Of a stretch of DNA of 38,077 nucleotides, positions 1 to 38,077 are shown one piece after another. The DNA comes from Candidatus Omnitrophota bacterium (GTDB lineage: Bacteria > Omnitrophota > Gorgyraeia > Zapsychrales > JAHFFX01). Where the stretch lies: the NCBI GenBank assembly GCA_023247755.1, contig JAHFFX010000002.1, positions 1-38,077 on the forward strand, read 5' to 3'. How positions within the stretch are numbered: position 1 is the stretch's first letter; each line of letters opens with the position of its first letter. A model generated the notes under the pieces. That model did not search any database, was not told the DNA's origin, and saw nothing but the letters and a program-made list of their open reading frames with translations. Both the position numbers and the translations under genes were made by a program.

Positions 1-2
1 AA

Positions 3-386
3 TGGCGCGTCGGGGTCCGGGACCCGCTGGATTCCAACAAAATCCTCGAGGTCGTCGAGCTCCACAACCAGGCGGTCGCCACCGCCACTGGTTATGAAAG
101 AGCTTACGAAATCGGGGGGAAGCACTGGCCGCAGATCCTGGACCCCAAGACCGGTTATCCGCCCCCGGGCATGGTCAGCGCGACGGTCATCGGTTCAGCG
201 GCCGAATCCTGCGAAGCCCTTTCGCAAGCCTTGTTCGCCATGGCCCCTGCGGACGGGAAGGCCCTCATCGATTCGCTGGGGCCTGAGTGGGCCAGTCTCA
301 GCTTTATCAAGAACAAGGGCGGGAAGCTCGAAGCCCTCGCCAGCCGGAATTACGAAAAGTTCCGGGGGCATCTTTACCAAAAATAA
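3..386 (+). CDS. apbE: FAD:protein FMN transferase (ApbE family), C-terminal fragment; 5' end lies outside the window
   Basis: Frame is open from the window edge to TAA at 384-386. Translation ...AVATATGYERAYEIGGKHWPQILDPKTGYPPPGMVSATVIGSAAESCEALSQALF... shows the ApbE-type G-Y-E-R ... (I/L)DP(K/R)TG.P core. Confidence 0.75.
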   Translation, partial: WRVGVRDPLDSNKILEVVELHNQAVATATGYERAYEIGGKHWPQILDPKTGYPPPGMVSATVIGSAAESCEALSQALFAMAPADGKALIDSLGPEWASLSFIKNKGGKLEALASRNYEKFRGHLYQK

Positions 387-402
387 AATGCCTAAATCCC
401 TG

Positions 403-430
403 TTGGCGATAATGGCGATTTTGTTATAAT
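403..430 (+). promoter_or_regulatory. sigma70-like promoter candidate for the phosphorylase gene
   Basis: -35 TTGGCG (403-408), then 16 nt, then -10 TATAAT (425-430) preceded by TG (422-423), giving an extended -10 TGTTATAAT. Confidence 0.4.
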
Positions 431-498
431 GACCCTGCTTCGCGAAAGGGCTTTCGTTTTTCGCTTCGCCGGGGCAGCCGCATGACTGAGGAGGTCCA

Positions 499-2769
499 TT
501 GGAAGAGACGTTGACGAAATCCGGATCGGCTTTTACTTTCGAAAATTTTACGGCCGCCATTGACGGCTTCGAGCCGCAGTACGCCACCGACATCACCCGC
601 GAACTGTATTTCGGGTTCCCGATCGAACCCATCCTCCACGCGGAATCCGCGCTCCTTTCCCCCGAAGCCAAATCCACGGCCTATTTTTCCATGGAGTACG
701 GCATCGCGCCCAGCATCTACCATACCTTCAAATTGAGCGGCCCCATGGATGAGAAGAACCAGTTCTTCCAACATGAGGTCTTCTCCAATTACTGGCTTTG
801 TGATTATCTGTTCAAGATCCAGATCGACAAGATGCTCGATATCCCGATCTACGGCGGGGGACTTGGGGTCCTCGCCGGGGACGCCATCAAAAGTTCGGCG
901 GACCTCGGATATTCCGTCGCCGCGATCGGGTTGTTGTGGAACAAAGGCTATTTCAAGCAGAATTTCTGGTACAAATACGGCCAGGTCCCGGAAGAACTTC
1001 CCTGGAACCCCCGCCGGTACCCGGGACTCATTCCCTTGAAGAACATCGTGATCATCAAGACCAACGAAGGACCGCTTTACTTGCGCATCTGGAAGTATTA
1101 CGTGTATAGCTACGACAAGAAAAGCGTTTGTCCGATCCTGCTGCTTGATTCGAACCTTGAGCAAAATCCCGAACATTTCCGCAAGCTCACCGACCAGCTC
1201 TACCGCAGCGACCATCCCTGGTGGAAGATTTTTCAGCGGGTCATCCTGGGGGTGGGAGGGGTGAAGGCCCTGGAATCGTTGGGATACGCCATCAATTGTT
1301 TCCATCTCAACGAAGGGCATGCCGCCTTTGCGCTTCTGGAAAAATTCGTATCGCTGCCGGACAAGGGCAAAATGGAGGAGCTGAAGAAGAAATTCGTCTA
1401 TACCTGCCACACTCCGGTGGCGGCGGGGCACGACCGTTTCCGGATCGAAGAGTTCGCGAAGGTCCTGGGCCCGGAGTATGTCGAGGCCGCCCACCTGTTG
1501 GGAAAGGAATCGCCCCATAGCGATCAGATCAATCTGACCTACATGGCGTTGAACAATTGTCCGAAGGTGAACGCCGTCGCTTTGAAGCACGGGGAGATCA
1601 TGCGCATGCAGTTCCCGCTGTTCGCCGGGAAGGTGGCCTCGATCACCAACGGTGTTCATACGCATACCTGGCTTTCGGAGAACTTCAAGCAGTTGTTCGA
1701 CAAGTACGCCGGGACCTTCGGCGACTGGCGGCGGAATCCGGAAAGATTGAGCCGCATCACCGAGCTGCGGGGCGATCAGAGTTTCCGCCGCGATCTGTTC
1801 GCCGCGCACCAGGCGAACAAGCGCAACCTCATGGAGGTGGTCAAGCATTGGGGTTTGCAGGAAAATGTTTTTACCATGGCCTGGGCGCGCCGGATCGCGG
1901 GATATAAGCGGCCGGCCCTGATCTTCCGCAGTCCGCAGAAGCTGGTCGAACTGGCGCAGTCCGTCGGGCCGATCCAGCTGATCCTCGCCGGCAAAGCGCA
2001 TCCCAATGACAATATCGGTGCCGCCCACATCGATGAGATCCTGGGGCACATCGACCAGATCAACGAGCACCGCAAGATCCTCAAGGTATTGATCCTGGAA
2101 AATTACGACACCTATTTTGGAAAGCTCCTCACCAATTCCGTCGACGTCTGGCTCAACAATCCTTTGCCGCCGTTCGAGGCTTCCGGCACCAGCGGAATGA
2201 AAGCCATTTTGAACGGGGTCCTGCAGCTGACCACCCTCGATGGCTGGGTGGTGGAAGCCGAGAAGGACAATCTGGGCTGGATCTTCGGTTACCGGCATAC
2301 GGGCCCGGAGATCGGCGATGAATCGCAGCTGCGCCTGGATGAGGATTCCAACGCGCTTTATGGAACGCTCCAGGAAGCGATGAATCTCTACTACGCCACT
2401 AACTTCAACGGCGCTGTCCGCACGCAAAGCGAATGGATCGATAAGATGATCAACTGTGTGCAGCGCAGCAGTTTTTTCAATACCCAGCGGATGATGCGGG
2501 AATATTACGAGAAGATGTGGCGGGACCAGGTGTATGCCTCGATGAAGACGCGGGATACCGAAGCCCCCGCCCAACCGGCCCCGGATAAGGCCATTGCTTC
2601 TGCGTCCTTGACGGAAGAAAAGGCCCCCGCTCGACCAATCGAGGAAAAACAAGCGGTCATCCTGCCGCCGGCAAAGAGCACCTCGGTTGTGCCTTTACCG
2701 GGCAAAGATATCATGGTCATTCCGCCTGAACCCGCGAAGGACAAACTCCCCGGTCATCCAGCTTCCTGA
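499..2769 (+). CDS. glgP: alpha-glucan (glycogen/maltodextrin) phosphorylase, GT35 'alpha-glucan family phosphorylase' type, with a Pro/Ala/Lys-rich ~90-aa C-terminal tail
   Basis: TTG start at 499 sits 4 nt after GAGGAGG (488-494). Motifs LAGKAHPND and EASGTSGMKA (PLP lysine region) are present. The low-complexity tail is ...APAQPAPDKAIASASLTEEKAPARP...PPEPAKDKLPGHPAS. Confidence 0.9.
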   Translation: MEETLTKSGSAFTFENFTAAIDGFEPQYATDITRELYFGFPIEPILHAESALLSPEAKSTAYFSMEYGIAPSIYHTFKLSGPMDEKNQFFQHEVFSNYWLCDYLFKIQIDKMLDIPIYGGGLGVLAGDAIKSSADLGYSVAAIGLLWNKGYFKQNFWYKYGQVPEELPWNPRRYPGLIPLKNIVIIKTNEGPLYLRIWKYYVYSYDKKSVCPILLLDSNLEQNPEHFRKLTDQLYRSDHPWWKIFQRVILGVGGVKALESLGYAINCFHLNEGHAAFALLEKFVSLPDKGKMEELKKKFVYTCHTPVAAGHDRFRIEEFAKVLGPEYVEAAHLLGKESPHSDQINLTYMALNNCPKVNAVALKHGEIMRMQFPLFAGKVASITNGVHTHTWLSENFKQLFDKYAGTFGDWRRNPERLSRITELRGDQSFRRDLFAAHQANKRNLMEVVKHWGLQENVFTMAWARRIAGYKRPALIFRSPQKLVELAQSVGPIQLILAGKAHPNDNIGAAHIDEILGHIDQINEHRKILKVLILENYDTYFGKLLTNSVDVWLNNPLPPFEASGTSGMKAILNGVLQLTTLDGWVVEAEKDNLGWIFGYRHTGPEIGDESQLRLDEDSNALYGTLQEAMNLYYATNFNGAVRTQSEWIDKMINCVQRSSFFNTQRMMREYYEKMWRDQVYASMKTRDTEAPAQPAPDKAIASASLTEEKAPARPIEEKQAVILPPAKSTSVVPLPGKDIMVIPPEPAKDKLPGHPAS

Positions 2770-2791
2770 AACAGAATGAGGAAAAACTTCG

Positions 2792-3607
2792 ATGAAACAG
2801 TATCTGGACCTTGTTCAACACATTCTGGATAACGGCGAACGCAAGGAAGACCGCACCGGCACGGGGACCGTTTCCGTTTTCGGATACCAGACCAAATACG
2901 ATCTGCGCGACGGATTTCCCATCCTGACCACGAAGAAGGTGCTGTTCTCGGCGGTGGTCCGGGAACTGTTGTGGTTCCTAAAGGGTTCGACCAACATCAA
3001 CGATGACCTCAAACAGCACACGCCGATCTGGAACGCCTGGGCCGACGATCAGGGGGAATTAGGCCCCGTCTACGGCTACCAATGGCGGAAATGGGAACAG
3101 TTCGTTTGGGACGAAAAGACCAAGAGCTATCAAAAGCGGCACATCGACCAGATTTCCCAGGCCATCCGGATGATCAAGGAGAACCCCAATTCCCGCCGTA
3201 TCATCGTCAGCGCCTGGAACGTCGCGGACGTGGAACGGATGGCGCTGCCGCCCTGTCACGCCTTCTTCCAGTTCTATGTGGTGAACGGCCGGCTCGATTG
3301 CCAGCTATACCAGCGCTCCGCGGATGTCGCCCTCGGCGTTCCTTTTAATATTGCCAGCTATGCCCTTTTGTTGAGCATGGTGGCCCGGGAATGCGATCTG
3401 ACGCCGGGGATCTTCGTGCATACCTTGGGCGATGCACACATTTATCTCAATCATGTGGATGGCCTTAAATTGCAATTGACGCGCACACCGAAGCCCTTGC
3501 CGCAATTGCGGGTGGCCAAGAAGCCGGTCCTCGCCATGACGTTCGAGGACATCGAGCTCGTCAATTACCAACACCACGACTTCATCAAGTTCCCCATCGC
3601 GGTTTAA
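2792..3607 (+). CDS. thyA: thymidylate synthase (ThyA type)
   Basis: [33 protein letters not shown]..., [13 protein letters not shown] (catalytic Cys) and DAHIYLNH are all present. GAGGA lies upstream of the ATG. Confidence 0.97.
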
Positions 3608-3616
3608 ATTTTAGCC

Positions 3617-4186
3617 ATGAGAAATTTCGAAATCATTGTTGCGGTCGATGCCCAAGGAGGGATCGGCAAGGACGGCGGTCTTCCCTGGAGTCTGCCCAGG
3701 GACCTCGAACGCTTCAAGGCCATAACGACTCAGGTCGTCGACCCCAACAAACATAATGCGGTCATCATGGGGCGAAAAACGTGGGAATCTCTGCCAGCGA
3801 AATACCGGCCCCTGCCCAAGCGGTTCAACGTGATCATTACTGCCCAGAAAGAATATTCTTTGCCGGAAGGTGTTCTTAAAGCGAGAGGACTGACCGAGGT
3901 CTTGCGGACTTTGGACCTGCCGTCCGGAAATGAAAATCTGGAGAAGGTCTTTATCATTGGCGGCGGGCAATTGTTCGCTGAAGCGATCAATCTTCCGCAA
4001 TGCCGAAAAATTCATATGACCCGCATCCTCAAAGATTTCCACTGCGACACCTTTTTTCCTCAGATTCCCCCAAGACTTAGAGAGATCCCCAGTGCGACCC
4101 CCCCCTCCAGCGGCAAAACGACCTCGATTTTTATTTCAGCGAATGGACGGCTGAGTGATATTAGTGGTTGCTGCCCGAGAAGTTGA
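3617..4186 (+). CDS. folA: dihydrofolate reductase; the 3' end is probably frameshifted at a C8 run (4098-4105)
   Basis: IVAVDAQGGIGKDGGLPWSLPRDLERFKAIT and VIMGRKTWESLP are present, and the gene follows thyA by 9 nt. The annotated tail (...SGKTTSIFISANGRLSDISGCCPRS) is not DHFR-like. The frame reached with one extra C reads ...LQRQNDLDFYFSEWTAE*, stopping at 4156-4158. Confidence 0.85.
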   Translation: MRNFEIIVAVDAQGGIGKDGGLPWSLPRDLERFKAITTQVVDPNKHNAVIMGRKTWESLPAKYRPLPKRFNVIITAQKEYSLPEGVLKARGLTEVLRTLDLPSGNENLEKVFIIGGGQLFAEAINLPQCRKIHMTRILKDFHCDTFFPQIPPRLREIPSATPPSSGKTTSIFISANGRLSDISGCCPRS

Positions 4187-4447
4187 GCGTTTCGCCGCTC
4201 CGAGACAAAAACCACCGATTTCCTCTCCATTTCTTTCAAAATCGACAGATAATTTGAAAGCGCTTTCAAAAATCTACAAGAATACCGTAACTAATTATCC
4301 ACCAATAAGATAAGAAAAGCCATCTTTCCGGCTGCCGTATTTTTCTCAAAATTTTCAATAGAATTATTGAATCCGCCTTTTATACTTAAACTGTCTAATC
4401 GAGGGCTTGTTCTTGCTGCCTGAAATTATGCGAAGGATGTCGGGCGA

Positions 4448-5650
4448 ATGTCCTTCGCAGAACATATGATCATGCAGAACAAAGTGAGCGCGAAGAAGCA
4501 CATTCTCATCGTTGACGATGAGAAGAGCATCACCCAGATGCTCGCGATGTTGCTTGAGACCCGCGGTTATGAGGTCAACATCGCTTATTCCGGCCGAGAG
4601 GCCATTGAGAAAGCCCACCACAACAATAATTTCGATCTTATTCTCCTTGATCTTATCTTGCCCGACCTCGAAGGTTTTGAGGTCTGCCGCCGTCTTAAGG
4701 AAGAAAAAGACACGCACGATATTCCCATCATCATCCTGAGCGCCAAATATCTTTATGAGGACAAAGTGGAAGGGCTCTACCTTGGAGCGGATGATTATCT
4801 GACGAAACCGTTCGACCACGAGGAACTTTTTGCGCGGATCGATGCGGTCATGCGCCGGGGATTGTTCGGTAATCTGGAATCCGGCAAGGAGGGGGCCGAG
4901 CAGATTATCCTTGAGCTGCGTAAGATCATCGATGAAGAACTGATCGTTCCGTTCTATCAGCCCATTTATCAGCTCGATACGATGCAGGTGTTCGGGCTGG
5001 AAGTCCTGAGCCGCCCGCGCACGCAGACCATTCTTTCCAACCCGGAGTTCCTGTTCAAGGCGGCACTGCAGTTCGGGCTTTATCCGGACCTGGAAATGCT
5101 TTCCTGGCGCAAGGCGGTTTCGCCGGTGGCCAACCAAATGCAGCAGCATAAATTGTTTCTCAATTGTAATCCTTATTTGGTGGAAGGCCCCAAATTCCTG
5201 AAGGTCAAATCCATATTTGAAGAATGCGCCATATCTCCCCATAATGTGGTGCTGGAACTCACGGAGCGGTCGGCGATCACGGATTTCAAGGCTTTTTATG
5301 AATGCCTGCGGCACTATAAGGAGTGCGGCTTCAAGATCGCGGTGGACGATGTGGGCGGCGGTTACGCGAGCCTCGAGGCCATCGTGGAGACCCGCCCGGA
5401 GGTCGTCAAGATCGACCGGCACATCGTCAACAACCTTTCCACCGACCCGTTCAAGAAGAGCATCGTCAAGTTCATCGTTCACTTCTGCCGCGAGAACAAT
5501 ATCTTCGCCGTGGCCGAAGGCATCGAGAACAAAGAAGATCTTCAGGTGCTGATGGAACTGGGGGTCGACGCGGGACAAGGATATTATCTCTTTCGTCCCA
5601 CCCCAACGGTCGACCTCAAAGAAATGAATCGAGCGGTCCTTAAGTCTTAG
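4448..5650 (+). CDS. response regulator with receiver (REC) domain and EAL-type c-di-GMP phosphodiesterase domain
   Basis: REC domain: HILIVDDEKS...LILLDLILPDLEG...LTKPF. EAL domain: VVLELTERSAI, AVDDVGGGYASL, KIDRHIV, AEGIENKEDL, QGYYLFRP. Confidence 0.88.
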   Translation: MSFAEHMIMQNKVSAKKHILIVDDEKSITQMLAMLLETRGYEVNIAYSGREAIEKAHHNNNFDLILLDLILPDLEGFEVCRRLKEEKDTHDIPIIILSAKYLYEDKVEGLYLGADDYLTKPFDHEELFARIDAVMRRGLFGNLESGKEGAEQIILELRKIIDEELIVPFYQPIYQLDTMQVFGLEVLSRPRTQTILSNPEFLFKAALQFGLYPDLEMLSWRKAVSPVANQMQQHKLFLNCNPYLVEGPKFLKVKSIFEECAISPHNVVLELTERSAITDFKAFYECLRHYKECGFKIAVDDVGGGYASLEAIVETRPEVVKIDRHIVNNLSTDPFKKSIVKFIVHFCRENNIFAVAEGIENKEDLQVLMELGVDAGQGYYLFRPTPTVDLKEMNRAVLKS

Positions 5651-5703
5651 CCTAATCCTTCCCTGTAACCCCGTAATTCCTCAAGTTTCCCACAACTAAA
5701 ATT

Positions 5704-5731
5704 TTGCAATCTTCGAAAACATCGTTATAAT
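5704..5731 (+). promoter_or_regulatory. sigma70-like promoter candidate upstream of glgB
   Basis: -35 TTGCAA (5704-5709), then 16 nt, then a perfect -10 TATAAT (5726-5731). Confidence 0.45.
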
Positions 5732-5809
5732 GGTAATGTTTTTCGGCGCAGCTCTCCCATAACTTGTTTTAGTGGAAAAGGTTAAGAATCGCCAAAATCC
5801 CATTTCTCG

Positions 5810-7789
5810 ATGAAGAAATCGCCTCAGTCCACGCCAGCTCATTCCCTCAACCGCAAACCCGCTCCCCAAGATCCATCGGCGCACCGAACTTACCAACCGC
5901 TTTCCGATCCGGACATTTATCTATTCAAGGAAGGGAACCACTTCCGGCTGTATCAGCATCTTGGGGCGCATGAGACCTCCGAGTCCGGGATCCAGGGGAC
6001 GCATTTTGCGGTCTGGGCGCCCAACGCCCGCGCCGTCTCCGTGATCGGCGAGTTCAACGGCTGGGACCCGCAATTGCATCCTTTGAATCCCCGCTGGGAC
6101 GCCTCCGGCATCTGGGAGGGATTCATCCCGGGCGTGCTGCAGGGGAGTCTTTATAAATTTCACATCCTGGGCAACGATAACAATTACAAGATAGACAAGA
6201 GCGATCCCTTCGCATTTTATAGTGAGAAGTCCCCGAAAACGGCCTCCGTTGTGTGGAACCTGGGTTATGAATGGCGGGATGACACTTGGATGAAGGAACG
6301 CCGCTGCCATAATTCTCTGGACGCTCCGCTTTCCATTTATGAGGTCCATCTGGGTTCCTGGAAGCGGGTGACGGAGGAGGGAGACCGTTTTCTTACCTAT
6401 CGGGAATTGGCCCCGCCATTGATCGAATATGTCAAGCGCCTGGGATTCACGCACGTGGAATTCATGCCGGTGATGGAACACCCTTTCTACGGCTCATGGG
6501 GTTATCAGTCGCTGGGGTATTTCTGTCCCACCAGCCGTTTCGGCGAACCTCAGGACCTCATGTATCTGATCGATCAACTGCACCAGAACGGCATCGGCGT
6601 GATCCTCGACTGGGTGCCTTCGCATTTCCCGACCGACGGGCACGGACTTTCCTATTTCGACGGCACCCACCTTTATGAACACGCCGATCCGCAGAAAGGC
6701 TATCATCCGGACTGGGGAAGTTACATCTTCAACCATGGCCGCAACGAAGTGCGGGAGTTCCTCATCAGCAGCGCCCTGTTCTGGCTCGATAAATATCACG
6801 CCGATGGATTACGCGTGGACGCGGTGGCCTCGATGCTTTACCTGGATTATTCCCGCAAGGAAGGCGAATGGAGCCCCAACCAGCACGGCGGCAAGGAGAA
6901 CATCGAAGCCATCAGCTTCATCAAGCGCCTGAACGAAGTGGTCTATCAGAATTTTCCCGACGTGCAGATGATCGCGGAGGAATCCACCGCCTGGCCCATG
7001 GTGTCGCGGCCAATCGACACCGGCGGATTGGGTTTCGGTATGAAGTGGAACATGGGGTGGATGCACGACACGCTCGTATATTTCAGCAAGGACCCCGTCC
7101 ATCGCAAACATCATCACAACGAATTGACCTTCAGCATGCTGTATGCCTTCACGGAAAATTTCATCTTGTCTTTTTCCCATGATGAAGTGGTGCACGGCAA
7201 GGGCGCGATGCTGGCGAAGATGCCGCGGGATGAATGGCAGAAGTTCGCGAACCTGCGGCTTTTGTTCGGATACATGTTCGCCCATCCGGGCAAGAAGCTG
7301 CTTTTCATGGGGGCGGAGTTCGGCCAATGGAACGAGTGGTATCATGAGCGCAGTCTCGATTGGCATCTGCTGCAGTACGAGCCGCATCAGAAATTGCAGC
7401 AGTGGGTTTGCGATCTGAACTCTTTTTATCGAAAGCAGGAGGCGCTCTTCACGGCGGATTTTTCTCCGGAAGGGTTCGAATGGATCGACTGCAGCGATTG
7501 GCAGCAGGGGGTCGTTAGCTTCTTGAGGAAAGTCCCGGGGAAGGACGATCCCTTGCTCATCGTTTGCAATCTAACCCCGGCGGTTCGGGAGAATTACCGC
7601 ATCGGCGTTCCACTCGCCGGCGTTTGGGAAGAGATCCTGACCAGCGATCACCGGGATTACGGCGGCAGTCATATGCTCAATGGAATTAAAGCCGCCGATC
7701 GCCAGCCCTTTCACGGCAAGCCCTTTTCCATACTGCCCATGCTTCCCTCATTGTGCGTCATGTTCTTTAAACGAAAGGCCGGGACATAA
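5810..7789 (+). CDS. glgB: 1,4-alpha-glucan branching enzyme (GH13)
   Basis: [56 protein letters not shown] and [14 protein letters not shown] are present. Confidence 0.96.
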
Positions 7790-7834
7790 CTCGGATGTTC
7801 CCATTTGAAACACCGGAATATTTACTGGAAGTTC

Positions 7835-7864
7835 TTGACGCCCAAGACTATTCGGGATTATGAT
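7835..7864 (+). promoter_or_regulatory. weak promoter candidate
   Basis: -35 TTGACG (7835-7840), then 18 nt, then -10 TATGAT (7859-7864). Confidence 0.3.
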
Positions 7865-7934
7865 ACTACTCTCTTCGATGCGTCGGAGAGGAATCAATCC
7901 CATGCAAAAGCGGCACGGCAATAAGGAGGAAGTC

Positions 7935-8246
7935 ATGAAAGACAAGATCATCGAAGCGGCGGGAAAGACCTGGAAGGCGCTGGGTGAGAACGGAGAGACC
8001 GCCATCCCCGACATCACCAAGATCATCAAGGAAAAGGACGAGATCGCGCTGCAGGCGATCGGCTGGCTCGCCCGGGAAGACAAGATCAACTACGCGATCA
8101 AGAACAACAAGACCTTCATTTCTTTGGTCGAATCCGAGATGCAGGCGTTCAAACGGTTCATGCAACCGGCTGCCGCTCAGACCGCTCAACCGGCAACCAA
8201 ATCCGCCGGCAAGGCCAAAGCCGCCGCCACCCGGTGGGTCCTGTAA
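7935..8246 (+). CDS. small winged-helix protein (DUF2582-like) with Ala/Lys-rich tail
   Basis: I chose the ATG at 7935, 4 nt after AGGAGG (7925-7930), over the ORF-track start at 7860. Sequence: MKDKIIEAAGKTWKALGENGETAIPDITKIIKEKDEIALQAIGWLAREDKINY. Confidence 0.6.
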   Translation: MKDKIIEAAGKTWKALGENGETAIPDITKIIKEKDEIALQAIGWLAREDKINYAIKNNKTFISLVESEMQAFKRFMQPAAAQTAQPATKSAGKAKAAATRWVL

Positions 8247-8351
8247 TACTCGGCTCATCTTGGCCCCAGAAAGAATTCATCTCGCGCGATTTTTCCTGCG
8301 AAAGGAAATCCGCCCGCGTTTTCATGATAGAAGCGGCCAGCGGAGGATCCT

Positions 8352-10769
8352 GTGAAACGACACATCTGTATCCACGGACACTTCTATCAGCCCCCCCGCG
8401 AGAATCCCTGGCTTGAAGAGATCGAGATTCAGGACTCGGCTTACCCCTACCACGACTGGAACGAGCGCATCAGCACCGAATGCTACGCGCCTAACACGGC
8501 CTCCCGCATCCTCAATGCCCATCGGAAGATCTCCGACATCGTCAACAATTACACCAAGATCAGTTTTAATTTCGGGCCGACGCTGCTTTCCTGGATGGAG
8601 CGTAACGCGCCCGGGGTCTACCGGGCGATCGTGGTTTCGGACAAGATCAGCCTCGAACGTTTCGGCGGGCATGGGGCGGCCATGGCCCAGGCCTATAACC
8701 ATATGATCATGCCGCTGGCCAATAGCCGGGACAAGCGCACGCAGGTCATCTGGGGGATCAAGGATTTTGAATTCCGTTTCGGCCGTAAGCCCGAAGGCAT
8801 GTGGTTGCCGGAAACGGCGGTGGATGTGGAATCGCTGGAACTCTTCGCCGAATTCGGCATCAAGTTCACTATCCTTGCTCCGCATCAGGCCAAACGCATT
8901 CGCCGGATCGGCGAAGCCGACTGGCAGGACATCACCGAAGAACGCGTCGATCCCAAGATGCCGTATCTTTGCAAGCTTCCCTCCGGGAATTCCATCTCGT
9001 TTTTCTTTTATGACGGGCCGGTTTCCCGGGATGTGGCTTTTCAGGGGCTCTTGAACAACGGAGAGACATTCGCCCAGCGTCTATTGGGCGCGTTCCCGGA
9101 AGCTTCGAGTGAGCCCCTTCTTGAGAATATCGCCACCGATGGGGAGACCTACGGGCATCATCACAAGCTGGGGGATATGGCCCTAGCGTATTGTTGTCAT
9201 TATCTGGACAAACAGAAGCTCGCTCGCGTCACCATCTATGGCGAATTTCTGGAGAAAAATCCCCCCAAATGGGTAGCGGAGATCCATGAAAATTCCGCCT
9301 GGAGCTGCGCGCACGGGGTGGAACGCTGGCGTTCCGATTGCGGCTGTAACACCGGCCTCAATCCCGGCTGGAAACAAAAGTGGCGCGAACCTTTGCGGCG
9401 GGCGTTAGACCTGCTGCGGGACCGGATGATACCCTTGTATGAAAAAGAAATGCAGAATTTTGCGAAGGCCCCCTGGGAGGCCCGCAACGCCTACATTGAA
9501 GTGGTCTTGGACAGGTCCCCGGAACAGGTGGAAAAGTTCTTTAAAAAACACCTGCGTCCCAACCTGACCGCGGAGGAGAAGGTCCGCTGTCTTAAACTTC
9601 TCGAACTGCAGCGGCACGCCATGCTCATGTACACCAGTTGCGGCTGGTTCTTCGACGATATCTCCGGTCTCGAAGCGACCCAGGTCCTGCAATACGCCGC
9701 CCGCTGTCTGCAGTTGACCAAAGAGATGTTCGGCGTTAACCTCGATGGGGAATTCCACAAAATATTGAAATCCGCTCCCAGCAATGTCCCGGAGCTTAAA
9801 GACGGGGCCCAGATCTTCGACATCTACATCCGGCCCAAAGTGCTGGACCTCTTTCGGGTCGGCGTGCATTACGCCGTTTCTTCCATTTTTGAGAATTATC
9901 CCCCGGAGGCGGAGATCTTTTGTTACCACGCCCATCGCGACTCCTTGGAAGAACATAAGAAGGGTGAGGAAAAGCTTATTATCGGCCGGGCCCGTATCCG
10001 TTCCCAGGTCACTTGGGAAGAACTGCCGATCACGTTCGCCGTTCTTTACCTGGGAAAGCATAACCTCCGGGGACATATTTCTGCCGTTATGGAAGAAAAA
10101 GAATTCACCGAGATGCGCAAGCAATTGAAAGAGGATTTTGTTAAGAACAACATGCGGATTTTGCTGGAAGGAGCGGAAAAATATTTCGGCGCGGAGAGCT
10201 ATTCGCTATGGCACATCTTTAAGAGCGTTCAAGGAAAGGTCCTCAACCAGATCCTGGAGCCGGCGCTCGATGAGATCCGCTATCTGTTCCGGCATATTTA
10301 CGAACACCATTATCCGGTCATGCAGGCCAAACAAGGTTTAAGAATCTCCTTGCCGAGGACTCTTGCAACAACCGTAGAATTCGTTCTCAACCGTGATTTG
10401 CTGGAGTTGTTGGACAGCGACATCCTGGATTTGGAACTGCTGAAGCGTCTGGTGGAAGAGGTGAAACGCTGGTCGCTTGAGTTGGACAACGCCTCCTTAA
10501 GTTTCGCGGCCACCCAAAAAGTTGGGGCGCTCATGCAGCAGTGGGCGCAATCCCCCGAGAACGAGGAGGCTCTGATGACCGCGGAATCCGTCTTCAAGGT
10601 CTTGAAGGTCCTGCAGCTGAACCTGGACCGCTGGAAAGCCCAGAACATTTATTTTTCCATCGGCAAGGATTATCTCAAGACCATGCAGGAGCGCTCCTCC
10701 CAGGGGAATGCCAAGGCCGCCCAGTGGCTCGCCGCTTTTCAATCGTTGGGAAGTTATCTGGAGATCTAG
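8352..10769 (+). CDS. glycoside hydrolase family 57 alpha-glucan-active enzyme with long C-terminal helical extension (DUF3536-like)
   Basis: GTG start follows GGAGG (8341-8345). The GH57 N-terminal signature is HICIHGHFYQPPRENPW. ETYGHHH and WSCAHGVERWRSDCGC are also present. Confidence 0.9.
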   Translation: MKRHICIHGHFYQPPRENPWLEEIEIQDSAYPYHDWNERISTECYAPNTASRILNAHRKISDIVNNYTKISFNFGPTLLSWMERNAPGVYRAIVVSDKISLERFGGHGAAMAQAYNHMIMPLANSRDKRTQVIWGIKDFEFRFGRKPEGMWLPETAVDVESLELFAEFGIKFTILAPHQAKRIRRIGEADWQDITEERVDPKMPYLCKLPSGNSISFFFYDGPVSRDVAFQGLLNNGETFAQRLLGAFPEASSEPLLENIATDGETYGHHHKLGDMALAYCCHYLDKQKLARVTIYGEFLEKNPPKWVAEIHENSAWSCAHGVERWRSDCGCNTGLNPGWKQKWREPLRRALDLLRDRMIPLYEKEMQNFAKAPWEARNAYIEVVLDRSPEQVEKFFKKHLRPNLTAEEKVRCLKLLELQRHAMLMYTSCGWFFDDISGLEATQVLQYAARCLQLTKEMFGVNLDGEFHKILKSAPSNVPELKDGAQIFDIYIRPKVLDLFRVGVHYAVSSIFENYPPEAEIFCYHAHRDSLEEHKKGEEKLIIGRARIRSQVTWEELPITFAVLYLGKHNLRGHISAVMEEKEFTEMRKQLKEDFVKNNMRILLEGAEKYFGAESYSLWHIFKSVQGKVLNQILEPALDEIRYLFRHIYEHHYPVMQAKQGLRISLPRTLATTVEFVLNRDLLELLDSDILDLELLKRLVEEVKRWSLELDNASLSFAATQKVGALMQQWAQSPENEEALMTAESVFKVLKVLQLNLDRWKAQNIYFSIGKDYLKTMQERSSQGNAKAAQWLAAFQSLGSYLEI

Positions 10770-10772
10770 TCC

Positions 10773-12290
10773 GTGAAGAATAAAGTGATCGAGAAAAGAG
10801 GCAGTGGCGTTCTTCTGCATATCACCTCACTGCCGGGCCCCTACGGGATCGGCGACCTGGGCCCCGGCGCTTATGCGTTCGCTGATTTTCTTGCTGATAC
10901 GAAGCAATCGTACTGGCAGATCCTGCCATTGACCCCGACGGAAGAAGTGTACGGATATTCTCCCTACAGCAGTCCTTCGGCGTTCGCTTTCAATTTCCTT
11001 ATGCTCAGCCCCGAGGGACTTTATGAGGACGGCTGGCTGAGGAAATCGGACCTGGAATCGTTGTCGGCCCTGCCGGCGGGGCGCTGCGACTTTACCGCCG
11101 TGGCCAAATATAAAAGCCGGCTGATCAAGCTGGCCTTTGAACATTTCCACAAGAATCGCCGCCATGAGAGCCCCTTTGAGAAGTTCTGCGCGCAGCAGAA
11201 GGAGTGGATCGATGATTACGCCCTTTTCACGGTTCTCAAGAAATATTTTACCGGCAACGTGTTCAGCGCCTGGCCCGAGGGTCTGCGCGACCGGCAGCCT
11301 GCGCAAATAAAATCCGTTGAGGAGAAGCACGCTGCGGAGCTCAAAGAGGTCAAGTTCATCCAGTTCCTGCTGTTCTCCCAGTGGACGAAGCTGAAAGATT
11401 ATTGCCGTCGGAAGGGTGTCGCGCTGATCGGTGATATTCCCATCTATGTGAATGCCGACAGCGCCGATGTCTGGGCGCATCCCGAGATATTCAAATTGGA
11501 CGCTCACCACAAGCCGCTGTTCGTGGCCGGGGTTCCGCCCGATTATTTCAGCCAGACCGGCCAGCGCTGGGGCAATCCCGTATACGACTGGGAACGCCTG
11601 CGGGAAACCCGTTATCAATGGTGGATCGAACGGTTCCTGCATACTTTCGAACTTTACGACATCGTCCGCATTGACCATTTCCGTGGGTTTGAAGCGTACT
11701 GGGAGATCCCGGCCGCGGAGCCGACCGCCGTCAACGGCGAGTGGGTCAAAGGACCGGCGGACGACTTTTTCAAACATCTGAAGAAAAGTATCCCGCACCT
11801 GCCGGTGATCGCCGAGGACCTCGGGATCATCACTCCGGAGGTGACGGCCCTCATGGAACAGTTCGGTTTTCCGGGGATGAAGATACTCTTGTTCTCCTTT
11901 GGAGGGGACCTGGATTCCCATCCCTATAATCCGAAGAACTACACGCCTAACTGCGTCGTTTATACGGGGACGCATGACAATAACACGGCCCGCGGCTGGA
12001 TCGAAACCGATACTTCCGGAGAGGAACGGCATAATCTCAACCGGTATTTCAGCCGGGATGTTTCTTCCCAGGAATTACCTTGGCTTTTGATCGAATCGGC
12101 CATGGGTTCGGTCGCGGATACGGCGATCATTCCGTTGCAGGACCTCTTGGGGTTGGGAGGGGAGGCCAGGATGAACCAGCCGGGCACCGTGGGCGGGGGC
12201 AATTGGCGGTGGCGATGCACCGCTGATAATTTTTCTCCGGCTTTGAAGGAACGGCTCCGGGAGGTGACCGTGCGCTGCCGGCGTGCGTGA
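10773..12290 (+). CDS. malQ: 4-alpha-glucanotransferase (amylomaltase, GH77)
   Basis: GTG start lies 3 nt after the GH57 stop. SGVLLHITSLPGPYGIGDLG, IDHFRGF, VIAEDLG and YTGTHDNNT are present. Confidence 0.95.
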   Translation: MKNKVIEKRGSGVLLHITSLPGPYGIGDLGPGAYAFADFLADTKQSYWQILPLTPTEEVYGYSPYSSPSAFAFNFLMLSPEGLYEDGWLRKSDLESLSALPAGRCDFTAVAKYKSRLIKLAFEHFHKNRRHESPFEKFCAQQKEWIDDYALFTVLKKYFTGNVFSAWPEGLRDRQPAQIKSVEEKHAAELKEVKFIQFLLFSQWTKLKDYCRRKGVALIGDIPIYVNADSADVWAHPEIFKLDAHHKPLFVAGVPPDYFSQTGQRWGNPVYDWERLRETRYQWWIERFLHTFELYDIVRIDHFRGFEAYWEIPAAEPTAVNGEWVKGPADDFFKHLKKSIPHLPVIAEDLGIITPEVTALMEQFGFPGMKILLFSFGGDLDSHPYNPKNYTPNCVVYTGTHDNNTARGWIETDTSGEERHNLNRYFSRDVSSQELPWLLIESAMGSVADTAIIPLQDLLGLGGEARMNQPGTVGGGNWRWRCTADNFSPALKERLREVTVRCRRA

Positions 12291-12318
12291 TCTCATTTAA
12301 GTTTTTGTGCGGGTAGCG

Positions 12319-12360
12319 CCGGGGGCGGGGGCCCCGGACTCCCGGGGCCCCCGCCCCCGG
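12319..12360. terminator. very stable G/C-only hairpin after malQ (no U-tract)
   Basis: CCGGGGGCGGGGGCCCCGG (12319-12337), ACTC, CCGGGGCCCCCGCCCCCGG (12342-12360). This is a perfect 19-bp stem with a 4-nt loop and no flanking T-run on either strand. Confidence 0.4.
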
Positions 12361-12382
12361 AAAACAACTATTAGAAATTCAG

Positions 12383-12412
12383 TTGGCGGGGCGCCGGGGG
12401 GTATGTTAGAAT
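12383..12412 (+). promoter_or_regulatory. extended -10 promoter candidate 10 nt upstream of the lipoprotein ATG
   Basis: -35 TTGGCG (12383-12388), then 18 nt, then TG-T-TAGAAT (12404-12412). The ATG is at 12423 with no SD in between. Confidence 0.35.
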
Positions 12413-12422
12413 TTTTTCAGTT

Positions 12423-12950
12423 ATGAGTCCAACGGCGCGTTTTGCATCTAGCTTTGTTTTTTTTCTAATATGCGGTTGCGGATGGTTCCGGTCCGGGCCG
12501 TCCCCGGTGTCGGAAAAAGCTCCCTCGCTTTCCCGCCACCTGAACCCGGGAAAAGTTCTGATCGTTCCTTTCTCGGCCGGTGAGGGCGTGGAAGCGTCCA
12601 AGGAACTCGACCAGATCTCCCTGATGATCGTCAAGGGGGTCGCGGAGGAATTAGGGCGCTTGTCCGCGCCTTTCACGGTGGTCGGCGAGGATGAACTGGA
12701 ACAGACCGATCTGCTCCTCGAAGGGCATATCGTCAAGCGCAGCGAATCCCGCGGCGTAAGTAATTGGATGCCCGGGGGCAAGAAACTTGTTCTCGGAACA
12801 GAAATAGAGATCAAGGATCGCGCGTCAGGCGATCGCTTGATGGTCCTCTCCCCGGAACTGAGAGCTTCCGGCGCCCAAGAGGACTGGCGGCAACTCGCTT
12901 ATCGGCTGGGGCAGGAGATCGCCCGAGAGCTCAAGGATTCGACCCCATAA
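12423..12950 (+). CDS. hypothetical lipoprotein
   Basis: N-terminus MSPTARFASSFVFFLICGCGW is a signal-peptide-like hydrophobic stretch ending in Cys (lipobox-like). The overlapping minus-strand ORF is Ser/Pro/Arg-rich and was discounted. Confidence 0.6.
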   Translation: MSPTARFASSFVFFLICGCGWFRSGPSPVSEKAPSLSRHLNPGKVLIVPFSAGEGVEASKELDQISLMIVKGVAEELGRLSAPFTVVGEDELEQTDLLLEGHIVKRSESRGVSNWMPGGKKLVLGTEIEIKDRASGDRLMVLSPELRASGAQEDWRQLAYRLGQEIARELKDSTP

Positions 12951-12978
12951 AGTAAAACCAGCGGCAATCCGAAAGGCA

Positions 12979-13950
12979 TTGGCAGTGTTCGTGGTCACGG
13001 GAGGGGCGGGATTCATCGGCAGTTGCGTGCTTTCCCGTCTCAATGCGTCAGGCATCAAGGACATCATTGTCGTCGACCATCTGGATGACGATGCCCAGAA
13101 GAAGAATCTCGTCGGGAAGAAGTACCGGGAGTTCCTCGACAAGAAGGACTTCCTGCAGCTCGTTGTCCAGAAGAAGCTCGACCCGGGTGTCGATTGCCTC
13201 ATCCACATGGGGGCGTGCAGTTCGACGACCCTCACCGACGCGCGCTATTTCGAGGAGAACAACTACGAATACACGCTGCATCTGGCCCAGTGGGCCCTGG
13301 CCCACAAGAAGCGTTTCATCTATGCCAGTTCCGCCGCGACCTATGGCGACGGCGCTTTGGGATATAAGGACGATGACGCCACCACGCTCAAGCTCAAGCC
13401 GTTGAACCTTTACGGTCTTTCCAAACAGAAGTTCGATCTGTGGGTGGTGCGCAGCAAGTTCCAGGGCAAGCTGGCCGGCCTGAAGTTCTTCAACGTTTTC
13501 GGGCCCAACGAATACCACAAGGGGGACATGCGCAGCGTCGTGGCCAAGTCTTACCCCCGGGTCGCCCGCGAAGGCAAGATACGGCTCTTTAAATCATACC
13601 GTCCCGATTTTGCCGATGGCGAGCAGAAACGCGATTTCATTTACATCAAGGACGCTCTTGAGGTCGTGCAGTTCTTCGTGGACAACCCGAAGATCAACGG
13701 TATTTTCAACGTCGGTACGGGGAAGGCCAGGAGCTGGAACGACCTGGCCCGGGCGTTATTCAAGGCGGTAAAAAAGAATCCGGTCATCGAGTATTACGAT
13801 ATGCCCGAGGAATTGCAGGACAAGTACCAATACTTTACCCAGGCCGATATGGCGAAACTGCGAGAGCACGGTTACCGGAAACCTTTTTCGGAACTCGAGG
13901 ATTCGGTCGCGGATTACGTCACCTATCTAAAAAACGGACAGTACCTCTAA
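12979..13950 (+). CDS. hldD: ADP-L-glycero-D-manno-heptose 6-epimerase
   Basis: VVTGGAGFIGSCVLSRLNASGIKDIIVVDHLDD (HldD-type N-terminus), ASSAATYG and YGLSKQKFD (YxxxK) are present. The start is TTG at 12979, or GTG at 12985. Confidence 0.85.
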   Translation: MAVFVVTGGAGFIGSCVLSRLNASGIKDIIVVDHLDDDAQKKNLVGKKYREFLDKKDFLQLVVQKKLDPGVDCLIHMGACSSTTLTDARYFEENNYEYTLHLAQWALAHKKRFIYASSAATYGDGALGYKDDDATTLKLKPLNLYGLSKQKFDLWVVRSKFQGKLAGLKFFNVFGPNEYHKGDMRSVVAKSYPRVAREGKIRLFKSYRPDFADGEQKRDFIYIKDALEVVQFFVDNPKINGIFNVGTGKARSWNDLARALFKAVKKNPVIEYYDMPEELQDKYQYFTQADMAKLREHGYRKPFSELEDSVADYVTYLKNGQYL

Positions 13951-14004
13951 GGACTGCTTTGAATTCCACGGGCTCTGCCCGTGGGTAGCTACGGCAGTGT
14001 CTCT

Positions 14005-15975
14005 ATGACCATATTTCTTCTTTTGGGAATCGGCATCGTCCTTTTTCTCTTCGGCATCTGGTTTCTTTTCCGCGGTTATCTTTCCACTCCCAACGCCAGC
14101 CAGGTCGTCTCCCTCAGCGAATTCAATAAGGCCAAGACGGACCTCACGACGGTCCGTGAATCGGAGAAAAAGTTCCGCTCGGAGCTGGATGTGCTTCGCC
14201 AGGAAGCGGCCAATACGAAAAGCGGCTATGAAGCGGCCCAAAAGAGCGAGGAGGCCCTGCGTTCTCAGCTGCGGCTTCTCGAAGATGAGAACAAGCGCGT
14301 GAACGCCAAGGCCGAATCCCAGGCCAAAGAGGCGCTCGAGCTCGTCAATGCCCTCACCGCCGAGACGGAAGCGCTCAAAAAGGCCCAGGACGAGCTCATG
14401 AAGGTCAAGGATATCGAGTCCGCCATGGCCTTCGCCAACGAACAGATCAAGAATGAGAATCAGTCTCTGCTGCGGGACATCGATAGCAAGGCCCAGCAGA
14501 TCAGGGAATTGGAAGAATCGATCAACGCTACGCAGTCCCAGCAGGATGCGCATCACGTGGACGTGGTCAACGAACTGAACGCGGTGATCAACAATTTGCG
14601 AACGGAGAAAGAGACGCTGGCCATTCAATTGGAGGACAAGAACGCCCGGGTCGCTCAATTGGACCAGGCCCTGACCGAGATCCGCAAGGAAGGGGACGCC
14701 AAGGCCAACAGCGCCGCGCATATCGTTCAATCCATCTCCGCCGAGAACGAGGGCCTGAAGCGGGAAATACAGCAGCTTAGGACACGAATTGCCGAGATCG
14801 AGAACCAGGCATCCACTCTTAAAAAAGAGAATGAGCGGCTGGCCGCTGCCGTAAGCGCACCGGAACCGGAGCATTACCGGGAGGAGGTCCAGGTGCTTCG
14901 GGTCCAGTTCGATGAGCAGGCCCGCCGGCTGCGGCAGTCGGAGGAGGAGGCGCTTGACGTCAAACGGGAGAAAGAGCGTCTTTCGATCCAGCTGAATACC
15001 ATGGTGGACCGTTTACGGATGGAAAACCAGACGCTGCTCACCCAACTTGAACAAAAAAGTTCCAGCCTGAAACAATCCGAGGATCTTTTGATCTCCATGC
15101 GCCGGGATTATGAGCGCCAGCTGGCCCTGGCCAACGGTTCCATGGACAGTTTGAAATTTTCCCAACAGAACCTTCAGGAACAGCTGCGCGAGAGTCTCAA
15201 CCGGGTCCGGCAGATGGAAGAGGCGATACAGACTGCGCAGCGTGAGCAGCAGCACCGCATGGAGCAGGTCAACGCCGCCCTCGAACAGCTTAACAGCGAA
15301 AAGAAGTCCTCGCGCAGCGAACTGGAGCAGAGTCTTGTGAAGATCCATGGGCTAGAGAAAGAGTTGCAGTTCACCCAGCGGGAGAAGGACGAGAAGATCA
15401 AAGAACTGCAGGGGCATCTGGAACGGCAGAAATCGAACGGTCAGACGCTGACCACCCAGCTCGGCGAGAAATCCCAGCAGGTGGAGAATCTTAAGGCGCA
15501 GGTGCTGCGATTCGACAAGGAAAAAGAGGATTACATCGCGCAGTCCCGTTCCACCATCGATTCGCTCCGCCAGGACCGGGAGACGTGGCTGCAGACTCGT
15601 TCGGAGATGGAACAGAACGTGAAGAAGTATCGGGACCTCAACGCGAATCTTCTGGAAAAAGAAAAAGTGATCCAATATGAGCTGGCCAAATCCAAGGCCC
15701 AATCGACGGGCCTGGAAAAGGTCTGCAACGACTTCAAGACCCAGGTGGAACAGCTGCTGAAGGAAGCGCAGGAGCTGCGGGCGCAGAGCGCCAGCTTTAA
15801 GAAATACCAGCTGGAAGCGGAGAAAGCGATCAAGGAATTGCGGGAAAGCAACGATCAGTTGGCCCGACGGGACAAGCAGTCCCAGTCCGAGCTGCAGAAG
15901 AGCCGGGAGCAGCTGGCCGGGCTGGAAAAATTATTCGCTGATTTTAGGGCCCGGCTGGAAGGCATCAAGCCCTGA
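14005..15975 (+). CDS. membrane-anchored long coiled-coil protein (function unknown)
   Basis: N-terminal TM helix MTIFLLLGIGIVLFLFGIWFLF is followed by ~620 aa of E/K/Q/L-rich heptad-like sequence. The ORF-track GTG at 13981 lies inside a hairpin (CCACGGGC tct GCCCGTGG, 13966-13984), so I prefer the ATG at 14005. Neither start has a clear SD. Confidence 0.7.
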   Translation: MTIFLLLGIGIVLFLFGIWFLFRGYLSTPNASQVVSLSEFNKAKTDLTTVRESEKKFRSELDVLRQEAANTKSGYEAAQKSEEALRSQLRLLEDENKRVNAKAESQAKEALELVNALTAETEALKKAQDELMKVKDIESAMAFANEQIKNENQSLLRDIDSKAQQIRELEESINATQSQQDAHHVDVVNELNAVINNLRTEKETLAIQLEDKNARVAQLDQALTEIRKEGDAKANSAAHIVQSISAENEGLKREIQQLRTRIAEIENQASTLKKENERLAAAVSAPEPEHYREEVQVLRVQFDEQARRLRQSEEEALDVKREKERLSIQLNTMVDRLRMENQTLLTQLEQKSSSLKQSEDLLISMRRDYERQLALANGSMDSLKFSQQNLQEQLRESLNRVRQMEEAIQTAQREQQHRMEQVNAALEQLNSEKKSSRSELEQSLVKIHGLEKELQFTQREKDEKIKELQGHLERQKSNGQTLTTQLGEKSQQVENLKAQVLRFDKEKEDYIAQSRSTIDSLRQDRETWLQTRSEMEQNVKKYRDLNANLLEKEKVIQYELAKSKAQSTGLEKVCNDFKTQVEQLLKEAQELRAQSASFKKYQLEAEKAIKELRESNDQLARRDKQSQSELQKSREQLAGLEKLFADFRARLEGIKP

Positions 15976-15988
15976 GGGGTGTTCGACC

Positions 15989-16033
15989 AGGGACAGCGCC
16001 CCGCCGGCCGGCGGGGCGCTGTCCCTGATTTTT
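15989..16033 (+). terminator. rho-independent terminator
   Basis: AGGGACAGCGCCCCGCCGG (15989-16007) pairs with CCGGCGGGGCGCTGTCCCT (16008-26). GATTTTT follows. Confidence 0.8.
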
Positions 16034-16055
16034 CCCCGAAGCAAGAAATTCTTCT

Positions 16056-17102
16056 ATGACGACAACTTCCACGATGCGGGCGGCGATGTACTATGCGAAC
16101 GCCGATGTCCGCCAGGTTCGGCTTCCCGTTCCGCCCATCGGCGCCGGAGAGGCGCTGATGCGCATCGAGGCCAGCGGGATTTGCGGAACGGACGTGATGG
16201 AATGGTACCGCCGGGACAAAGTGCCGCTCGTGCTTGGGCACGAAGTGGCGGGGGTTCTGGTGAGGACGGGCGCCGGTGTGAAGGATTTCAAGCCGGGGAC
16301 CCGGGTCGTGGCCACGCATCATGTCCCGTGCGGTGATTGCGAATATTGTTCGAGCGGACATGAAACGGTTTGCGAGACGCTGCGTAAGACCCATTTCGAA
16401 CCCGGCGGATTTTCTGAGCTCGTGCGCCTGCCGGAGATCAACCTGCGCAAGGGAACGTTCAAGCTGCCCGGGAAGGTTTCCTTCGAGGACGCCACGTTCG
16501 TTGAGCCTTTGGGGTGCGTGCTGCGCGGGCAAAGGCTCGCGGGGATGAAAAAAGGCAAAAGGGTCCTGGTCATCGGCAGCGGCATGGCCGGACTGTTGCA
16601 TGTCCGGGCGGCCCGGTATCTCAAGGCGCGTTCGATCATCGCTACCGACCTTGATCAATTCCGTCTGGGAATGGCGAAGCGATCGGGCGCCACCGCCGTG
16701 ATCGGCGCCGCAGAGGATGTTCCGGTCAGAGTGCGGGAGATCAATCGGGGAAAGCTCGCGGACCTCGTGATCATTTGCGCCGGCGCGCAAAGCGCGATCG
16801 AACAAGGCCTGCGGTCCGTCGAACGCGGCGGCGCCGTGCTCATCTTCACCGCCGCGCCCCAGGATTCGGTCTTGCCGGTCCCCACAAATGAAATCTTTTG
16901 GCGCAGCGAAGTGACGGTGCTGAGCTCCTACGCGGCGGCGCCGGCGGACCTCAAACAGGCGCTTGCGCTCATTGCGGCGGGGAAGATCAAGGTGAACGAC
17001 CTCATCACGCATCGCCTGCCGCTTTCGGACATCCAAAAGGGTTTTGATCTGGTCGTGCGTCCGGATCATTCGCTGAAGGTGATCATCGAACCTCAGAAAT
17101 AG
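16056..17102 (+). CDS. zinc-dependent medium-chain alcohol/polyol dehydrogenase (threonine/sorbitol dehydrogenase-like)
   Basis: ASGICGTDV and GHEVAGV are present, with structural-Zn cysteines in CGDCEYCSSGHETVC and a VLVIGSGMAG Rossmann motif. Confidence 0.88.
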   Translation: MTTTSTMRAAMYYANADVRQVRLPVPPIGAGEALMRIEASGICGTDVMEWYRRDKVPLVLGHEVAGVLVRTGAGVKDFKPGTRVVATHHVPCGDCEYCSSGHETVCETLRKTHFEPGGFSELVRLPEINLRKGTFKLPGKVSFEDATFVEPLGCVLRGQRLAGMKKGKRVLVIGSGMAGLLHVRAARYLKARSIIATDLDQFRLGMAKRSGATAVIGAAEDVPVRVREINRGKLADLVIICAGAQSAIEQGLRSVERGGAVLIFTAAPQDSVLPVPTNEIFWRSEVTVLSSYAAAPADLKQALALIAAGKIKVNDLITHRLPLSDIQKGFDLVVRPDHSLKVIIEPQK

Positions 17103-17133
17103 GGCTGCGAGGTGTCTTTCAGCGCCTTCCCAT

Positions 17134-18831
17134 ATGCTCAACTATTCCCAAATCTTTCCTCGTCAAAGAACTTTCTGGTTCGTGGTATTGATCAACCTCA
17201 TGTTCATTGCTTATTTCCATAACCGATTCTGGTGGCCGATCGATGACGGATGCCGCATTCATCAGGCGCAACGGATACTCGAGGGAGAAGTGATGAATCG
17301 CGATTTTCAGCACAATCAGCCGGGGTACATCGGGTTCTTGAACGCATTTGCGTTAAGAATATTTGGCCTCGATGCGGTTTCCCTGCGGATCCCCCTCATG
17401 GCGGCGGCCTTCGTGCAAAGCGTCCTGGTCTTTGCGATTTTTAACCGTCGGTTCGGGCAAGGGGGAATGCTGGCCAGCCTTGTGCCTTGGGCTTTGGGCA
17501 TTTTGCAATATCTCAATCCCAACCAGGCCTGGTATTGTGTTTTTCTGGCCTTGCTGCTGGTCTTTATTTTCCTTGTCCTTGAGAAGCGTCCTTCCCTAAG
17601 GAATTTCTGGGCGGGATTCCTCCTGATGACGATCTATCTCTTCCGTCAATTGAACGGGGTTTTGGTGGCGATCGGGATCTTGTGTTATTTGTTGATCGAG
17701 CGGCGGGAAAAGATCCCGTCATCTCAAATGTTACTCGGTCGGATATTGTTGTTATTATCCGGAATTGCTTTGGCGGGATTTTTGTGGCGCGCCACGGACA
17801 AGGCGGGATTCCTTCTCGCCGGAATCTGGCCGCTATTGCTTTTGTTGGGGGCGGGGAGGAGGATCTCCGTTCCTGCGGATGCCTTGTTCAAAGAAATACG
17901 AGAACTGCTGGGCGGGGCGATTGTTGCGTTCTTGCCGATGGCGTTTTATCTGAGCTCCCAGGGGACTTGGCGGGTGTGGTTCTGGGAAACTTTCCTCAAG
18001 TCCGGCCATATCATCGGCAACCAATCGAGTTATGAATATTATTTGGGCCATGCTCTCCTGCAGTTGGCTCATCCGGCAAATCTGAGCGAAGTTTTGAACG
18101 GGTTATTTTGGGTCCTCGTGACCCTGGTTGGCGTGATCAATGCCGGGTGGCTTCTCCTCAAGCTCCGGGAGAAGAGCACCGATCCGTCGCCGATCTTCCT
18201 TTTGCCGATCCTTGCTGTTTTTAATGGCTTGGTGGCCTTGCATTCCCAAAGCAGTGTTTATCTTTTTTATTGCGTGGGGATGTCGGTCCTGGGGATCATG
18301 ATTCTTGGCCTTCTCGAGCCATCGGGCAAGGTCTTCCGGGCGATGAGCGTGGCGATCAGCGGGCTGTGCGCAATCGCGCTTTATTATCACGCCGGTCAGC
18401 CGATGCGCCGCGATGCCATCCGCGGGCAGCGGGTGGAATCGGTCTTTGCCAAATCGCTGTTCCCGAATCTCAGCCTTTGGGTCGATCCGTTGGAGATCGA
18501 GATTTACCGGCCGGTGGTCCAGAGGATCCAGGAATTGACCGGTCCCGACGACCCGATCATCGCGCTTCCCTATAATAATGAAGTCTACTTTCTTTCCAAC
18601 AGAAGGAATGCCACCGGGGTGATCTATCTGCAGGACGATCTGCAGGATTGGACGGATGTCAAACAGATGCTGCGGGTCCTCAAGGAGCGGCCCCCGAAAT
18701 TGATCGTGGACATGTACGAACATGTCACGCGGCATAACGCCAAGACCGATGAGCTTTTGGCGTATGTCAAAGAAAATTACAAATCTGTGGAACGTGTCGG
18801 ACTTTTTGACATATATTCTAATGTGCGTTAA
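17134..18831 (+). CDS. large polytopic integral membrane protein; possible GT-C-fold (ArnT/PMT-like) glycosyltransferase
   Basis: At least 10 hydrophobic segments are followed by a ~150-aa soluble C-terminal domain. There is an acidic DDG motif after the first TM segment. The functional assignment is inference only. Confidence 0.55.
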   Translation: MLNYSQIFPRQRTFWFVVLINLMFIAYFHNRFWWPIDDGCRIHQAQRILEGEVMNRDFQHNQPGYIGFLNAFALRIFGLDAVSLRIPLMAAAFVQSVLVFAIFNRRFGQGGMLASLVPWALGILQYLNPNQAWYCVFLALLLVFIFLVLEKRPSLRNFWAGFLLMTIYLFRQLNGVLVAIGILCYLLIERREKIPSSQMLLGRILLLLSGIALAGFLWRATDKAGFLLAGIWPLLLLLGAGRRISVPADALFKEIRELLGGAIVAFLPMAFYLSSQGTWRVWFWETFLKSGHIIGNQSSYEYYLGHALLQLAHPANLSEVLNGLFWVLVTLVGVINAGWLLLKLREKSTDPSPIFLLPILAVFNGLVALHSQSSVYLFYCVGMSVLGIMILGLLEPSGKVFRAMSVAISGLCAIALYYHAGQPMRRDAIRGQRVESVFAKSLFPNLSLWVDPLEIEIYRPVVQRIQELTGPDDPIIALPYNNEVYFLSNRRNATGVIYLQDDLQDWTDVKQMLRVLKERPPKLIVDMYEHVTRHNAKTDELLAYVKENYKSVERVGLFDIYSNVR

Positions 18832-18884
18832 GATTTACGCTTCGATTACTGAACCCGGCGATTTGGTCAAATGAGGAGGTCGAA

Positions 18885-19676
18885 ATGGATTGGGGAATGA
18901 AGAATCGTTTATCGCGCATCATCCGGCCGGACACGGGCAAGGCCCTGATGCTCGCCGTCGATCACGGCTATTTTCTGGGGCCCACATCGGGCCTTGAAGA
19001 CCTGGAAAATACGGTCGCGCCCCTGCTGCCTTATACCGATTCCCTGATGTTGACGCGGGGGGCGCTGCGCAATTGTATCAACGCGAAATTCCCGGTCCCC
19101 ATCGTCCTGCGGGTCTCCGGCGGCAATTCGGTCCTGGAAGAGGATCTCTCCCACGAGGACCTGACGGTCGACATCGAGGATGCGATCCGTCTTAACGCTT
19201 CCGCCATCACGATGTCCATCTACATCGGGAGTCCGCATCAGCACCAGACCATCGTGAATCTTGCGAAGACCGTGGATATGGGGGAGAAGTACGGGATCCC
19301 CGTGCTCGCGGTCACCGCCGTCGGCAAGGAAATGACGCGGGACGAGCGTTATCTGAGCCTCGCCTGCCGCATCGCGGCGGAGACGGGCGCGCATATCGTC
19401 AAGACCTATTACTGCGAAGACTTCGACAAGCTCGTCAAGAAGGTCCCCATTCCGGTCGTGATCGCGGGCGGCAAGAAGGTTACGGAAAAGGACGCATTGG
19501 AGTTGGCCTACAAAGCGATCTCCGACGGAGCGGTGGGGGTGGACATGGGGCGCAACATCTTTCAGGCCGAAGCGCCGGTGGCCATGATCCAGGCCGTGCG
19601 TTCCATCGTTCATCATGGAAATTCAGTCAAGAAGGCGCTCGATCTTTACAGCAGCCTCAAGGCGAAAAAAAAATAG
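18885..19676 (+). CDS. LsrF/DhnA-family class I aldolase (3-hydroxy-5-phosphonooxypentane-2,4-dione thiolase-like)
   Basis: GAGGAGG (18872-18878) precedes the ATG. DWGMKNRLSRIIRPDTGKALMLAVDHGYFLGPTSGLE, IVKTYY (Schiff-base Lys region), PVVIAGGKK and GVDMGRNIFQ track E. coli LsrF closely as I remember it. Confidence 0.8.
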   Translation: MDWGMKNRLSRIIRPDTGKALMLAVDHGYFLGPTSGLEDLENTVAPLLPYTDSLMLTRGALRNCINAKFPVPIVLRVSGGNSVLEEDLSHEDLTVDIEDAIRLNASAITMSIYIGSPHQHQTIVNLAKTVDMGEKYGIPVLAVTAVGKEMTRDERYLSLACRIAAETGAHIVKTYYCEDFDKLVKKVPIPVVIAGGKKVTEKDALELAYKAISDGAVGVDMGRNIFQAEAPVAMIQAVRSIVHHGNSVKKALDLYSSLKAKKK

Positions 19677-19695
19677 TGCGTTGCCGGGAGGCGTC

Positions 19696-20127
19696 GTGTC
19701 CCAGGTCCTGAACCGCTGGCTGAAACGCATCAATGCCCTGGAAACCCTTACCTGGAACGTTCGCCTGGTCATCCGGGACCGGGAACAGCTGGCCCCGCTC
19801 ATCGGCCAGTTCCAGGACCTGCTGGAAGAACATTTCGGGCCCCGTTTGGCGCAAACACTTTTGGAACTTAAGCGGCTGAATGTTCCCGACCGGTCCTTCG
19901 GGAAGATATTGGAGTTCCTGGAAACGGATGGGAAGCTGATGCTCCTGGAGACCCTGGAGTTCTTCACAAAACACCCGGCCCGGCCCTTGAGATCCTCGGA
20001 TGGGATGTTTCCAAAGGACCTTACCGATTTCGCGGGAAAGGTGCTGCAGCGGCTGGACGCGGAGCGGGCCGCGGTGGAGTCGCTGCTGGCCGTGGTCGGG
20101 GCGGTCGGGAATCCCCCCATAAATTGA
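19696..20127 (+). CDS. hypothetical helical protein
   Basis: GTG at 19696 lies 4 nt after GGGAGG (19686-19691). I recognise no family. The opposite-strand ORF is Ser/Arg-rich. Confidence 0.5.
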   Translation: MSQVLNRWLKRINALETLTWNVRLVIRDREQLAPLIGQFQDLLEEHFGPRLAQTLLELKRLNVPDRSFGKILEFLETDGKLMLLETLEFFTKHPARPLRSSDGMFPKDLTDFAGKVLQRLDAERAAVESLLAVVGAVGNPPIN

Positions 20128-20145
20128 TACTTTTATAAATTAATT

Positions 20146-20154
20146 TGTTATAAT
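20146..20154 (+). promoter_or_regulatory. extended -10 element TGTTATAAT 11 nt upstream of the lipoprotein ATG
   Basis: TG (20146-47), T, TATAAT (20149-20154). A possible -35 TTGATA (20124-20129) lies 19 nt upstream. The ATG at 20166 has no SD. Confidence 0.4.
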
Positions 20155-20165
20155 AGAGACCATTT

Positions 20166-20600
20166 ATGAAAAATTCCTTTTTCCTTATGTCCATACTTTG
20201 GATCGGCCTTTTTCTTGGCGGTTGTGCCCAGACGGTCGAAACCGTCAAGGTCGTATGGGGCTCATCTACGAGGAGCCTGGAGGAAGCGCGCGCCGATGCC
20301 GTCCGGGAGGACTTCCCCATGGCGTATGACGCCTGTTTTCGCGAGGTCCTGCAGATCGCGGGCACGGAGAAATGGGAAATTTTCATCAAAGATAAGAAGC
20401 AGGGGACGATTGTTGTGCTGGGAATCCCGGGGAACGTGGACACCACGGAAGTCGGGATATTCCTTGATAAGGCGGGGGCTTCGCGGACCAAGGTGGAGAT
20501 CAGTTCATTAAGCTCTTCGGCCAAGCTGAAGGCCGCAGATATCCTTTTTGAGGAATTGAGAAAAACCGGGACGCCTGAAAACGCGGGAAATGAACCATGA
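20166..20600 (+). CDS. hypothetical lipoprotein
   Basis: MKNSFFLMSILWIGLFLGGCAQ is a signal peptide with an L-G-G-C lipobox. Confidence 0.7.
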   Translation: MKNSFFLMSILWIGLFLGGCAQTVETVKVVWGSSTRSLEEARADAVREDFPMAYDACFREVLQIAGTEKWEIFIKDKKQGTIVVLGIPGNVDTTEVGIFLDKAGASRTKVEISSLSSSAKLKAADILFEELRKTGTPENAGNEP

Positions 20601-20905
20601 AAGATGTTCTTTATAACCCTGAATCGGGGTTGTTGAAGATCGTGATCCTTCACAAGCCCGAGGAGAAATATCGGGTCAACCAGGTGCAAAAAGCCCTTGA
20701 GCAGGCCGCCCGGATGGCGAACGTGAAGATCACGATCACCCGCAGCAATGATTTCGCCGCTTTTTCCAAGTTCAGTTTTAACCCGGCCAACACGCCGATC
20801 ATTTTTATCAATGAAAGTCTGGAATTCGTCAGCGCCGTGCCGCAACTGCATATGCTGAAGAGAAAACTTCGGGAGATCCGCGATCGGGGAAGCATGCTTT
20901 TTTAA
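20597..20905 (+). CDS. thioredoxin-fold protein (MTH895/Thioredoxin_3-like) lacking the CxxC motif, paralogue 1
   Basis: There is an ATGA start/stop overlap with the lipoprotein gene. LKIVILHKPEEKYRVNQVQKALEQAARMANVKITITRSNDF...NTPIIFINESLEF matches the small glutaredoxin-like fold layout, but the GxGCxxC position reads KPEEKY. Confidence 0.45.
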   Translation: MKDVLYNPESGLLKIVILHKPEEKYRVNQVQKALEQAARMANVKITITRSNDFAAFSKFSFNPANTPIIFINESLEFVSAVPQLHMLKRKLREIRDRGSMLF

Positions 20906-21001
20906 GGCCAGCATCTGGAATTTTCCATTGATGAGCCGCGTCCTTGCTTCTTGTGCCGTCAAAGGCGGGAGGCGGGGAGAAAAAGTGAGGGGAGGGTTTC
21001 C

Positions 21002-21283
21002 ATGAAAGTAGAGATTCTAGCCAAGCCAGATCAAGTTGCCAAGATGGAAGCGATGGCCACCGCTATCCGGCAGGCGGCGAAGAACGCCAATGTCCAGGTC
21101 CAAATCTCTTTCAGCAACGATTTCACCGCTTTTTCTCAGCACTCGTTCAATCCCGCTGCGACCCCCGTCATCTTCATTCATGGGAAGATGGAATTTCAGG
21201 GAGAGGTGCCTCCACTGCAACTCATTCAAAAGAAATTCGTGGAGTTGAAAGAGAAAGGCGTGGATTCGTCGAACTGGATCTGA
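21002..21283 (+). CDS. thioredoxin-fold protein lacking CxxC, paralogue 2
   Basis: I preferred the ATG at 21002, after the GAGGGGAGGG run, to the ORF-track start at 20951. MKVEILAKPDQVAKMEAMATAIRQAAKNANVQVQISFSNDFTAFSQHSFNPAATPVIFIHGKMEF is clearly paralogous to 20597-20905. Confidence 0.45.
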   Translation: MKVEILAKPDQVAKMEAMATAIRQAAKNANVQVQISFSNDFTAFSQHSFNPAATPVIFIHGKMEFQGEVPPLQLIQKKFVELKEKGVDSSNWI

Positions 21284-21298
21284 TGGGATCGCCAAGCT

Positions 21299-21814
21299 AT
21301 GATCGAGCATGAATTATTGTTCCTGGGCCTCCTTAAGGAAGGACCCAAACATGGTTATGAGATCAAGCGTCTTATCGAGGAGGAATTGTTCCCTTTCGTG
21401 GGCCTCAAGATCAAATCCATCTATTACCCCCTCAAGAAAATGGAACGCCTGGGCCTGGTGAACAAGGATGTCGGGCGGGAGGGGAAGTGGCCGGAAAAAT
21501 TCGTTTACAGCATCACCCCCAAGGGCGAAAAGATCTTCGAACACCTCATTACCGAGAGCTTCCTTTCCATCGAACGGCCGTATTTCAACATTGACCTGTC
21601 CTTGTATTTCCTTCCGCATGTGGACAAGAAGATCGCCAGCCGCCACCTCAAGGCACGCGTCATCTTCCTTAAGCGCATTCAGAGGGACCTCGAGAACCTT
21701 GAAAAGAACATCAAATCAACCTCCCAGCACTTGAAGATCATCCTCGAACACGACCTGGCCCTGGTCACCGCGGAGATCCGCTCGATCTCCAGTCTCATTG
21801 AAACGCTTTTCTAG
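21299..21814 (+). CDS. PadR-family transcriptional regulator
   Basis: LLFLGLLKEGPKHGYEIKRLIEE...IYYPLKKMERLGLV...YSITPKGEKIFEHL. Confidence 0.9.
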   Translation: MIEHELLFLGLLKEGPKHGYEIKRLIEEELFPFVGLKIKSIYYPLKKMERLGLVNKDVGREGKWPEKFVYSITPKGEKIFEHLITESFLSIERPYFNIDLSLYFLPHVDKKIASRHLKARVIFLKRIQRDLENLEKNIKSTSQHLKIILEHDLALVTAEIRSISSLIETLF

Positions 21815-21882
21815 CCCACCGAAGTGCCGGTCTTGCCTGCCTCCGTTGCTTCCTCTATATATATAAATCTATTAATTATTCC

Positions 21883-21910
21883 TTGACAAAGGGAGAGTCT
21901 GTAATAAAAT
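21883..21910 (+). promoter_or_regulatory. strong sigma70-like promoter ahead of the ligase-led gene block
   Basis: -35 TTGACA (21883-21888), then 16 nt, then -10 TAAAAT (21905-21910). AT-rich UP-like DNA including (TA)5 lies immediately upstream. Confidence 0.55.
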
Positions 21911-21912
21911 CG

Positions 21913-21934
21913 AAATAGTAAAATTTTACTATTT
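21913..21934. promoter_or_regulatory. perfect 22-bp palindrome overlapping the predicted transcription start; candidate PadR-type operator
   Basis: AAATAGTAAAA|TTTTACTATTT contains TAGT-N8-ACTA, which resembles the ATGT-N8-ACAT layout reported for PadR-family operators. Confidence 0.45.
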
Positions 21935-22023
21935 TTGGCATTGGAGCTAAACTCAAGCAAAATCAGGGTATTCGGGAGAATACGGAAGTTTTATTGCCTT
22001 AATTTAAGCATGCCTCCGGACGT

Positions 22024-23538
22024 ATGAACATCCTCGAAGTCCTTCATAAAACCGCCAATCTTTATCCGCAAAAGCCGGCTCTTGTTTTTAAAGAAGAGAC
22101 CGTCAGCTTTTCCCAGCTTCATGACCGCGTTCTTAAGTTCGCCAATGGCTTAAAGAAGGAAGGGGTCGCGAAGGGGGACAAGGTCGCGATTTACCTGCCG
22201 AATTGCCCGGACTATGTTTACAGCTATCTGGCGGTATTCGGCCTGGGGGCGGTGGGGGTTCCTCTCGATTATGTGCTCAAAGCGGATGAATTGATCTCCT
22301 GCCTCGGGCATTCCGAGGCCAAGCTGTTGATCGCCCGTCCCAACCAGGAAGTGGATCTGACCGTGGTCCAGAAGGCCGTCCCGTCCCTTAAGAAGATCGT
22401 GGGAGGGGGGGAAGCCAGCGGGGGAGGGCGCCTGCTCGAAGATATCCTGAGAACGGAAAGCCCCCAACCCATTTCGCCGGCCATTGCGGGAAGCGATCCC
22501 GCGCTGATCATGTACACTTCCGGGACGACCGGCAAACCAAAGGGAATACTCCTTACCTATAAACACCTCGATGGGTCCCCTATGGCCATGAAGCATTTCG
22601 TGGACCTTTCCGAGCGGGACGTCAAACTTTGCGCTCTTCCTCTCAGCCATATCGGTGGTTTCATCTACATTCAAAACATGATCCATTACGCCACTACTCT
22701 CATCCTCATGGACCGGTTCAATCCCTTCGAGTTCCTGGGACTTATTGACCGTTTTAAAGTGACCTGTTTTCATATTGTCCCTCCCATGTACACCGCGATC
22801 CTTACTCTCAAACAGATCGAAAAGTTCGATCTTTCTTCGTTACGCTGGATGGTCGTCTTCGGCGCGCCCAGCTCGCCGGAGATCCTCGAGCGTTTTCATC
22901 GTTATTGCCCCAATGCCCGGCTCCTCAACGGCTGGGGCATGACCGAAACCTGTCCCCCCAACACGGTTACCCCCATGGATTCAGATAAGATTTCCAGCGT
23001 CGGCAAACCCGCCCCGACCTGTGAGATCAAAATATTCAACGAGCACGACCGCGAGGTCGGGATCGGTGAGATCGGCGAGATCGTCATCCGCGGCTGGGTC
23101 GTCATGGCCGGGTACTATAAGGACCCGGACAGCACTGCCGAGCTCATGCGTAACGGATGGTTCCATACGGGGGACCTGGGGCGCTTCGATGCGGAAGGGT
23201 TCCTTTACATCGTCGGCCGCAAGAAAGAGATGATCAAGGTGGGCGGACAGATTGTTTACGCTCCCGAGGTCGAATCCGCGCTTTACAAGCACGAAGCGGT
23301 GGCGGAAGCCGCCGTTATCGGTATTCCCGACGCGTTGCGCGGGGAGGCGGTGAAAGCGTTCGTGGTCCTTAAGGAATTGGCGAGCGTTTCGGTGGAGGAC
23401 CTGCGCTATTTCGCCCGCGAACACCTGGCGCACTTCAAGGTCCCGCATTCCATCGAGCTGCGGCAGTCCCTGCCCAAGAACCGCACCGGCAAGATCGATA
23501 AGGAATTATTAAAACAGGAAACGATTATTCTGAAATAA
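22024..23538 (+). CDS. AMP-dependent acyl-CoA synthetase/ligase (ANL superfamily)
   Basis: IMYTSGTTGKPKG (A3/P-loop), GWGMTE, YHTGDLG, GRKKEMIKVGG and PKNRTGKI are present. Confidence 0.92.
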   Translation: MNILEVLHKTANLYPQKPALVFKEETVSFSQLHDRVLKFANGLKKEGVAKGDKVAIYLPNCPDYVYSYLAVFGLGAVGVPLDYVLKADELISCLGHSEAKLLIARPNQEVDLTVVQKAVPSLKKIVGGGEASGGGRLLEDILRTESPQPISPAIAGSDPALIMYTSGTTGKPKGILLTYKHLDGSPMAMKHFVDLSERDVKLCALPLSHIGGFIYIQNMIHYATTLILMDRFNPFEFLGLIDRFKVTCFHIVPPMYTAILTLKQIEKFDLSSLRWMVVFGAPSSPEILERFHRYCPNARLLNGWGMTETCPPNTVTPMDSDKISSVGKPAPTCEIKIFNEHDREVGIGEIGEIVIRGWVVMAGYYKDPDSTAELMRNGWFHTGDLGRFDAEGFLYIVGRKKEMIKVGGQIVYAPEVESALYKHEAVAEAAVIGIPDALRGEAVKAFVVLKELASVSVEDLRYFAREHLAHFKVPHSIELRQSLPKNRTGKIDKELLKQETIILK

Positions 23539-23540
23539 GC

Positions 23541-23570
23541 CGCAGGGGCCGCACATGTGCGGCCCCTGCG
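23541..23570 (+). terminator. perfect 30-nt palindromic hairpin after the ligase gene (attenuator, terminator or stabiliser)
   Basis: CGCAGGGGCCGCACA|TGTGCGGCCCCTGCG is followed by cATTTTa. Only 23 nt separate it from the next start codon. Confidence 0.4.
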
Positions 23571-23593
23571 CATTTTAACGAAAGGAAAATGGC

Positions 23594-24358
23594 ATGCAAA
23601 ACAAGACCCAAAGAATGACCCGCCCGATCCACATGACCGGGCAGGACCTCACCGGCATGGTGCAGCTGCGCCCGACCGACATCGGCAAGTACGCGATCGT
23701 TCCGGGGCCCAAGGAGCGGCTGGACAATCTCGTCAAGAAGATGGAGAACCCTATCAAGAACTTCACTTTCATGGAATACAACATGTATACCGGAACTTAT
23801 CAGGGGATCAAGATCACCGGTGTCAACGGGGGGCGCTTCTCGGCGGACACCGCGATCACCACGGAACTCCTGTGCAGCGCCAAGGCGCAGAACATGATCC
23901 GCATCGGCAGTTGCGGCGCCCTTTCCGATGAGATCAACATCGGCGATATCGTCGTCGTCGATGGGGCGGTGCGCGGCGATGGCGTCACGCCATATTACGT
24001 CAATCAGGACTTCAAGACCGTCACCGATAAGAAGCTCACCGACATGGTCTTTGAGATCGCCGGCAAGACCGGGCACAAGGTTCACCGCGGCAAGGTGTGG
24101 ACCACGGACGCGATCCTGCGCGAGACCGACGAATACGTCAACGGCGCCATCGACCAGGGCGCGATCGCCGTGGACATGGTGTCGTCGGTGTTCTTGACGC
24201 TCTGCCAGCTTTATGAGATCCCGGCGACCGTGATCCTGGCGGTCTCCGATAACATCATCACCGGGGAGATGGGATTCCTTTCGCCGAATTATTACATGGC
24301 GGAGAGTTCTTTGGTCACGATCGCGCTGAATCTGGTGAAGAAGCTCGAAGGAAAGTAA
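23594..24358 (+). CDS. PNP/UDP-family nucleoside phosphorylase (uridine-phosphorylase-like; substrate unknown, possibly 5'-deoxyadenosine/MTA)
   Basis: IRIGSCGAL, GDIVVVDGAVRGDG and AVDMVSS are present, laid out like hexameric Udp/PNP enzymes. Confidence 0.8.
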   Translation: MQNKTQRMTRPIHMTGQDLTGMVQLRPTDIGKYAIVPGPKERLDNLVKKMENPIKNFTFMEYNMYTGTYQGIKITGVNGGRFSADTAITTELLCSAKAQNMIRIGSCGALSDEINIGDIVVVDGAVRGDGVTPYYVNQDFKTVTDKKLTDMVFEIAGKTGHKVHRGKVWTTDAILRETDEYVNGAIDQGAIAVDMVSSVFLTLCQLYEIPATVILAVSDNIITGEMGFLSPNYYMAESSLVTIALNLVKKLEGK

Positions 24359-24362
24359 ATAG

Positions 24363-24430
24363 GGTCACCCGTCACCAGTCACAGGTCACCACAAAATTAC
24401 TTGGTGACTTGTGACGTGTGACATGTGACT
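24363..24430. repeat. heptad-periodic inverted repeat element E1
   Basis: GTCAC occurs at 24364, 24371, 24378 and 24385. GTGAC occurs at 24404, 24411, 24418 and 24425. The arms pair as 14 bp + 5 bp + 6 bp, separated by 2x2 mismatches, around a 10-nt loop (24392-24401). Confidence 0.85.
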
Positions 24431-24451
24431 ATGTAGATTTAATGGTGAAAA

Positions 24452-25426
24452 ATGAAAGAATCCCCGCTTTTCTGGCCCGCGCAATTCAAAGGGAACGTGC
24501 TTCACGTTCTCGATGAGACGCAGGTCCCGGAGAAATTACATTATGTGAAGGTCCGCAACGTCAAGGAAGCGGTGAAGGTCATCCGGAACATGAAGACCCG
24601 GGCCTTCGGGCAGTTCCTGGTCGTGCTGAGCACCTTTCTTTTGGTGTTGAAGAACTCGAAGGTTCGCACCCCGACGGCGCTGCTTTCCGAACTGGAACAA
24701 ACGGCGGAAGCGCTCAACACGAGCCGCCCCACGTTCCCTTTCCGGGAAGTGACGTCGATCGTGGTCGCCTGGGCGAAGGACGCGATCCAAAAGAACATCG
24801 AGCTGCGTCCGTTCCTTGAGAAGAACATCCAGGGTTATTTGATGGGGATCCGTCAGCGGCGCCTGCAGCGGGTCAACGAGATCGCGGAGCTTTTGCGGGA
24901 CGGCGACCGCGTCCTCACGCATTGCAACGTGAGCGGCGAGCTTGCCATGGCCTCGCAGATCGCGCGCGAGCAGCGCAAGTTCGTGCAGTTCTTCGCGACC
25001 GAAACGCGCCCTTATTTTCAAGGGGCGAAACTGACCTGCTGGGAATTGCAGAAGGCCGGCACGCCGGTGACCCTGATCGCCGATAACGCCGTGGGGACCG
25101 TCCTCGCGGACGGATTGGTGGATAAGGTGATCGTTGGGTCCGACCGCTCCTGCGCCAACGGCGACATCGCCAACAAGATCGGGACCTATCAGATCGCGGT
25201 GCTGGCGAAGGAATTCGGGACACCTTTTTACGTTCTTACCCAGCCGTCCAACAAGATCCCGCGGGGGGAAGACATCCCCATCGAGGTCCGCAATCCCGAA
25301 GAGCTTTTGACGTTCGGGAAAAAGCGGATCGTCGCGGGCAAAGTGAACGCCTTCTATCCCGGCTTCGATGTGACGCCGAAGGAATTGATCGAAAGGGAGA
25401 TCGCCATCAATGCACAATCTCGTTAA
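24452..25426 (+). CDS. eIF-2B alpha/beta/delta-family sugar-phosphate isomerase (MtnA-like, divergent)
   Basis: LTHCNVSG (catalytic Cys context), ETRPYFQGAKLTCWEL, VIVGSDRSCANGDIANKIGTY and FYVLTQ are present. The N-terminal region diverges from canonical MtnA (MKTRAFGQF instead of M.VRGAPAIG). Confidence 0.8.
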   Translation: MKESPLFWPAQFKGNVLHVLDETQVPEKLHYVKVRNVKEAVKVIRNMKTRAFGQFLVVLSTFLLVLKNSKVRTPTALLSELEQTAEALNTSRPTFPFREVTSIVVAWAKDAIQKNIELRPFLEKNIQGYLMGIRQRRLQRVNEIAELLRDGDRVLTHCNVSGELAMASQIAREQRKFVQFFATETRPYFQGAKLTCWELQKAGTPVTLIADNAVGTVLADGLVDKVIVGSDRSCANGDIANKIGTYQIAVLAKEFGTPFYVLTQPSNKIPRGEDIPIEVRNPEELLTFGKKRIVAGKVNAFYPGFDVTPKELIEREIAINAQSR

Positions 25427-25925
25427 GCCGGTCGTCATCGTTCAGGGAGTGGTGGAGGCCCGGCTCTTTGATGAATTAAAGGGAAAAGGGGTTACGGAAG
25501 TTTATGTCCTGGAAGGCCGTCCCACGCTCGAGGCGGCGCGGCGCGCCAGCGCGGAGCTTCTTAAGCGCGGCATGACGCCGACGCTCATTTCGGACAACAT
25601 GGCCGGCGTGCTTTTTTACAAGAATCTGGTGAAGGAAGTCTGGATCGCTTTCCAATACGCCGATGAGGAAGGAGCGGCCTGTGACATCGGCGCGCTCATC
25701 CTGGGCGTTCTGGGAAAGCGGCACGGCGTTCCCGTGCGGCTATTTCCGTCGGCGCGGAAAACGAATTTCCTGGGCCGTTCGCAGGACCTCCTCAGTTTCC
25801 TTTCGAAACGCATCGCCCCCAAGGGCGTGGAGGCGTTCGTGCCCCTGGTGGAATGGGTGCCGGCGAAATATATTTCCGCAGTTCCGAAACCCCTGGCCGA
25901 AGATCTGCAGGACGCTCACGTATGA
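25410..25925 (+). CDS. stand-alone half-length eIF-2B/MtnA-like protein (C-terminal Rossmann-like domain only, catalytic motifs absent)
   Basis: The ATG lies 10 nt after AAGGGAG (25393-25399) and overlaps the upstream gene by 17 nt. VYVLEGRPTLEAARRASAELLKRGMTPTLISDNMAG...GALILGVLGKRHGVPV parallels the ETRP...G.P.TLI.D.A...NKIGTY...A..H..P segment. Confidence 0.6.
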   Translation: MHNLVKPVVIVQGVVEARLFDELKGKGVTEVYVLEGRPTLEAARRASAELLKRGMTPTLISDNMAGVLFYKNLVKEVWIAFQYADEEGAACDIGALILGVLGKRHGVPVRLFPSARKTNFLGRSQDLLSFLSKRIAPKGVEAFVPLVEWVPAKYISAVPKPLAEDLQDAHV

Positions 25926-26950
25926 ATGAAGGAATCGCAAAATTAAAGACCGACATCATTGCCATCGGGCGCCTTTTGTGGGACAAGGACCTGGCGAGCG
26001 GGCTTAACGGCAATTTAAGCGCCCGGGTGAGCAACGACGAGATCCTTTTGACCGCGACCCACACCTGCCTGGGGCTGCTGAAGGACAACGACATTTTGCA
26101 TATGAAGCTGGATGGAACGCTTCTTGAGAAGGGAAGCGTATCCACCGAGAAACTTCTGCACACTGAGATCTACAAGAACTTTCCGGACGTGAGCGCGGTC
26201 GTCCATACCCACACGACCTTCACCAACGCTTATTTCCTGGCGAACGACAAGTTCTCCCCGACCACCTATGAAGCGAAATTCTACATCGGGGAAGTGCAGG
26301 GGATCCCCCAGAAAACGCCGTCGGTGACCGACGCGGGGCCGGTCGTTGAGGAACTGAAGCGCAACAGCATCACCGTCCTTAAGAATCACGGGGTCGTCGC
26401 GATGGGCAAGGACCTGTTCGATGGTTTCCTGCTGATCCAGCAGCTTGAGGAATCGATCAAGGTGGACGCGATCAGCCGGTTGTACCAGGTGAATGCCTCG
26501 GGTGCCCAGCGCCCAGCGCCCAGCGTGCAGCCCGCAATGCATAGCGCTCAACCGTCTTCCTTCGGGAACGGGAAGAAATTCAAGCTGTTTTCAAAGGAGC
26601 AGATCGAAGAGATCGTGCGAATCGTGAACGCCGATGCGCAACTGAAGGAATTGGGCGAGAAGACCAAGATGACGATGGACCTGGCGGTGCAGCTCAACGA
26701 AACGGGGGAGACCTACAGTTTCAGTTTCCAGAACGGCCGCATCGCCAAGATCGGCAACGATACCCAGGCGGAATTCCTGATCACTGCTCCTGAAACGGTC
26801 TGGCGCGCGGTGTTCAACCGCCAGATCGATCCGTTCGTCGCGACGACGCAAAAGAAGATGAACCTGCGCGGGGATTTCGCGAAGATTTCGAAATGGTATT
26901 CGCCCTGCAGCCGCATCTTTGAACTTTGGGCCCAGGTGCCGGTGGAATAA
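25922..26950 (+). CDS. class II aldolase/adducin-family protein (MtnB/FucA/Ald2-like) fused to a C-terminal SCP2 sterol-carrier-like domain
   Basis: There is an ATGA overlap with the upstream stop. GLNGNLSARV, STEKLLHTEIY, VVHTHT and LKNHGVVAMG (Zn His ligand positions) are present. A linker ...GAQRPAPSVQPAMHSAQPSSFGNGKK is followed by ~105 aa that read SCP2-like (...DLAVQLNETGETYSFSFQNG...KKMNLRGDFAKISKW). Confidence 0.75.
   Translation: MNEGIAKLKTDIIAIGRLLWDKDLASGLNGNLSARVSNDEILLTATHTCLGLLKDNDILHMKLDGTLLEKGSVSTEKLLHTEIYKNFPDVSAVVHTHTTFTNAYFLANDKFSPTTYEAKFYIGEVQGIPQKTPSVTDAGPVVEELKRNSITVLKNHGVVAMGKDLFDGFLLIQQLEESIKVDAISRLYQVNASGAQRPAPSVQPAMHSAQPSSFGNGKKFKLFSKEQIEEIVRIVNADAQLKELGEKTKMTMDLAVQLNETGETYSFSFQNGRIAKIGNDTQAEFLITAPETVWRAVFNRQIDPFVATTQKKMNLRGDFAKISKWYSPCSRIFELWAQVPVE
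26504..26531 (+). repeat. tandem heptanucleotide repeat (GCCCAGC)x3 + GTGCAGC inside the aldolase-SCP2 linker
   Basis: The units start at 26504, 26511, 26518 and 26525, as read directly from the sequence. Confidence 0.9.
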
Positions 26951-28449
26951 TGCCAACGACCGTTAACATCGAAGAATACCGGATGCTCATCGATGGCCGG
27001 CTAACGCCGGCCCGGGAGCGACGCTCGTTCGAGAGCGTGAATCCTTCCACGGGGGACGTGTTCGCCAGGGTCTCCGATGCCGCAATCGAGGATGTCCAGG
27101 CAGCCATCGCGGCGGCGCGCCGCGCGTTCGACGAAGGGCGCTGGCCGGGTCTCACCTTGGCCCAGCGCGGGAAATTTCTCAAGACGATCGCCGATCTTAT
27201 CCGTGAGAACGCCAAGGAATTGGCCGAGCTCGAGACCTTGAGCACCGGAAAAACGCTCAAGCAGACGACCTTCATCGATGTGCCGACCTGCGCCGATACG
27301 TTTGAATATTTTGGAAGTATTCCCGATCTTTTAAGATCAAGGGAAAACCCGGTGAACGCGCCGGTCAAGAGCCTGACCGAACGCGAGCCGCGCGGGGTGG
27401 TGGCCTGTATCATTCCCTGGAACTATCCTTTGATCATGGCGGCCTGGAAGCTGGCGCCGGCGCTGGCCGCCGGGAATACCGTTATCCTGAAACCTTCGCG
27501 TTTGGGGAGCGTTTCGATCCTCAAGCTCGCGTCCCTTATAGAGAAAGCCGGGTTGCCGGCGGGCGTGGTGAATGTGGTCGCGACGACGCAGGAAGCTGCG
27601 GCCACGGCCCTGGTCAAAAGCCCGCAGGTCGACATGGTGAGCTTCACCGGCGGCACCGCTACCGGCCAGAAGATCATGGCCTGGGCGGCGGAGACGACGA
27701 AGAAGGTCTCGCTCGAGCTCGGGGGCAAATCCCCGAACCTCGTTTTCGCGGATTGCGATTTTGAGGCGGCGTTGGGGGGAACGATGTCGGCCATCTTCAT
27801 GAACCAGGGACAGATGTGCACGGCGGGGGCGCGGCTCTTGCTGGAAGACAAGATCTACGACCGCTTCCTCGAAGAACTGGTCAAGCGGACCAAGGCGCTT
27901 AAGATCGGCAACGCGTTCAACCATGAGACCGAATTCGGCCCGCTGGTGAGCCTTGAACAGCGCAACGGTGTTCTCAAGTTTATAGAGAAGGGCAAGTCGG
28001 AGGGGGCGAAAATTGCGACCGGCGGGCGAATTCCGCCGGGGGCGGAATTCGCCCGGGGGGCGTTCCTCGAACCCACCATCTTTACCGACGTTCGTCCGGA
28101 GATGTTCATCGCCCAAGAAGAGGCGTTCGGCCCGGTCCTTGCCGTATTCAAGTTCTCCGGTGAAGAAGAAGCCGTGCGGCTCGCCAACGATTCAAAGTAC
28201 GGGCTCGCCGCCTGCGTCTGGACCAAAGATGAAGAGAAGGCCCGAAGAATTTCGAAAAAACTGCAGTGCGGCACGGTTTGGGTGAACACCTATGGAGGGT
28301 TCTACAACGAGGCGTCCTTCGGCGGCACCAAGCAGAGCGGTTTCGGCCGCGAGCTCGGTATCGAGGGACTTTTAGAATATACACAGACGAAGCATGTTTG
28401 TATCGACCGCACGCCCGGGGGGAAACCCCTGGCCGCGGCCTGGTTCTGA
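26950..28449 (+). CDS. NAD(P)+-dependent aldehyde dehydrogenase
   Basis: The ATG overlaps the upstream TAA (TAATG). WNYPL, ELGGKSP, FMNQGQMCTAGARL (catalytic Cys) and EEAFGPV are present. Confidence 0.93.
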   Translation: MPTTVNIEEYRMLIDGRLTPARERRSFESVNPSTGDVFARVSDAAIEDVQAAIAAARRAFDEGRWPGLTLAQRGKFLKTIADLIRENAKELAELETLSTGKTLKQTTFIDVPTCADTFEYFGSIPDLLRSRENPVNAPVKSLTEREPRGVVACIIPWNYPLIMAAWKLAPALAAGNTVILKPSRLGSVSILKLASLIEKAGLPAGVVNVVATTQEAAATALVKSPQVDMVSFTGGTATGQKIMAWAAETTKKVSLELGGKSPNLVFADCDFEAALGGTMSAIFMNQGQMCTAGARLLLEDKIYDRFLEELVKRTKALKIGNAFNHETEFGPLVSLEQRNGVLKFIEKGKSEGAKIATGGRIPPGAEFARGAFLEPTIFTDVRPEMFIAQEEAFGPVLAVFKFSGEEEAVRLANDSKYGLAACVWTKDEEKARRISKKLQCGTVWVNTYGGFYNEASFGGTKQSGFGRELGIEGLLEYTQTKHVCIDRTPGGKPLAAAWF

Positions 28450-28544
28450 CTGGACGGCCCTAACAAGGCCGGGATCTTTTTGCTGACGCAAGGGATCAAA
28501 CAAGTGAAGACAATCCGATCCACCATAAAAAGGAGAATCGAAAA

Positions 28545-30026
28545 ATGAAAATACTATTCTTAACGCCACCGTTAAAAGCCTGGGATTCGCACGGGTTCCA
28601 CCGCGCCGCCAACCAAATGCACGCGCAGGTCGCCGCCTACGTCCGTTCCAAGGGCCTCGCGACGATCGAAGCGCTCGACTGCCGGGCGATGGACTACGAC
28701 TGGAACACCATGATGCAGAAGATCGACGAGAGCAAGCCCGACATGGTGTTTCTGGGCGATCAGCTGTTCTCGACGCTGGGGGCGGCGGTCATCTGGTATT
28801 TCAACGAAGCGATGCGGATGATCAAGGAGAAGTACCCGAACATCATCACGGTGGCCTCGGGACTGTGGTATTCCGCCGATTACGAGCGGCAGATGCGCTT
28901 GAATCCGTTCATCGATTACATCCTCATCGGCGAAGGGGAACTGACACTTGAGGACCTCCTGACCAACCTCAAGACCAAGGCCAAGAACGAACGGGATATT
29001 CCGGGTCTCGTTTCCCGCCGGGACAAGACGTCGATCGTGATCGGTCCCCACCGCGGGCTTATTCCGGACCTCAACGTTCTTCCCATGCCGGCCTACGAAC
29101 TCTTTCCGATGGAAAAATATGTCGGGCACACCTATTGGAAACCGTTCGCGGAACTGATGACCTCGCGCGGCTGCCCCGGCAAATGCCATTTCTGCTACGA
29201 GTGGGCGCTGTATGACAACCGCACCGCGACCCAGGATTTCACCTCCTGGAGAGGATTGTCCGGCAAACGGATCGTGGATGAACTCGATCTTCTGGAAAAA
29301 AAGTACGGCATCACCTGCGTGGTCATGCAGGATGACGCTTTCAACAGCGACACCAAGGCCATGATCGAATTCTGCGAAGAAAAGATCAAAAGAGGCAACC
29401 AGATCGGGTGGGTCTGCCTTGGCCGCGCCGATCAGTGGATCGCCCAGCAGGATATCCTTCCCCTGATGAGAAAGGCCGGACTTTTCATGGCCCTTACCGG
29501 CGTCGAGGTCGAGGACGATAAGACGCTTACCAAAACGGGGAAAGGGGTCACGATCGACCAGATCAAGCAGACCATCAACCTTCTGCGGGCCCAGGACATC
29601 GGGACCGTCGGCACGGTCCTGATCGGTTTGCGGGAGGACAACGAGGAAAAGATCAAGAAGCGCCTCGAGACCGCCGATGAGATCGACCCCGATGTTTTTG
29701 CGCTGGATTATCTCACGCCGGTCCCCAATTCGCCGGACTGGCGCTATGGGATCCAAAAGGGATGGTTCGATCCGGATAAGATCAATCTCAAGGACTGGGA
29801 CTTCCAGCATCCGGTCATCCCGACGGACAATCTGACCGTTGAGGAAGTGGGCCGCCTGGGCGCGTGGTGCATGCGGGAGTATTATTCGAAGCCGGAGCGC
29901 ATTCACCGCATCATGGAAAGCAATTACGACATCCGGGTCAAACAGTGCGTCATGGACTTCATGAACAACATCTCCAAATGGGAGAAGAACTCCCGCACGC
30001 CGGCTGCCACCGGGGCGGCGGTTTAA
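28545..30026 (+). CDS. B12-binding-domain radical SAM enzyme (class B)
   Basis: The N-terminal flavodoxin-like cobalamin-binding region is MKILFLTPP...PDMVFLG. The CxxxCxxC cluster motif reads TSRGCPGKCHFCYE. Confidence 0.88.
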   Translation: MKILFLTPPLKAWDSHGFHRAANQMHAQVAAYVRSKGLATIEALDCRAMDYDWNTMMQKIDESKPDMVFLGDQLFSTLGAAVIWYFNEAMRMIKEKYPNIITVASGLWYSADYERQMRLNPFIDYILIGEGELTLEDLLTNLKTKAKNERDIPGLVSRRDKTSIVIGPHRGLIPDLNVLPMPAYELFPMEKYVGHTYWKPFAELMTSRGCPGKCHFCYEWALYDNRTATQDFTSWRGLSGKRIVDELDLLEKKYGITCVVMQDDAFNSDTKAMIEFCEEKIKRGNQIGWVCLGRADQWIAQQDILPLMRKAGLFMALTGVEVEDDKTLTKTGKGVTIDQIKQTINLLRAQDIGTVGTVLIGLREDNEEKIKKRLETADEIDPDVFALDYLTPVPNSPDWRYGIQKGWFDPDKINLKDWDFQHPVIPTDNLTVEEVGRLGAWCMREYYSKPERIHRIMESNYDIRVKQCVMDFMNNISKWEKNSRTPAATGAAV

Positions 30027-30027
30027 T

Positions 30028-30099
30028 CGTCGCTCGGGGCACGTGACTCGTGATCCGTCCGAGTATTGGCGGGTCACGGTCCACGTGTCACGGAACACA
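30028..30099. repeat. heptad-periodic inverted repeat element E2
   Basis: The left register has CGTC, CGGG, CGTG, CGTG, CGTC at 30028, 30035, 30042, 30049 and 30056. The right register has CACG, CACG, CACG, CACA at 30075, 30082, 30089 and 30096. The arms pair imperfectly (6 + 4 + 4 bp). Confidence 0.7.
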
Positions 30100-30115
30100 C
30101 AAAGGAACTACGAGA

Positions 30116-30397
30116 ATGAACCCAGCTCAAACACATCCCAGGCTCGCCTGGGAACCATCCGCCCAGGAGCGTTATAAATTGATGATCGCGAAGATCCCGC
30201 TCTTCCACCGCGAGATCGCCAAGATCGTCGTCGATAAGAAAGCCGAATTGAACGCCATCGACCGGGGGGCCTCCCGGGTGGAAGAACCCGACATCGTGCG
30301 CGCGTTCCTCACGGAAGTGCCCGTCGCTTTTTACGGTCTCATGGTCCGTCTTTTGGATGAAGTGGGCTTTGAGCATCGGAAGTACGAAACCAAGTAA
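30116..30397 (+). CDS. small PCP_red-like protein (protochlorophyllide reductase subunit B C-terminal-domain family)
   Basis: I chose the internal ATG at 30116 because the longer ORF-track N-terminus runs through E2. AWEPSAQERYKLMIAKIPLFHREIAKIVVDKKAELNAIDRGASRVEEPDIVRAF fits W.P.A...L..IP.F.R......E..A...G...V. Confidence 0.6.
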   Translation: MNPAQTHPRLAWEPSAQERYKLMIAKIPLFHREIAKIVVDKKAELNAIDRGASRVEEPDIVRAFLTEVPVAFYGLMVRLLDEVGFEHRKYETK

Positions 30398-30450
30398 GAA
30401 CTATGCGCGGATGCGTCGTATTGGATCACGTAGATCGGGAATCACATACC

Positions 30451-30915
30451 ATGGAAAAAACCAATCATCATTTTGTTTTCATCGAGGCCCCGGTGGACAT
30501 CGTGGGCCCGCAGATCATTGCCTGGGGGGAGGCTTCCTGGTGGCCCGAAGGTTCCCAAATGCGTTTTAATAAGACCACCTCCGGGGAATTGGGGATCGGC
30601 ACGGAATATGAGATGCGGATCAAGGCCCCGTTCGTGTCACCCTTGTCCTGCCGGGTCACGAAACTGGACCCCGCCCGGGAGATCGAACGCACGTTCCTCA
30701 CCGGTATGTTCAAGGGGCGCGAGATTGTCAGCGCCGAGGAACGGTATAACGGAACGAAAGTGAAATATACCATGTATTACCAGGTCCAAGGAATCCTTAA
30801 CGCGATCTTGTGGCCGATCCTCTTTCGTCGTTTGCACGATGCGAACATCGAGCTGATCATGGCGGCCCTCAAGCGATATTGCGAACAAAAGGCCAATCCT
30901 CCGGAGGGGACATGA
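30451..30915 (+). CDS. SRPBCC-superfamily protein (polyketide cyclase/dehydrase-like START fold)
   Basis: It starts at the ATG at 30451 (MEKTNHHFVFIEAPVDIV...). Length and pattern (I.AP...V, W.P, G.G, GT.V.Y...) are typical of Polyketide_cyc2-type proteins. Confidence 0.6.
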   Translation: MEKTNHHFVFIEAPVDIVGPQIIAWGEASWWPEGSQMRFNKTTSGELGIGTEYEMRIKAPFVSPLSCRVTKLDPAREIERTFLTGMFKGREIVSAEERYNGTKVKYTMYYQVQGILNAILWPILFRRLHDANIELIMAALKRYCEQKANPPEGT

Positions 30916-31925
30916 ACATCGCGGTCATCGGCGCGGGGGCGATCGGCTCGGTCGTAGCCAGCTATCTGACGAAGGCGGGAGTGTCGGTCACCCTCATCGG
31001 CCGGCCGGACCAGGTCACGGCGATCCGCAAGAGCGGTCTGCATGTGATGGGTGTGCGGGGGGAGGAAACGTTCCAGTTCCCCGCCCTGATGAAACTGGAC
31101 AAGGCCTATGATGTCGTTATCTTTACCGTCAAGACTCAGGACCTCGAATCGGCCTATCTGGAGAACCAGGACCATCTGGAGTCGGGGTTCATCCTTACCA
31201 CGCAGAATGGCGTTCAGGCCGATAATGTCCTCAGCAGCCACTTCGAGCGGGATAAATTGATCAGCAGCATCGTGATGTTCGGGGCGACCTACGTGCGCCC
31301 CGGGGAAGTGACCTTCAATTTTGAGGGCGACTGGATCATCGGCAAACCCTATTTTCCCAACGATCCCTTCGTGCATGAGCTGGCGGGAGTCCTGCAAAAA
31401 GCTTTCAAGGTCAACGTCTCCAATGACATCATGGGAATGAAATGGCTCAAGCTCTTCATCAATTTCAACAACTGTATCCCGGCGCTGCTGGGAAAGTCCA
31501 TGCAGGAGACGTTCGCGGACCTGGACTTTTGCCGCCTGAGCATGCTGCTTCTTAAGGAAGGCATCGAGGTGACGCGCAAGGCGGGGGTGAAGCTGGTTTC
31601 GCTGCCGCAGTTCCCGGTGGAGCGCATCGATGGACTTTCGGCGATGCCCGTTGAGCAGGGGGCGGCGATCGTCAATAAGACCCTGACGGGGTTGAGCAAG
31701 GAGCCGCTGTACGGTTCCATCCTGCAGAGCATCATGAGAAAGAAGACCAGCGAGATCGATTTCATCAACGGGGAAGTGGCCCACCTGGCGCAGGCGATGG
31801 GTCTGTCGGCGCCCCTCAACCGCAAGATCGTGGACCTCGTGCACGAGGTGGAGCGGGAGGGGAAGTTCTTCTCGCGGGATGAAGTGAAGAGGAAATTTAG
31901 TTTGAGTTCGCCTGGTGACCGGTGA
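30912..31925 (+). CDS. ApbA/PanE-family NAD(P)H-dependent 2-oxoacid/ketone reductase (ketopantoate-reductase-like)
   Basis: There is an ATGA overlap with the SRPBCC stop. MNIAVIGAGAIGSVVASYL, VKTQDL and EIDFINGEVAHLAQAMGLSAPLN are present. Confidence 0.85.
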   Translation: MNIAVIGAGAIGSVVASYLTKAGVSVTLIGRPDQVTAIRKSGLHVMGVRGEETFQFPALMKLDKAYDVVIFTVKTQDLESAYLENQDHLESGFILTTQNGVQADNVLSSHFERDKLISSIVMFGATYVRPGEVTFNFEGDWIIGKPYFPNDPFVHELAGVLQKAFKVNVSNDIMGMKWLKLFINFNNCIPALLGKSMQETFADLDFCRLSMLLLKEGIEVTRKAGVKLVSLPQFPVERIDGLSAMPVEQGAAIVNKTLTGLSKEPLYGSILQSIMRKKTSEIDFINGEVAHLAQAMGLSAPLNRKIVDLVHEVEREGKFFSRDEVKRKFSLSSPGDR

Positions 31926-31998
31926 CCAGTCACAAGTCACCAGGGGTTTCCCTGCAATTCAATTAACCGGTAACCGGTGACGTGGTCACTGGTCACAT
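31911..31998. repeat. heptad element E3 (two adjacent self-complementary arrays), overlapping the 3' end of the reductase gene
   Basis: Array a has GTGAC, GTGAC, GTCAC, GTCAC at 31915, 31922, 31929 and 31936, within CCTGGTGAC...GTCACCAGG. Array b has GTAAC, GTGAC, GTCAC, GTCAC at 31970, 31977, 31985 and 31992. Confidence 0.8.
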
Positions 31999-32014
31999 AT
32001 AAGGAAATCAAGCA

Positions 32015-33277
32015 ATGAAAACCAAACGACGCGTCGTAGTGACCGGGGTCGGCATCGTTTCCCCCAACGGGGTCGGGGCCGAGGCCTGCTACCGCAATAT
32101 GATCAACGGTGTGTCCGCCGTCAAAAGGGTGACCGAGTTCGACGTGTCGCTTTTTAACACCAAGATCGCGGCCCAGGTGCGGGATTTCGATCCATGGAAG
32201 CTGGGCCTCACCAGCGAAGAGATCGTGCGCATGGACCGCTACGTCCAGTTCGCGATGGTCGCCGCGCGCATGGCGATCGAGGATTCCAGATTGAACTTAA
32301 GCCAGGTGGACCGGGAGCGCACGGGCGTTTCGCTCGCCAACGCCATCTGCGGCACCAAATATATGGAAGAGGAGTTCGCGCTGGTGACCGACAGCGGCAA
32401 GAACCCGATCGACCCTTCGATCGTGCGTCCGGACCTGTATGATGCCTCCATGTTCAACACGCCCTCGAGCGAGATCTCGGCCAAGTACGGTCTGCTGGGA
32501 GTTTGCAATACGATCTCCACGGGCTGCACCGCCGGGACCGATTCCGTCGGGTTTTCCTATGAAGCCATTGCGGATGGGGAAGCTGATATCATGGTGACCG
32601 GAGCGGCAGAGGCGCCCATCACGCCGATCACCTTTGGCGCTTTCGATACCGTGAACGTCCTGTCGGTGCACAACGAATTTCCGGAAAAGGCTTCAAGGCC
32701 TTTCGACGCCCGTCGTAACGGGTTCGTGATTTCCGAGGGCGCAGGAATTATAGTGGTAGAAGAGCTCAATCACGCCCTCAAGCGCGGCGCCAGGATCTAT
32801 TGCGAAGTGACCGGCTTCGGCACGACGAATAATGCCTTTCACATGACCGACCTGCCCCCCGATGGGGACGCGATGGCGGATTGCATCAACCTTGCCATGC
32901 GGGATGCGGACCTCAAGCCCAGTGAACTCGATTACGTCAACGCGCACGGCTCTTCCACCCGCCAGAACGATGTGTTCGAGACCAGCGCCTACAAGATGGC
33001 GCTGGGAGAATACGCCTACAAGATCCCGATCAGTTCGGTGAAATCCATGATCGGGCATCCGCTGGCCGGGGCGAACGGCATCGAGATCGCTTTAAGCTCG
33101 ATGATCTTTGAGCGCAATATCTTGCCGCCAACGATCAACCAGGAAGAGAAGGACCCCCAATGCGATCTGGATTACATCCCCAACACGGCGCGGGAGAAGA
33201 AGGTGAATTCGATCCTCAAGACGAGCTCGGGATTCTCGGGGATTCATTCGGCTATGGTTTTAGAACGATTTAAATGA
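32015..33277 (+). CDS. beta-ketoacyl synthase, type II PKS KS-alpha-like
   Basis: AAGGAAA precedes the ATG. The active-site context ISTGCTAGTDSVG (Cys codon 32525-32527) resembles the PKS KS-alpha motif STGCTSGLD more than FabF. NAHGSST and SMIGHPLAGANG supply the two catalytic His residues. Confidence 0.88.
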   Translation: MKTKRRVVVTGVGIVSPNGVGAEACYRNMINGVSAVKRVTEFDVSLFNTKIAAQVRDFDPWKLGLTSEEIVRMDRYVQFAMVAARMAIEDSRLNLSQVDRERTGVSLANAICGTKYMEEEFALVTDSGKNPIDPSIVRPDLYDASMFNTPSSEISAKYGLLGVCNTISTGCTAGTDSVGFSYEAIADGEADIMVTGAAEAPITPITFGAFDTVNVLSVHNEFPEKASRPFDARRNGFVISEGAGIIVVEELNHALKRGARIYCEVTGFGTTNNAFHMTDLPPDGDAMADCINLAMRDADLKPSELDYVNAHGSSTRQNDVFETSAYKMALGEYAYKIPISSVKSMIGHPLAGANGIEIALSSMIFERNILPPTINQEEKDPQCDLDYIPNTAREKKVNSILKTSSGFSGIHSAMVLERFK

Positions 33278-33282
33278 TCATT

Positions 33283-33346
33283 GGTGATTCGTGCCTCGTG
33301 GCACGTCAACAAATCACGTGTCACGAGGCACGGAGCACGATACACA
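33283..33346. repeat. heptad-periodic inverted repeat element E4
   Basis: GGTG, CGTG, CGTG, CGTC occur at 33283, 33290, 33297 and 33304. CAC occurs at 33315, 33322, 33329, 33336 and 33343. The 17-bp stem 33290-33306/33316-33332 has a single G-T (G-U) pair and a 9-nt loop. Confidence 0.85.
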
Positions 33347-33365
33347 AATCAGGATTGGAGAAGTT

Positions 33366-34598
33366 ATGGAAAAGATCGCAATAACCGGGCTCGGCATCGT
33401 CAGCCCCAGCGGCATGGACAAACGCTCATTCTGGGCGAACCTGAAGGCGGGTCATTCCAAGGTTGAGAAGATCGAGCGCTTCGATGCCTCCCAATACCCT
33501 TCCCGCATCGCCGGCCATGTTCACGATCTGGACGCCTACAGCAACGTTTCCTCGCGGCTGCTTAAGAAGATCGACGTTTTCTCACACATGGCGCTGGTGG
33601 CTTCGGAGCTGGCGATCCAGGATGCCGCCATCGATATGGCGAAGGAGGATCTTAAGCGTGTGGGGATCTTCATGGGGAACGCCATCGGCGGCTGGCTGTA
33701 CGCCGAGACCGAGCTGCGCGATATGTATCTGGAAGGCCGGGAGGGCGTGAGCCCCTTCATGGCCTCGGCCTGGTTTCCCGCGGCCCCGCAAGGACAGGTT
33801 TCGATCCATTACGGGATCAAGGGCTACAGCAAGACGATCGTTTCCGACCGCGCTTCATCCTTGATGGCGATCGCCTATGCGGCCAAAAATCTTGAGCGGA
33901 ATAACAACGATCTGATCCTCGCCGGCGGCATGGAAGCGCCGGTCACTCCGTACGCGCTTTTGTGCTGCAATACTTCCGGGGTGCTTACGAAGCGCAACGA
34001 TGAGGCGGAAACCGCCTATCGCCCTTTTGACAAGACCCGCGACGGGATGGCGATCGCGGAAGGGGCGGGAATTCTGACCCTGGAGACCGGGGAGCGCGCC
34101 GGCAAGCGCAAGGCCCACGCTTATGGATATATCACCGGTTTCGGCACGACGACCGACGGGGTGGACCGCATCGAACCGGCCGCCGACGGCAAACAGCTTG
34201 CCCGCGCCATCCGCATGGCGCTGGATGACGCGAAGCTCGATCCCAAGGACATCGACTATATTTGCGCCGACGGCGCCGGAACGGTCATCGGCGATATCTC
34301 GGAGACGAAAGCGATCAAGCAGGTCTTTAACGGCAATGCCCAAAAGATCCCCGTCTCCGCCCCAAAATCGATGTTCGGGAATCTGCTGGGGGCGTCGGGC
34401 GCGCTCGATGTGATCCTGACACTGTTGTCCATGGAACATTCGACCGTTCTGCCCACGATCAATTATCTTAAGGCCGATCCGGAGTGCGATCTGGATTATT
34501 GTCCCAACAAGGCGCAGGCGAAAGAAATAAGGAACGCTTTGGTCATTAACCGCGGCCGGGGCGGGATCAACGCCGTCCTGGTGCTACAAAAGAATTAA
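33366..34598 (+). CDS. KS-beta / chain-length-factor-like ketosynthase paralogue lacking the Cys-His-His triad
   Basis: The ATG at 33366 follows GGAG (33357-60); the ORF-track start at 33291 lies in E4. Aligned to the upstream KS, Cys becomes Arg (TIVSDRASS, codon 33849-33851), the first His becomes Asp (CADGAGT) and the second His becomes Asn (KSMFGNLLGASG). Confidence 0.85.
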   Translation: MEKIAITGLGIVSPSGMDKRSFWANLKAGHSKVEKIERFDASQYPSRIAGHVHDLDAYSNVSSRLLKKIDVFSHMALVASELAIQDAAIDMAKEDLKRVGIFMGNAIGGWLYAETELRDMYLEGREGVSPFMASAWFPAAPQGQVSIHYGIKGYSKTIVSDRASSLMAIAYAAKNLERNNNDLILAGGMEAPVTPYALLCCNTSGVLTKRNDEAETAYRPFDKTRDGMAIAEGAGILTLETGERAGKRKAHAYGYITGFGTTTDGVDRIEPAADGKQLARAIRMALDDAKLDPKDIDYICADGAGTVIGDISETKAIKQVFNGNAQKIPVSAPKSMFGNLLGASGALDVILTLLSMEHSTVLPTINYLKADPECDLDYCPNKAQAKEIRNALVINRGRGGINAVLVLQKN

Positions 34599-34659
34599 AA
34601 AGCGTCCCTTAACCCTGCAAGGGGAAAGGGACGCCGTTCTCGTGTTGCAGAAAAGTTAG
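34599..34659 (+). repeat. degenerate tandem copy of the last ~60 nt of the KS-beta gene (non-coding relic)
   Basis: 34632-34659 (cgccgttctcgtgttgcagaaaagttag, reading A V L V L Q K S *) matches 34571-34598 (cgccgtcctggtgctacaaaagaattaa, reading A V L V L Q K N *). TTAACC at 34609 corresponds to 34546. The region contains the hairpin GCGTCCCTT (34602-10) / AAGGGACGC (34626-34). Confidence 0.7.
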
Positions 34660-34665
34660 CTAAGG

Positions 34666-34707
34666 GTCGACAGCCCACTGTCGTCGGTCGACCGTGGTCC
34701 ATGGACT
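34666..34707. repeat. heptad-periodic element E5 (variant motif)
   Basis: GTCGAC-a, GCCCAC-t, GTCGTC-g, GTCGAC-c, GTGGTC-c, ATGGAC-t start at 34666, 34673, 34680, 34687, 34694 and 34701. It contains the small hairpin CGACAG ccca CTGTCG and the palindrome GTCCATGGAC. Confidence 0.6.
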
Positions 34708-34738
34708 CAATGAGAATCAAACCATAGGAGGTTTACTC

Positions 34739-34996
34739 GTGTCAACAGACCAACAGACCACCACCATCGAACAACGCATCAAAGCGATCTTCAACAAGGT
34801 CCTCGATATCGCTCCGGAAGAGGTCAAGCCCGATGACAAGCTCGACGCGTCGCTCGGCATCGACTCCACGGAAATGGTGGAGATCTCGGTGGGATTAAAG
34901 AAGGAGTTCGGCGTGCCGATCGCGGATAATGAGATCAAGAAGACGCACACGTTCAATGAGATCGTTGGGATCCTGAGAACCAAGGGCGCCCGGTAA
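34739..34996 (+). CDS. acyl carrier protein
   Basis: GTG at 34739 lies 7 nt after AGGAGG (34726-31). The phosphopantetheine site is in LGIDSTEMVEISVGLKKEFGV. Confidence 0.85.
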   Translation: MSTDQQTTTIEQRIKAIFNKVLDIAPEEVKPDDKLDASLGIDSTEMVEISVGLKKEFGVPIADNEIKKTHTFNEIVGILRTKGAR

Positions 34997-35008
34997 CAAG
35001 GATTTAGC

Positions 35009-35812
35009 ATGAAGATCATCGACCTGAGCCTTCCCATTGACGATTCCCTTGTGGAGACCCACGATGCCAAGATCGAGCGCATCACGCACGCCGCCGGGGT
35101 GGAGCACTTCAATTGGGTGGTGATGAGTAAACAGCCCAATGGGCAGGAGCGTTTCGACCGGGGCGAGCGGGTCGCGACCGCCGATGAGATCCCCGACGGC
35201 GAAATGCTGTCCTTGGAGATCGTCAATTCTTCCGTCCACATGGGTTCACATGTGGACGCGCCGTTCCATTACGGGTCCACCTGCGAAGGCAAACCCGCCA
35301 AGCAGATCATGGACATTCCCCTGGAATGGTGTTACGGCCCCGGGGTCGTTCTCGATTTCACCTACCTTAAATTTCCCGAATTCATCACGAAAGACCATAT
35401 CGTCGCCGCGCTTAAGAAGATCGATTACCGGCTTACGCCCGGCGACATCGTTCTTCTATATACCGGCGGCGACAAGCTGCTGGGCACGGATGACTACGTC
35501 AACAAATACGTCGGCTGTGTCCCCAGCGCCATTGAATACCTGCTGGATGCCGGCATCAAGATGATGGGCATCGACACCATCGGCCTCGACCGGCCGTGCT
35601 TCCTCATGTTCAAAGAATTCCTCGCGACCAAGGACCGGTCCAAGATATGGCCGTGCCATTTTCTGGGGCGGCGCCGCGAGTACTGTCATATGGAGCGATT
35701 AGGGAATCTTGGAGCTATTCCAAAACCGTTTGGCTTTAAGGTGTCGTGCTTGCCGGTTAAAGTGAGGAATGCCGGAGCAGGTTGGGCCAGGGTAGTAGCA
35801 ATCTTTGACTAG
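35009..35812 (+). CDS. 'putative cyclase' family metal-dependent enzyme (kynurenine-formamidase/polyketide-cyclase family)
   Basis: The family motif HxGxHxDxPxH is present as HMGSHVDAPFH. The C-terminal ...LGNLGAIPKPFGFKVSCLPVKVRNAGAGWARVVAI is typical of the family. Confidence 0.85.
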   Translation: MKIIDLSLPIDDSLVETHDAKIERITHAAGVEHFNWVVMSKQPNGQERFDRGERVATADEIPDGEMLSLEIVNSSVHMGSHVDAPFHYGSTCEGKPAKQIMDIPLEWCYGPGVVLDFTYLKFPEFITKDHIVAALKKIDYRLTPGDIVLLYTGGDKLLGTDDYVNKYVGCVPSAIEYLLDAGIKMMGIDTIGLDRPCFLMFKEFLATKDRSKIWPCHFLGRRREYCHMERLGNLGAIPKPFGFKVSCLPVKVRNAGAGWARVVAIFD

Positions 35813-35819
35813 GGCCGTC

Positions 35820-35866
35820 CGCCAATCCGCAGAAGCGGATTGGCGAGATCTCGCCATCCGCCTTTT
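35820..35866 (+). terminator. double hairpin plus short T-run after the cyclase gene (terminator-like)
   Basis: CGCCAATCCGC agaa GCGGATTGGCG forms an 11-bp stem. The palindrome GGCGAGATCTCGCC follows at 35842-35855, then ...CCTTTTC. Confidence 0.4.
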
Positions 35867-35951
35867 CAATGAGTTTATTGGAGCGGATGGCGGGCTGGGG
35901 CTGGTTGGGCGCGGGTCGTTGCAATCGTCGATTATTAAAAGGGGGGGCGCA

Positions 35952-36143
35952 ATGAAGAAATTCTACCGTTCCGAAACCAACAAGAAGATCATGGGTGTCT
36001 GCGGAGGCCTGGGCGAGTATTTCGGCATCGACCCGGTGATCCTGAGGATCGTTTTCGTCGTGCTGGCCCTTGCTGGGGGATTCGGCTTGCTCATCTACAT
36101 CGTGATGGGGGTCCTCTTGCCGCCGAAATCGAAGGTCTCCTGA
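35952..36143 (+). CDS. PspC-domain membrane protein
   Basis: MKKFYRSETNKKIMGVCGGLGEYFGIDPVILRIVFVVLALAGGFGLLIYIV. The longer ORF-track N-terminus covers the terminator hairpins and was discounted. Confidence 0.8.
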   Translation: MKKFYRSETNKKIMGVCGGLGEYFGIDPVILRIVFVVLALAGGFGLLIYIVMGVLLPPKSKVS

Positions 36144-36151
36144 TCGCGCCG

Positions 36152-36808
36152 ATGGAACTTTCTTTTAAAGATCTTCCCTCAAGCAAGAACCTTCTGAACG
36201 TCGCCTGGATCGCTGTCCTGCTGGGCATCGGAATGGAGATCATCCTTTTGATCGTCGCGGCCGGGTTCAAGAAGTTCCCGGCGGTCAATGTCATCGTGGC
36301 GGAGCTGATTCAGAAAACTTCCTGGTCGACCATTGTCTGCGTGGGAGTGGCGGCCGGTCTCAGCATCGGGAAAATGAACCCGCCGGTGGCGGGTCTGGCG
36401 GGACTCGTGTCCGCTCCAATCGCATTCAGTATCGCCAAGGGCCTTCATAAGGCGGCGGCCCACACCTTGTCGGTCTCCTTGCCGGCGGGCGGAGGCGCGT
36501 TGCCATTTCTGCTGATGGCGATCAAGGCGCTGGAATACGGGACGCTAGGTTGGTTATTGACGGCGCTGGACAGGAAGCTCACCCAGAATCCGTGGTTCTT
36601 CCTGCTTTCGGGGTTGATCGTGGGAGTGGTCTTTGGCGGGGGTGCCCTGGTCCTCATGGTCACTCAGTCCGCTGAGCCCATTCCTTTCCCGGGGATCGTT
36701 TCCCGGGGCGTTGTTCGCTGGTGTTGTATTTCGCGCAGCGGTTCGATGAGCGCTTCCTCAGAAATGCAAAATGAATCGGGGGAAGCGCGAAATCGCACCG
36801 CCTTGTAA
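36152..36808 (+). CDS. hypothetical multi-pass membrane protein (the C-terminal ~35 codons are of doubtful frame)
   Basis: There are five or six hydrophobic segments and I recognise no family. See the finding on 36685-36808. Confidence 0.55.
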   Translation: MELSFKDLPSSKNLLNVAWIAVLLGIGMEIILLIVAAGFKKFPAVNVIVAELIQKTSWSTIVCVGVAAGLSIGKMNPPVAGLAGLVSAPIAFSIAKGLHKAAAHTLSVSLPAGGGALPFLLMAIKALEYGTLGWLLTALDRKLTQNPWFFLLSGLIVGVVFGGGALVLMVTQSAEPIPFPGIVSRGVVRWCCISRSGSMSASSEMQNESGEARNRTAL

Positions 36809-36845
36809 GAGGAGTTGGCGGTGCGGGGCTGAAGGGATCCTTAAG

Positions 36846-37172
36846 ATGCGCATTCAAATTTTGGGCGGGATTTTGTTTATAGTGACGCTGGGGCTCCTTT
36901 TCAAATCTGACCTGGTCTCCGCCGAGCCTCCGCAGACCGCCGATCCTGCCTGGTTTCAGTGCGCCCAGGATGCAGACTGTGTTGTGCTCGAGGGTGAGTG
37001 CGGCTGGCGGGCGGTCAACAAAACTTACACCGATGCGGCCCAGCGGTTTTTTGATTATTTGAGACCGATGGTGGAATGTGCCGAAGGCGGCTACCCCGAA
37101 CCCCGTCCGCCGGCGGTATGCCGACAGCGGCAGTGTGCGGTCCCGGAGAAGGACGAAGGGTTGGGCGAATAA
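36846..37172 (+). CDS. small secreted cysteine-rich protein (6 Cys)
   Basis: It starts at the ATG at 36846. The signal peptide is MRIQILGGILFIVTLGLLFKSDLVSA|EPP, and the mature part has six Cys. Confidence 0.55.
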   Translation: MRIQILGGILFIVTLGLLFKSDLVSAEPPQTADPAWFQCAQDADCVVLEGECGWRAVNKTYTDAAQRFFDYLRPMVECAEGGYPEPRPPAVCRQRQCAVPEKDEGLGE

Positions 37173-37192
37173 CGTCGAGGGGAGACCATATC

Positions 37193-37609
37193 ATGTTCGG
37201 ACCGATCGTAAGAACTTATAAAATCGCCGCTATTTCCCGGGACCTTGATCCCAACACGCTGATGAAATTGACGGCGCAGGGGGACTCGCAGGTTTTGCTG
37301 ACCGATGCCAACCGAAGGACCCGGGCCCAGCAGGCGTTGTGGGATCTCATCGAGGGCGACCGGGAGCTCAAGCCGATCCTGGAAAAGTATCAGGTAAAAC
37401 GGGAAGACCTCGCCGTTATCTTTAAAAATCTGGTGCAGTGCGGGTCGGGACAATGGATCAATGAGCAGTTGATCTGTGTTTCCGCGTTCGTCCATCCGGC
37501 CACCCTGGATTTTCTGTTGCGTCACAAGAATGAGATCCCTCTTTCCCGGGTCGCGCTGCGGCTGGTGAAGTATTTCAAGAATGAAGAGGAAGGGGATATC
37601 CCCGAGTGA
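37193..37609 (+). CDS. hypothetical cytoplasmic protein
   Basis: The ATG at 37193 follows GGGGAG (37178-83). I recognise no family. Confidence 0.5.
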   Translation: MFGPIVRTYKIAAISRDLDPNTLMKLTAQGDSQVLLTDANRRTRAQQALWDLIEGDRELKPILEKYQVKREDLAVIFKNLVQCGSGQWINEQLICVSAFVHPATLDFLLRHKNEIPLSRVALRLVKYFKNEEEGDIPE

Positions 37610-38067
37610 ACCAGATCGATCCGCAACAATTGCGCCAGGCCCATCGGTCGGCGGTCATCATCGCCGCGGCCCTGGTCAACGGCTGTGTGCTCTTTGGAGC
37701 CATGATCTTCTTCCTGGCGCAAAAAAGCGTGGCGGCCGCGGGGGATTACGGTTTGATCCGGGTCTTGGCCATAGGTATGGGTGGCGGGGCACTGCTGGGC
37801 TCGTTCGCTTCCAAGAAGATCGCCCTGCAGCGGCGGGAAACAGGTTCTTCGCAGAAAAAAGATACGGTCGCGCTTGCGGTGCGCCTGACCACCTCGATGC
37901 TGGTCGCCTTGGCGATGGTGGAGGGGGCGGTCCTGTTCGGACTTACCGTGGCGTTCCTTTCCCGCAACCCGGCCGACCTGATCGTCCCGGCGGTGATCGG
38001 GGTCATCGGCTTCGCCGCGCATTTCCCGCGCTACGACCATTGGGAGAACTGGGCGCGGGAACAGTAA
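37606..38067 (+). CDS. hypothetical membrane protein (about 4 TM segments)
   Basis: The GTG start overlaps the upstream stop (GTGA). Hydrophobic segments include AVIIAAALVNGCVLFGAMIFFL, VLAIGMGGGALLGSF, MLVALAMVEGAVLFGLTVAFL and IVPAVIGVIGFAA. Confidence 0.55.
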   Translation: MNQIDPQQLRQAHRSAVIIAAALVNGCVLFGAMIFFLAQKSVAAAGDYGLIRVLAIGMGGGALLGSFASKKIALQRRETGSSQKKDTVALAVRLTTSMLVALAMVEGAVLFGLTVAFLSRNPADLIVPAVIGVIGFAAHFPRYDHWENWAREQ

Positions 38068-38069
38068 TT

Positions 38070-38077
38070 CGTGACTC
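38070..38077. repeat. probable start of another heptad element, cut by the window edge
   Basis: CGTGACTC lies directly after the last stop codon and is identical to the start of the E2 left arm (aCGTGACTCGTGATC). Confidence 0.3.

What the first reader, a model, noticed from the sequence alone, without database searches (positions are those of the whole stretch)
22024..35812. 14-gene co-directional block joining a deoxynucleoside-salvage module, a B12-radical-SAM enzyme and a minimal type II PKS-like set
All genes are on the + strand, in this order:
- acyl-CoA ligase (22024)
- PNP/UDP-family phosphorylase (23594)
- MtnA/eIF-2B-family isomerase (24452)
- half-length eIF-2B-like protein (25410)
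- class II aldolase-SCP2 fusion (25922)
- aldehyde dehydrogenase (26950)
- B12-binding radical SAM (28545)
- PCP_red-like protein (30116)
- SRPBCC protein (30451)
- ApbA/PanE-type reductase (30912)
- KS-alpha-like (32015)
- triad-less KS-beta-like (33366)
- ACP (34739)
- HxGxHxDxPxH cyclase (35009)

The junctions are overlaps or short gaps: a 17-nt overlap at 25410, ATGA at 25922 and 30912, and TAATG at 26950. The longer gaps hold structured heptad elements rather than recognisable promoters.

The only good promoter I see is at 21883-21910, and a terminator-like double hairpin follows at 35820-35866.

No FabD, FabG, FabZ, FabI or FabH-type genes are present. SRPBCC and 'cyclase'-family proteins are the classes that fold aromatic polyketides.

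My inference is a single unit making a modified polyketide or lipid. It may be primed by the acid produced through the aldolase, ALDH and ligase steps. I know of no characterised cluster with this composition.
Basis: partly seen in the sequence, partly recalled or inferred. Interest (0 to 1): 0.8.

Follow-up and report, generated by a model that had tools for sequence, protein, structure and literature searches.

The report
Conserved Omnitrophota radical-SAM polyketide-like operon
The 14 genes are real and form one operon, kept together across the uncultured phylum Omnitrophota, that joins a B12 radical-SAM enzyme, an enzyme series able to turn the adenosine part of SAM into an activated acid, and a small polyketide-type machine; its product is unknown and nobody appears to have studied it.

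Summary
All 14 + strand genes, their starts, the overlaps and nearly all domain calls are confirmed. An independent gene caller gives the same products for 12 of the 14.

The block is a conserved unit of Candidatus Omnitrophota. The radical-SAM (rSAM) protein has more than 120 relatives at 75-88% identity. A scan of species genomes found at least 592 relatives.

Gene order is shuffled between lineages, but the same set stays together on one strand. A PadR gene and a conserved 16-bp palindrome precede whichever gene comes first.

Some relatives lack the KS/ACP/cyclase genes. They keep the rSAM, phosphorylase (PNP), isomerase, half-isomerase, aldolase-SCP2 and ligase (usually ALDH too), and add MMPL and LolA-like lipid exporters. 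So the "salvage" genes are tied to the rSAM.

PNP, isomerase, class II aldolase and ALDH are exactly the fluoroacetate-pathway series.

My best reading (about 0.5): they convert a SAM-derived 5'-substituted 5'-deoxyadenosine from the rSAM into an acid, which the ligase hands to the KS-alpha/inactive KS-beta/ACP set.

The aldolase's SCP2 lipid-binding domain is confirmed by fold. It favours a hydrophobic substituent, meaning adenosyl used as a two-carbon donor.

I found no paper describing this cluster. No product or transcript data exist.

The parts
21299..21814 (+). PadR-family regulator gene, directly upstream of the block
   Evidence: Pfam PadR 43.9 bits. A PadR gene at 46-81% identity precedes the cluster in L001, L003, L035, L056, L065, L073, L074, L083, L088 and L091.
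21883..21910 (+). Sigma-70-like promoter, TTGACA-16-TAAAAT
   Evidence: 11 of 12 matches, the best in 20900-36500. The 'taaaatc' -10 context recurs before the palindrome in many related loci.
21913..21934 (.). Perfect 22-bp palindrome AAATAGTAAAATTTTACTATTT (core TAGTAAAATTTTACTA at 21916-21931). Candidate operator, probably for PadR.
   Evidence: It occurs once in the window, against 0.02 expected. Copies with at most 2 mismatches occur in 35 of the 94 related loci. Most lie within 3-93 nt upstream of the first cluster gene detected there, whichever gene that is; a few weaker matches lie inside or after the cluster.
22024..23538 (+). Acyl-AMP/CoA (or ACP) ligase of the FadD/MenE type, 504 aa
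   Evidence: AMP-binding 303.6 bits. Closest NCBIfam model is the long-chain-fatty-acid--CoA ligase PRK06187 (461 bits); the acetate--CoA ligase model scores only 271. Orthologues at 38-69% identity occur in related loci, including those without KS genes.
23594..24358 (+). Hexameric (DeoD/UP-type) nucleoside phosphorylase
   Evidence: PNP_UDP_1 121.6 bits. The alignment to B. cereus adenosine phosphorylase keeps the phosphate site (PG..R, RIGSCGA) and the catalytic Asp of 'VSDN'.
24452..25426 (+). MtnA-like (5-substituted) ribose-1-phosphate isomerase
   Evidence: IF-2B 187.8 bits. NCBIfam MtnA subfamily 236.8 bits against 138.5 for ribose-1,5-bisphosphate isomerase. The catalytic Cys (THCN) and Asp (GSDR..NGD) align with T. 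maritima MtnA.
25410..25925 (+). Half-length IF-2B-like protein (C-terminal Rossmann half only). Likely a non-catalytic partner of the isomerase.
   Evidence: It matches only profile positions 132-271 of IF-2B. It lacks the N-terminal part with the Cys, and the GxDR/NKIGT motif. It is conserved next to the isomerase in all lineages, at 27-60% identity.
25922..26950 (+). Class II (Zn) aldolase fused to an SCP2 lipid-binding domain
   Evidence: Aldolase_II 123 bits, SCP2 23.7 bits. E76, H95, H97 and H156 are invariant in 26 homologues; this is the FucA Glu73/His92/His94/His155 pattern. The model of the C-terminal domain has pLDDT 94.4 and TM 0.83 to T. thermophilus SCP2, with further hits to UbiJ-SCP2 and human SCP2. 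The fusion is kept in the distant KS-less relatives.
26950..28449 (+). NAD(P)-dependent aldehyde dehydrogenase
   Evidence: Aldedh 575 bits. The ELGGKSP Glu and QMCTAG Cys are present.
28545..30026 (+). B12-binding-domain radical SAM enzyme, the hub of the cluster
   Evidence: B12-binding plus Radical_SAM. The CxxxCxxC motif is invariant. The best curated models all fall far below their cut-offs: BchE 179/481, HpnJ 129/578, ladderane-type 76/360. Among 1.84 billion 50%-identity representatives, a single full-length representative (84% identical) is followed by a steep drop to 47, 42 and 40%.
30116..30397 (+). Small (93 aa) DUF2621/PCP_red-like protein of unknown role
   Evidence: Only sub-threshold hits. 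It always sits next to the ApbA-type reductase gene in related loci.
30451..30915 (+). SRPBCC-like protein (154 aa)
   Evidence: Polyketide_cyc2 21.5 bits, below threshold. Related proteins occupy the same position in L015, L037 and L088.
30912..31925 (+). ApbA/PanE-type NAD(P)H ketoreductase
   Evidence: ApbA 105.8 bits plus ApbA_C 66 bits.
32015..33277 (+). KS-alpha: active ketosynthase (Cys171/His311/His348)
   Evidence: The triad is invariant in 51 orthologues. Best solved relatives are the actinorhodin KS (386 bits) and the Photorhabdus anthraquinone KS (377), ahead of FabF (at most 362).
33366..34598 (+). KS-beta: ketosynthase-fold partner without a catalytic triad (Arg/Asp/Asn)
   Evidence: R or K, D and N in all 54 orthologues. 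33% identical to KS-alpha.
34739..34996 (+). Acyl carrier protein (DS motif present)
   Evidence: PP-binding 44.7 bits. 'LGIDSTEM' in the sequence.
35009..35812 (+). PF04199 'cyclase' family metal-dependent hydrolase/cyclase
   Evidence: Cyclase 98 bits. The HxGxHxDxPxH motif is present. Nearest solved relatives are isatin hydrolase and kynurenine formamidase. At 80-89% identity to window-type relatives it is among the most conserved proteins of the cluster.
35813..35900 (+). Two strong hairpins at the end of the block (possible 3' end or stabiliser)
   Evidence: MFE -52.4 kcal/mol. Not called as an intrinsic terminator.
24364..24434 (.). GTCACNN/GTGACNN heptad arrays forming a long hairpin. 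Similar elements lie at 30043-30054, 31915-31996 and 33284-33338.
   Evidence: They are absent from related loci.

Best explanation
This is one PadR-controlled biosynthetic operon with the B12-domain radical SAM enzyme at its centre. The five 'salvage-like' enzymes form a dedicated branch, not housekeeping salvage.

**Proposed steps**
1. The rSAM turns SAM into a 5'-substituted 5'-deoxyadenosine.
2. The DeoD-type phosphorylase removes adenine, giving the 5-substituted ribose-1-phosphate.
3. The MtnA-like isomerase, with its inactive half-size partner, makes the ribulose-1-phosphate.
4. The class II aldolase splits it into DHAP and an aldehyde, X-CH2-CHO.
5. The ALDH oxidises the aldehyde to X-CH2-COOH.
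6. The FadD/MenE-type ligase activates the acid.
7. In the window and most Omnitrophota, the acid is passed to the ACP. It is then extended by the KS-alpha/inactive KS-beta pair, reduced by the ApbA-type reductase (and an SDR in most relatives), and released or cyclised by the PF04199 metal enzyme and the SRPBCC protein.
8. In the KS-less relatives the activated acid is used directly and exported by MMPL and LolA-like proteins.

**What X is.** I favour a hydrophobic carbon-linked group, at about 0.3 absolute probability. In that case the adenosyl unit is attached to a lipid-like substrate and trimmed so that only C5'-C4' remain. This is the logic of HpnH/HpnG and of futalosine. The reason is that the aldolase carries a conserved SCP2 lipid-binding domain. 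The plainer alternative is X = H, about 0.25. There the by-product 5'-deoxyadenosine becomes acetate, which serves as the starter.

**Shown here:** gene content, the conserved catalytic residues, the SCP2 fold, the conserved linkage and the conserved operator.

**Inferred:** every substrate, the direction of flow, and the product.
For: **Linkage**
- The same gene set stays together on one strand while its order is shuffled. Of 41 loci with at least 20 kb fetched around an rSAM relative, 24 have both modules within 10 kb.
- The 5 apparent 'KS only' loci are Velamenicoccus-type. Loci of that type have the trimming genes just upstream.
- No cluster gene is on the opposite strand.

**The trimming genes follow the rSAM, not the PKS**
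- KS-less loci L006, L013 and L026 read ligase-(methyltransferase)-rSAM-PNP-isomerase-half-aldolase/SCP2-ALDH, with MMPL and DUF1329/LolA-like genes inside or beside them; no ALDH homologue was detected in L026.

**One control region**
- The palindrome TAGTAAAATTTTACTA follows a TAAAAT hexamer and precedes the first gene in 35 of the 94 related loci. That gene is the ligase, the small DUF2621-like gene or PNP, depending on the arrangement. KS-less loci have it too.

**Enzymes look active**
- PNP phosphate site and catalytic Asp.
- Isomerase Cys and Asp.
- Aldolase Glu and three His, invariant.
- ALDH Glu and Cys, ligase motifs, ACP Ser.

**Chemical precedent**
- The DHAP shunt does the same with 5'-deoxyadenosine and MTA, up to the aldehyde (abstracts).

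**Signs of a hydrophobic substrate**
- SCP2 fold confirmed: pLDDT 94.4, TM 0.83 to SCP2, with hits to UbiJ-SCP2. It is conserved at 42% identity in the distant L006 relative.
- The ligase resembles long-chain and MenE-type ligases rather than acetate ligase.
- MMPL/LolA-like or MFS exporters are present.

**Precedent for an rSAM plus a PNP homologue acting on an adenosylated lipid**
- HpnH/HpnG (PMC13459092).
Against: - No product, transcript or enzyme assay exists for any member.
- The rSAM is not related to the known adenosyl-adding enzymes. HpnH and MqnE models are absent from its NCBIfam hit list.
- The rSAM keeps a B12-binding domain, which simple adenosyl-radical addition would not need. 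Its nearest curated relatives are BchE and HpnJ.
- PNP + MtnA + class II aldolase is also exactly the DHAP shunt. That pathway disposes of the universal rSAM by-product, so plain salvage is a real alternative.
- Eight of the 41 long loci carry a family member with none of the other genes nearby.
- The window's version lacks an SDR, a dehydratase and an exporter, so the PKS chemistry cannot be read from gene content.
- The ligase could instead activate an unrelated starter.
Confidence: 0.5

Rival explanations
1. Plain by-product salvage sitting next to its main producer. PNP, isomerase and aldolase are a DHAP shunt that removes inhibitory 5'-deoxyadenosine (and MTA) made by the rSAM. The ALDH only detoxifies acetaldehyde. 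The ligase, KS pair, ACP and cyclases form a separate polyketide/lipid pathway that takes its starter from central metabolism. The two sets are co-expressed because the rSAM turns over heavily.
For: - The three core enzymes match the defining composition of the DHAP shunt (abstracts).
- The phosphorylase, isomerase and aldolase have ordinary catalytic residues.
- The rSAM belongs to the B12-domain class, whose known members release 5'-deoxyadenosine (established knowledge).
Against: - A housekeeping salvage route would serve all rSAM enzymes of the cell. Yet it stays linked to this one family through many rearrangements and in two or more phyla.
- It would not explain the conserved SCP2 fusion on the aldolase or the conserved inactive half-isomerase.
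- It would not explain the interleaving with MMPL/LolA-like genes in L026.
- It would not explain the single operator in front of the whole set.
Confidence: 0.2
2. A specialised fatty-acid-type (ladderane-like) lipid pathway. The FabF-like KS pair and ACP elongate an acyl chain, and the B12 rSAM methylates, cyclises or cross-links it on the ACP. The product is a membrane lipid typical of Omnitrophota. The nucleoside-trimming genes are accessory.
For: - KS-alpha passes the NCBIfam FabF subfamily model NF005589 (435.7 bits against a cut-off of 387).
- KS-beta's best solved relatives are FabF enzymes.
- Automated mining has reported 'ladderane' type clusters in Omnitrophota MAGs (PMC9902471).
- Ladderane clusters combine FabF homologues, an ACP and a B12 rSAM (PMC13459092).
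Against: - No FabD, FabG, FabZ or FabI is present in the window.
- The rSAM scores 76 bits against a cut-off of 360 for the ladderane-type model.
- KS-alpha is closer to type II PKS ketosynthases than to FabF.
- The KS-less variants show that the rSAM pathway can run without any KS.
Confidence: 0.15
3. An anaerobic route to a small aromatic or quinone-like cofactor or signal. The KS pair builds a short poly-beta-keto chain. The SRPBCC and PF04199 proteins cyclise it. In relatives, the Amidohydro_2 protein decarboxylates it and a methyltransferase methylates it. The BchE-like rSAM carries out an oxygen-independent oxidation or ring closure.
For: - SRPBCC and cyclase proteins are present, along with Amidohydro_2 and, in the L001/L003-type and KS-less (L006) loci, UbiG/UbiE-like methyltransferases.
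- The best curated rSAM model is BchE, the anaerobic oxidative cyclase.
- PadR regulators typically respond to phenolic or lipophilic compounds (established knowledge).
- Omnitrophota are reported to lack a recognised source of 4-hydroxybenzoate for ubiquinone (PMC10066038).
Against: - This reading is compatible with the best explanation rather than exclusive of it.
- It gives no role to the trimming module, the SCP2 domain or the MMPL/LolA-like exporters.
- The KS-less variants would make no ring.
Confidence: 0.15

Closest known systems
Fluoroacetate (fl/nob) pathway of Streptomyces cattleya and Nocardia brasiliensis
   Same: It uses the same four-step series on a SAM-derived 5'-substituted 5'-deoxyadenosine: phosphorylase, MtnA-type isomerase, fuculose-type class II aldolase, aldehyde dehydrogenase. 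The end product is a substituted acetate (PMC3999930).
   Different: No fluorinase or chlorinase (SAM halogenase) is present among the genes scanned. Here an rSAM would supply the nucleoside. The aldolase is fused to SCP2. A ligase and a KS/ACP set follow. All genes are in one operon, whereas the fl aldolase and dehydrogenase are unlinked.
DHAP shunt for 5'-deoxyadenosine/MTA (MtnP or MtnK, MtnA, Ald2)
   Same: Phosphorylase, isomerase and class II aldolase give DHAP plus an aldehyde (abstracts: PMC10986504, PMC12632272).
   Different: - The phosphorylase is DeoD/UP-type rather than MtnP-type.
- There is an extra inactive half-isomerase.
- The aldolase is fused to SCP2.
- ALDH and an acyl ligase belong to the block.
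- The block is embedded in a biosynthetic operon and linked to one rSAM family.
Extended-hopanoid side chain (HpnH radical SAM plus HpnG PNP homologue) and futalosine pathway (MqnE plus MqnB)
   Same: An rSAM attaches the adenosyl group to a hydrophobic or aromatic substrate, and a PNP_UDP_1-family enzyme then removes adenine. In futalosine, only two ribose carbons end up in the product (PMC13459092; the futalosine carbon fate is from my own knowledge).
   Different: The rSAM here is a B12-domain enzyme unrelated to HpnH and MqnE. The PNP scores only 46.8 bits against 187.1 for the HpnG model, and 28 against 125 for futalosine hydrolase. The isomerase/aldolase/ALDH trimming has no counterpart in those pathways.
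Minimal type II polyketide synthases (actinorhodin KS/CLF/ACP) and non-aromatic type II PKS-like systems (e.g. cispentacin AmcF/AmcG/AmcB)
   Same: An active KS sits beside an inactive KS-fold partner and a discrete ACP. KS-alpha's best solved relatives are the actinorhodin and anthraquinone KS. Both KS proteins and the ACP give sub-threshold hits to the cispentacin models. SRPBCC and 'cyclase' genes lie next to them.
   Different: The partner has Arg or Lys, not the Gln of chain-length factors, at the Cys position, and has also lost both His. There is no malonyl transferase. The organisms are uncultured PVC-group nanobacteria, not actinomycetes.
Ladderane-type clusters of anammox bacteria (B12 rSAM plus FabF homologues plus a dedicated ACP)
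   Same: They share the overall mix of a B12-domain rSAM, two FabF-like proteins and an ACP. The same antiSMASH class has been reported for Omnitrophota MAGs.
   Different: The rSAM fails the ladderane-type model (76 bits against 360). There is no FabZ or phytoene-desaturase-like gene. Ladderane clusters are not described with nucleoside-trimming genes.

Membership tests
DHAP shunt (5'-deoxynucleoside salvage) | A nucleoside phosphorylase (or nucleosidase plus kinase) that yields 5-deoxyribose-1-phosphate | tested here: met
   The PNP_UDP_1 protein keeps the phosphate-binding residues and the catalytic Asp. It is DeoD/UP-type, not MtnP-type. The substrate was not tested.
DHAP shunt (5'-deoxynucleoside salvage) | An MtnA-type isomerase with catalytic Cys and Asp | tested here: met
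   Both residues align with T. maritima MtnA. NCBIfam MtnA subfamily 236.8 bits against a cut-off of 271. The eIF-2B_rel model is passed (197 against 185.85).
DHAP shunt (5'-deoxynucleoside salvage) | A class II aldolase (Ald2) with Zn-binding His residues and the catalytic Glu | tested here: met
   E76, H95, H97 and H156 are invariant in 26 homologues. The fold matches fuculose-1-P aldolases and B. thuringiensis DrdA.
DHAP shunt (5'-deoxynucleoside salvage) | Acts as general salvage, independent of any one biosynthetic pathway | tested here: not met
   The genes lie with one rSAM family and its ligase in most loci long enough to show them: 24 of 41 have both modules near the rSAM, and 8 of 41 have a family member alone. 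They sit behind a shared operator.
Fluorometabolite (fl) pathway | A SAM-dependent fluorinase or chlorinase that makes the 5'-halo-5'-deoxyadenosine | tested here: not met
   No such domain appears in any of the 37 window ORFs scanned against Pfam.
Fluorometabolite (fl) pathway | The series phosphorylase, isomerase, aldolase, aldehyde dehydrogenase | tested here: met
   All four are present, adjacent and apparently active. For the pathway itself.
Type II PKS minimal set | KS-alpha with the Cys-His-His triad | tested here: met
   C171/H311/H348 are invariant in 51 orthologues. Best solved relatives are type II PKS ketosynthases.
Type II PKS minimal set | A chain-length factor with Gln in place of the active-site Cys | tested here: not met
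   The position holds Arg (43) or Lys (11) in 54 orthologues. Both His are replaced by Asp and Asn.
Type II PKS minimal set | A discrete ACP with the phosphopantetheine Ser | tested here: met
   PP-binding 44.7 bits and the DS motif.
Housekeeping FAS II (FabF) | Passes the FabF equivalog model and lies with fabD/G/Z/I or acpP | tested here: inconclusive
   KS-alpha passes the subfamily model NF005589 (435.7 against 387) but not the TIGR03150 equivalog (449.4 against 493.75). No other fab genes are in the window. Whether the genome has another FabF could not be checked.
B12-binding (class B) radical SAM enzymes | An N-terminal B12-binding domain plus an rSAM core with CxxxCxxC | tested here: met
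   Pfam B12-binding plus Radical_SAM. C209/C213/C216 are invariant. Cobalamin binding itself cannot be tested here.
BchE / HpnJ / ladderane-type rSAM equivalogs | Score at or above the curated model cut-off | tested here: not met
   BchE 179.2 against 481; HpnJ 128.9 against 578; TIGR04072 76.2 against 360.
Adenosyl-adding radical SAM enzymes (HpnH, MqnE) | Sequence membership in the HpnH or MqnE families | tested here: not met
   Neither model is among the 17 NCBIfam families hit at E of 0.001 or better. The resemblance I propose is in pathway logic only.
Adenosyl-adding radical SAM enzymes (HpnH, MqnE) | Forms a C-C bond between C5' of adenosine and the substrate | not testable with these tools
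   This needs an in vitro assay with LC-MS of the products.

The most novel reading that the evidence does not exclude
The B12-domain radical SAM enzyme attaches the 5'-deoxyadenosyl group of SAM to a lipid-like or polyketide substrate. The phosphorylase, isomerase, SCP2-aldolase and ALDH then cut the nucleoside back, so that only C5' and C4' remain as a -CH2-COOH group. SAM would then act as a radical two-carbon (carboxymethyl) donor. The resulting acid primes a type II PKS-like elongation, or is exported directly in the KS-less variants. This would be a new way of making carbon-carbon bonds in lipid and polyketide biosynthesis, and it would be universal in a whole phylum of uncultured nanobacteria.
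Probability: 0.3. Interest if true: 0.9.

Novelty: new variant of a known kind. Interest (0 to 1): 0.72.

Why it matters
**Biology of an uncultured phylum.** Omnitrophota are abundant, almost wholly uncultured ultra-small bacteria, and some prey on or attach to other microbes. This operon is one of their most conserved accessory gene sets. Its rSAM, KS-alpha and cyclase are 72-89% identical among the window-type (group 5) lineages compared, and 45-80% across the more distant arrangements. Its product is therefore probably central to their envelope or to their interaction with hosts, yet it is unknown.

**Chemistry.** The operon links three things that are normally studied apart: radical SAM catalysis, the fate of the adenosyl half of SAM, and polyketide priming.
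- If the trimming branch feeds the ketosynthase, this is a new starter-unit pathway.
- If the rSAM adenosylates its substrate, this is a new carbon-carbon bond-forming strategy.

**Testability.** Either outcome can be tested with 14 genes that fit in one expression construct. The conserved PadR operator also offers a handle for induction.

Tried and rejected
- **Trimming genes dispensable in Velamenicoccus-type clusters?** The first loci seemed to lack them. Walking upstream through the TIGR04076 protein showed them directly upstream, together with a second paralogous rSAM. Idea rejected.
- **Heptad hairpins as a conserved regulatory RNA or operator?** They are strongly over-represented in the window. 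They are absent from 90 of 91 related loci and match no Rfam family. I treat them as genome-specific intergenic repeats.
- **rSAM as a BchE, HpnJ or ladderane-type orthologue?** All curated cut-offs are missed by a wide margin. Solved structures give only weak hits to AprD4, TokK and CysS.
- **A solved or named relative for the TIGR04076 tandem protein of related loci?** No Pfam hit, and no PDB hit by profile.
- **SCP2 by sequence profile against PDB.** This was inconclusive (E about 0.6). The full-length model's top 50 fold matches all aligned only about 180-220 of its 342 residues, consistent with the N-terminal aldolase domain. A model of the C-terminal domain alone settled it.
- **Loci with the rSAM alone.** Their neighbours are unrelated: NrdD, cytochrome c assembly, TetR, a helicase. 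They gave no functional hint.
- **Literature.** Four targeted full-text searches returned nothing on this cluster. Neither did three Omnitrophota papers I read in part.
- **More of the source contig.** I could not get DNA beyond the window. The contig found has no DNA available and ends about 0.9 kb after the cyclase gene.

Full report

Yes. The window has 14 consecutive + strand ORFs between 22024 and 35812. An independent gene caller on the source contig covers 12 of the 14 genes and gives the same product lengths: 324 (gene cut by the locus end), 171, 342, 499, 493, 93, 154, 337, 420, 410, 85 and 267 aa. The ligase and PNP lie outside that locus.

The stated overlaps follow from the coordinates: 17 nt at 25410, ATGA at 25922 and 30912, TAATG at 26950.

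Pfam confirms these domains above threshold:
- AMP-binding
- PNP_UDP_1
- a full-length IF-2B protein
- a protein matching only the C-terminal half of IF-2B
- Aldolase_II plus SCP2
- Aldedh
- B12-binding plus Radical_SAM
- ApbA
- two ketosynthases
- PP-binding
- Cyclase PF04199

Two labels rest on sub-threshold hits. The 93-aa protein scores DUF2621 at 21.4 bits and PCP_red at E = 0.064. The 154-aa protein scores Polyketide_cyc2 at 21.5 bits.

The second ketosynthase has lost the whole Cys/His/His triad, which is Arg/Asp/Asn.

The promoter at 21883-21910 is the best consensus match in the region. The heptad repeats in the gaps are real. The terminal double hairpin folds strongly but is not a canonical terminator.

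One caveat applies. Every supported gene in the window is on the + strand, so co-direction by itself does not delimit the unit.

**2. Where does the unit start, and who has it?**

A PadR-family gene (21299-21814) lies directly upstream.

Five bases after the -10 hexamer is a perfect 22-bp palindrome with the core TAGTAAAATTTTACTA (21916-21931). It occurs once in the window, against 0.02 expected.

The rSAM protein has more than 120 cluster representatives at 75-88% identity. Where NCBI names them, they are called Candidatus Omnitrophica or Omnitrophota.

Among 1.84 billion 50%-identity representatives, a single full-length representative (84% identical) stands for the family. The next relatives drop to 47, 42 and 40% identity.

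A scan of one genome per species found at least 592 stretches that encode a relative. The best 80 are almost all titled Omnitrophota, or carry generic 'uncultured Planctomycetia' labels. A few are titled Desulfofervidaceae, Syntrophaceae or Deltaproteobacteria. They include the complete genome of Candidatus Velamenicoccus archaeovorus LiM.

**3. Conservation of the neighbourhood**

I ran tblastn with the window's proteins against all fetched loci.
- The window's gene order recurs in its closer relatives (L001, L003, L056, L074, L075, L086, L088, L091).
- Other lineages hold the same genes in other orders. One example is small-ApbA-TIGR04076-KS-KS-(rSAM)-ACP-cyclase-SRPBCC-MFS-SDR-(rSAM)-Amidohydro_2-PNP-isomerase-half-aldolase-ALDH.
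- Of 41 loci with at least 20 kb of DNA, 24 have both the KS part and the nucleoside-trimming part within 10 kb of the rSAM.
- No cluster gene lies on the other strand.
- Five Velamenicoccus-type loci seemed to lack the trimming genes. Walking upstream in loci of that type showed ligase-PNP-isomerase-half-aldolase/SCP2-ALDH-rSAM directly in front, plus a second paralogous rSAM at the far end.

A different, shorter form also exists in some Omnitrophota and in Desulfofervidaceae. It reads ligase-(methyltransferase)-rSAM-PNP-isomerase-half-aldolase/SCP2-ALDH, with an MMPL transporter and a DUF1329/LolA-like protein. In L026 no ALDH homologue was detected. It has no KS, ACP or cyclase.

The invariant core is therefore the rSAM with the trimming enzymes and the ligase (ALDH was not detected in one KS-less locus). 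The PKS-like part is added in most Omnitrophota.

Clustering of 97 rSAM copies gives several paralogous groups, and each sits in a characteristic position.

The palindrome occurs, with at most 2 mismatches, in 35 of the 94 related loci. Most copies lie within 3-93 nt upstream of the first cluster gene detected in the locus; a few weaker matches lie inside or after the cluster. That first gene may be the ligase, the small protein or PNP, and the site is usually preceded by 'taaaatc'. It is also present in KS-less loci. This is strong evidence for one regulated unit.

The window's own version is a reduced one. It has no SDR, MFS, Amidohydro_2 or TIGR04076 homologue.

**4. The proteins**

*Phosphorylase.* It is of the hexameric DeoD/uridine-phosphorylase type. 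It keeps the phosphate site and the catalytic Asp of purine nucleoside phosphorylases.

*Isomerase.* It is closest to MtnA and keeps the catalytic Cys and Asp.

*Half-size IF-2B protein.* It lacks both catalytic residues, yet it is conserved beside the isomerase everywhere. I read it as a non-catalytic partner.

*Aldolase.* It keeps the Glu and the three Zn-binding His, which are invariant in 26 homologues. It has the fuculose-aldolase fold. Its C-terminal 126 residues model with pLDDT 94.4 and match sterol carrier protein 2 at TM 0.83. They also match UbiJ-SCP2 and human SCP2. The fusion is retained in the distant KS-less relatives.

*ALDH, ligase and ACP.* All have their catalytic motifs. 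The ligase resembles long-chain and MenE-type ligases more than acetate ligase.

*rSAM.* It has an invariant CxxxCxxC motif. It fails every curated equivalog: BchE 179 against 481, HpnJ 129 against 578, ladderane-type 76 against 360.

*KS-alpha.* It keeps its triad in all 51 orthologues. Its best solved relatives are the actinorhodin and anthraquinone type II PKS ketosynthases, slightly ahead of FabF.

*KS-beta.* It carries Arg or Lys, Asp and Asn in all 54 orthologues.

*PF04199 protein.* It has the metal-binding HxGxHxDxPxH motif. It resembles isatin hydrolase and kynurenine formamidase.

The rSAM, KS-alpha and the PF04199 protein are the most conserved members: 77-83% identity between the window and L001/L003, against 50-68% for most others.

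**5. How it most likely works**

PNP, MtnA-type isomerase, fuculose-type aldolase and aldehyde dehydrogenase form exactly the series that converts 5'-fluoro-5'-deoxyadenosine into fluoroacetate (PMC3999930). Without the dehydrogenase, the same series is the DHAP shunt that degrades 5'-deoxyadenosine and MTA.

Applied to any 5'-X-5'-deoxyadenosine, the series gives adenine, DHAP and X-CH2-COOH. A ligase directly attached to this block, followed by an ACP and a ketosynthase pair, is what one expects if that acid is a starter unit.

The only enzyme in the cluster that consumes SAM is the rSAM, so it is the likely source of the nucleoside.

What is X?
- If X = H, the by-product 5'-deoxyadenosine becomes acetate.
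- If the rSAM adds the adenosyl radical to its substrate, X is that substrate and SAM acts as a two-carbon donor. HpnH does this with diploptene, followed by the PNP homologue HpnG (PMC13459092). MqnE does it in the futalosine pathway.

I favour the second version, for these reasons:
- the conserved SCP2 lipid-binding domain on the aldolase
- the long-chain-type ligase
- the MMPL/LolA-like exporters interleaved with the trimming genes in L026
- the persistence of the linkage

I hold this view at only about 0.3. The rSAM is unrelated to HpnH and MqnE, and it keeps a B12-binding domain that adenosyl addition would not need.

The general model, in which the trimming branch belongs to the pathway and feeds the ligase, I put at about 0.5.

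**6. Rivals**

- *Plain co-located salvage, about 0.2.* It fits the enzyme trio. It does not fit the SCP2 fusion, the extra half-isomerase, the ligase linkage or the shared operator.
- *A ladderane-like special fatty-acid pathway, about 0.15.* It fits the FabF-like scores of both ketosynthases and the automated 'ladderane' calls in Omnitrophota MAGs. It does not fit the missing fab genes or the KS-less variants.
- *An anaerobic route to a small aromatic or quinone-like compound, about 0.15.* It fits the SRPBCC and cyclase proteins, Amidohydro_2, the methyltransferase genes found in some relatives, and the BchE-like rSAM. It is compatible with the main model rather than opposed to it.

**7. Novelty**

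None of the four targeted full-text searches, and none of the three Omnitrophota genome papers I checked, describes this cluster.

Every part belongs to a known protein family. The overall type, a B12 rSAM plus a KS pair plus an ACP, is already recognised by mining tools.

What is new:
- the fixed coupling of an rSAM to a fluoroacetate-pathway-like nucleoside-trimming branch and a ligase
- the SCP2-aldolase and half-isomerase variants
- the Arg/Lys-type inactive KS partner
- the phylum-wide conservation behind one operator

I therefore rate it a new variant of a known kind, with a 0.3 chance of hiding a new bond-forming strategy.

**8. Limits**

Everything here is sequence-based. No transcript, protein or metabolite data were available. 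Whole genomes could not be searched, so I cannot say whether these organisms have another FabF or another salvage route. The source contig's DNA beyond the window could not be retrieved.

Noticed in passing
window 21913-21934; also L001 2599-2614, L003 3489-3504, L007 4321-4336, L056 1676-1691, L079 5473-5488 and others: A perfect palindrome (core TAGTAAAATTTTACTA) lies just after a TAAAAT hexamer. It is conserved in 35 of the 94 related loci. Most copies precede the first gene of the cluster, whichever gene that is. Probably the PadR operator.
   Followed up: yes
window 24364-24434, 30043-30054, 31915-31996, 33284-33338: GTGACNN/GTCACNN heptad arrays form long hairpins. The pattern occurs 15 times against 1.3 expected, and only in the intergenic gaps of this operon. 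It is absent from 90 of the 91 related loci held at the time and matches no Rfam family. Genome-specific; function unknown.
   Followed up: partly
L011 2553-3122, L018 471-1145, L079 6796-7398; fused ORFs in L044, L053, L062, L066: Most related clusters carry a protein made of two TIGR04076 repeats (CYH...FC.G...TCPDGG motifs) between the ApbA reductase and KS-alpha. In four loci its ORF runs on from the upstream ApbA-type gene, suggesting a fusion with the reductase. The window has no such gene. No Pfam or PDB relative was found.
   Followed up: partly
L092 6763-8232 and 18864-20351; L011 1-1288 and 10001-11446: Velamenicoccus-type and L011-type clusters carry two paralogous B12 rSAM genes. 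One follows the ALDH gene and the other follows the Amidohydro_2 gene. The window has only the first type.
   Followed up: partly
L055 (titled Methanosarcinales archaeon), L059 (Pseudomonadota), L057 (Deltaproteobacteria), and many loci titled 'uncultured Planctomycetia/Planctomycetales': Contigs with typical Omnitrophota-type clusters sit in MAGs labelled as other taxa. This probably reflects mis-binning or generic labels. The Methanosarcinales case is notable because Velamenicoccus is described as a predatory epibiont whose intron RNA accumulates in dead archaeal cells.
   Followed up: no
window 499-12290: A run of glycogen/alpha-glucan genes: a glycogen-phosphorylase-like gene, a branching enzyme, GH57 plus DUF3536, and a GH77 4-alpha-glucanotransferase. 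They are interrupted by thyA-folA and an EAL response regulator. All are on the + strand.
   Followed up: no
window 18885-19676 and 20597-21283: A DeoC/LacD-family class I aldolase gene and two small thioredoxin-like ORFs lie just upstream of the PadR gene. They are not part of the conserved cluster in relatives, where CBS, two small ORFs and a pyruvate-kinase-barrel protein occupy that place.
   Followed up: partly
window 13981-15975: A 664-aa protein with only weak coiled-coil-type hits (crescentin rod, below threshold). Function unknown.
   Followed up: no
L023, L025, L040-L042, L048, L049, L054: Members of the same rSAM family (49-66% identical to the window's) stand alone, beside unrelated genes such as NrdD and its activase, a TetR regulator and a DEAD-box helicase. 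At least one such contig seems to carry the full cluster elsewhere: its length (411,931 bp) equals the longest contig recorded for the TIGR04076 protein P0390.
   Followed up: partly

What the first reader, a model, noticed from the sequence alone, without database searches (positions are those of the whole stretch)
23594..28449. DHAP-shunt-like 5'-deoxynucleoside salvage set encoded immediately upstream of a radical SAM enzyme
In the described DHAP shunt, a phosphorylase, an MtnA-family isomerase and a class II aldolase convert 5'-deoxyadenosine or methylthioadenosine into DHAP plus acetaldehyde or 2-(methylthio)acetaldehyde. 5-deoxyribose disposal follows the same logic.

Here that trio is followed by an aldehyde dehydrogenase instead of the reductase usually invoked. 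It is then followed by a radical SAM gene, whose turnover produces 5'-deoxyadenosine.

The phosphorylase reads as Udp-like rather than MtnP-like, and the isomerase N-terminus is divergent. The real substrate may therefore differ.
Basis: partly seen in the sequence, partly recalled or inferred. Interest (0 to 1): 0.6.

Follow-up and report, generated by a model that had tools for sequence, protein, structure and literature searches.

The report
Extended DHAP-shunt module in polyketide operon
Four adjacent genes that resemble a known route for breaking down the nucleoside waste of SAM-using enzymes are real, but with a ligase, a lipid-binding domain and a dead extra isomerase subunit they form a distinct, uncharacterised variant that is a fixed part of a radical-SAM/polyketide gene cluster in uncultured Omnitrophota bacteria.

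Summary
23594-28449 encodes, co-directionally and tightly packed, a PNP/UDP-family phosphorylase, an MtnA-family isomerase, a class II aldolase and an aldehyde dehydrogenase. A B12-binding radical SAM gene follows.

- a catalytically dead half-isomerase gene (25410-25925);
- an SCP2 lipid-carrier domain fused to the aldolase;
- a FadD-type acyl-CoA ligase just upstream (22024-23538), which is an orthologous part of the module in three lineages.

The genome has a canonical MTAP and a canonical MtnA elsewhere, so the cluster copies are deep paralogs. The isomerase forms its own clade apart from MtnA and DrdI, and it is not a ribose-1,5-bisphosphate isomerase.

The gene order PadR-ligase-phosphorylase-isomerase-(half)-aldolase/SCP2-ALDH-rSAM-...-KS-CLF-ACP-cyclase recurs in about 65 Omnitrophota loci. 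The aldolase fusion is in 91 of 301 sampled genomes. A sister operon in another lineage has neither rSAM, PKS nor ALDH.

Best reading (0.45): a cluster-dedicated, extended DHAP shunt that turns a SAM-derived 5'-deoxy purine nucleoside into DHAP plus an acyl thioester. The main rival (0.25) is a feeder of a larger acyl unit to the PKS. The SCP2 domain and the ligase type remain unexplained.

The scan has reported this module before on many other Omnitrophota genomes.

The parts
22024..23538 (+). Acyl-CoA (or acyl-ACP) ligase, FadD-like; part of the module
   Evidence: It has AMP-binding plus AMP-binding_C domains. PRK06187 (long-chain ligase) scores 461 bits against a cut-off of 476. The nearest solved structures are FadD5, long-chain and feruloyl ligases. 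The motif GWGMTE puts Gly where acetyl-CoA synthetase has its pocket-closing Trp (the Trp residue role is from my own knowledge). Orthologs at 37% identity over the full length follow the aldolase in L102, L101 and L090.
23594..24358 (+). Divergent hexameric-type (NP-I) purine nucleoside phosphorylase (PNP*)
   Evidence: Pfam PNP_UDP_1. All NCBIfam equivalogs score far under their cut-offs. Arg42, Arg103 and Met195 are invariant; Ser106 and Asp219 (VSDN) are nearly invariant (90% or more). These are the phosphate site and the purine N7 acid. The ribose motif EME is an invariant DMV within the Omnitrophota orthologs; in distant relatives the third position varies and P0132 keeps Glu. The residue aligned to the 5'-OH-binding His is Met22, although an invariant His13 lies 9 residues upstream. 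Only 23 representatives at 50% identity reach E<=1e-30.
24452..25426 (+). MtnA-family aldose-ketose isomerase of a separate subfamily (ISO*)
   Evidence: TIGR00512 scores 220 bits (cut-off 279). TIGR00524 scores 197 (cut-off 186). The R15P isomerase model TIGR00511 scores 138 (cut-off 314). Cys158, Asp231, Arg50 and Arg92 are invariant. It is 37% identical to the genome's own MtnA. It falls in a clade with the fused forms of other lineages, split 97/99 from the group holding MtnA and DrdI.
25410..25925 (+). Catalytically dead half-isomerase (C-terminal IF-2B domain only), probable partner of ISO*
   Evidence: Pfam IF-2B profile positions 132-271 only, with no catalytic Cys or Asp. It is conserved in 56 loci. 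It is fused to the isomerase as a single 441-513 aa protein in L090, L101 and L102. The predicted ISO*-half complex scores ipSAE 0.93 against a best control of 0.00. That mark was reached by 58 of 80 solved complexes and 2 of 110 mismatched pairs. The runs agree in at least 97% of contacts and the partner pLDDT is at least 87. The interface mimics the known MtnA/eIF2B dimer, so the pass may rest on likeness to solved structures.
25922..26950 (+). Class II (FucA/DrdA-type) aldolase fused through a disordered linker to an SCP2 lipid-carrier domain
   Evidence: Aldolase_II covers residues 11-181 and SCP2 residues 254-324 of the 342-aa protein (renumbered to the 25922 start). Asn31, Glu76, His95, His97 and His156 are invariant. 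The AF2 model has pLDDT 86 with the linker 191-216 disordered. Foldseek top matches are FucA and YgbL, with DrdA at rank 22. The SCP2 fold gives TM 0.87. It is the only class II aldolase found in the 91%-complete genome. The fusion is kept in the sister lineage at 35% identity over the full length.
26950..28449 (+). NAD(P)-dependent, non-acylating aldehyde dehydrogenase
   Evidence: Pfam Aldedh E 1e-172. The BADH model scores 572 bits (cut-off 668) and StyD phenylacetaldehyde dehydrogenase 487. The catalytic Cys (GQMCTAG) and Glu (LELGGKSP) are invariant. The likely start is ATG 26950, overlapping the aldolase stop, with GGTGGA upstream. The gene is absent from the sister operon.
28545..30026 (+). 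B12-binding (class B) radical SAM enzyme, BchE/HpnJ-like, function unknown
   Evidence: B12-binding plus Radical_SAM domains. BchE scores 179 bits and HpnJ 129, far under their cut-offs. The only weak PDB relatives are AprD4, TokK and CysS. Orthologs at 37% identity sit directly before PNP* in L084 and L090. The genome has about 18 other radical SAM genes, four of them with B12 domains, none next to such a module.
21299..21814 (+). PadR-family regulator heading the block
   Evidence: Pfam PadR. It is conserved upstream of the ligase in 35 loci.
30810..35812 (+). Context: PanE/ApbA reductase, KS, dead CLF partner, ACP, PF04199 cyclase
   Evidence: Pfam assignments. The CLF has Arg at the Cys/Gln site, and Asp and Asn at the two His sites. 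Synteny with the module holds in all loci long enough to show it.
16056..19676 (+). Associated unit (uncertain): Zn-dependent dehydrogenase (16056-17102), membrane protein, LsrF-type thiolase (18885-19676)
   Evidence: The LsrF equivalog NF006081 scores 417 bits against a cut-off of 297. In families f18, f26 and f36 the thiolase and the Zn-dehydrogenase lie inside the module, between the aldolase and ALDH or right after ALDH. The trio also exists in module-free families.

Best explanation
The four genes, together with the upstream ligase and the overlooked half-isomerase, encode a specialised, extended DHAP-shunt-type route.

Proposed steps:
1. PNP* phosphorolyses a SAM-derived 5'-deoxy purine nucleoside. 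The simplest candidate is the 5'-deoxyadenosine released by the adjacent B12-radical SAM enzyme. Methylthioadenosine is the other candidate.
2. The ISO*/dead-half heterodimer converts the 5-deoxypentose-1-phosphate to the ketose-1-phosphate.
3. The aldolase cleaves it to DHAP plus an aldehyde.
4. ALDH oxidises the aldehyde to the acid.
5. The ligase re-activates the acid as a CoA or ACP thioester.

This is not the cell's housekeeping salvage, since MTAP and MtnA are encoded elsewhere. It is a module co-inherited with the radical SAM/type II PKS-like operon.

Shown: the family assignments, the intact catalytic residues, the operon packing, the paralogy and the synteny. Inferred: the order of steps, the direction, the substrate, and whether the thioester is merely recovered carbon or is used by the KS/CLF-ACP system.
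For: - Families and catalytic residues are intact.
- Genes overlap or abut.
- The order is conserved in about 60 loci, and the aldolase fusion is present in 91 of 301 sampled Omnitrophota genomes.
- The module stays in the PKS-like cluster after rearrangement.
- An orthologous B12-rSAM directly precedes PNP* in distant L084 and L090.
- The ligase is an orthologous member of the module in three lineages.
- This is the only class II aldolase found in the genome.
- The purine-type Asp and two phosphate Arg are kept in PNP*.
- An equivalog-level LsrF-type thiolase plus a Zn-dehydrogenase are repeatedly inserted inside the module. By the established LsrF reaction (3-hydroxy-5-phosphonooxypentane-2,4-dione + CoA -> DHAP + acetyl-CoA), the C4-oxidised form of 5-deoxyribulose-1-phosphate is constitutionally the LsrF substrate. 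This fits a 5-deoxypentulose-1-phosphate intermediate, but it is inference.
Against: - The SCP2 lipid-carrier domain is the most conserved part of the aldolase protein and is kept across phyla. A C2 or C3 aldehyde gives no reason for it.
- The ligase is FadD-like, with Gly where acetyl-CoA synthetase has Trp.
- A canonical MTAP and MtnA already exist and are near-universal in the phylum: 257 of 301 genomes carry MtnA. Duplicating the first two steps therefore suggests a different substrate.
- About 18 other radical SAM genes have no such neighbour.
- The sister operon (MarR, Fe-S/CCG protein, PNP*, fused ISO*, aldolase-SCP2, ligase) has no rSAM, PKS or ALDH.
- PNP* departs from the family at the ribose motif (EME to DMV) and at the position aligned to the 5'-OH-binding His.
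- There are no biochemical or expression data.
Confidence: 0.45

Rival explanations
1. Biosynthetic feeder. The nucleoside carries a larger, probably hydrophobic 5' substituent X. The module converts it to X-CH2-COOH. The FadD-type ligase loads this acid as the starter, or another building block, for the KS/CLF-ACP system. This is the logic of the fluoroacetate route and of SAM-derived chloroethylmalonyl-CoA.
For: - The SCP2 fusion is conserved, and elsewhere SCP2 is fused to lipid enzymes such as wax-ester synthase, fatty acyl reductase and alkylsulfatase.
- The ligase is FadD-like with an open-pocket Gly.
- PNP* and ISO* are deep paralogs beside the housekeeping MTAP and MtnA.
- In Omnitrophota the module was seen only inside the PKS-like cluster, even after rearrangement.
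- The CLF lacks Gln (it has Arg) and the cluster has no KSIII or acyltransferase.
- The position aligned to the 5'-OH-binding His is Met.
Against: - No enzyme that would make such a nucleoside was identified. There is no fluorinase/chlorinase family gene in the 91%-complete genome.
- Class B radical SAM enzymes are not known to adenosylate substrates (my own knowledge).
- The sister operon works without KS, ACP or rSAM.
- A KS with a dead partner may self-prime by decarboxylating malonyl-ACP. This argument comes from an earlier check of the scan (e1-1079181) and was not tested here.
- The inserted LsrF-type thiolase fits a methyl-terminated C5 sugar phosphate.
Confidence: 0.25
2. Plain housekeeping salvage. 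The set is the organism's general DHAP shunt for all 5'-deoxyadenosine and MTA, and lies next to a radical SAM gene by coincidence.
For: - It holds the only class II aldolase found in the genome.
- No MtnN was found, because the genome has only two PNP_UDP_1 genes.
- The enzyme order is that of the DHAP shunt.
Against: - Canonical MtnA is present in 257 of 301 genomes, but the aldolase fusion in only 91, clade by clade and always with the cluster. The housekeeping enzymes therefore do not depend on it.
- The extra features (SCP2, dead subunit, ligase) and the strict synteny with rSAM and PKS genes speak against coincidence.
Confidence: 0.07
3. Ordinary purine nucleoside catabolism. Adenosine or inosine goes to ribose-1-phosphate, then ribulose-1-phosphate, then DHAP plus glycolaldehyde, then glycolate and its CoA ester.
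For: - The phosphorylase is of DeoD/Udp type with the purine Asp.
- There is a weak match to the haloarchaeal ribulose-1-phosphate aldolase model, 53 bits against a cut-off of 300.
- The sister operon carries a GlcF/GlpC-like Fe-S protein.
Against: - The residue aligned to the 5'-OH-binding His is an invariant Met, and the ribose motif is altered.
- The isomerase is nearer to MtnA than to any sugar-phosphate isomerase of nucleoside catabolism.
- The links to rSAM and SCP2 are left unexplained.
Confidence: 0.07
4. Not a cleavage pathway. The class II aldolase-family protein acts as a dehydratase, decarboxylase or epimerase (as MtnB, YgbL/OtnC or AraD do). The set then builds or reshapes a modified sugar phosphate or nucleoside for the cluster's product.
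For: - NCBIfam scores are ambiguous: methanogen-type FucA 107 bits, 3-oxo-tetronate-4-phosphate decarboxylase 99, MtnB 62, all under their cut-offs.
- Foldseek ranks YgbL and aq_1979 beside FucA.
- An LsrF-type thiolase directly follows the 'aldolase' in some genomes. That is odd if the sugar phosphate has already been cleaved.
Against: - ALDH follows in Omnitrophota, and the ligase belongs to the module in all lineages examined. Both need an aldehyde or acid product.
- The metal triad, Glu and the phosphate-binding Asn are those of FucA-type aldolases.
Confidence: 0.1

Closest known systems
DHAP shunt (MtnP or MtnN+MtnK, MtnA, Ald2) of Rhodospirillum, Rhodopseudomonas and ExPEC E. coli (PMC10986504, PMC12632272)
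   Same: The order is the same: nucleoside cleavage, aldose-1-phosphate to ketose-1-phosphate isomerisation by an IF-2B/MtnA-family enzyme, then class II aldolase cleavage to DHAP plus an aldehyde.
   Different: - The phosphorylase is a divergent hexameric DeoD/Udp-type enzyme, not MtnP.
- The isomerase is a separate clade with a dead partner subunit.
- The aldolase is fused to SCP2.
- The aldehyde is oxidised and re-activated by a dedicated ALDH and a FadD-type ligase, not reduced.
- The set is embedded in a rSAM/PKS-like operon.
5-deoxyribose disposal DrdK-DrdI-DrdA of Bacillus thuringiensis (PMC6079011)
   Same: An MtnA-like isomerase and a FucA-like aldolase act on 5-deoxy sugar phosphates made from the radical SAM by-product.
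   Different: - Entry here is by a phosphorylase, not a kinase.
- ISO* is split 97/99 from a clade holding a B. thuringiensis DrdI ortholog.
- The aldolase domain is only 25% identical to the DrdA ortholog.
Fluoroacetate pathway of Streptomyces cattleya (fluorinase, PNP FlB, MtnA-type isomerase, fuculose-type aldolase, fluoroacetaldehyde dehydrogenase), reviewed in PMC9516700; PMC7408626 supports only recruitment of the MtnA-type isomerase. The other enzyme names are from my own knowledge.
   Same: The order is the same, including the aldehyde dehydrogenase step that yields X-CH2-COOH from a 5'-X-5'-deoxyadenosine.
   Different: - No SAM halogenase/hydroxide adenosyltransferase family gene (PF01887) was found in the genome.
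- The phosphorylase is of a different type.
- A ligase and an SCP2 domain are added.
SAM-derived chloroethylmalonyl-CoA for salinosporamide (SalL route; PMC9516700)
   Same: This is a precedent for the ribose of SAM being trimmed into an acyl-CoA building block for a polyketide synthase.
   Different: It begins with a chlorinase, which is absent here.
LsrF, 3-hydroxy-5-phosphonooxypentane-2,4-dione thiolase of AI-2 processing
   Same: It gives DHAP plus acetyl-CoA from a methyl-terminated C5 keto-sugar phosphate. An equivalog-level homolog with a Zn-dehydrogenase is inserted in the module in several families.
   Different: No link between LsrF-type enzymes and 5-deoxyribulose-1-phosphate was found in the searched literature. 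Its role here is inference.

Membership tests
DHAP shunt / Drd-type 5'-deoxynucleoside salvage | Nucleoside phosphorylase or nucleosidase acting on 5'-deoxy or 5'-thio purine nucleosides | tested here: inconclusive
   It is a PNP_UDP_1 member with phosphate Arg42 and Arg103 and the purine Asp219 kept. It is not MtnP or MtnN. The ribose motif and the position aligned to the 5'-OH-binding His are altered. Substrate is not testable by sequence.
DHAP shunt / Drd-type 5'-deoxynucleoside salvage | MtnA/DrdI-type isomerase with catalytic Cys and Asp | tested here: inconclusive
   Cys158 and Asp231 are invariant. However, scores lie below the MtnA equivalog cut-offs (220 against 279), and the protein is in a clade split 97/99 from MtnA and DrdI.
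DHAP shunt / Drd-type 5'-deoxynucleoside salvage | Class II aldolase with metal-binding His triad, catalytic Glu and phosphate-binding Asn | tested here: met
   Asn31, Glu76, His95, His97 and His156 are invariant in 21 orthologs. The fold matches FucA and DrdA.
DHAP shunt / Drd-type 5'-deoxynucleoside salvage | Cleavage of 5-deoxy- or 5-methylthio-ribulose-1-phosphate to DHAP plus aldehyde | not testable with these tools
   This needs enzyme assays.
S-methyl-5'-thioadenosine phosphorylase (MtnP, TIGR01694) | Score over the equivalog cut-off | tested here: not met
   TIGR01694 is not among the 16 NCBIfam matches of PNP* at E<=0.001. The genome's true MTAP is on contig C184, scoring 315 bits against a cut-off of 275.
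Uridine phosphorylase (TIGR01718) | Score over the cut-off and the uracil-binding Gln/Arg pair | tested here: not met
   The score is 98 bits against a cut-off of 280. The region aligned to the uracil-binding Gln/Arg stretch reads LRET, and the purine-type SD motif is present. The residue roles are from my own knowledge.
Ribose-1,5-bisphosphate isomerase (TIGR00511) | Score over the equivalog cut-off | tested here: not met
   The score is 138.5 bits against a cut-off of 314.1. PDB R15P isomerases score 104-109 bits, against 145-163 for the bacterial and archaeal MtnA-type structures (1t9k, 6a34, 1t5o, 2yrf). None reached E<=1e-75 in 201 Omnitrophota genomes. No tree with R15P isomerase references could be built.
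Fluorometabolite-type pathway | SAM-dependent halogenase (SAM_HAT, PF01887) | tested here: not met
   No match was found in the 91%-complete genome.
SCP2 lipid-carrier domain | Pfam match over the cut-off and SCP2 fold | tested here: met
   Scores are 23.7 and 26.1 bits against a cut-off of 21.3. TM is 0.87/0.82 to SCP2 clusters. The model's helix and strand order does not conflict with an SCP2 fold.

The most novel reading that the evidence does not exclude
The radical SAM enzyme, or another enzyme in lineages that lack it, joins the 5'-deoxyadenosyl group to a hydrophobic acceptor, as HpnH and MqnE do in hopanoid and futalosine pathways. The module then trims the adduct. Adenine and C1'-C3' leave as DHAP. 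C4'-C5' stay on the acceptor as a two-carbon extension ending in an aldehyde, then an acid, then a thioester. This would be a SAM-driven C2 homologation feeding a polyketide or lipid pathway. The SCP2 domain would hold the lipid tail, and the half-dead isomerase dimer would make room for it.
Probability: 0.1. Interest if true: 0.85.

Novelty: new variant of a known kind. Interest (0 to 1): 0.5.

Why it matters
Radical SAM enzymes are ubiquitous and their by-product 5'-deoxyadenosine is inhibitory. Known disposal routes end at DHAP plus a small aldehyde.

This module is conserved in about a third of the sampled Omnitrophota, with a sister form in another lineage. It carries the route on to a thioester and adds a lipid-carrier domain and a pseudo-heterodimeric isomerase.

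If it only recycles the by-product, it shows a new, complete carbon-recovery version of the shunt tied to one biosynthetic operon. If it feeds the polyketide synthase, it would be a new way of making an acyl building block from the ribose of SAM.

In both cases it gives testable functions to six genes of a cluster whose product is unknown, in a phylum with no cultured model organism.

Tried and rejected
- **Fluorinase/chlorinase family (PF01887):** none in the genome, so a halogenated nucleoside is unlikely.
- **SAH as the orphan substrate:** SAH hydrolase is present, so SAH is not an orphan.
- **R15P isomerase reading:** rejected on profile scores.
- **More distant PNP* relatives:** L083, L086-L089 and L103-L105 gave unrelated or uninformative contexts such as peptide transporters, or an aminotransferase with a small aldolase and RlmN.
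- **Tree artefact:** the Lactobacillus isomerase row had an implausibly long branch and was ignored.
- **Foldseek on the whole aldolase model:** it reported only the aldolase domain. The SCP2 domain was confirmed through the Atlas instead.
- **Sequencing runs:** no RNA holder is listed. The only holder is a groundwater metagenome that may be the source of the window, so no reads were laid.
- **Literature:** searches found no paper on this cluster, and none linking LsrF to 5-deoxyribulose-1-phosphate.
- **Correlation of the LsrF-type thiolase with the module across the phylum:** there is none. It is present in 12 of 15 genomes of family f7, which lacks the module, and absent from f2 and f24, which have it.

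Full report
**What is there.**
On the + strand the window carries a tightly packed block:
- PadR regulator (21299-21814)
- acyl-CoA ligase (22024-23538)
- PNP/UDP-family phosphorylase (23594-24358)
- IF-2B/MtnA-family isomerase (24452-25426)
- a 171-aa protein made only of the C-terminal IF-2B domain (25410-25925)
- class II aldolase with a C-terminal SCP2 domain (25922-26950)
- aldehyde dehydrogenase (26950 or 26926-28449)
- B12-binding radical SAM enzyme (28545-30026)
- two small unknown proteins
- PanE/ApbA reductase
- KS, a dead CLF partner, ACP and a PF04199 cyclase (to 35812)

Junctions overlap. The isomerase and half-isomerase overlap by 17 nt, with a GGGAG box upstream. The half-isomerase and aldolase share ATGA. 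The aldolase and ALDH share TAATG, with GGTGGA upstream.

**The enzymes look functional.**
- Isomerase: it keeps the THCN cysteine and the GSDR aspartate, plus the two N-terminal arginines that I recall as the phosphate ligands of B. subtilis MtnA (the role is from memory). All are invariant in 22 orthologs.
- Aldolase: Asn31, Glu76, His95, His97 and His156 are invariant. These are the FucA-type phosphate, base and metal residues.
- ALDH: it has the catalytic Cys and Glu.
- Phosphorylase: Arg42, Arg103 and Ser106, which I read as the phosphate site (roles from my own knowledge), and the purine-type Asp219 are invariant or nearly so, even in distant relatives.

**The phosphorylase departs from the family.**
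- The ribose-binding EME motif is an invariant DMV in the Omnitrophota orthologs.
- The inter-subunit Arg is missing.
- The residue aligned to the His that binds the 5'-OH in DeoD and Udp is an invariant Met, although an invariant His lies nine residues upstream.
- 'Udp-like' is thus only half right. Udp and DeoD models score alike, far below their cut-offs, and the base pocket reads as purine.

**The cluster copies are paralogs, not the housekeeping set.**
- The same 91%-complete genome has a canonical MtnA (443 bits on TIGR00512, cut-off 279) and a canonical MTAP (315 bits, cut-off 275) on other contigs.
- Canonical MtnA is present in 257 of 301 sampled Omnitrophota genomes, including families with no aldolase. 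Module-bearing genomes mostly show two MtnA-model matches, against one in the others.
- The cluster isomerase is 37% identical to the genome's own MtnA.
- In a maximum-likelihood tree, the cluster isomerases of all lineages form one clade. It is split 97/99 from the clade holding Omnitrophota MtnA and a B. thuringiensis DrdI ortholog from a drdK-drdI-drdA cluster.
- It is not a ribose-1,5-bisphosphate isomerase by profile score (138 against 314).
- The aldolase is the only class II aldolase found in the genome. No fluorinase-type gene is present. SAH hydrolase is present.

**The half-isomerase is a real gene.**
- It is conserved in 56 loci.
- It lacks both catalytic residues.
- In other lineages it is fused to the isomerase as one 441-513 aa protein.
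- A complex prediction gave ipSAE 0.93 against a best control of 0.00. That mark was reached by 58 of 80 solved complexes and 2 of 110 mismatched pairs. The runs agreed in at least 97% of contacts and the partner pLDDT was at least 87.
- The interface is that of the known MtnA/eIF2B dimer, so the pass may reflect likeness to solved structures. The gene fusion is the independent support.

**The SCP2 domain is real.**
- Pfam scores lie over the cut-off.
- The AF2 model has pLDDT 86 with a disordered linker.
- TM is 0.87/0.82 to SCP2 clusters.
- In the conservation profiles it is at least as conserved as the aldolase domain, with a long near-invariant stretch near the C-terminus.
- Elsewhere SCP2 is fused to wax-ester synthases, fatty acyl reductases and alkylsulfatases.

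**Conservation within Omnitrophota.**
- The aldolase-SCP2 protein recovered 65 loci, by record title nearly all Omnitrophota or 'uncultured Planctomycetales' MAGs.
- The order PadR-ligase-phosphorylase-isomerase-half-aldolase-ALDH-rSAM-small-PanE-KS-CLF-ACP-cyclase holds wherever the contig is long enough.
- The fusion is in 91 of 301 sampled genomes, distributed clade by clade.
- In more distant families the order changes but the module stays in the cluster. There it sits with an SRPBCC polyketide cyclase, a cupin, a ketoreductase and an MFS exporter, and it lacks the half-isomerase.

**Conservation outside this group.**
- L084 shows rSAM-rSAM-phosphorylase-isomerase.
- L090 shows LolA-like-rSAM-phosphorylase-fused isomerase-aldolase-ligase.
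- A third lineage has MarR, an Fe-S/CCG protein, the phosphorylase (45% identity), the fused isomerase, the aldolase-SCP2 (35% identity over the full length) and the ligase (37%). It has no radical SAM, PKS or ALDH gene nearby. The Atlas labels the second-nearest isomerase cluster, of about 511 aa like these fused forms, as mostly Binatota; that these contigs belong to it is not verified.
- The conserved core is therefore phosphorylase, isomerase (plus half), aldolase-SCP2 and ligase.

**A further associated unit.**
- The DeoC-family gene at 18885-19676 is an equivalog-level LsrF-type thiolase (417 bits, cut-off 297). It lies with a Zn-dependent dehydrogenase at 16056-17102.
- In families f18, f26 and f36 this pair lies inside the module, between the aldolase and ALDH or right after ALDH.
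- Across the phylum the thiolase does not track the module, and it occurs with the dehydrogenase in module-free genomes.
- By the established LsrF reaction, the C4-oxidised form of 5-deoxyribulose-1-phosphate has the constitution of the LsrF substrate. A dehydrogenase-thiolase pair could therefore give DHAP plus acetyl-CoA directly. This is inference, and I found no paper on it.

**Reading.**
The simplest account that fits most facts is a cluster-dedicated, extended DHAP shunt. A SAM-derived 5'-deoxy purine nucleoside goes to DHAP plus an aldehyde, then an acid, then a thioester. The likely substrate is the 5'-deoxyadenosine of the neighbouring class B radical SAM enzyme, or possibly MTA. I give this 0.45.

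Against it stand five points:
- the conserved SCP2 domain;
- the FadD-type ligase, with Gly where acetyl-CoA synthetase has its pocket-closing Trp;
- the duplication of steps that MTAP and MtnA could perform;
- the roughly 18 other radical SAM genes without such a neighbour;
- the sister operon without rSAM.

These points favour a larger 5' substituent and a feeder role for the PKS (0.25). The CLF of this PKS has Arg in place of Gln.

An earlier check within this scan (e1-1079181) priced the feeder reading at 10 in 100. Its grounds were that a KS may self-prime, that the plain acid would be acetate, and that a sister set exists without KS. I confirmed the last point.

**Comparison with known systems.**
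- The route works like the DHAP shunt (PMC10986504, PMC12632272) and the Drd pathway (PMC6079011).
- With the ALDH step it has the enzyme order of the fluoroacetate route (order from my own knowledge; reviewed in PMC9516700).
- SAM ribose feeding a polyketide extender unit is in print for salinosporamide (PMC9516700).
- It is not a member of the MtnP, Udp, MtnA-equivalog or R15P-isomerase families by their own cut-offs.
- I class it as a new variant of a known kind.
- The scan has reported the same module on many other Omnitrophota genomes.

Noticed in passing
window 16056-19676; L114 10560-12376; L115 10582-12409; L116 7458-9280; L075 6625-8472: An equivalog-level LsrF-type thiolase (417 bits, cut-off 297) and a Zn-dependent dehydrogenase are repeatedly placed inside or beside the module. 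C4-oxidised 5-deoxyribulose-1-phosphate would have the constitution of the LsrF substrate. This suggests an undescribed dehydrogenase-thiolase exit giving DHAP plus acetyl-CoA. The thiolase is in 99 of 301 Omnitrophota genomes and does not track the module.
   Followed up: partly
genome contigs C118 and C184 (L001, L004); phylum survey: Canonical MtnA is near-universal in Omnitrophota (257 of 301 genomes). In G000 the module's aldolase is the only class II aldolase found, and no relative of it at E<=1e-20 was found in 210 of the 301 genomes. What these bacteria do with the MtnA product is therefore open. The LsrF-type thiolase is a candidate.
   Followed up: partly
L101 3533-9552; L102 8015-14891: The sister operon in another lineage (Atlas label Binatota, unverified) runs MarR, a Fer4_8+CCG Fe-S protein (GlcF/GlpC-like), phosphorylase, fused isomerase, aldolase-SCP2 and ligase. 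In L102 a phosphopantetheinyl transferase follows. There is no rSAM, ALDH or PKS gene.
   Followed up: partly
window 33291-34598: The KS partner (CLF) has Arg at the Cys/Gln position, and Asp and Asn at the two His positions. It is catalytically dead and lacks the decarboxylating Gln of actinobacterial CLFs.
   Followed up: partly
window 24359-24451 and other intercistronic gaps: The 93-nt gap between the phosphorylase and the isomerase was noted by other readers to hold a long inverted repeat of 7-nt periodic units. I did not examine it.
   Followed up: no
window about 26490-26570 (aldolase-SCP2 linker): The inter-domain linker (residues 191-216) is disordered in the model and is the only unconserved part of the protein. 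Other readers noted a tandem heptanucleotide there.
   Followed up: no
L077 about 9989-10580; L082 about 10036-10600: Genomes of one genus (g8) have a stand-alone class II aldolase of about 200 aa without SCP2. It is 39-45% identical to the module's aldolase and lies next to homologs of the unknown genes at window 19615-20600.
   Followed up: no
L089 3204-6965; L104 4057-7783: More distant relatives of the phosphorylase (36-43% identity) sit with a class IV aminotransferase. In L089 a small class II aldolase and RlmN follow. This may be a different nucleoside-processing set.
   Followed up: no
window 30050-30915: Two small proteins follow the radical SAM gene. The first has marginal DUF2621 and PCP_red-like matches and is conserved in 39 loci. 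The second is conserved in 16 loci. Their function is unknown.
   Followed up: no

What the first reader, a model, noticed from the sequence alone, without database searches (positions are those of the whole stretch)
24363..34707. Family of 7-nt-periodic inverted-repeat elements occupying the intercistronic gaps of the block
Five gaps contain arrays in which a 4-5-nt core recurs every 7 nt and faces its complement. The gaps are phosphorylase|isomerase, rSAM|PCP_red, reductase|KS-alpha, KS-alpha|KS-beta and KS-beta|ACP. The core is GTCAC/GTGAC, or more generally CGTG on one arm and CACG on the other.

The cores are conserved, but the 2-3 nt between them vary and often do not pair. That suggests selection on the periodic motif itself and not only on a hairpin.

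E2, E3 and E4 end the same way:
- E2: ..AACACACAAAGGAAC
- E3: ..GGTCACATATAAGGA
- E4: ..ATACACAAATCAGGA

In each case the last CACA heptad runs into an A-rich spacer and the next gene's Shine-Dalgarno sequence.

No such element occurs in the intergenic regions of the first 24 kb, but another starts at 38070.

Possible roles are intercistronic RNA processing or stability elements, binding arrays for an RNA- or DNA-binding protein, or a REP-like genomic repeat. Heptanucleotide STRR repeats of heterocystous cyanobacteria are a precedent for 7-nt intergenic repeats. I cannot tell whether these are related.
Basis: seen in the sequence. Interest (0 to 1): 0.7.

Follow-up and report, generated by a model that had tools for sequence, protein, structure and literature searches.

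The report
Seven-base-repeat hairpins between operon genes
Five gaps between genes of one operon in an uncultivated Omnitrophota bacterium hold hairpins whose two arms are short arrays of a 7-base unit; this is a hairpin-shaped version of the long-known but unexplained bacterial seven-base repeats, not a conserved regulator.

Summary
All five intercistronic gaps contain a segment with significant 7-nt periodicity, arranged as two facing arrays that fold into strong hairpins. No other gap in the window does.

The window comes from a Candidatus Omnitrophota genome. The elements lie inside one operon and match no Rfam family, terminator or promoter.

They are not conserved regulators. In about 60 orthologous operons the same junctions are empty, hold an ordinary hairpin, or hold a 7-nt-periodic hairpin built from a different heptad.

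In 940 kb of Omnitrophota DNA chosen by protein, not by repeat content, period 7 dominates tandem arrays: 66 arrays, against 11 or fewer at any other period. Of the 66, 53 face an inverted partner.

The arms pair through the heptad consensus (83% complementary). Positions that depart from it do not covary (31%).

Best reading: these are hairpin-form heptanucleotide simple-sequence repeats (STRR/LSSR class). They grow and turn over by 7-nt slippage in permissive gaps, and are transcribed as intercistronic stem-loops that probably affect mRNA processing or stability. That function is inferred, not shown.

Two features are unexplained: an excess of TGAC/CTGA-type cores, and an 18:0 bias in arm order.

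The parts
21883..21910 (+). Best sigma-70-like promoter upstream of the operon (TTGACA-16-TAAAAT). It places E1-E5 inside one transcription unit.
   Evidence: 11 of 12 matches. No promoter-like site on the + strand lies in any element gap (one weak minus-strand match, 30091-30062, falls in E2), and terminator-like sites are no more frequent than in shuffles. A similar TTGACA...TAAAAT sequence is visible at the same place in L005.
24363..24434 (+). E1, between the phosphorylase and the IF-2B-family isomerase-like gene. Left arm GGTCACC CGTCACC AGTCACA GGTCACC, an 11-12 nt loop, right arm GGTGACT TGTGACG TGTGACA TGTGACT. The 5-nt cores pair; 5 of 6 spacer positions do not.
   Evidence: TRF period 7, both arms.. 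(lag-7 self-match 0.55, p 0.0002). (-39.7 kcal/mol, z -5.4).
30036..30105 (+). E2, between the B12-radical-SAM gene and a small ORF with a sub-threshold DUF2621 match. Left heptads GTGACTC GTGATCC; right heptads GGGTCAC GGTCCAC GTGTCAC GGAACAC. It runs into AAAGGAAC, the ribosome-binding site.
   Evidence: 0.46, p 0.0002. (hairpin 30038-30089, -36.8 kcal/mol, z -2.6).
31911..31999 (+). E3, between the ApbA-type reductase and KS-alpha. Tight palindrome GGTGACC GGTGACC / AGTCACA AGTCACC, a small central hairpin, then GGTAACC GGTGAC GTGGTCAC TGGTCAC. The reductase stop codon (31923-31925) lies inside the array.
   Evidence: 0.47, p 0.0002. (I15: arms 31911-31926 and 31929-31944, 88% complementary). 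(-43.3 kcal/mol, z -4.0).
33284..33349 (+). E4, between KS-alpha and KS-beta. Left heptads TGATTCG TGCCTCG TGGCACG; right heptads CGTGTCA CGAGGCA CGGAGCA CGATACA CAAATCA. The hairpin spans 33284-33338. It may descend from the TGTGTCA-type hairpins in the same gap in L001, L131 and L175.
   Evidence: 0.55, p 0.0002. (I3: 23-nt arms, 87% complementary). (-38.8 kcal/mol, z -5.1). for the relatives.
34661..34712 (+). E5b, the periodic part of the KS-beta|ACP gap. Degenerate heptads around GTCGAC. Predicted hairpin about 34664-34708.
   Evidence: 0.49, p 0.0002. (I9)..
34602..34634 (+). E5a, a non-periodic hairpin GCGTCCCTTAACCCTGCAAGGGGAAAGGGACGC in the same gap. It is not a member of the heptad class. 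It is shared only with the closest relative and is flanked by two copies of the KS-beta 3' end.
   Evidence: lag 7 not significant, p 0.15.. (present in L001 only).
38068..38077 (+). TTCGTGACTC at the window edge. Possible start of a further element; cannot be verified.
   Evidence: (the only other contig ends 20 nt after the gene).

Best explanation
E1-E5b are hairpin-form heptanucleotide simple-sequence repeats. Each has two facing arrays of 3-5 degenerate copies of a 7-nt unit. In this genome the unit is nGTCACn or its complement, decaying to nnnCACn.

They belong to the broad, poorly understood class of bacterial heptanucleotide repeats (cyanobacterial STRRs, long SSRs). In Omnitrophota this class is the dominant tandem repeat and usually occurs as an inverted pair.

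**Origin (inferred).** They are not conserved regulatory RNAs and not copies of a transposed master element. They arise, grow, shrink and are replaced within permissive gaps, and sometimes run over the upstream stop codon. The likely process is gain and loss of whole 7-nt units by strand slippage on both arms of a small palindrome. This keeps each arm close to its own consensus, so the arms stay complementary without base-by-base compensation.

**Effect (inferred, not shown).** They sit inside one transcription unit and are copied into the polycistronic mRNA. There they fold into imperfect stems of roughly 20-30 bp, between the upstream stop codon and the still-exposed downstream ribosome-binding site. 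The most likely effect is that of an intercistronic stem-loop: a barrier to 3' exonucleases and/or a substrate for a double-strand RNase such as RNase III. This would set the relative stability of neighbouring cistrons, and the strength could drift with repeat number.
For: **Shown**
- Periodicity and folds.
- Organism and operon context.
- No Rfam family.
- The exact elements are absent from relatives at 80-92% KS-alpha identity.
- The junction upstream of KS-alpha is heptad-periodic in 11 of 61 non-redundant lineages (0.29 expected from shuffles; 0-2 lineages at any other lag). At least seven different heptads are involved. The KS-alpha|KS-beta junction is periodic in 5 of 60 lineages, and many lineages have no gap there at all.
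- In 940 kb of protein-anchored Omnitrophota DNA, arrays of at least 3 copies number 66 at period 7, 11 at period 8, 6 at period 9 and 5 at period 6. Of the 66, 53 have an inverted partner within 90 nt.
- Most elements are intergenic, mainly between co-directional genes.
- Consensus positions are complementary 83% of the time, variant positions 31%.
- Heptads are diverse: 67 distinct among 95 arrays, with several types per 20 kb.
- Arrays read into the 3' end of the upstream ORF in the window and in L127, L128 and L130.

**From the literature**
- Heptanucleotide repeats are the most abundant 5-11-nt long SSRs in most prokaryotic genomes. Polymerase slippage was proposed as the cause (Mrazek 2007, as reported in PMC4679880 and PMC4692102).
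- A transcribed (ATCTTTC)n heptanucleotide repeat in Haemophilus influenzae forms a long 5'-UTR hairpin that RNase III processes. This changes expression, and RNase III is also needed for changes in repeat number (PMC12721329).
Against: - No direct evidence of slippage. The only near-identical contig pairs available carried identical arrays (5 comparisons, 0 differences).
- No sign of selection at the RNA level. Sense and antisense folds are equally stable (39 vs 30 elements, p 0.11) and G-U pairs are equally frequent (10.7% vs 10.1%).
- Random in-situ growth does not predict three observations. (a) TGA/TCA-containing heptads are in excess: 40 of 95 against 23.4 expected, while TAA and TAG are not; CTGA, GTCA, AGTC and ACTG are each about 3-4-fold enriched. 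(b) All 18 TCAG/CTGA hairpins have the TCAG array 5' of the CTGA array, a property that does not change with strand. (c) The same heptad recurs weakly within a genome (p 0.045).
- Many lineages have no gap at these junctions, so any function is dispensable.
Confidence: 0.55

Rival explanations
1. The elements are binding arrays for a trans-acting protein that reads a 4-5-nt core at 7-nt phase on RNA or single-stranded or double-stranded DNA (in the manner of TRAP or HutP, or cold-shock, S1 or CsrA proteins). Selection on the binding motif keeps the cores, and the hairpin is secondary.
For: - Cores are conserved while spacers vary and do not covary.
- TGAC/CTGA/AGTC-type cores are about 3-4-fold enriched. 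They resemble heptads reported from other phyla: TAACTGA (PMC4679880) and MTYCTGA (PMC2700814).
- Arm order is 18:0 for TCAG/CTGA hairpins and 20:2 for GTGAC/GTCAC hairpins.
- Authors studying Beggiatoaceae and Nostoc also propose an unidentified binding protein (PMC4679880; bioRxiv 10.1101/2022.06.06.494920).
Against: - 67 distinct heptads among 95 arrays, with up to six unrelated heptads within about 20 kb of one genome.
- The same junction carries unrelated heptads in sister lineages.
- Both arm orders occur in this window: E1 against E2-E4.
- No candidate binding protein is encoded in the window.
Confidence: 0.15
2. The elements are REP- or MITE-like mobile palindromes. A transposase such as a RAYT or IS200/IS605-type enzyme spreads genome-specific families of hairpins into extragenic sites.
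For: - They occupy the same niche as REP elements: extragenic, transcribed, hairpin-forming.
- Some heptads recur at several loci of one genome: four TCAG-type hairpins in L153, two GTTGCTC in L161, two AAGTCAC in L196, and nGTCACn throughout this window.
- Arm order is consistent within a heptad type.
- The closest relative, L001, holds a true REP-like family in the equivalent gaps.
Against: - Copies share only the heptad. Loops, arm lengths and flanks differ.
- No near-identical full-length copies and no target-site duplications were seen.
- No transposase or RAYT domain was found in the window.
- Within-genome similarity is weak: 11% of pairs within one mismatch, against 5% between genomes.
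Confidence: 0.12
3. The elements are purely neutral mutational debris. Slippage-prone palindromes accumulate wherever a gap tolerates them and have no effect on expression.
For: - Many lineages lack any gap at the same junctions.
- Turnover is fast.
- No strand asymmetry and no covariation.
- Arrays spill into ORF ends.
Against: - A stable stem (predicted -37 to -43 kcal/mol) in an mRNA is unlikely to be inert. A heptanucleotide-repeat hairpin has a demonstrated effect in H. influenzae (PMC12721329), and reporter effects are described in Nostoc (bioRxiv 10.1101/2022.06.06.494920).
- When a gap exists at these junctions it is usually filled by some hairpin, and the ribosome-binding site is always left free.
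Confidence: 0.3
4. The elements are conserved operon-specific regulatory RNAs (attenuators, riboswitch-like leaders) or intrinsic terminators.
For: They sit between cistrons and fold strongly.
Against: - No U-tract follows any of them, and terminator-like sites are no more frequent than in shuffles.
- No Rfam match.
- The sequences are not conserved in orthologous operons.
- No covariation.
Confidence: 0.03

Closest known systems
Cyanobacterial STRR heptanucleotide repeats, and the general class of heptanucleotide long simple-sequence repeats (Mrazek et al. 2007, as summarised in PMC4679880 and PMC4692102; the STRR unit sequences are from my own memory of Mazel et al. 1990)
   Same: Seven-nt unit, short tandem arrays, mostly intergenic, lineage-variable, function unknown. 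GTCAC-type heptad arrays occur in Scytonema, Anabaena, Microcoleus and Spirulina. The units share a CAGT/GTCA/CTGA flavour.
   Different: STRRs and long SSRs are defined as direct tandem arrays, often long and perfect. Here the arrays are short (3-5 units), degenerate in 2-3 positions, and 53 of 66 face an inverted partner to form a hairpin. The organism is Omnitrophota, not a heterocystous cyanobacterium.
TAACTGA intergenic repeats of marine Beggiatoaceae (PMC4679880)
   Same: Heptamer with a CTGA core, 2-6 copies, intergenic, placed just upstream of start codons. Related variant heptamers are interspersed.
   Different: In that genome there are 169 direct sets and only one inverted set. One heptamer dominates the genome, and the repeats replace the Shine-Dalgarno region. 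Here the arrays are inverted pairs of many heptad types, and a normal ribosome-binding site follows.
Haemophilus influenzae hmw1A (ATCTTTC)n 5'-UTR repeat hairpin processed by RNase III (PMC12721329)
   Same: A transcribed heptanucleotide repeat forms one arm of a long RNA hairpin upstream of a coding region. It is the only case with a demonstrated mechanism: RNase III processing changes expression, and repeat number tunes it.
   Different: Only the left arm there is a repeat; the right arm is a G-rich region. It is a single contingency locus in a host-adapted pathogen, not a dispersed class. RNase III action has not been tested here.
REP/BIME extragenic palindromes of enterobacteria (established knowledge)
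   Same: Imperfect palindromes in transcribed extragenic and intercistronic sites. They are known to stabilise upstream mRNA segments, and they vary between species.
   Different: REPs have one conserved consensus of about 35 nt per family, no internal 7-nt periodicity, and an associated RAYT transposase. None of these three features was found here.
Geobacter metallireducens multicopy elements made of 4-5 tandem heptanucleotides (GGACCGG; MTYCTGA) (PMC2700814)
   Same: Four to five heptads per element, dozens of copies, intergenic and intragenic. One class has a CTGA core and is drawn as strand-switching pairs.
   Different: Those were annotated as putative global-regulator sites or RNA elements with one consensus per class. 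They have no comparative or structural analysis.

Membership tests
Heptanucleotide simple-sequence repeats (STRR / long SSR class) | Head-to-tail repeats of a 7-nt unit, at least about 3 copies | tested here: met
   TRF finds period 7 with 4.0 and 4.3 copies in E1. Lag-7 self-match is 0.46-0.55, p 0.0002, in E1-E5b.
Heptanucleotide simple-sequence repeats (STRR / long SSR class) | Predominantly extragenic location | tested here: met
   All five lie in intercistronic gaps. Most of the 70 elements in relatives are intergenic.
Heptanucleotide simple-sequence repeats (STRR / long SSR class) | Many copies dispersed over the genome | tested here: inconclusive
   Only 38 kb of this genome is available: five elements in 14 kb and none in the other 24 kb. 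Relatives have 1-7 elements per 20 kb or less.
Heptanucleotide simple-sequence repeats (STRR / long SSR class) | Copy number varies by slippage between strains | tested here: inconclusive
   Five near-identical contig pairs all had identical arrays, which is too few and too similar to decide.
Cyanobacterial STRR sensu stricto | Heterocystous cyanobacterial host and the STRR1-3 unit sequences | tested here: not met
   The host is Candidatus Omnitrophota and the unit is nGTCACn. Similar GTCAC arrays do occur in cyanobacteria.
REP/BIME elements | One conserved palindromic consensus shared by all copies in a genome | tested here: not met
   Copies share only the heptad; loops and flanks differ. 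Relatives carry several heptad types per 20 kb.
REP/BIME elements | Associated RAYT (Y1 transposase) gene | tested here: inconclusive
   No transposase domain was found among 38 ORFs of the window. The rest of the genome was not seen.
MITEs | Terminal inverted repeats, target-site duplication and near-identical dispersed copies | tested here: not met
   No direct duplications were seen on inspecting the flanks, and no systematic search for them was run. No near-identical copies occur in the window or in any locus (for the window; one search compared loci).
Intrinsic terminators | G+C-rich stem followed by a U-tract | tested here: not met
   No terminator-like site lies at any element, and the total count equals that of shuffles.
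Any curated RNA family (Rfam 15) | Score at or above the gathering threshold | tested here: not met
   No hits at the gathering threshold. The only hit below E = 1 is a chance match to the miRNA family mir-587, 22.9 bits against a threshold of 80.
hmw-type repeat hairpin processed by RNase III | Transcribed heptanucleotide repeat forming a long hairpin upstream of a coding region | tested here: met
   Predicted only. The elements lie inside the operon downstream of the promoter at 21883, and their folds have z-scores of -2.6 to -5.4.
hmw-type repeat hairpin processed by RNase III | Cleavage by RNase III that alters expression | not testable with these tools
   This needs transcript-end mapping or an in-vitro cleavage assay.

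The most novel reading that the evidence does not exclude
Heptad-periodic hairpins may be a distinct class of intercistronic element spanning several phyla, not mere slippage debris.

Three features would point to a conserved machinery that makes or reads them: the shared preference for (A)GTCA(C/G) and CTGA cores, the strict strand-independent arm order (18:0 and 20:2), and cores held at 7-nt phase while spacers drift. Candidates are transcription- and RNase III-coupled repeat expansion, as in H. influenzae hmw, or a periodic nucleic-acid binder.

The elements would then act as hypermutable rheostats that set the stoichiometry of operon products. That would also give a handle on the decades-old question of why bacteria favour 7-nt repeats.
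Probability: 0.2. Interest if true: 0.7.

Novelty: new variant of a known kind. Interest (0 to 1): 0.5.

Why it matters
Heptanucleotide repeats have been known in bacteria since 1990 and were shown in 2007 to be the favoured long repeat unit. Neither the reason for the number seven nor a general function is known.

This operon offers a natural experiment. In dozens of Omnitrophota lineages the same gene junctions are either sealed or filled by 7-nt-periodic hairpins built from different units. That separates what is constant (period, hairpin form, a free ribosome-binding site, core-versus-spacer pattern, arm order) from what is free (the sequence).

If the hairpins tune mRNA processing, they would be a common and evolvable means of setting gene ratios within operons of uncultivated bacteria. 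If they are inert, they mark a strong mutational bias. They may also complicate genome assembly and gene-end annotation, since arrays overwrite stop codons.

Tried and rejected
1. **Rfam.** No match at gathering thresholds over the whole window, or at E up to 1 over 24300-34800.
2. **Promoter and terminator scans.** Nothing on the + strand at the elements; one weak minus-strand promoter-like match (30091-30062) lies in E2.
3. **Pattern scan of 185,579 species genomes** for GTCACNN x4. I first compared this with a chance expectation of about 1. The control in viral contigs showed that the same core at period 6 (at least 120 loci, 101 of them in long open frames), period 7 (at least 120) and period 8 (94) is common in all cases. 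A random-sequence null is therefore invalid for tandem repeats, and the capped scan cannot show that 7 is special. The period preference rests instead on the protein-anchored TRF census and on the unselected arrays in the scan loci: 149 at period 7, against 19 or fewer at any other period.
4. **Strand-asymmetry test for RNA-level selection.** Not significant for fold energy or for G-U content.
5. **Repeat-number polymorphism** between near-identical contigs. Only five comparisons, all identical.
6. **Three-frame stop-codon idea.** I asked whether heptads are favoured because they supply stops in all three frames. Only TGA is enriched, not TAA or TAG, so the idea is not supported as stated.
7. 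**Single within-genome family.** Only weakly supported.
8. **Extending the window to the right** to check the element at 38068.
9. **Primary papers.** Mazel 1990 and Mrazek 2007 are not held, so their content is cited second-hand or from memory.
10. **A literature search on 'STRR'** was swamped by unrelated hits.

Full report
**1. What the window is**

All long ORFs run on the + strand. Pfam assigns the block from 22024 onward as follows:
- an AMP-ligase
- a PNP/UDP-type phosphorylase
- an IF-2B-family (MtnA-like) protein plus a fragment of one
- a class II aldolase
- an aldehyde dehydrogenase
- a B12-binding radical-SAM enzyme
- two small ORFs
- an ApbA-type reductase
- two ketosynthases, an acyl carrier protein and a cyclase
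- PspC and membrane proteins

The KS-alpha protein has hundreds of homologues at 80-92% identity. Those that carry a name are from Candidatus Omnitrophota. The same gene order recurs in all relatives fetched.

The best sigma-70-like promoter lies at 21883-21910, upstream of the first gene. No promoter-like site on the + strand lies in any internal gap, and terminator-like sites do not exceed chance. The gaps in question are therefore intercistronic spacers of one operon.

An independent ENA contig encoding the same proteins has identical gap lengths. The elements are therefore not an artefact of this assembly.

**2. The observation**

- E1 is the cleanest: GGTCACC CGTCACC AGTCACA GGTCACC, a loop, then GGTGACT TGTGACG TGTGACA TGTGACT.
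- TRF calls both arms at period 7.
- GTCAC or GTGAC with a partner exactly 7 nt away occurs only in E1 and E3, never at 6 or 8 nt.
- Of 22 gaps of at least 25 nt, four (E1-E4) show a strong lag-7-specific self-match (z 3.0-6.0). The E5 gap taken whole is weaker (z 2.2, p 0.018). The remaining 17 are flat, apart from a G+C-rich palindrome that scores at every lag.
- On the element coordinates the lag-7 self-match is 0.46-0.55 with p = 0.0002. It remains significant after correcting for nine lags.
- The E5 gap splits into a non-periodic hairpin (34602-34634) and a periodic one (34661-34712).
- All elements fold well below their shuffles.

Stacked in sevens, every element in this window shows the same degenerate unit, nGTCACn or its complement.

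The common endings of E2-E4 are the last decayed heptad followed by an A-rich stretch and an AGGA Shine-Dalgarno sequence. Unrelated hairpins in other lineages end the same way.

**3. Not a conserved regulator**

I fetched orthologous operons through KS-alpha: three sets by exact-protein look-up and 80 loci from JGI metagenomes.

None carries the window's sequences. The closest relative (92% identity) has a 44-nt gap where E3 sits, and a different REP-like family in other gaps. A more distant relative (80%) has abutting or overlapping genes at most junctions.

The class, however, recurs. Upstream of KS-alpha, different lineages carry hairpins built from different heptads:

| Heptad pair | Loci |
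|---|---|
| xxxTCAG / CTGAxxx | L127, L128, L130, L152, L197 |
| AGAGGTA / TACCTCT | L131 |
| GATGCTC / GAGTATC | L144, L155 |
| GTTGCTN / GAGCAAC | L161 |
| GGACGAN / CGTCCAT | L191 |
| AAGTAAG / TTTTGAN | L172 |

Between KS-alpha and KS-beta there are types built on TCAG, CAGTGNN, AGGATTT, AGAAGNN and TGTGTCA.

Quantitatively, 11 of 61 non-redundant lineages have a strongly lag-7-periodic 35-nt stretch upstream of KS-alpha. Shuffles give 0.29, and other lags give 0-2 lineages. For the downstream gap the figure is 5 of 60. Other lineages hold plain G+C-rich hairpins or have no gap.

E4 may be an exception to complete turnover. The window, L001, L131 and L175 all have TG-N5 / N5-CA-phased hairpins at the KS-alpha|KS-beta junction. 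This could be one old element drifting with base composition; the window is 56% G+C against 43-48% in relatives.

**4. A dominant repeat class in the phylum**

TRF was run on 75 non-redundant loci, 940 kb in total, chosen by protein and not by repeat content. Arrays of at least three copies:

| Period | Arrays |
|---|---|
| 7 | 66 |
| 8 | 11 |
| 9 | 6 |
| 6 | 5 |
| any other | 2 or fewer |

- Of the 66 heptad arrays, 53 have an inverted partner within 90 nt.
- By a crude ORF model, the 70 merged elements fall as follows: 37 between co-directional genes, 10 between convergent genes, 5 between divergent genes, and 15 flagged as possibly coding. Several of the last group are miscalls or one conserved coding motif.
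- Arrays sometimes overrun the upstream stop codon. In the window the reductase ends at a TGA inside the second GGTGACC. In L127, L128 and L130 the left arm is translated as a C-terminal tail.

**5. How the arms relate**

In 24 hairpins aligned without gaps, positions carrying the heptad consensus are complementary 83% of the time (498 of 599). Positions that depart from the consensus are complementary only 31% of the time (21 of 67).

The arms pair because each is an array of a unit complementary to the other arm's unit, not because individual pairs are maintained. It argues against both a recently duplicated whole arm and classical RNA covariation.

There is no asymmetry between sense and antisense in fold energy (39 against 30 elements, p 0.11) or in G-U content. 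Nothing therefore points specifically to selection on the transcript.

**6. Sequence content**

Among 95 arrays there are 67 distinct heptads, and single genomes carry up to six types within 20 kb. This makes one sequence-specific binder or one REP-like master unlikely.

Three regularities are nonetheless not explained by random slippage.
- **Core bias.** CTGA, GTCA, AGTC and ACTG are each about 3-4-fold more frequent in the cyclic heptads than in composition-matched shuffles. TGA/TCA-containing units number 40 of 95 against 23.4 expected, while TAA and TAG are not enriched. The same flavour marks heptads reported elsewhere: TAACTGA in Beggiatoaceae (PMC4679880), MTYCTGA in Geobacter (PMC2700814), and, from my memory, the cyanobacterial STRR units.
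- **Arm order.** All 18 TCAG/CTGA hairpins in the Omnitrophota loci have the TCAG array 5' of the CTGA array. Among GTSAC hairpins from other phyla the ratio is 20:2 the other way. An inverted repeat reads the same on both strands, so this bias cannot come from gene orientation. Some of these hairpins may share ancestry, so they are not all independent events.
- **Recurrence within a genome.** Identical or near-identical heptads recur slightly more often within a genome than between genomes: 11% against 5% of pairs (p 0.045).

**7. Wider distribution, with a caveat**

Hits came from Acidobacteriota (many in Pyrinomonadaceae, typically GTGACnn x4, a loop, then nnGTCAC x4), cyanobacteria, Planctomycetota, Verrucomicrobiota, Chloroflexota, Bacteroidota, Cloacimonadota, Dialister and two Omnitrophota.

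In those loci the arrays that were not selected for are again mostly period 7: 149, against 19 or fewer at any other period, and 78 of the 149 have an inverted partner.

The cap prevents counting. A control in viral contigs showed that the same core at periods 6 and 8 is also common. Period 6 is mostly coding; 17% of period-8 arrays and 21% of period-7 arrays have inverted partners. The scan therefore shows breadth, not a special status for the number seven.

**8. What is known**

- Heptanucleotide repeats were found to be the most abundant long SSRs with 5-11-nt units in most prokaryotic genomes. A polymerase-footprint slippage explanation was offered (Mrazek 2007, as reported in PMC4679880 and PMC4692102). 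PMC4692102 notes that no detailed literature on them existed in 2015.
- In Beggiatoaceae, TAACTGA repeats sit just upstream of start codons, almost always as direct arrays: 169 direct sets against one inverted (PMC4679880).
- Nostoc has TTTTGAA/TTCAAAA arrays with effects on reporters and an unidentified presumed binding protein (bioRxiv 10.1101/2022.06.06.494920).
- The one worked-out mechanism is in Haemophilus influenzae. A transcribed (ATCTTTC)n array forms a long 5'-UTR hairpin that RNase III cleaves. [quoted passage not shown]
- I found no paper describing inverted heptad arrays as a class, or any repeats of this kind in Omnitrophota.

**9. Conclusion**

The finding is real. It is best filed as a hairpin-form variant of heptanucleotide simple-sequence repeats.
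- **Shown:** the periodicity, the fold, the intra-operon position, the lack of conservation, the recurrence of the class at the same junctions with other units, the dominance of period 7 with inverted partners in the phylum, and the absence of covariation.
- **Inferred:** origin and turnover by 7-nt slippage, and action as an intercistronic stem-loop affecting mRNA decay or RNase III processing.
- **Unexplained:** the core bias and the arm-order bias. These keep a more interesting reading open.

Noticed in passing
window 34570-34659; L001 about 12560-12650: The non-periodic hairpin E5a is flanked by two copies of the KS-beta 3' end. ACGCCGTCCTGGTGCTACAAAAGAATTAA encodes AVLVLQKN*; ACGCCGTTCTCGTGTTGCAGAAAAGTTAG would read AVLVLQKS*. 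They are 21 of 29 identical, most differences are synonymous, and they lie 61 nt apart and out of frame. The closest relative has the same arrangement. It looks like an insertion that duplicated or regenerated the gene end.
   Followed up: partly
L001 gaps at 2176-2354, 6478-6662, 12571-12704, 14153-14597; ORF 12704-12946: The closest relative carries a true REP-like dispersed family (..ACAACTTACGGA..CGTAAGTTGTAAGG.GAATTTATCCCGC..) in at least four gaps of the same operon. It also has a free-standing 80-aa GIY-YIG ORF inserted between KS-beta and ACP. L005 has a similar small GIY-YIG ORF elsewhere in the operon.
   Followed up: no
window 12319-12360 and 15988-16027: Two perfect G+C-rich palindromes (19-nt and 20-nt arms) sit in intergenic gaps of the first 24 kb. 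They are ordinary hairpins without 7-nt periodicity.
   Followed up: no
window 28002-28062: A 17-nt tandem and partly palindromic repeat, GGGGGCGGAATTCCGCC x3.3, lies inside the aldehyde dehydrogenase ORF.
   Followed up: no
whole window compared with L001-L006: The window is 56% G+C, whereas the orthologous operons of relatives are 43-48%. The heptads here are correspondingly G+C-richer than the TGTGTCA/TCAG types of relatives.
   Followed up: no
Omnitrophota loci L127-L206 and scan loci L007-L126: Arm order is fixed by heptad type. All 18 TCAG/CTGA hairpins are TCAG-first. GTGAC-first outnumbers GTCAC-first by 20 to 2, mostly in Acidobacteriota. This property does not depend on strand, and I have no explanation for it.
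   Followed up: partly
L129 4022-4048, L130 2418-2446; L104: Some heptad arrays have the unit of the plant-type telomere repeat (AGGGTTT, i.e. TTTAGGG, in L129 and L130) or a similar one (CCCTAAT in a Cloacimonadota contig). This is probably coincidence.
   Followed up: no
L195 and L172 KS-alpha|KS-beta gap; L196 upstream gap: Some arrays are built from Shine-Dalgarno-like units, for example TAAGGATTTAAGGATTTGAGGATTTAAGGATTT. It looks as if the ribosome-binding region itself had been multiplied in 7-nt steps.
   Followed up: no
window 28450-28544 and the orthologous gaps in L003 and L005: The aldehyde dehydrogenase|radical-SAM gap keeps a similar length (95-103 nt) across distant relatives. 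It is A+T-rich and unstructured, with no heptads. It may hold an internal promoter or leader.
   Followed up: no

What the first reader, a model, noticed from the sequence alone, without database searches (positions are those of the whole stretch)
32015..34598. KS-alpha / KS-beta heterodimer-like pair in which the second subunit has lost Cys, His and His (Arg/Asp/Asn) and lacks the usual CLF glutamine
The first KS has a PKS-type active-site context (ISTGCTAGTDSVG) and both catalytic His residues.

Aligned residue by residue, the adjacent paralogue shows Cys to Arg (codon 33849-33851), His to Asp (CADGAGT) and His to Asn (SMFGNLLG).

Canonical chain-length factors carry Gln at the Cys position, which supports malonyl-ACP decarboxylative priming. 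An Arg there argues for a purely structural or chain-gating partner. It also implies an external starter, for which the ligase at 22024 is a candidate.

An ACP and a cyclase follow directly downstream.
Basis: partly seen in the sequence, partly recalled or inferred. Interest (0 to 1): 0.7.

Follow-up and report, generated by a model that had tools for sequence, protein, structure and literature searches.

The report
Ancestral-type type II PKS ketosynthase pair
The two adjacent genes encode the working ketosynthase and its catalytically dead "chain-length factor" partner of an aromatic (type II) polyketide synthase from an uncultured Omnitrophota bacterium; the Arg that replaces the textbook Gln is real, but it is the usual state in non-actinobacterial relatives, so the pair is a fairly ordinary member of a known kind, set in an unusually well conserved operon.

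Summary
KS1 (32015-33277) keeps Cys171/His311/His348. KS2 (ATG 33366-34598) has Arg162/Asp302/Asn339 at those columns, and these residues are invariant in 57 orthologous loci.

In a bootstrapped tree, every Cys-less partner, including the actinorhodin CLF, forms one clade with KS2 (100%). KS1 groups with KS-alpha (84%). The pair is therefore a genuine KS-alpha/CLF pair, not FAS and probably not a polyene system.

Three points reduce the novelty:
- His-to-Asp is the normal CLF state. The act CLF is Q/D/R.
- Arg or Lys at the Cys column is common in non-actinobacterial CLFs: Clostridium (clostrubin producers), Ktedonobacter, Archangium, Paenibacillus and Bacillus.
- AntE is already reported to have Asp at that column.

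Several of these clusters have no priming enzyme, so "no Gln means an external starter" does not follow. A starter supplied by the ligase remains possible, because the ligase is syntenic.

The pair sits in an operon conserved across about 50 Omnitrophota species. Upstream lie DHAP-shunt-like genes, an ALDH, a B12-radical SAM enzyme and a KPR-like reductase. Downstream lie the ACP and an OxyN-type cyclase. Relatives also carry a TcmN-type cyclase, an MFS transporter, an SDR and a decarboxylase-like gene beyond the window end.

KS2 is under strong purifying selection (dN/dS about 0.04). The product is unknown. Interest is moderate.

The parts
32015..33277 (+). KS1, the catalytic ketosynthase (KS-alpha), 420 aa. 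Cys171 is codon 32525-32527, His311 is 32945-32947, His348 is 33056-33058.
   Evidence: PF00109 and PF02801. Best solved relatives are act KS-alpha 1TQY_A (386 bits) and AntD (377 bits). Groups with Streptomyces and Bacillus KS-alpha at 84% bootstrap. dN/dS 0.024.
33366..34598 (+). KS2, the chain-length-factor-like partner (KS-beta), 410 aa. The ORF is extendable to the GTG at 33291. It lacks the catalytic triad.
   Evidence: PF00109 and PF02801. R/D/N at the C/H/H columns. Lies in one clade with canonical CLFs at 100% bootstrap. dN/dS 0.039. 34% of sites are invariant in 57 orthologues.
33849..33851 (+). CGC codon for Arg162, at the column of the KS Cys and the CLF Gln161.
   Evidence: Invariant in 57 orthologues.
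34269..34271 (+). Asp302 codon, at the first His column. Canonical CLFs have the same residue.
34380..34382 (+). Asn339 codon, at the second His column. This position is Arg in the act CLF and His in the Dehalococcoidales orthologues.
34557..34559 (+). Arg398 codon in NRGRGGIN, at the column of the FabF gating Phe (GFGG). The act CLF also has Arg here (RGRWG).
34739..34996 (+). Acyl carrier protein, 85 aa, with the serine motif LGIDSTE.
   Evidence: PF00550, 44.7 bits. Gene call.
35009..35812 (+). PF04199 (OxyN-type) metal-dependent cyclase/hydrolase. The metal motif VHMGSHVDAPFH is intact.
   Evidence: PF04199, 98 bits. Present in 62 related loci, including Dehalococcoidales. The same family occurs in the Clostridium, Archangium, Paenibacillus, Ktedonobacter and Bacillus type II PKS clusters. 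PMC7693217 describes OxyN as part of the ancestral architecture.
30912..31925 (+). Ketopantoate-reductase-like (ApbA/PanE) NAD(P)H oxidoreductase. It lies upstream of KS1 in Omnitrophota and in Dehalococcoidales.
   Evidence: PF02558 and PF08546. Synteny. Role is inferred only.
28545..30026 (+). B12-binding radical SAM enzyme. It is BchE-like but scores below the cutoff.
   Evidence: PF02310 and PF04055. TIGR02026 gives 179 bits against a cutoff of 481. Syntenic in most Omnitrophota loci. Role is inferred.
30116..30397 (+). Conserved 93-aa protein with weak DUF2621/PCP_red similarity, directly after the rSAM gene.
30452..30915 (+). 154-aa protein with no family match. It is present in 22 related loci and is not SRPBCC by profile comparison.
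22024..23538 (+). ANL-superfamily acyl-CoA/AMP ligase (FadD-like), first gene of the conserved block. It is a candidate starter-activating enzyme.
   Evidence: PF00501 and PF13193. Nearest solved relatives are FadD5 and feruloyl-CoA synthetase. Synteny.
23594..28449 (+). Five genes: PNP_UDP_1 phosphorylase (23594-24358); MtnA-like isomerase (24452-25426); a truncated IF-2B paralogue (25410-25925); a class II aldolase-SCP2 fusion (25853-26950); and an aldehyde dehydrogenase (26926-28449). Together they form a DHAP-shunt-like set plus an aldehyde oxidation step.
   Evidence: The order is conserved in about 50 species. Dehalococcoidales have AOR plus PNP and MtnA next to the orthologous PKS. The link to the PKS rests on synteny only.

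Best explanation
KS1 and KS2 are the KS-alpha and chain-length-factor subunits of a minimal type II (aromatic) polyketide synthase. It belongs to the non-actinobacterial type that the literature calls ancestral. The host is an uncultured Omnitrophota bacterium.

Inferred mechanism, by homology to act KS/CLF and AntDE:
- The two proteins form a heterodimer.
- KS1 uses Cys171/His311/His348 to condense malonyl units carried by the adjacent ACP, iteratively.
- KS2 has no condensing or canonical decarboxylating chemistry. It supplies the far wall of the acyl tunnel at the dimer interface. The gate positions corresponding to act CLF F109/T112/F116 and W194/G195 are W110/A113/L117 and Y196/A197. It also supplies ACP-docking surface.
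- KS2's vestigial active site is filled by invariant charged residues (Arg162, Asp302, Lys334, Arg398), probably as a salt-bridge network.
- The poly-beta-ketone is then folded by the OxyN-type cyclase. In relatives, and probably just beyond the window end here, it is also processed by a TcmN-type cyclase, an SDR ketoreductase and an Amidohydro_2 decarboxylase/hydrolase. An MFS transporter is also present there.
- Priming is unresolved. One route is decarboxylation of malonyl-ACP on KS1, as the Gln-less AntDE must do. The other is an acyl starter made by the upstream ligase.

Shown: identity, residues, clade, synteny and selective constraint. Inferred: heterodimer formation, tunnel role, salt bridge and product class.
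For: - Triads and motifs.
- Phylogeny: all 28 Cys-less partners, including two Streptomyces CLFs (one 93% identical to 1TQY_B), form one clade with 100% support. KS1 plus Streptomyces/Bacillus KS-alpha has 84% support. The Omnitrophota plus Dehalococcoidales KS2 clade has 99% and the KS1 clade 100%.
- CLF-specific motifs are shared by KS2 and act CLF: 'aDGAG' and 'RGR.G.N'.
- KS1 scores far higher against aromatic KS-alpha (386 and 377 bits) than against the polyene KS Iga11, 6KXD_A (215 bits).
- KS1 lies directly upstream of KS2 in 61 loci. The gap is -1 to 7 nt in 12 of them, which is translational-coupling distance, and 88 nt here.
- Relatives with Arg-type CLFs sit in textbook aromatic type II PKS clusters: C. 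beijerinckii/puniceum (clostrubin producers), Archangium, Paenibacillus, Ktedonobacter and Bacillus.
- Orthologous loci carry OxyN-type and TcmN-type cyclases, an SDR, Amidohydro_2 and an MFS transporter. The KS-CLF-ACP-TcmN-OxyN architecture is described as ancestral in PMC7693217.
- Purifying selection on KS2 equals that on KS1.
- The catalogue paper PMC10132072 already lists KS-CLF pairs in Candidatus Omnitrophica.
Against: - No biochemical data exist for any member of the Omnitrophota/Dehalococcoidales clade.
- Heterodimer formation could not be modelled, because no multimer tool was available.
- The monomer AlphaFold model is only moderate (pLDDT 71.7). It is poor exactly in the interface segments 107-139 and 192-208. 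Fold search does not separate CLF from FabF.
- KS2 scores higher against FabF (303 bits) than against act CLF (240 bits) in pairwise search. The act CLF itself shows the same pattern, with 215 bits to FabF and 147 bits to KS-alpha.
- The TcmN-type cyclase, SDR and other downstream genes lie beyond the window end and could not be confirmed in this genome.
- The tree is neighbour-joining on a sample drawn from KS2's own best hits. It contains no ApeO/ApeC or Iga sequences.
- Very high conservation across a phylum is atypical for a secondary-metabolite cluster.
Confidence: 0.75

Rival explanations
1. Starter-primed variant. Because KS2 cannot decarboxylate malonyl-ACP, the synthase depends on a non-acetate acyl starter. 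The proposed route is:
1. The PNP-family phosphorylase, MtnA-like isomerase and class II aldolase convert a 5'-substituted nucleoside (5'-deoxyadenosine, MTA or a lipid-linked analogue) to DHAP plus an aldehyde.
2. ALDH (or AOR in Dehalococcoidales) oxidises the aldehyde to the acid.
3. The ANL ligase activates the acid for loading onto the ACP or KS1.
For: - The ligase-PNP-MtnA-MtnA'-aldolase/SCP2-ALDH block is collinear with the PKS in about 50 Omnitrophota species.
- Dehalococcoidales orthologous operons have an aldehyde:ferredoxin oxidoreductase where ALDH would be, and PNP plus MtnA next to the operon. An aldehyde-oxidising step and the nucleoside-salvage genes therefore travel with this PKS in two phyla.
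- The SCP2 fusion, DegV and the FadD-like ligase all hint at a hydrophobic acid.
- Other Arg-CLF clusters carry priming genes: KSIII in Clostridium, a ligase near the Bacillus cluster and an Asn-synthase-like gene in Archangium.
Against: - Gln-less CLFs work without dedicated primers. AntE has Asp at this column (PMC6638757).
- The Ktedonobacter and Paenibacillus Arg-CLF clusters contain no ligase, KSIII or acyltransferase.
- The salvage genes could simply remove 5'-deoxyadenosine produced by the adjacent radical SAM enzyme.
- No ligase or aldolase was seen in the Dehalococcoidales stretches.
- The ligase has no diagnostic similarity to known starter ligases.
Confidence: 0.35
2. KS2 is not merely structural. 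Its invariant cationic pocket (Arg162, Lys334, Arg398, opposed by Asp302) binds an anionic group. That group could be the malonyl carboxylate, a phosphate or a carboxylated intermediate. KS2 would then carry out or assist a non-canonical step such as decarboxylation, cyclisation or holding the intermediate, in the manner proposed for the AmcG 'cyclization factor'.
For: - The former active-site residues are 100% invariant in 57 orthologues, whereas only 34% of all sites are invariant.
- More distant relatives keep a basic residue at the Cys column and mostly an acidic one at the first His column: R-E-H, K-D-H, R-D-H and R-D-N, with R-N-H, R-A-N and R-H-H as exceptions.
- The AmcF-AmcG precedent shows that a KS partner may have a role beyond chain length (PMC10698177).
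Against: - A buried salt bridge would be equally invariant for purely structural reasons.
- Both His residues that KS-type decarboxylation needs are absent.
- No coordinates were available to test pocket accessibility.
- The canonical act CLF has a similar charged set (Q/D/R/R/K) and is regarded as non-condensing.
Confidence: 0.1
3. The pair is a primary-metabolism fatty-acid or lipid synthase (FabF-like). It would be a heterodimeric elongating KS that makes membrane lipid precursors in Omnitrophota, which would explain the phylum-wide conservation.
For: - KS1 passes the NCBIfam subfamily model for beta-ketoacyl-ACP synthase II (436 bits against a cutoff of 387).
- The KS proteins are 70-91% identical across species, with saturated dS.
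- Per PMC9902471, antiSMASH annotated 'ladderane' clusters in Omnitrophota and other non-anammox MAGs. That paper does not tie this operon to that label.
Against: - Both proteins fall below the FabF equivalog cutoff, at 449 and 395 bits against 493.75.
- KS1 and KS2 fall in the KS-alpha and CLF clades, not with FabF.
- No dehydratase or enoyl reductase was seen in the family-annotated parts of the window or of the related loci examined.
- The cluster instead carries OxyN-type and TcmN-type polyketide cyclases.
- The rSAM enzyme scores 76 bits against a cutoff of 360 for the ladderane-type model.
Confidence: 0.05
4. The pair is a highly reducing (polyene or aryl-polyene type) type II PKS, like Iga11/Iga12 or ApeO/ApeC.
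For: The pair is a heterodimer-type KS with a dead partner. An SDR is present in relatives.
Against: - KS1 scores 215 bits to the polyene KS Iga11 (6KXD_A) against 386 bits to act KS-alpha.
- The cluster has no dehydratase.
- Cyclases are present.
- No ApeO/ApeC or Iga sequences were included in the tree, so this rests on score comparison and context.
Confidence: 0.04

Closest known systems
Actinorhodin KS/CLF heterodimer (Streptomyces coelicolor, PDB 1TQY)
   Same: - The gene order is the same, with the KS upstream of the CLF.
- KS1 is 43% identical to an act-type KS-alpha, with the same STGCT.G.DSVG motif and the same Cys/His/His triad.
- KS2 is 35% identical to the act-type CLF. It shares Asp at the first His column ('aDGAG'), Arg at the gating-Phe column ('RGR.G.N') and the retained Lys.
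- KS2 lies in one clade with it at 100% bootstrap.
   Different: - The act CLF has Gln161 where KS2 has Arg162, and Arg where KS2 has Asn339.
- The gate residues are F/T/F;W/G in act and W/A/L;Y/A in KS2.
- The host is an anaerobic uncultured Omnitrophota bacterium, not an actinomycete.
- The accessory genes differ. A KPR-like reductase, a B12-rSAM enzyme and salvage genes take the place of ActIII/VII/IV and oxygenases.
Clostridial type II PKS of the clostrubin producers (Clostridium beijerinckii / C. puniceum; ClrA/ClrB), and other non-actinobacterial 'ancestral' systems (Ktedonobacter, Archangium, Paenibacillus, Bacillus pseudomycoides)
   Same: - Arg sits at the Cys/Gln column: R-E-H, R-H-H, R-D-H, R-D-N and R-E-H respectively.
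- An OxyN-type PF04199 cyclase and a TcmN-type SRPBCC cyclase are present in each of these clusters. Amidohydro_2 was seen in the Clostridium and Paenibacillus clusters. The Clostridium hosts are anaerobes.
- The tunnel gate residues are near-identical. ClrB-type has W/G/L;Y/A and Ktedonobacter has W/A/L;Y/A.
   Different: - Identity to KS2 is only 39-44%, and the Omnitrophota/Dehalococcoidales proteins form their own 99-100% supported clade.
- These clusters carry their own PPTase (ACPS). None was seen in the Omnitrophota block.
- The upstream ligase/salvage/ALDH/B12-rSAM/KPR block is specific to Omnitrophota.
- That P0131 is ClrB itself is inferred from organism and cluster content. It was not checked against the published sequence.
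AntD/AntE (Photorhabdus anthraquinone PKS, PDB 6SMO/6SMP)
   Same: - It is a non-actinobacterial KS/CLF whose CLF also lacks the Gln. Asp is reported at that column (PMC6638757).
- KS1 scores 377 bits to AntD.
- The ant cluster also contains a CoA-ligase homologue (own knowledge).
   Different: - AntE has Asp, not Arg.
- The product (AQ-256) and the partners are known for Ant. Nothing is known here.
FabF (KAS II) of type II fatty-acid synthesis
   Same: Same fold, with TM about 0.78. Identity is 35-37%. KS1 has the full triad.
   Different: - FabF is a homodimer of identical active subunits.
- Both window proteins score below the FabF equivalog cutoff.
- KS2 lacks the triad and the gating Phe.
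- The gene context lacks FabG/Z/I.
Non-canonical KS partners: Iga12 (polyene type II PKS), AmcG 'cyclization factor' (cispentacin)
   Same: Each is a catalytically dead partner that heterodimerises with an active KS (PMC10698177, PMC9006962).
   Different: - AmcG lacks parts of the KS fold and has no recognisable motifs, whereas KS2 is a full-length KS fold within the CLF clade.
- Iga11 is a much weaker match to KS1 (215 bits).

Membership tests
Type II aromatic PKS minimal synthase (KS-alpha/CLF/ACP) | KS-alpha with the Cys-His-His triad and the KS-alpha-type active-site motif | tested here: met
   Cys171, His311 and His348; the motif ISTGCTAGTDSVG aligns with act VSTGCTSGLDSVG.
Type II aromatic PKS minimal synthase (KS-alpha/CLF/ACP) | An adjacent downstream paralogue without the catalytic Cys that belongs to the CLF lineage | tested here: met
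   KS2 lies directly downstream. The clade of all Cys-less partners, including the act-type CLFs, has 100% bootstrap support. The CLF motifs aDGAG and RGR.G.N are shared.
Type II aromatic PKS minimal synthase (KS-alpha/CLF/ACP) | Gln at the Cys column of the CLF (Gln161 of act CLF) | tested here: not met
   The residue is Arg162 (CGC, 33849-33851). The feature defines actinobacterial CLFs only. It is also absent from the Clostridium, Ktedonobacter, Archangium, Paenibacillus and Bacillus CLFs and from AntE.
Type II aromatic PKS minimal synthase (KS-alpha/CLF/ACP) | A dedicated ACP in the cluster | tested here: met
   34739-34996, PF00550 at 44.7 bits, DS motif present.
Type II aromatic PKS minimal synthase (KS-alpha/CLF/ACP) | Polyketide cyclases or aromatases in the cluster (OxyN-type and TcmN-type) | tested here: inconclusive
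   The OxyN-type PF04199 cyclase is present in the window (35009-35812). The TcmN-type SRPBCC cyclase is found downstream in 53 related loci. That position lies beyond the window end, and this genome's contig could not be retrieved.
Type II aromatic PKS minimal synthase (KS-alpha/CLF/ACP) | A physical KS/CLF heterodimer that produces a poly-beta-ketone of defined length | not testable with these tools
   No multimer prediction or biochemistry was available. The monomer model has low confidence in the interface segments.
FabF / KAS II (type II FAS) | Scores above the curated equivalog cutoff, forms a homodimer, and sits in a FAS gene context | tested here: not met
   TIGR03150 gives 449 bits (KS1) and 395 bits (KS2) against a cutoff of 493.75. 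Both proteins fall outside the FabF group in the tree. No fabG/Z/I genes were found among the family-annotated window genes.
Highly reducing / aryl-polyene type II PKS (Iga11-12, ApeO-ApeC) | KS closest to polyene-type KS; a dehydratase and a KR in the cluster; no aromatic cyclases | tested here: not met
   KS1 scores 215 bits to Iga11 (6KXD_A) against 386 bits to act KS-alpha. Cyclases are present and no dehydratase is seen. No tree with Ape or Iga sequences was built.
Ladderane-type lipid cluster (antiSMASH class) | A B12-rSAM enzyme of the TIGR04072 type next to a KS and an ACP | tested here: not met
   TIGR04072 scores 76 bits against a cutoff of 360. The best rSAM match is BchE-like, at 179 bits against a cutoff of 481.

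The most novel reading that the evidence does not exclude
The operon is not an ordinary antibiotic cluster. It would be a vertically inherited, strongly constrained anaerobic pathway shared by Omnitrophota and some Dehalococcoidales. It would make a physiologically essential aromatic polyketide, for example a quinone-like redox carrier or a lipid-anchored aromatic. Two features would set it apart. The starter acid would come from a SAM by-product or an adenosylated intermediate, through the PNP / MtnA / aldolase-SCP2 / ALDH (or AOR) / ligase route. The B12-radical SAM enzyme would provide oxygen-independent tailoring. The Arg-type CLF would then be part of a primary-metabolic type II PKS.
Probability: 0.12. 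Interest if true: 0.8.

Novelty: new member of a known kind. Interest (0 to 1): 0.38.

Why it matters
For the finding as stated, the main value is corrective. A CLF without Gln, and with Asp at the first His column, is not an anomaly. Arg or Lys at the Cys column is a recurrent state in the non-actinobacterial type II PKS clusters sampled here. It should not be read as proof of an external starter.

What remains of interest is the context. The operon is a complete-looking aromatic polyketide pathway, and it is conserved gene by gene across dozens of species of Omnitrophota. That phylum is almost entirely uncultured, anaerobic and often ultra-small. The core enzymes are 70-90% identical even though synonymous sites are saturated. 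The operon is also physically coupled to DHAP-shunt-like salvage genes, an aldehyde oxidoreductase and a BchE-like B12-radical SAM enzyme.

This marks the product as physiologically important. It also offers non-actinobacterial KS/CLF pairs that might be tried for expression in E. coli, both for mechanistic work on Gln-less CLFs and for oxygen-independent tailoring chemistry.

Tried and rejected
1. FabF/FAS assignment was rejected on curated cutoffs, tree position and context.
2. Ladderane-type cluster was rejected, because the rSAM enzyme scores far below the TIGR04072 cutoff.
3. Cispentacin AmcF/AmcG type was rejected. The NCBIfam hits are only partial and far below cutoff (147-154 bits against 325). 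AmcG also lacks KS motifs, whereas KS2 is a full KS fold.
4. The 154-aa ORF at 30452-30915 was tested as a TcmN-like SRPBCC aromatase. It has no Pfam hit even at E=5, and hhalign probability against SRPBCC cyclases is 0.2%. The real TcmN-type gene lies downstream of the cyclase in relatives.
5. Structure prediction of KS2 followed by a PDB fold search was uninformative. All KS folds score TM about 0.77, with FabF and KS chains (1TQY_A, AntDE chains) interleaved, and the interface regions are low-confidence.
6. Retrieving this genome's own contig beyond the window end failed, because no DNA was available.
7. Literature searches for Omnitrophota plus ketosynthase gave no hits. Searches for an explicit discussion of Arg-type CLFs found none in the Ktedonobacter or Gloeocapsa papers or in the 2026 KS-evolution preprint. 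The Hillenmeyer 2015 PNAS paper is not held.
8. Chain-length prediction from the gate residues only shows similarity to the Ktedonobacter and Clostridium CLFs. No chain length is claimed.
9. The promoter and terminator scan gave counts no higher than in shuffled sequence.

Full report
**1. Observation**

The region holds two adjacent plus-strand genes of the beta-ketoacyl synthase family (PF00109 and PF02801).

KS1 (32015-33277, 420 aa) aligns end to end with actinorhodin KS-alpha (1TQY_A, 386 bits) and with AntD of the Photorhabdus anthraquinone PKS (6SMO_B, 377 bits). It keeps Cys171 in the motif ISTGCTAGTDSVG, plus His311 and His348.

KS2 is best started at the ATG at 33366, giving 410 aa. 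All 120 listed homologues are about 410 aa long, although the ORF is open back to the GTG at 33291. Aligned to FabF, KS2 has Arg162 at the Cys column, Asp302 at the first His column and Asn339 at the second His column.
- Arg162 is codon CGC at 33849-33851.
- Asp302 lies in CADGAGT, codon 34269-34271.
- Asn339 lies in MFGNLLG, codon 34380-34382.

The gating Phe of FabF (GFGG) is Arg398 in KS2 (GRGG). The catalytic-network Lys is retained as Lys334.

An ACP (34739-34996) and a PF04199 cyclase (35009-35812) follow directly downstream.

**2. The substitutions are fixed, not accidental**

R/D/N is found in 123 of 123 close homologues. The five residues R162, D302, N339, K334 and R398 are invariant in 57 orthologues from related loci. 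By comparison, only 34% of all KS2 positions are invariant, against 39% for KS1.

Against the closest relative (L001), synonymous sites are saturated (dS above 2). dN is only 0.087 for KS2 and 0.063 for KS1, giving dN/dS of 0.039 and 0.024. KS2 is as constrained as the catalytic subunit.

**3. Organism and distribution**

The named homologues come from Candidatus Omnitrophota MAGs. Some are labelled 'uncultured Planctomycetales' in one MAG series. KS2 identity to them is 70-89%. Dehalococcoidales MAGs form a sister group at 58-62%.

A search of 1.84 billion cluster representatives found only one other full-length 50%-identity cluster close to KS2, at 62%. The next single-domain relatives are at 47% identity or less.

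**4. What the pair is**

I built a neighbour-joining tree with 300 bootstraps from 59 sequences. They comprised:
- the window pair;
- Omnitrophota and Dehalococcoidales orthologues;
- a Bacillus pseudomycoides pair;
- two Streptomyces KS-alpha/CLF pairs, one of whose CLFs is 93% identical to the solved act CLF 1TQY_B;
- assorted FabF-like proteins;
- E. coli FabF and FabB;
- 29 database representatives.

All 28 Cys-less proteins, including the Streptomyces CLFs and KS2, form one clade with 100% support. KS1 groups with Streptomyces and Bacillus KS-alpha at 84%.

The act-type CLF has Q/D/R at the three columns, Arg at the gating-Phe column and the retained Lys. It shares the motifs 'aDGAG' and 'RGR.G.N' with KS2. 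Only the Arg-for-Gln and Asn-for-Arg changes separate KS2 from the textbook CLF.

KS2's higher pairwise score to FabF (303 bits) than to act CLF (240 bits) is not an objection. The act CLF behaves the same way, scoring 215 bits to FabF and 147 bits to KS-alpha.

KS1 scores much lower against the polyene-type KS Iga11, 6KXD_A, at 215 bits. Both window proteins fall below the curated FabF equivalog cutoff.

**5. Arg at this column is common outside actinomycetes**

Among the more distant relatives, the three columns read as follows:

| Triad | Source |
|---|---|
| R-E-H | Clostridium beijerinckii / C. puniceum, the clostrubin producers; also Bacillus pseudomycoides |
| R-H-H | Ktedonobacter racemifer |
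| R-D-H | Archangium violaceum |
| R-D-N | Paenibacillus |
| K-D-H, R-N-H, R-A-N, R-D-Q | metagenomic sequences |

The gene neighbourhoods of these relatives are textbook aromatic type II PKS clusters. They contain KS, CLF, ACP, a PPTase, a PF04199 cyclase and an SRPBCC cyclase. They also carry various combinations of KR, methyltransferases, cupins, hydrolases and transporters.

[quoted passage not shown] A supplementary-figure legend in PMC6638757 states that AntE carries Asp where act CLF has the Gln 'intrinsic to starter unit decarboxylation'. A 2023 catalogue already lists KS-CLF pairs in Candidatus Omnitrophica (PMC10132072).

I found no paper that discusses the Arg itself.

**6. Consequence for the starter argument**

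The Ktedonobacter and Paenibacillus Arg-CLF clusters contain no ligase, KSIII or acyltransferase. The Gln-less AntDE system makes an acetate-derived octaketide (own knowledge). An Arg at this column therefore does not by itself imply an external starter.

The ligase hypothesis survives on a different ground, which is synteny.

**7. The operon**

From a promoter-like site at 21883-21910, the genes run on one strand with short gaps. That site has no statistical weight. The order is:
1. ANL ligase (22024-23538).
2. PNP_UDP_1 phosphorylase.
3. An MtnA-like isomerase.
4. A conserved truncated IF-2B paralogue.
5. A class II aldolase fused to SCP2.
6. An aldehyde dehydrogenase.
7. A B12-binding radical SAM enzyme. 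It is BchE-like but far below cutoff.
8. A 93-aa protein.
9. A 154-aa protein without family.
10. A ketopantoate-reductase-like oxidoreductase.
11. KS1, KS2, the ACP and the cyclase.

tblastn of these proteins against 80 related loci shows the same order in about 50 Omnitrophota species.

In the relatives, the conserved block continues downstream of the cyclase with:
- a TcmN-type SRPBCC cyclase (53 loci);
- an MFS transporter (44 loci);
- an SDR (46-47 loci);
- a PC4-like protein (35 loci);
- an Amidohydro_2 protein (40 loci).

In this window, a PspC gene and membrane-protein genes follow the cyclase, and the window ends at 38077. In the close relative L002, the SRPBCC gene lies about 4.3 kb after the cyclase start. 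That would be just past the window end. This genome's own contig could not be retrieved.

Dehalococcoidales have the order DegV, AOR, KPR, an unknown gene, KS, CLF, ACP, OxyN-type cyclase, TcmN-type cyclase, SDR and Amidohydro_2. PNP and MtnA are divergently adjacent.

So an aldehyde-oxidising enzyme (ALDH or AOR), the KPR-like reductase and the PNP/MtnA pair accompany this PKS in two phyla. The radical SAM enzyme and the ligase were seen only in Omnitrophota.

**8. Mechanism proposed**

Shown: the identity of the two subunits, their residues, their clade, their tight linkage and their constraint. On linkage, the gap between the genes is -1 to 7 nt in 12 loci and 88 nt here. In some genomes the gap is enlarged by inserted small two-gene modules.

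Inferred from the act and Ant structures (own knowledge, and review PMC9006962):
- KS1 and KS2 form a heterodimer, and KS1 carries out all condensations with malonyl-ACP.
- KS2 closes the acyl tunnel. At the act CLF gate positions F109/T112/F116 and W194/G195, KS2 has W110/A113/L117 and Y196/A197. W110 and L117 are invariant. The set is identical to Ktedonobacter and almost identical to the clostridial CLF. No chain length can be claimed from this.
- In FabF the Cys and the two His residues lie within a few ångströms of one another (own knowledge). Arg162 and Asp302 should therefore be able to pair and fill the dead pocket. A basic residue at the first column and an acidic one at the second recur together in most members of the clade, though not all, which fits this picture. 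I could not measure it, because the structure tool returns no coordinates. The monomer model is also weak at the interface.

Priming is open. I put about 0.35 on a ligase-delivered starter.

**9. Rival readings**

| Reading | Confidence | Main point |
|---|---|---|
| A new ligand-binding or catalytic role for KS2's cationic pocket | about 0.1 | Cannot be excluded |
| A housekeeping FAS role | about 0.05 | Disfavoured by clade, curated cutoffs and the presence of cyclases |
| A polyene-type PKS | about 0.04 | Disfavoured by scores and context |

**10. Verdict**

The finding is real and correctly located, but it is less unusual than it looked. It is a new member, in an uncultured phylum, of the known non-actinobacterial type II PKS kind. 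In that kind a Gln-less CLF, usually with Arg, is common.

The part that deserves follow-up is the phylum-wide, strongly constrained operon. It couples this PKS to salvage-type sugar-phosphate enzymes, an aldehyde oxidoreductase, a KPR-like reductase and a B12-radical SAM enzyme. The product and physiological role are unknown.

Noticed in passing
window 23594-28449: A DHAP-shunt-like gene set lies here: a PNP-family phosphorylase, an MtnA-like isomerase and a class II aldolase, followed by an aldehyde dehydrogenase. It is collinear with the PKS in about 50 Omnitrophota species. Dehalococcoidales relatives have an aldehyde:ferredoxin oxidoreductase plus PNP and MtnA next to the orthologous PKS. 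Whether this set disposes of 5'-deoxyadenosine from the neighbouring radical SAM enzyme or supplies a precursor is unresolved.
   Followed up: partly
window 25410-25925: A 171-aa ORF matches only the C-terminal half of IF-2B/MtnA. It overlaps the end of the full-length MtnA-like gene (24452-25426). It is conserved at 41-63% identity in the related loci, so it looks like a maintained truncated paralogue rather than a pseudogene.
   Followed up: partly
window 25853-26950: The class II aldolase carries a C-terminal SCP2 (lipid-binding) domain. This is not a feature of known DHAP-shunt aldolases (own knowledge). Together with the FadD-like ligase, it hints at a hydrophobic substrate.
   Followed up: no
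window 28545-30397: A B12-binding radical SAM enzyme is most similar to the anaerobic cyclase BchE, at 179 bits against a cutoff of 481. A conserved 93-aa protein with weak DUF2621/PCP_red similarity follows it. The pair could provide oxygen-independent tailoring. A Paenibacillus Arg-CLF cluster (L086) likewise carries two HemN-like rSAM genes and a U32 peptidase.
   Followed up: partly
L005 9123-10001; L006 9348-10001; L010 4980-5595; L012 9186-10001; L015 5291-6090: In several Omnitrophota genomes, a small two-gene module has been inserted between KS1 and KS2. It consists of a 66-85-aa ORF plus an ORF of about 128-151 aa, and it resembles a toxin-antitoxin pair. In other genomes the two KS genes are separated by -1 to 7 nt.
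   Followed up: partly
window 23541-23570: A perfect GC-rich palindrome with a 13-bp stem (CGCAGGGGCCGCACATGTGCGGCCCCTGCG) lies in the 55-nt gap between the ligase and the phosphorylase genes. It could be a terminator, an attenuator or a repeat element.
   Followed up: no
window 13981-15975: A 664-aa ORF has only weak coiled-coil-type matches (crescentin rod, below cutoff). It lies in a stretch with a strong AT skew of +0.26. The next 2 kb have a skew of -0.15.
   Followed up: no
window 18885-19676: A DeoC/LacD-family aldolase scores well above the NCBIfam cutoff for the LsrF-type 3-hydroxy-5-phosphonooxypentane-2,4-dione thiolase (417 bits against 297). It is also related to ADH synthase of the archaeal aromatic amino-acid route. 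A minus-strand ORF (20021-20962) and a PadR regulator gene (21299-21814) separate it from the PKS operon.
   Followed up: no
window 499-12290: A glycogen and alpha-glucan metabolism block lies here. It contains a phosphorylase-like gene, a branching-enzyme-like gene, a GH57/DUF3536 gene and a 4-alpha-glucanotransferase gene. Thymidylate synthase, DHFR and an EAL response regulator are interspersed. It is unrelated to the finding.
   Followed up: no
window 35805-38067: A PspC-domain protein and several small membrane-protein ORFs follow the cyclase in this genome. In the close relative L001, the TcmN-type cyclase, MFS, SDR and Amidohydro_2 genes follow within a few hundred bases of the cyclase. 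The cluster appears to be interrupted here, and its remainder probably lies beyond the window end.
   Followed up: partly
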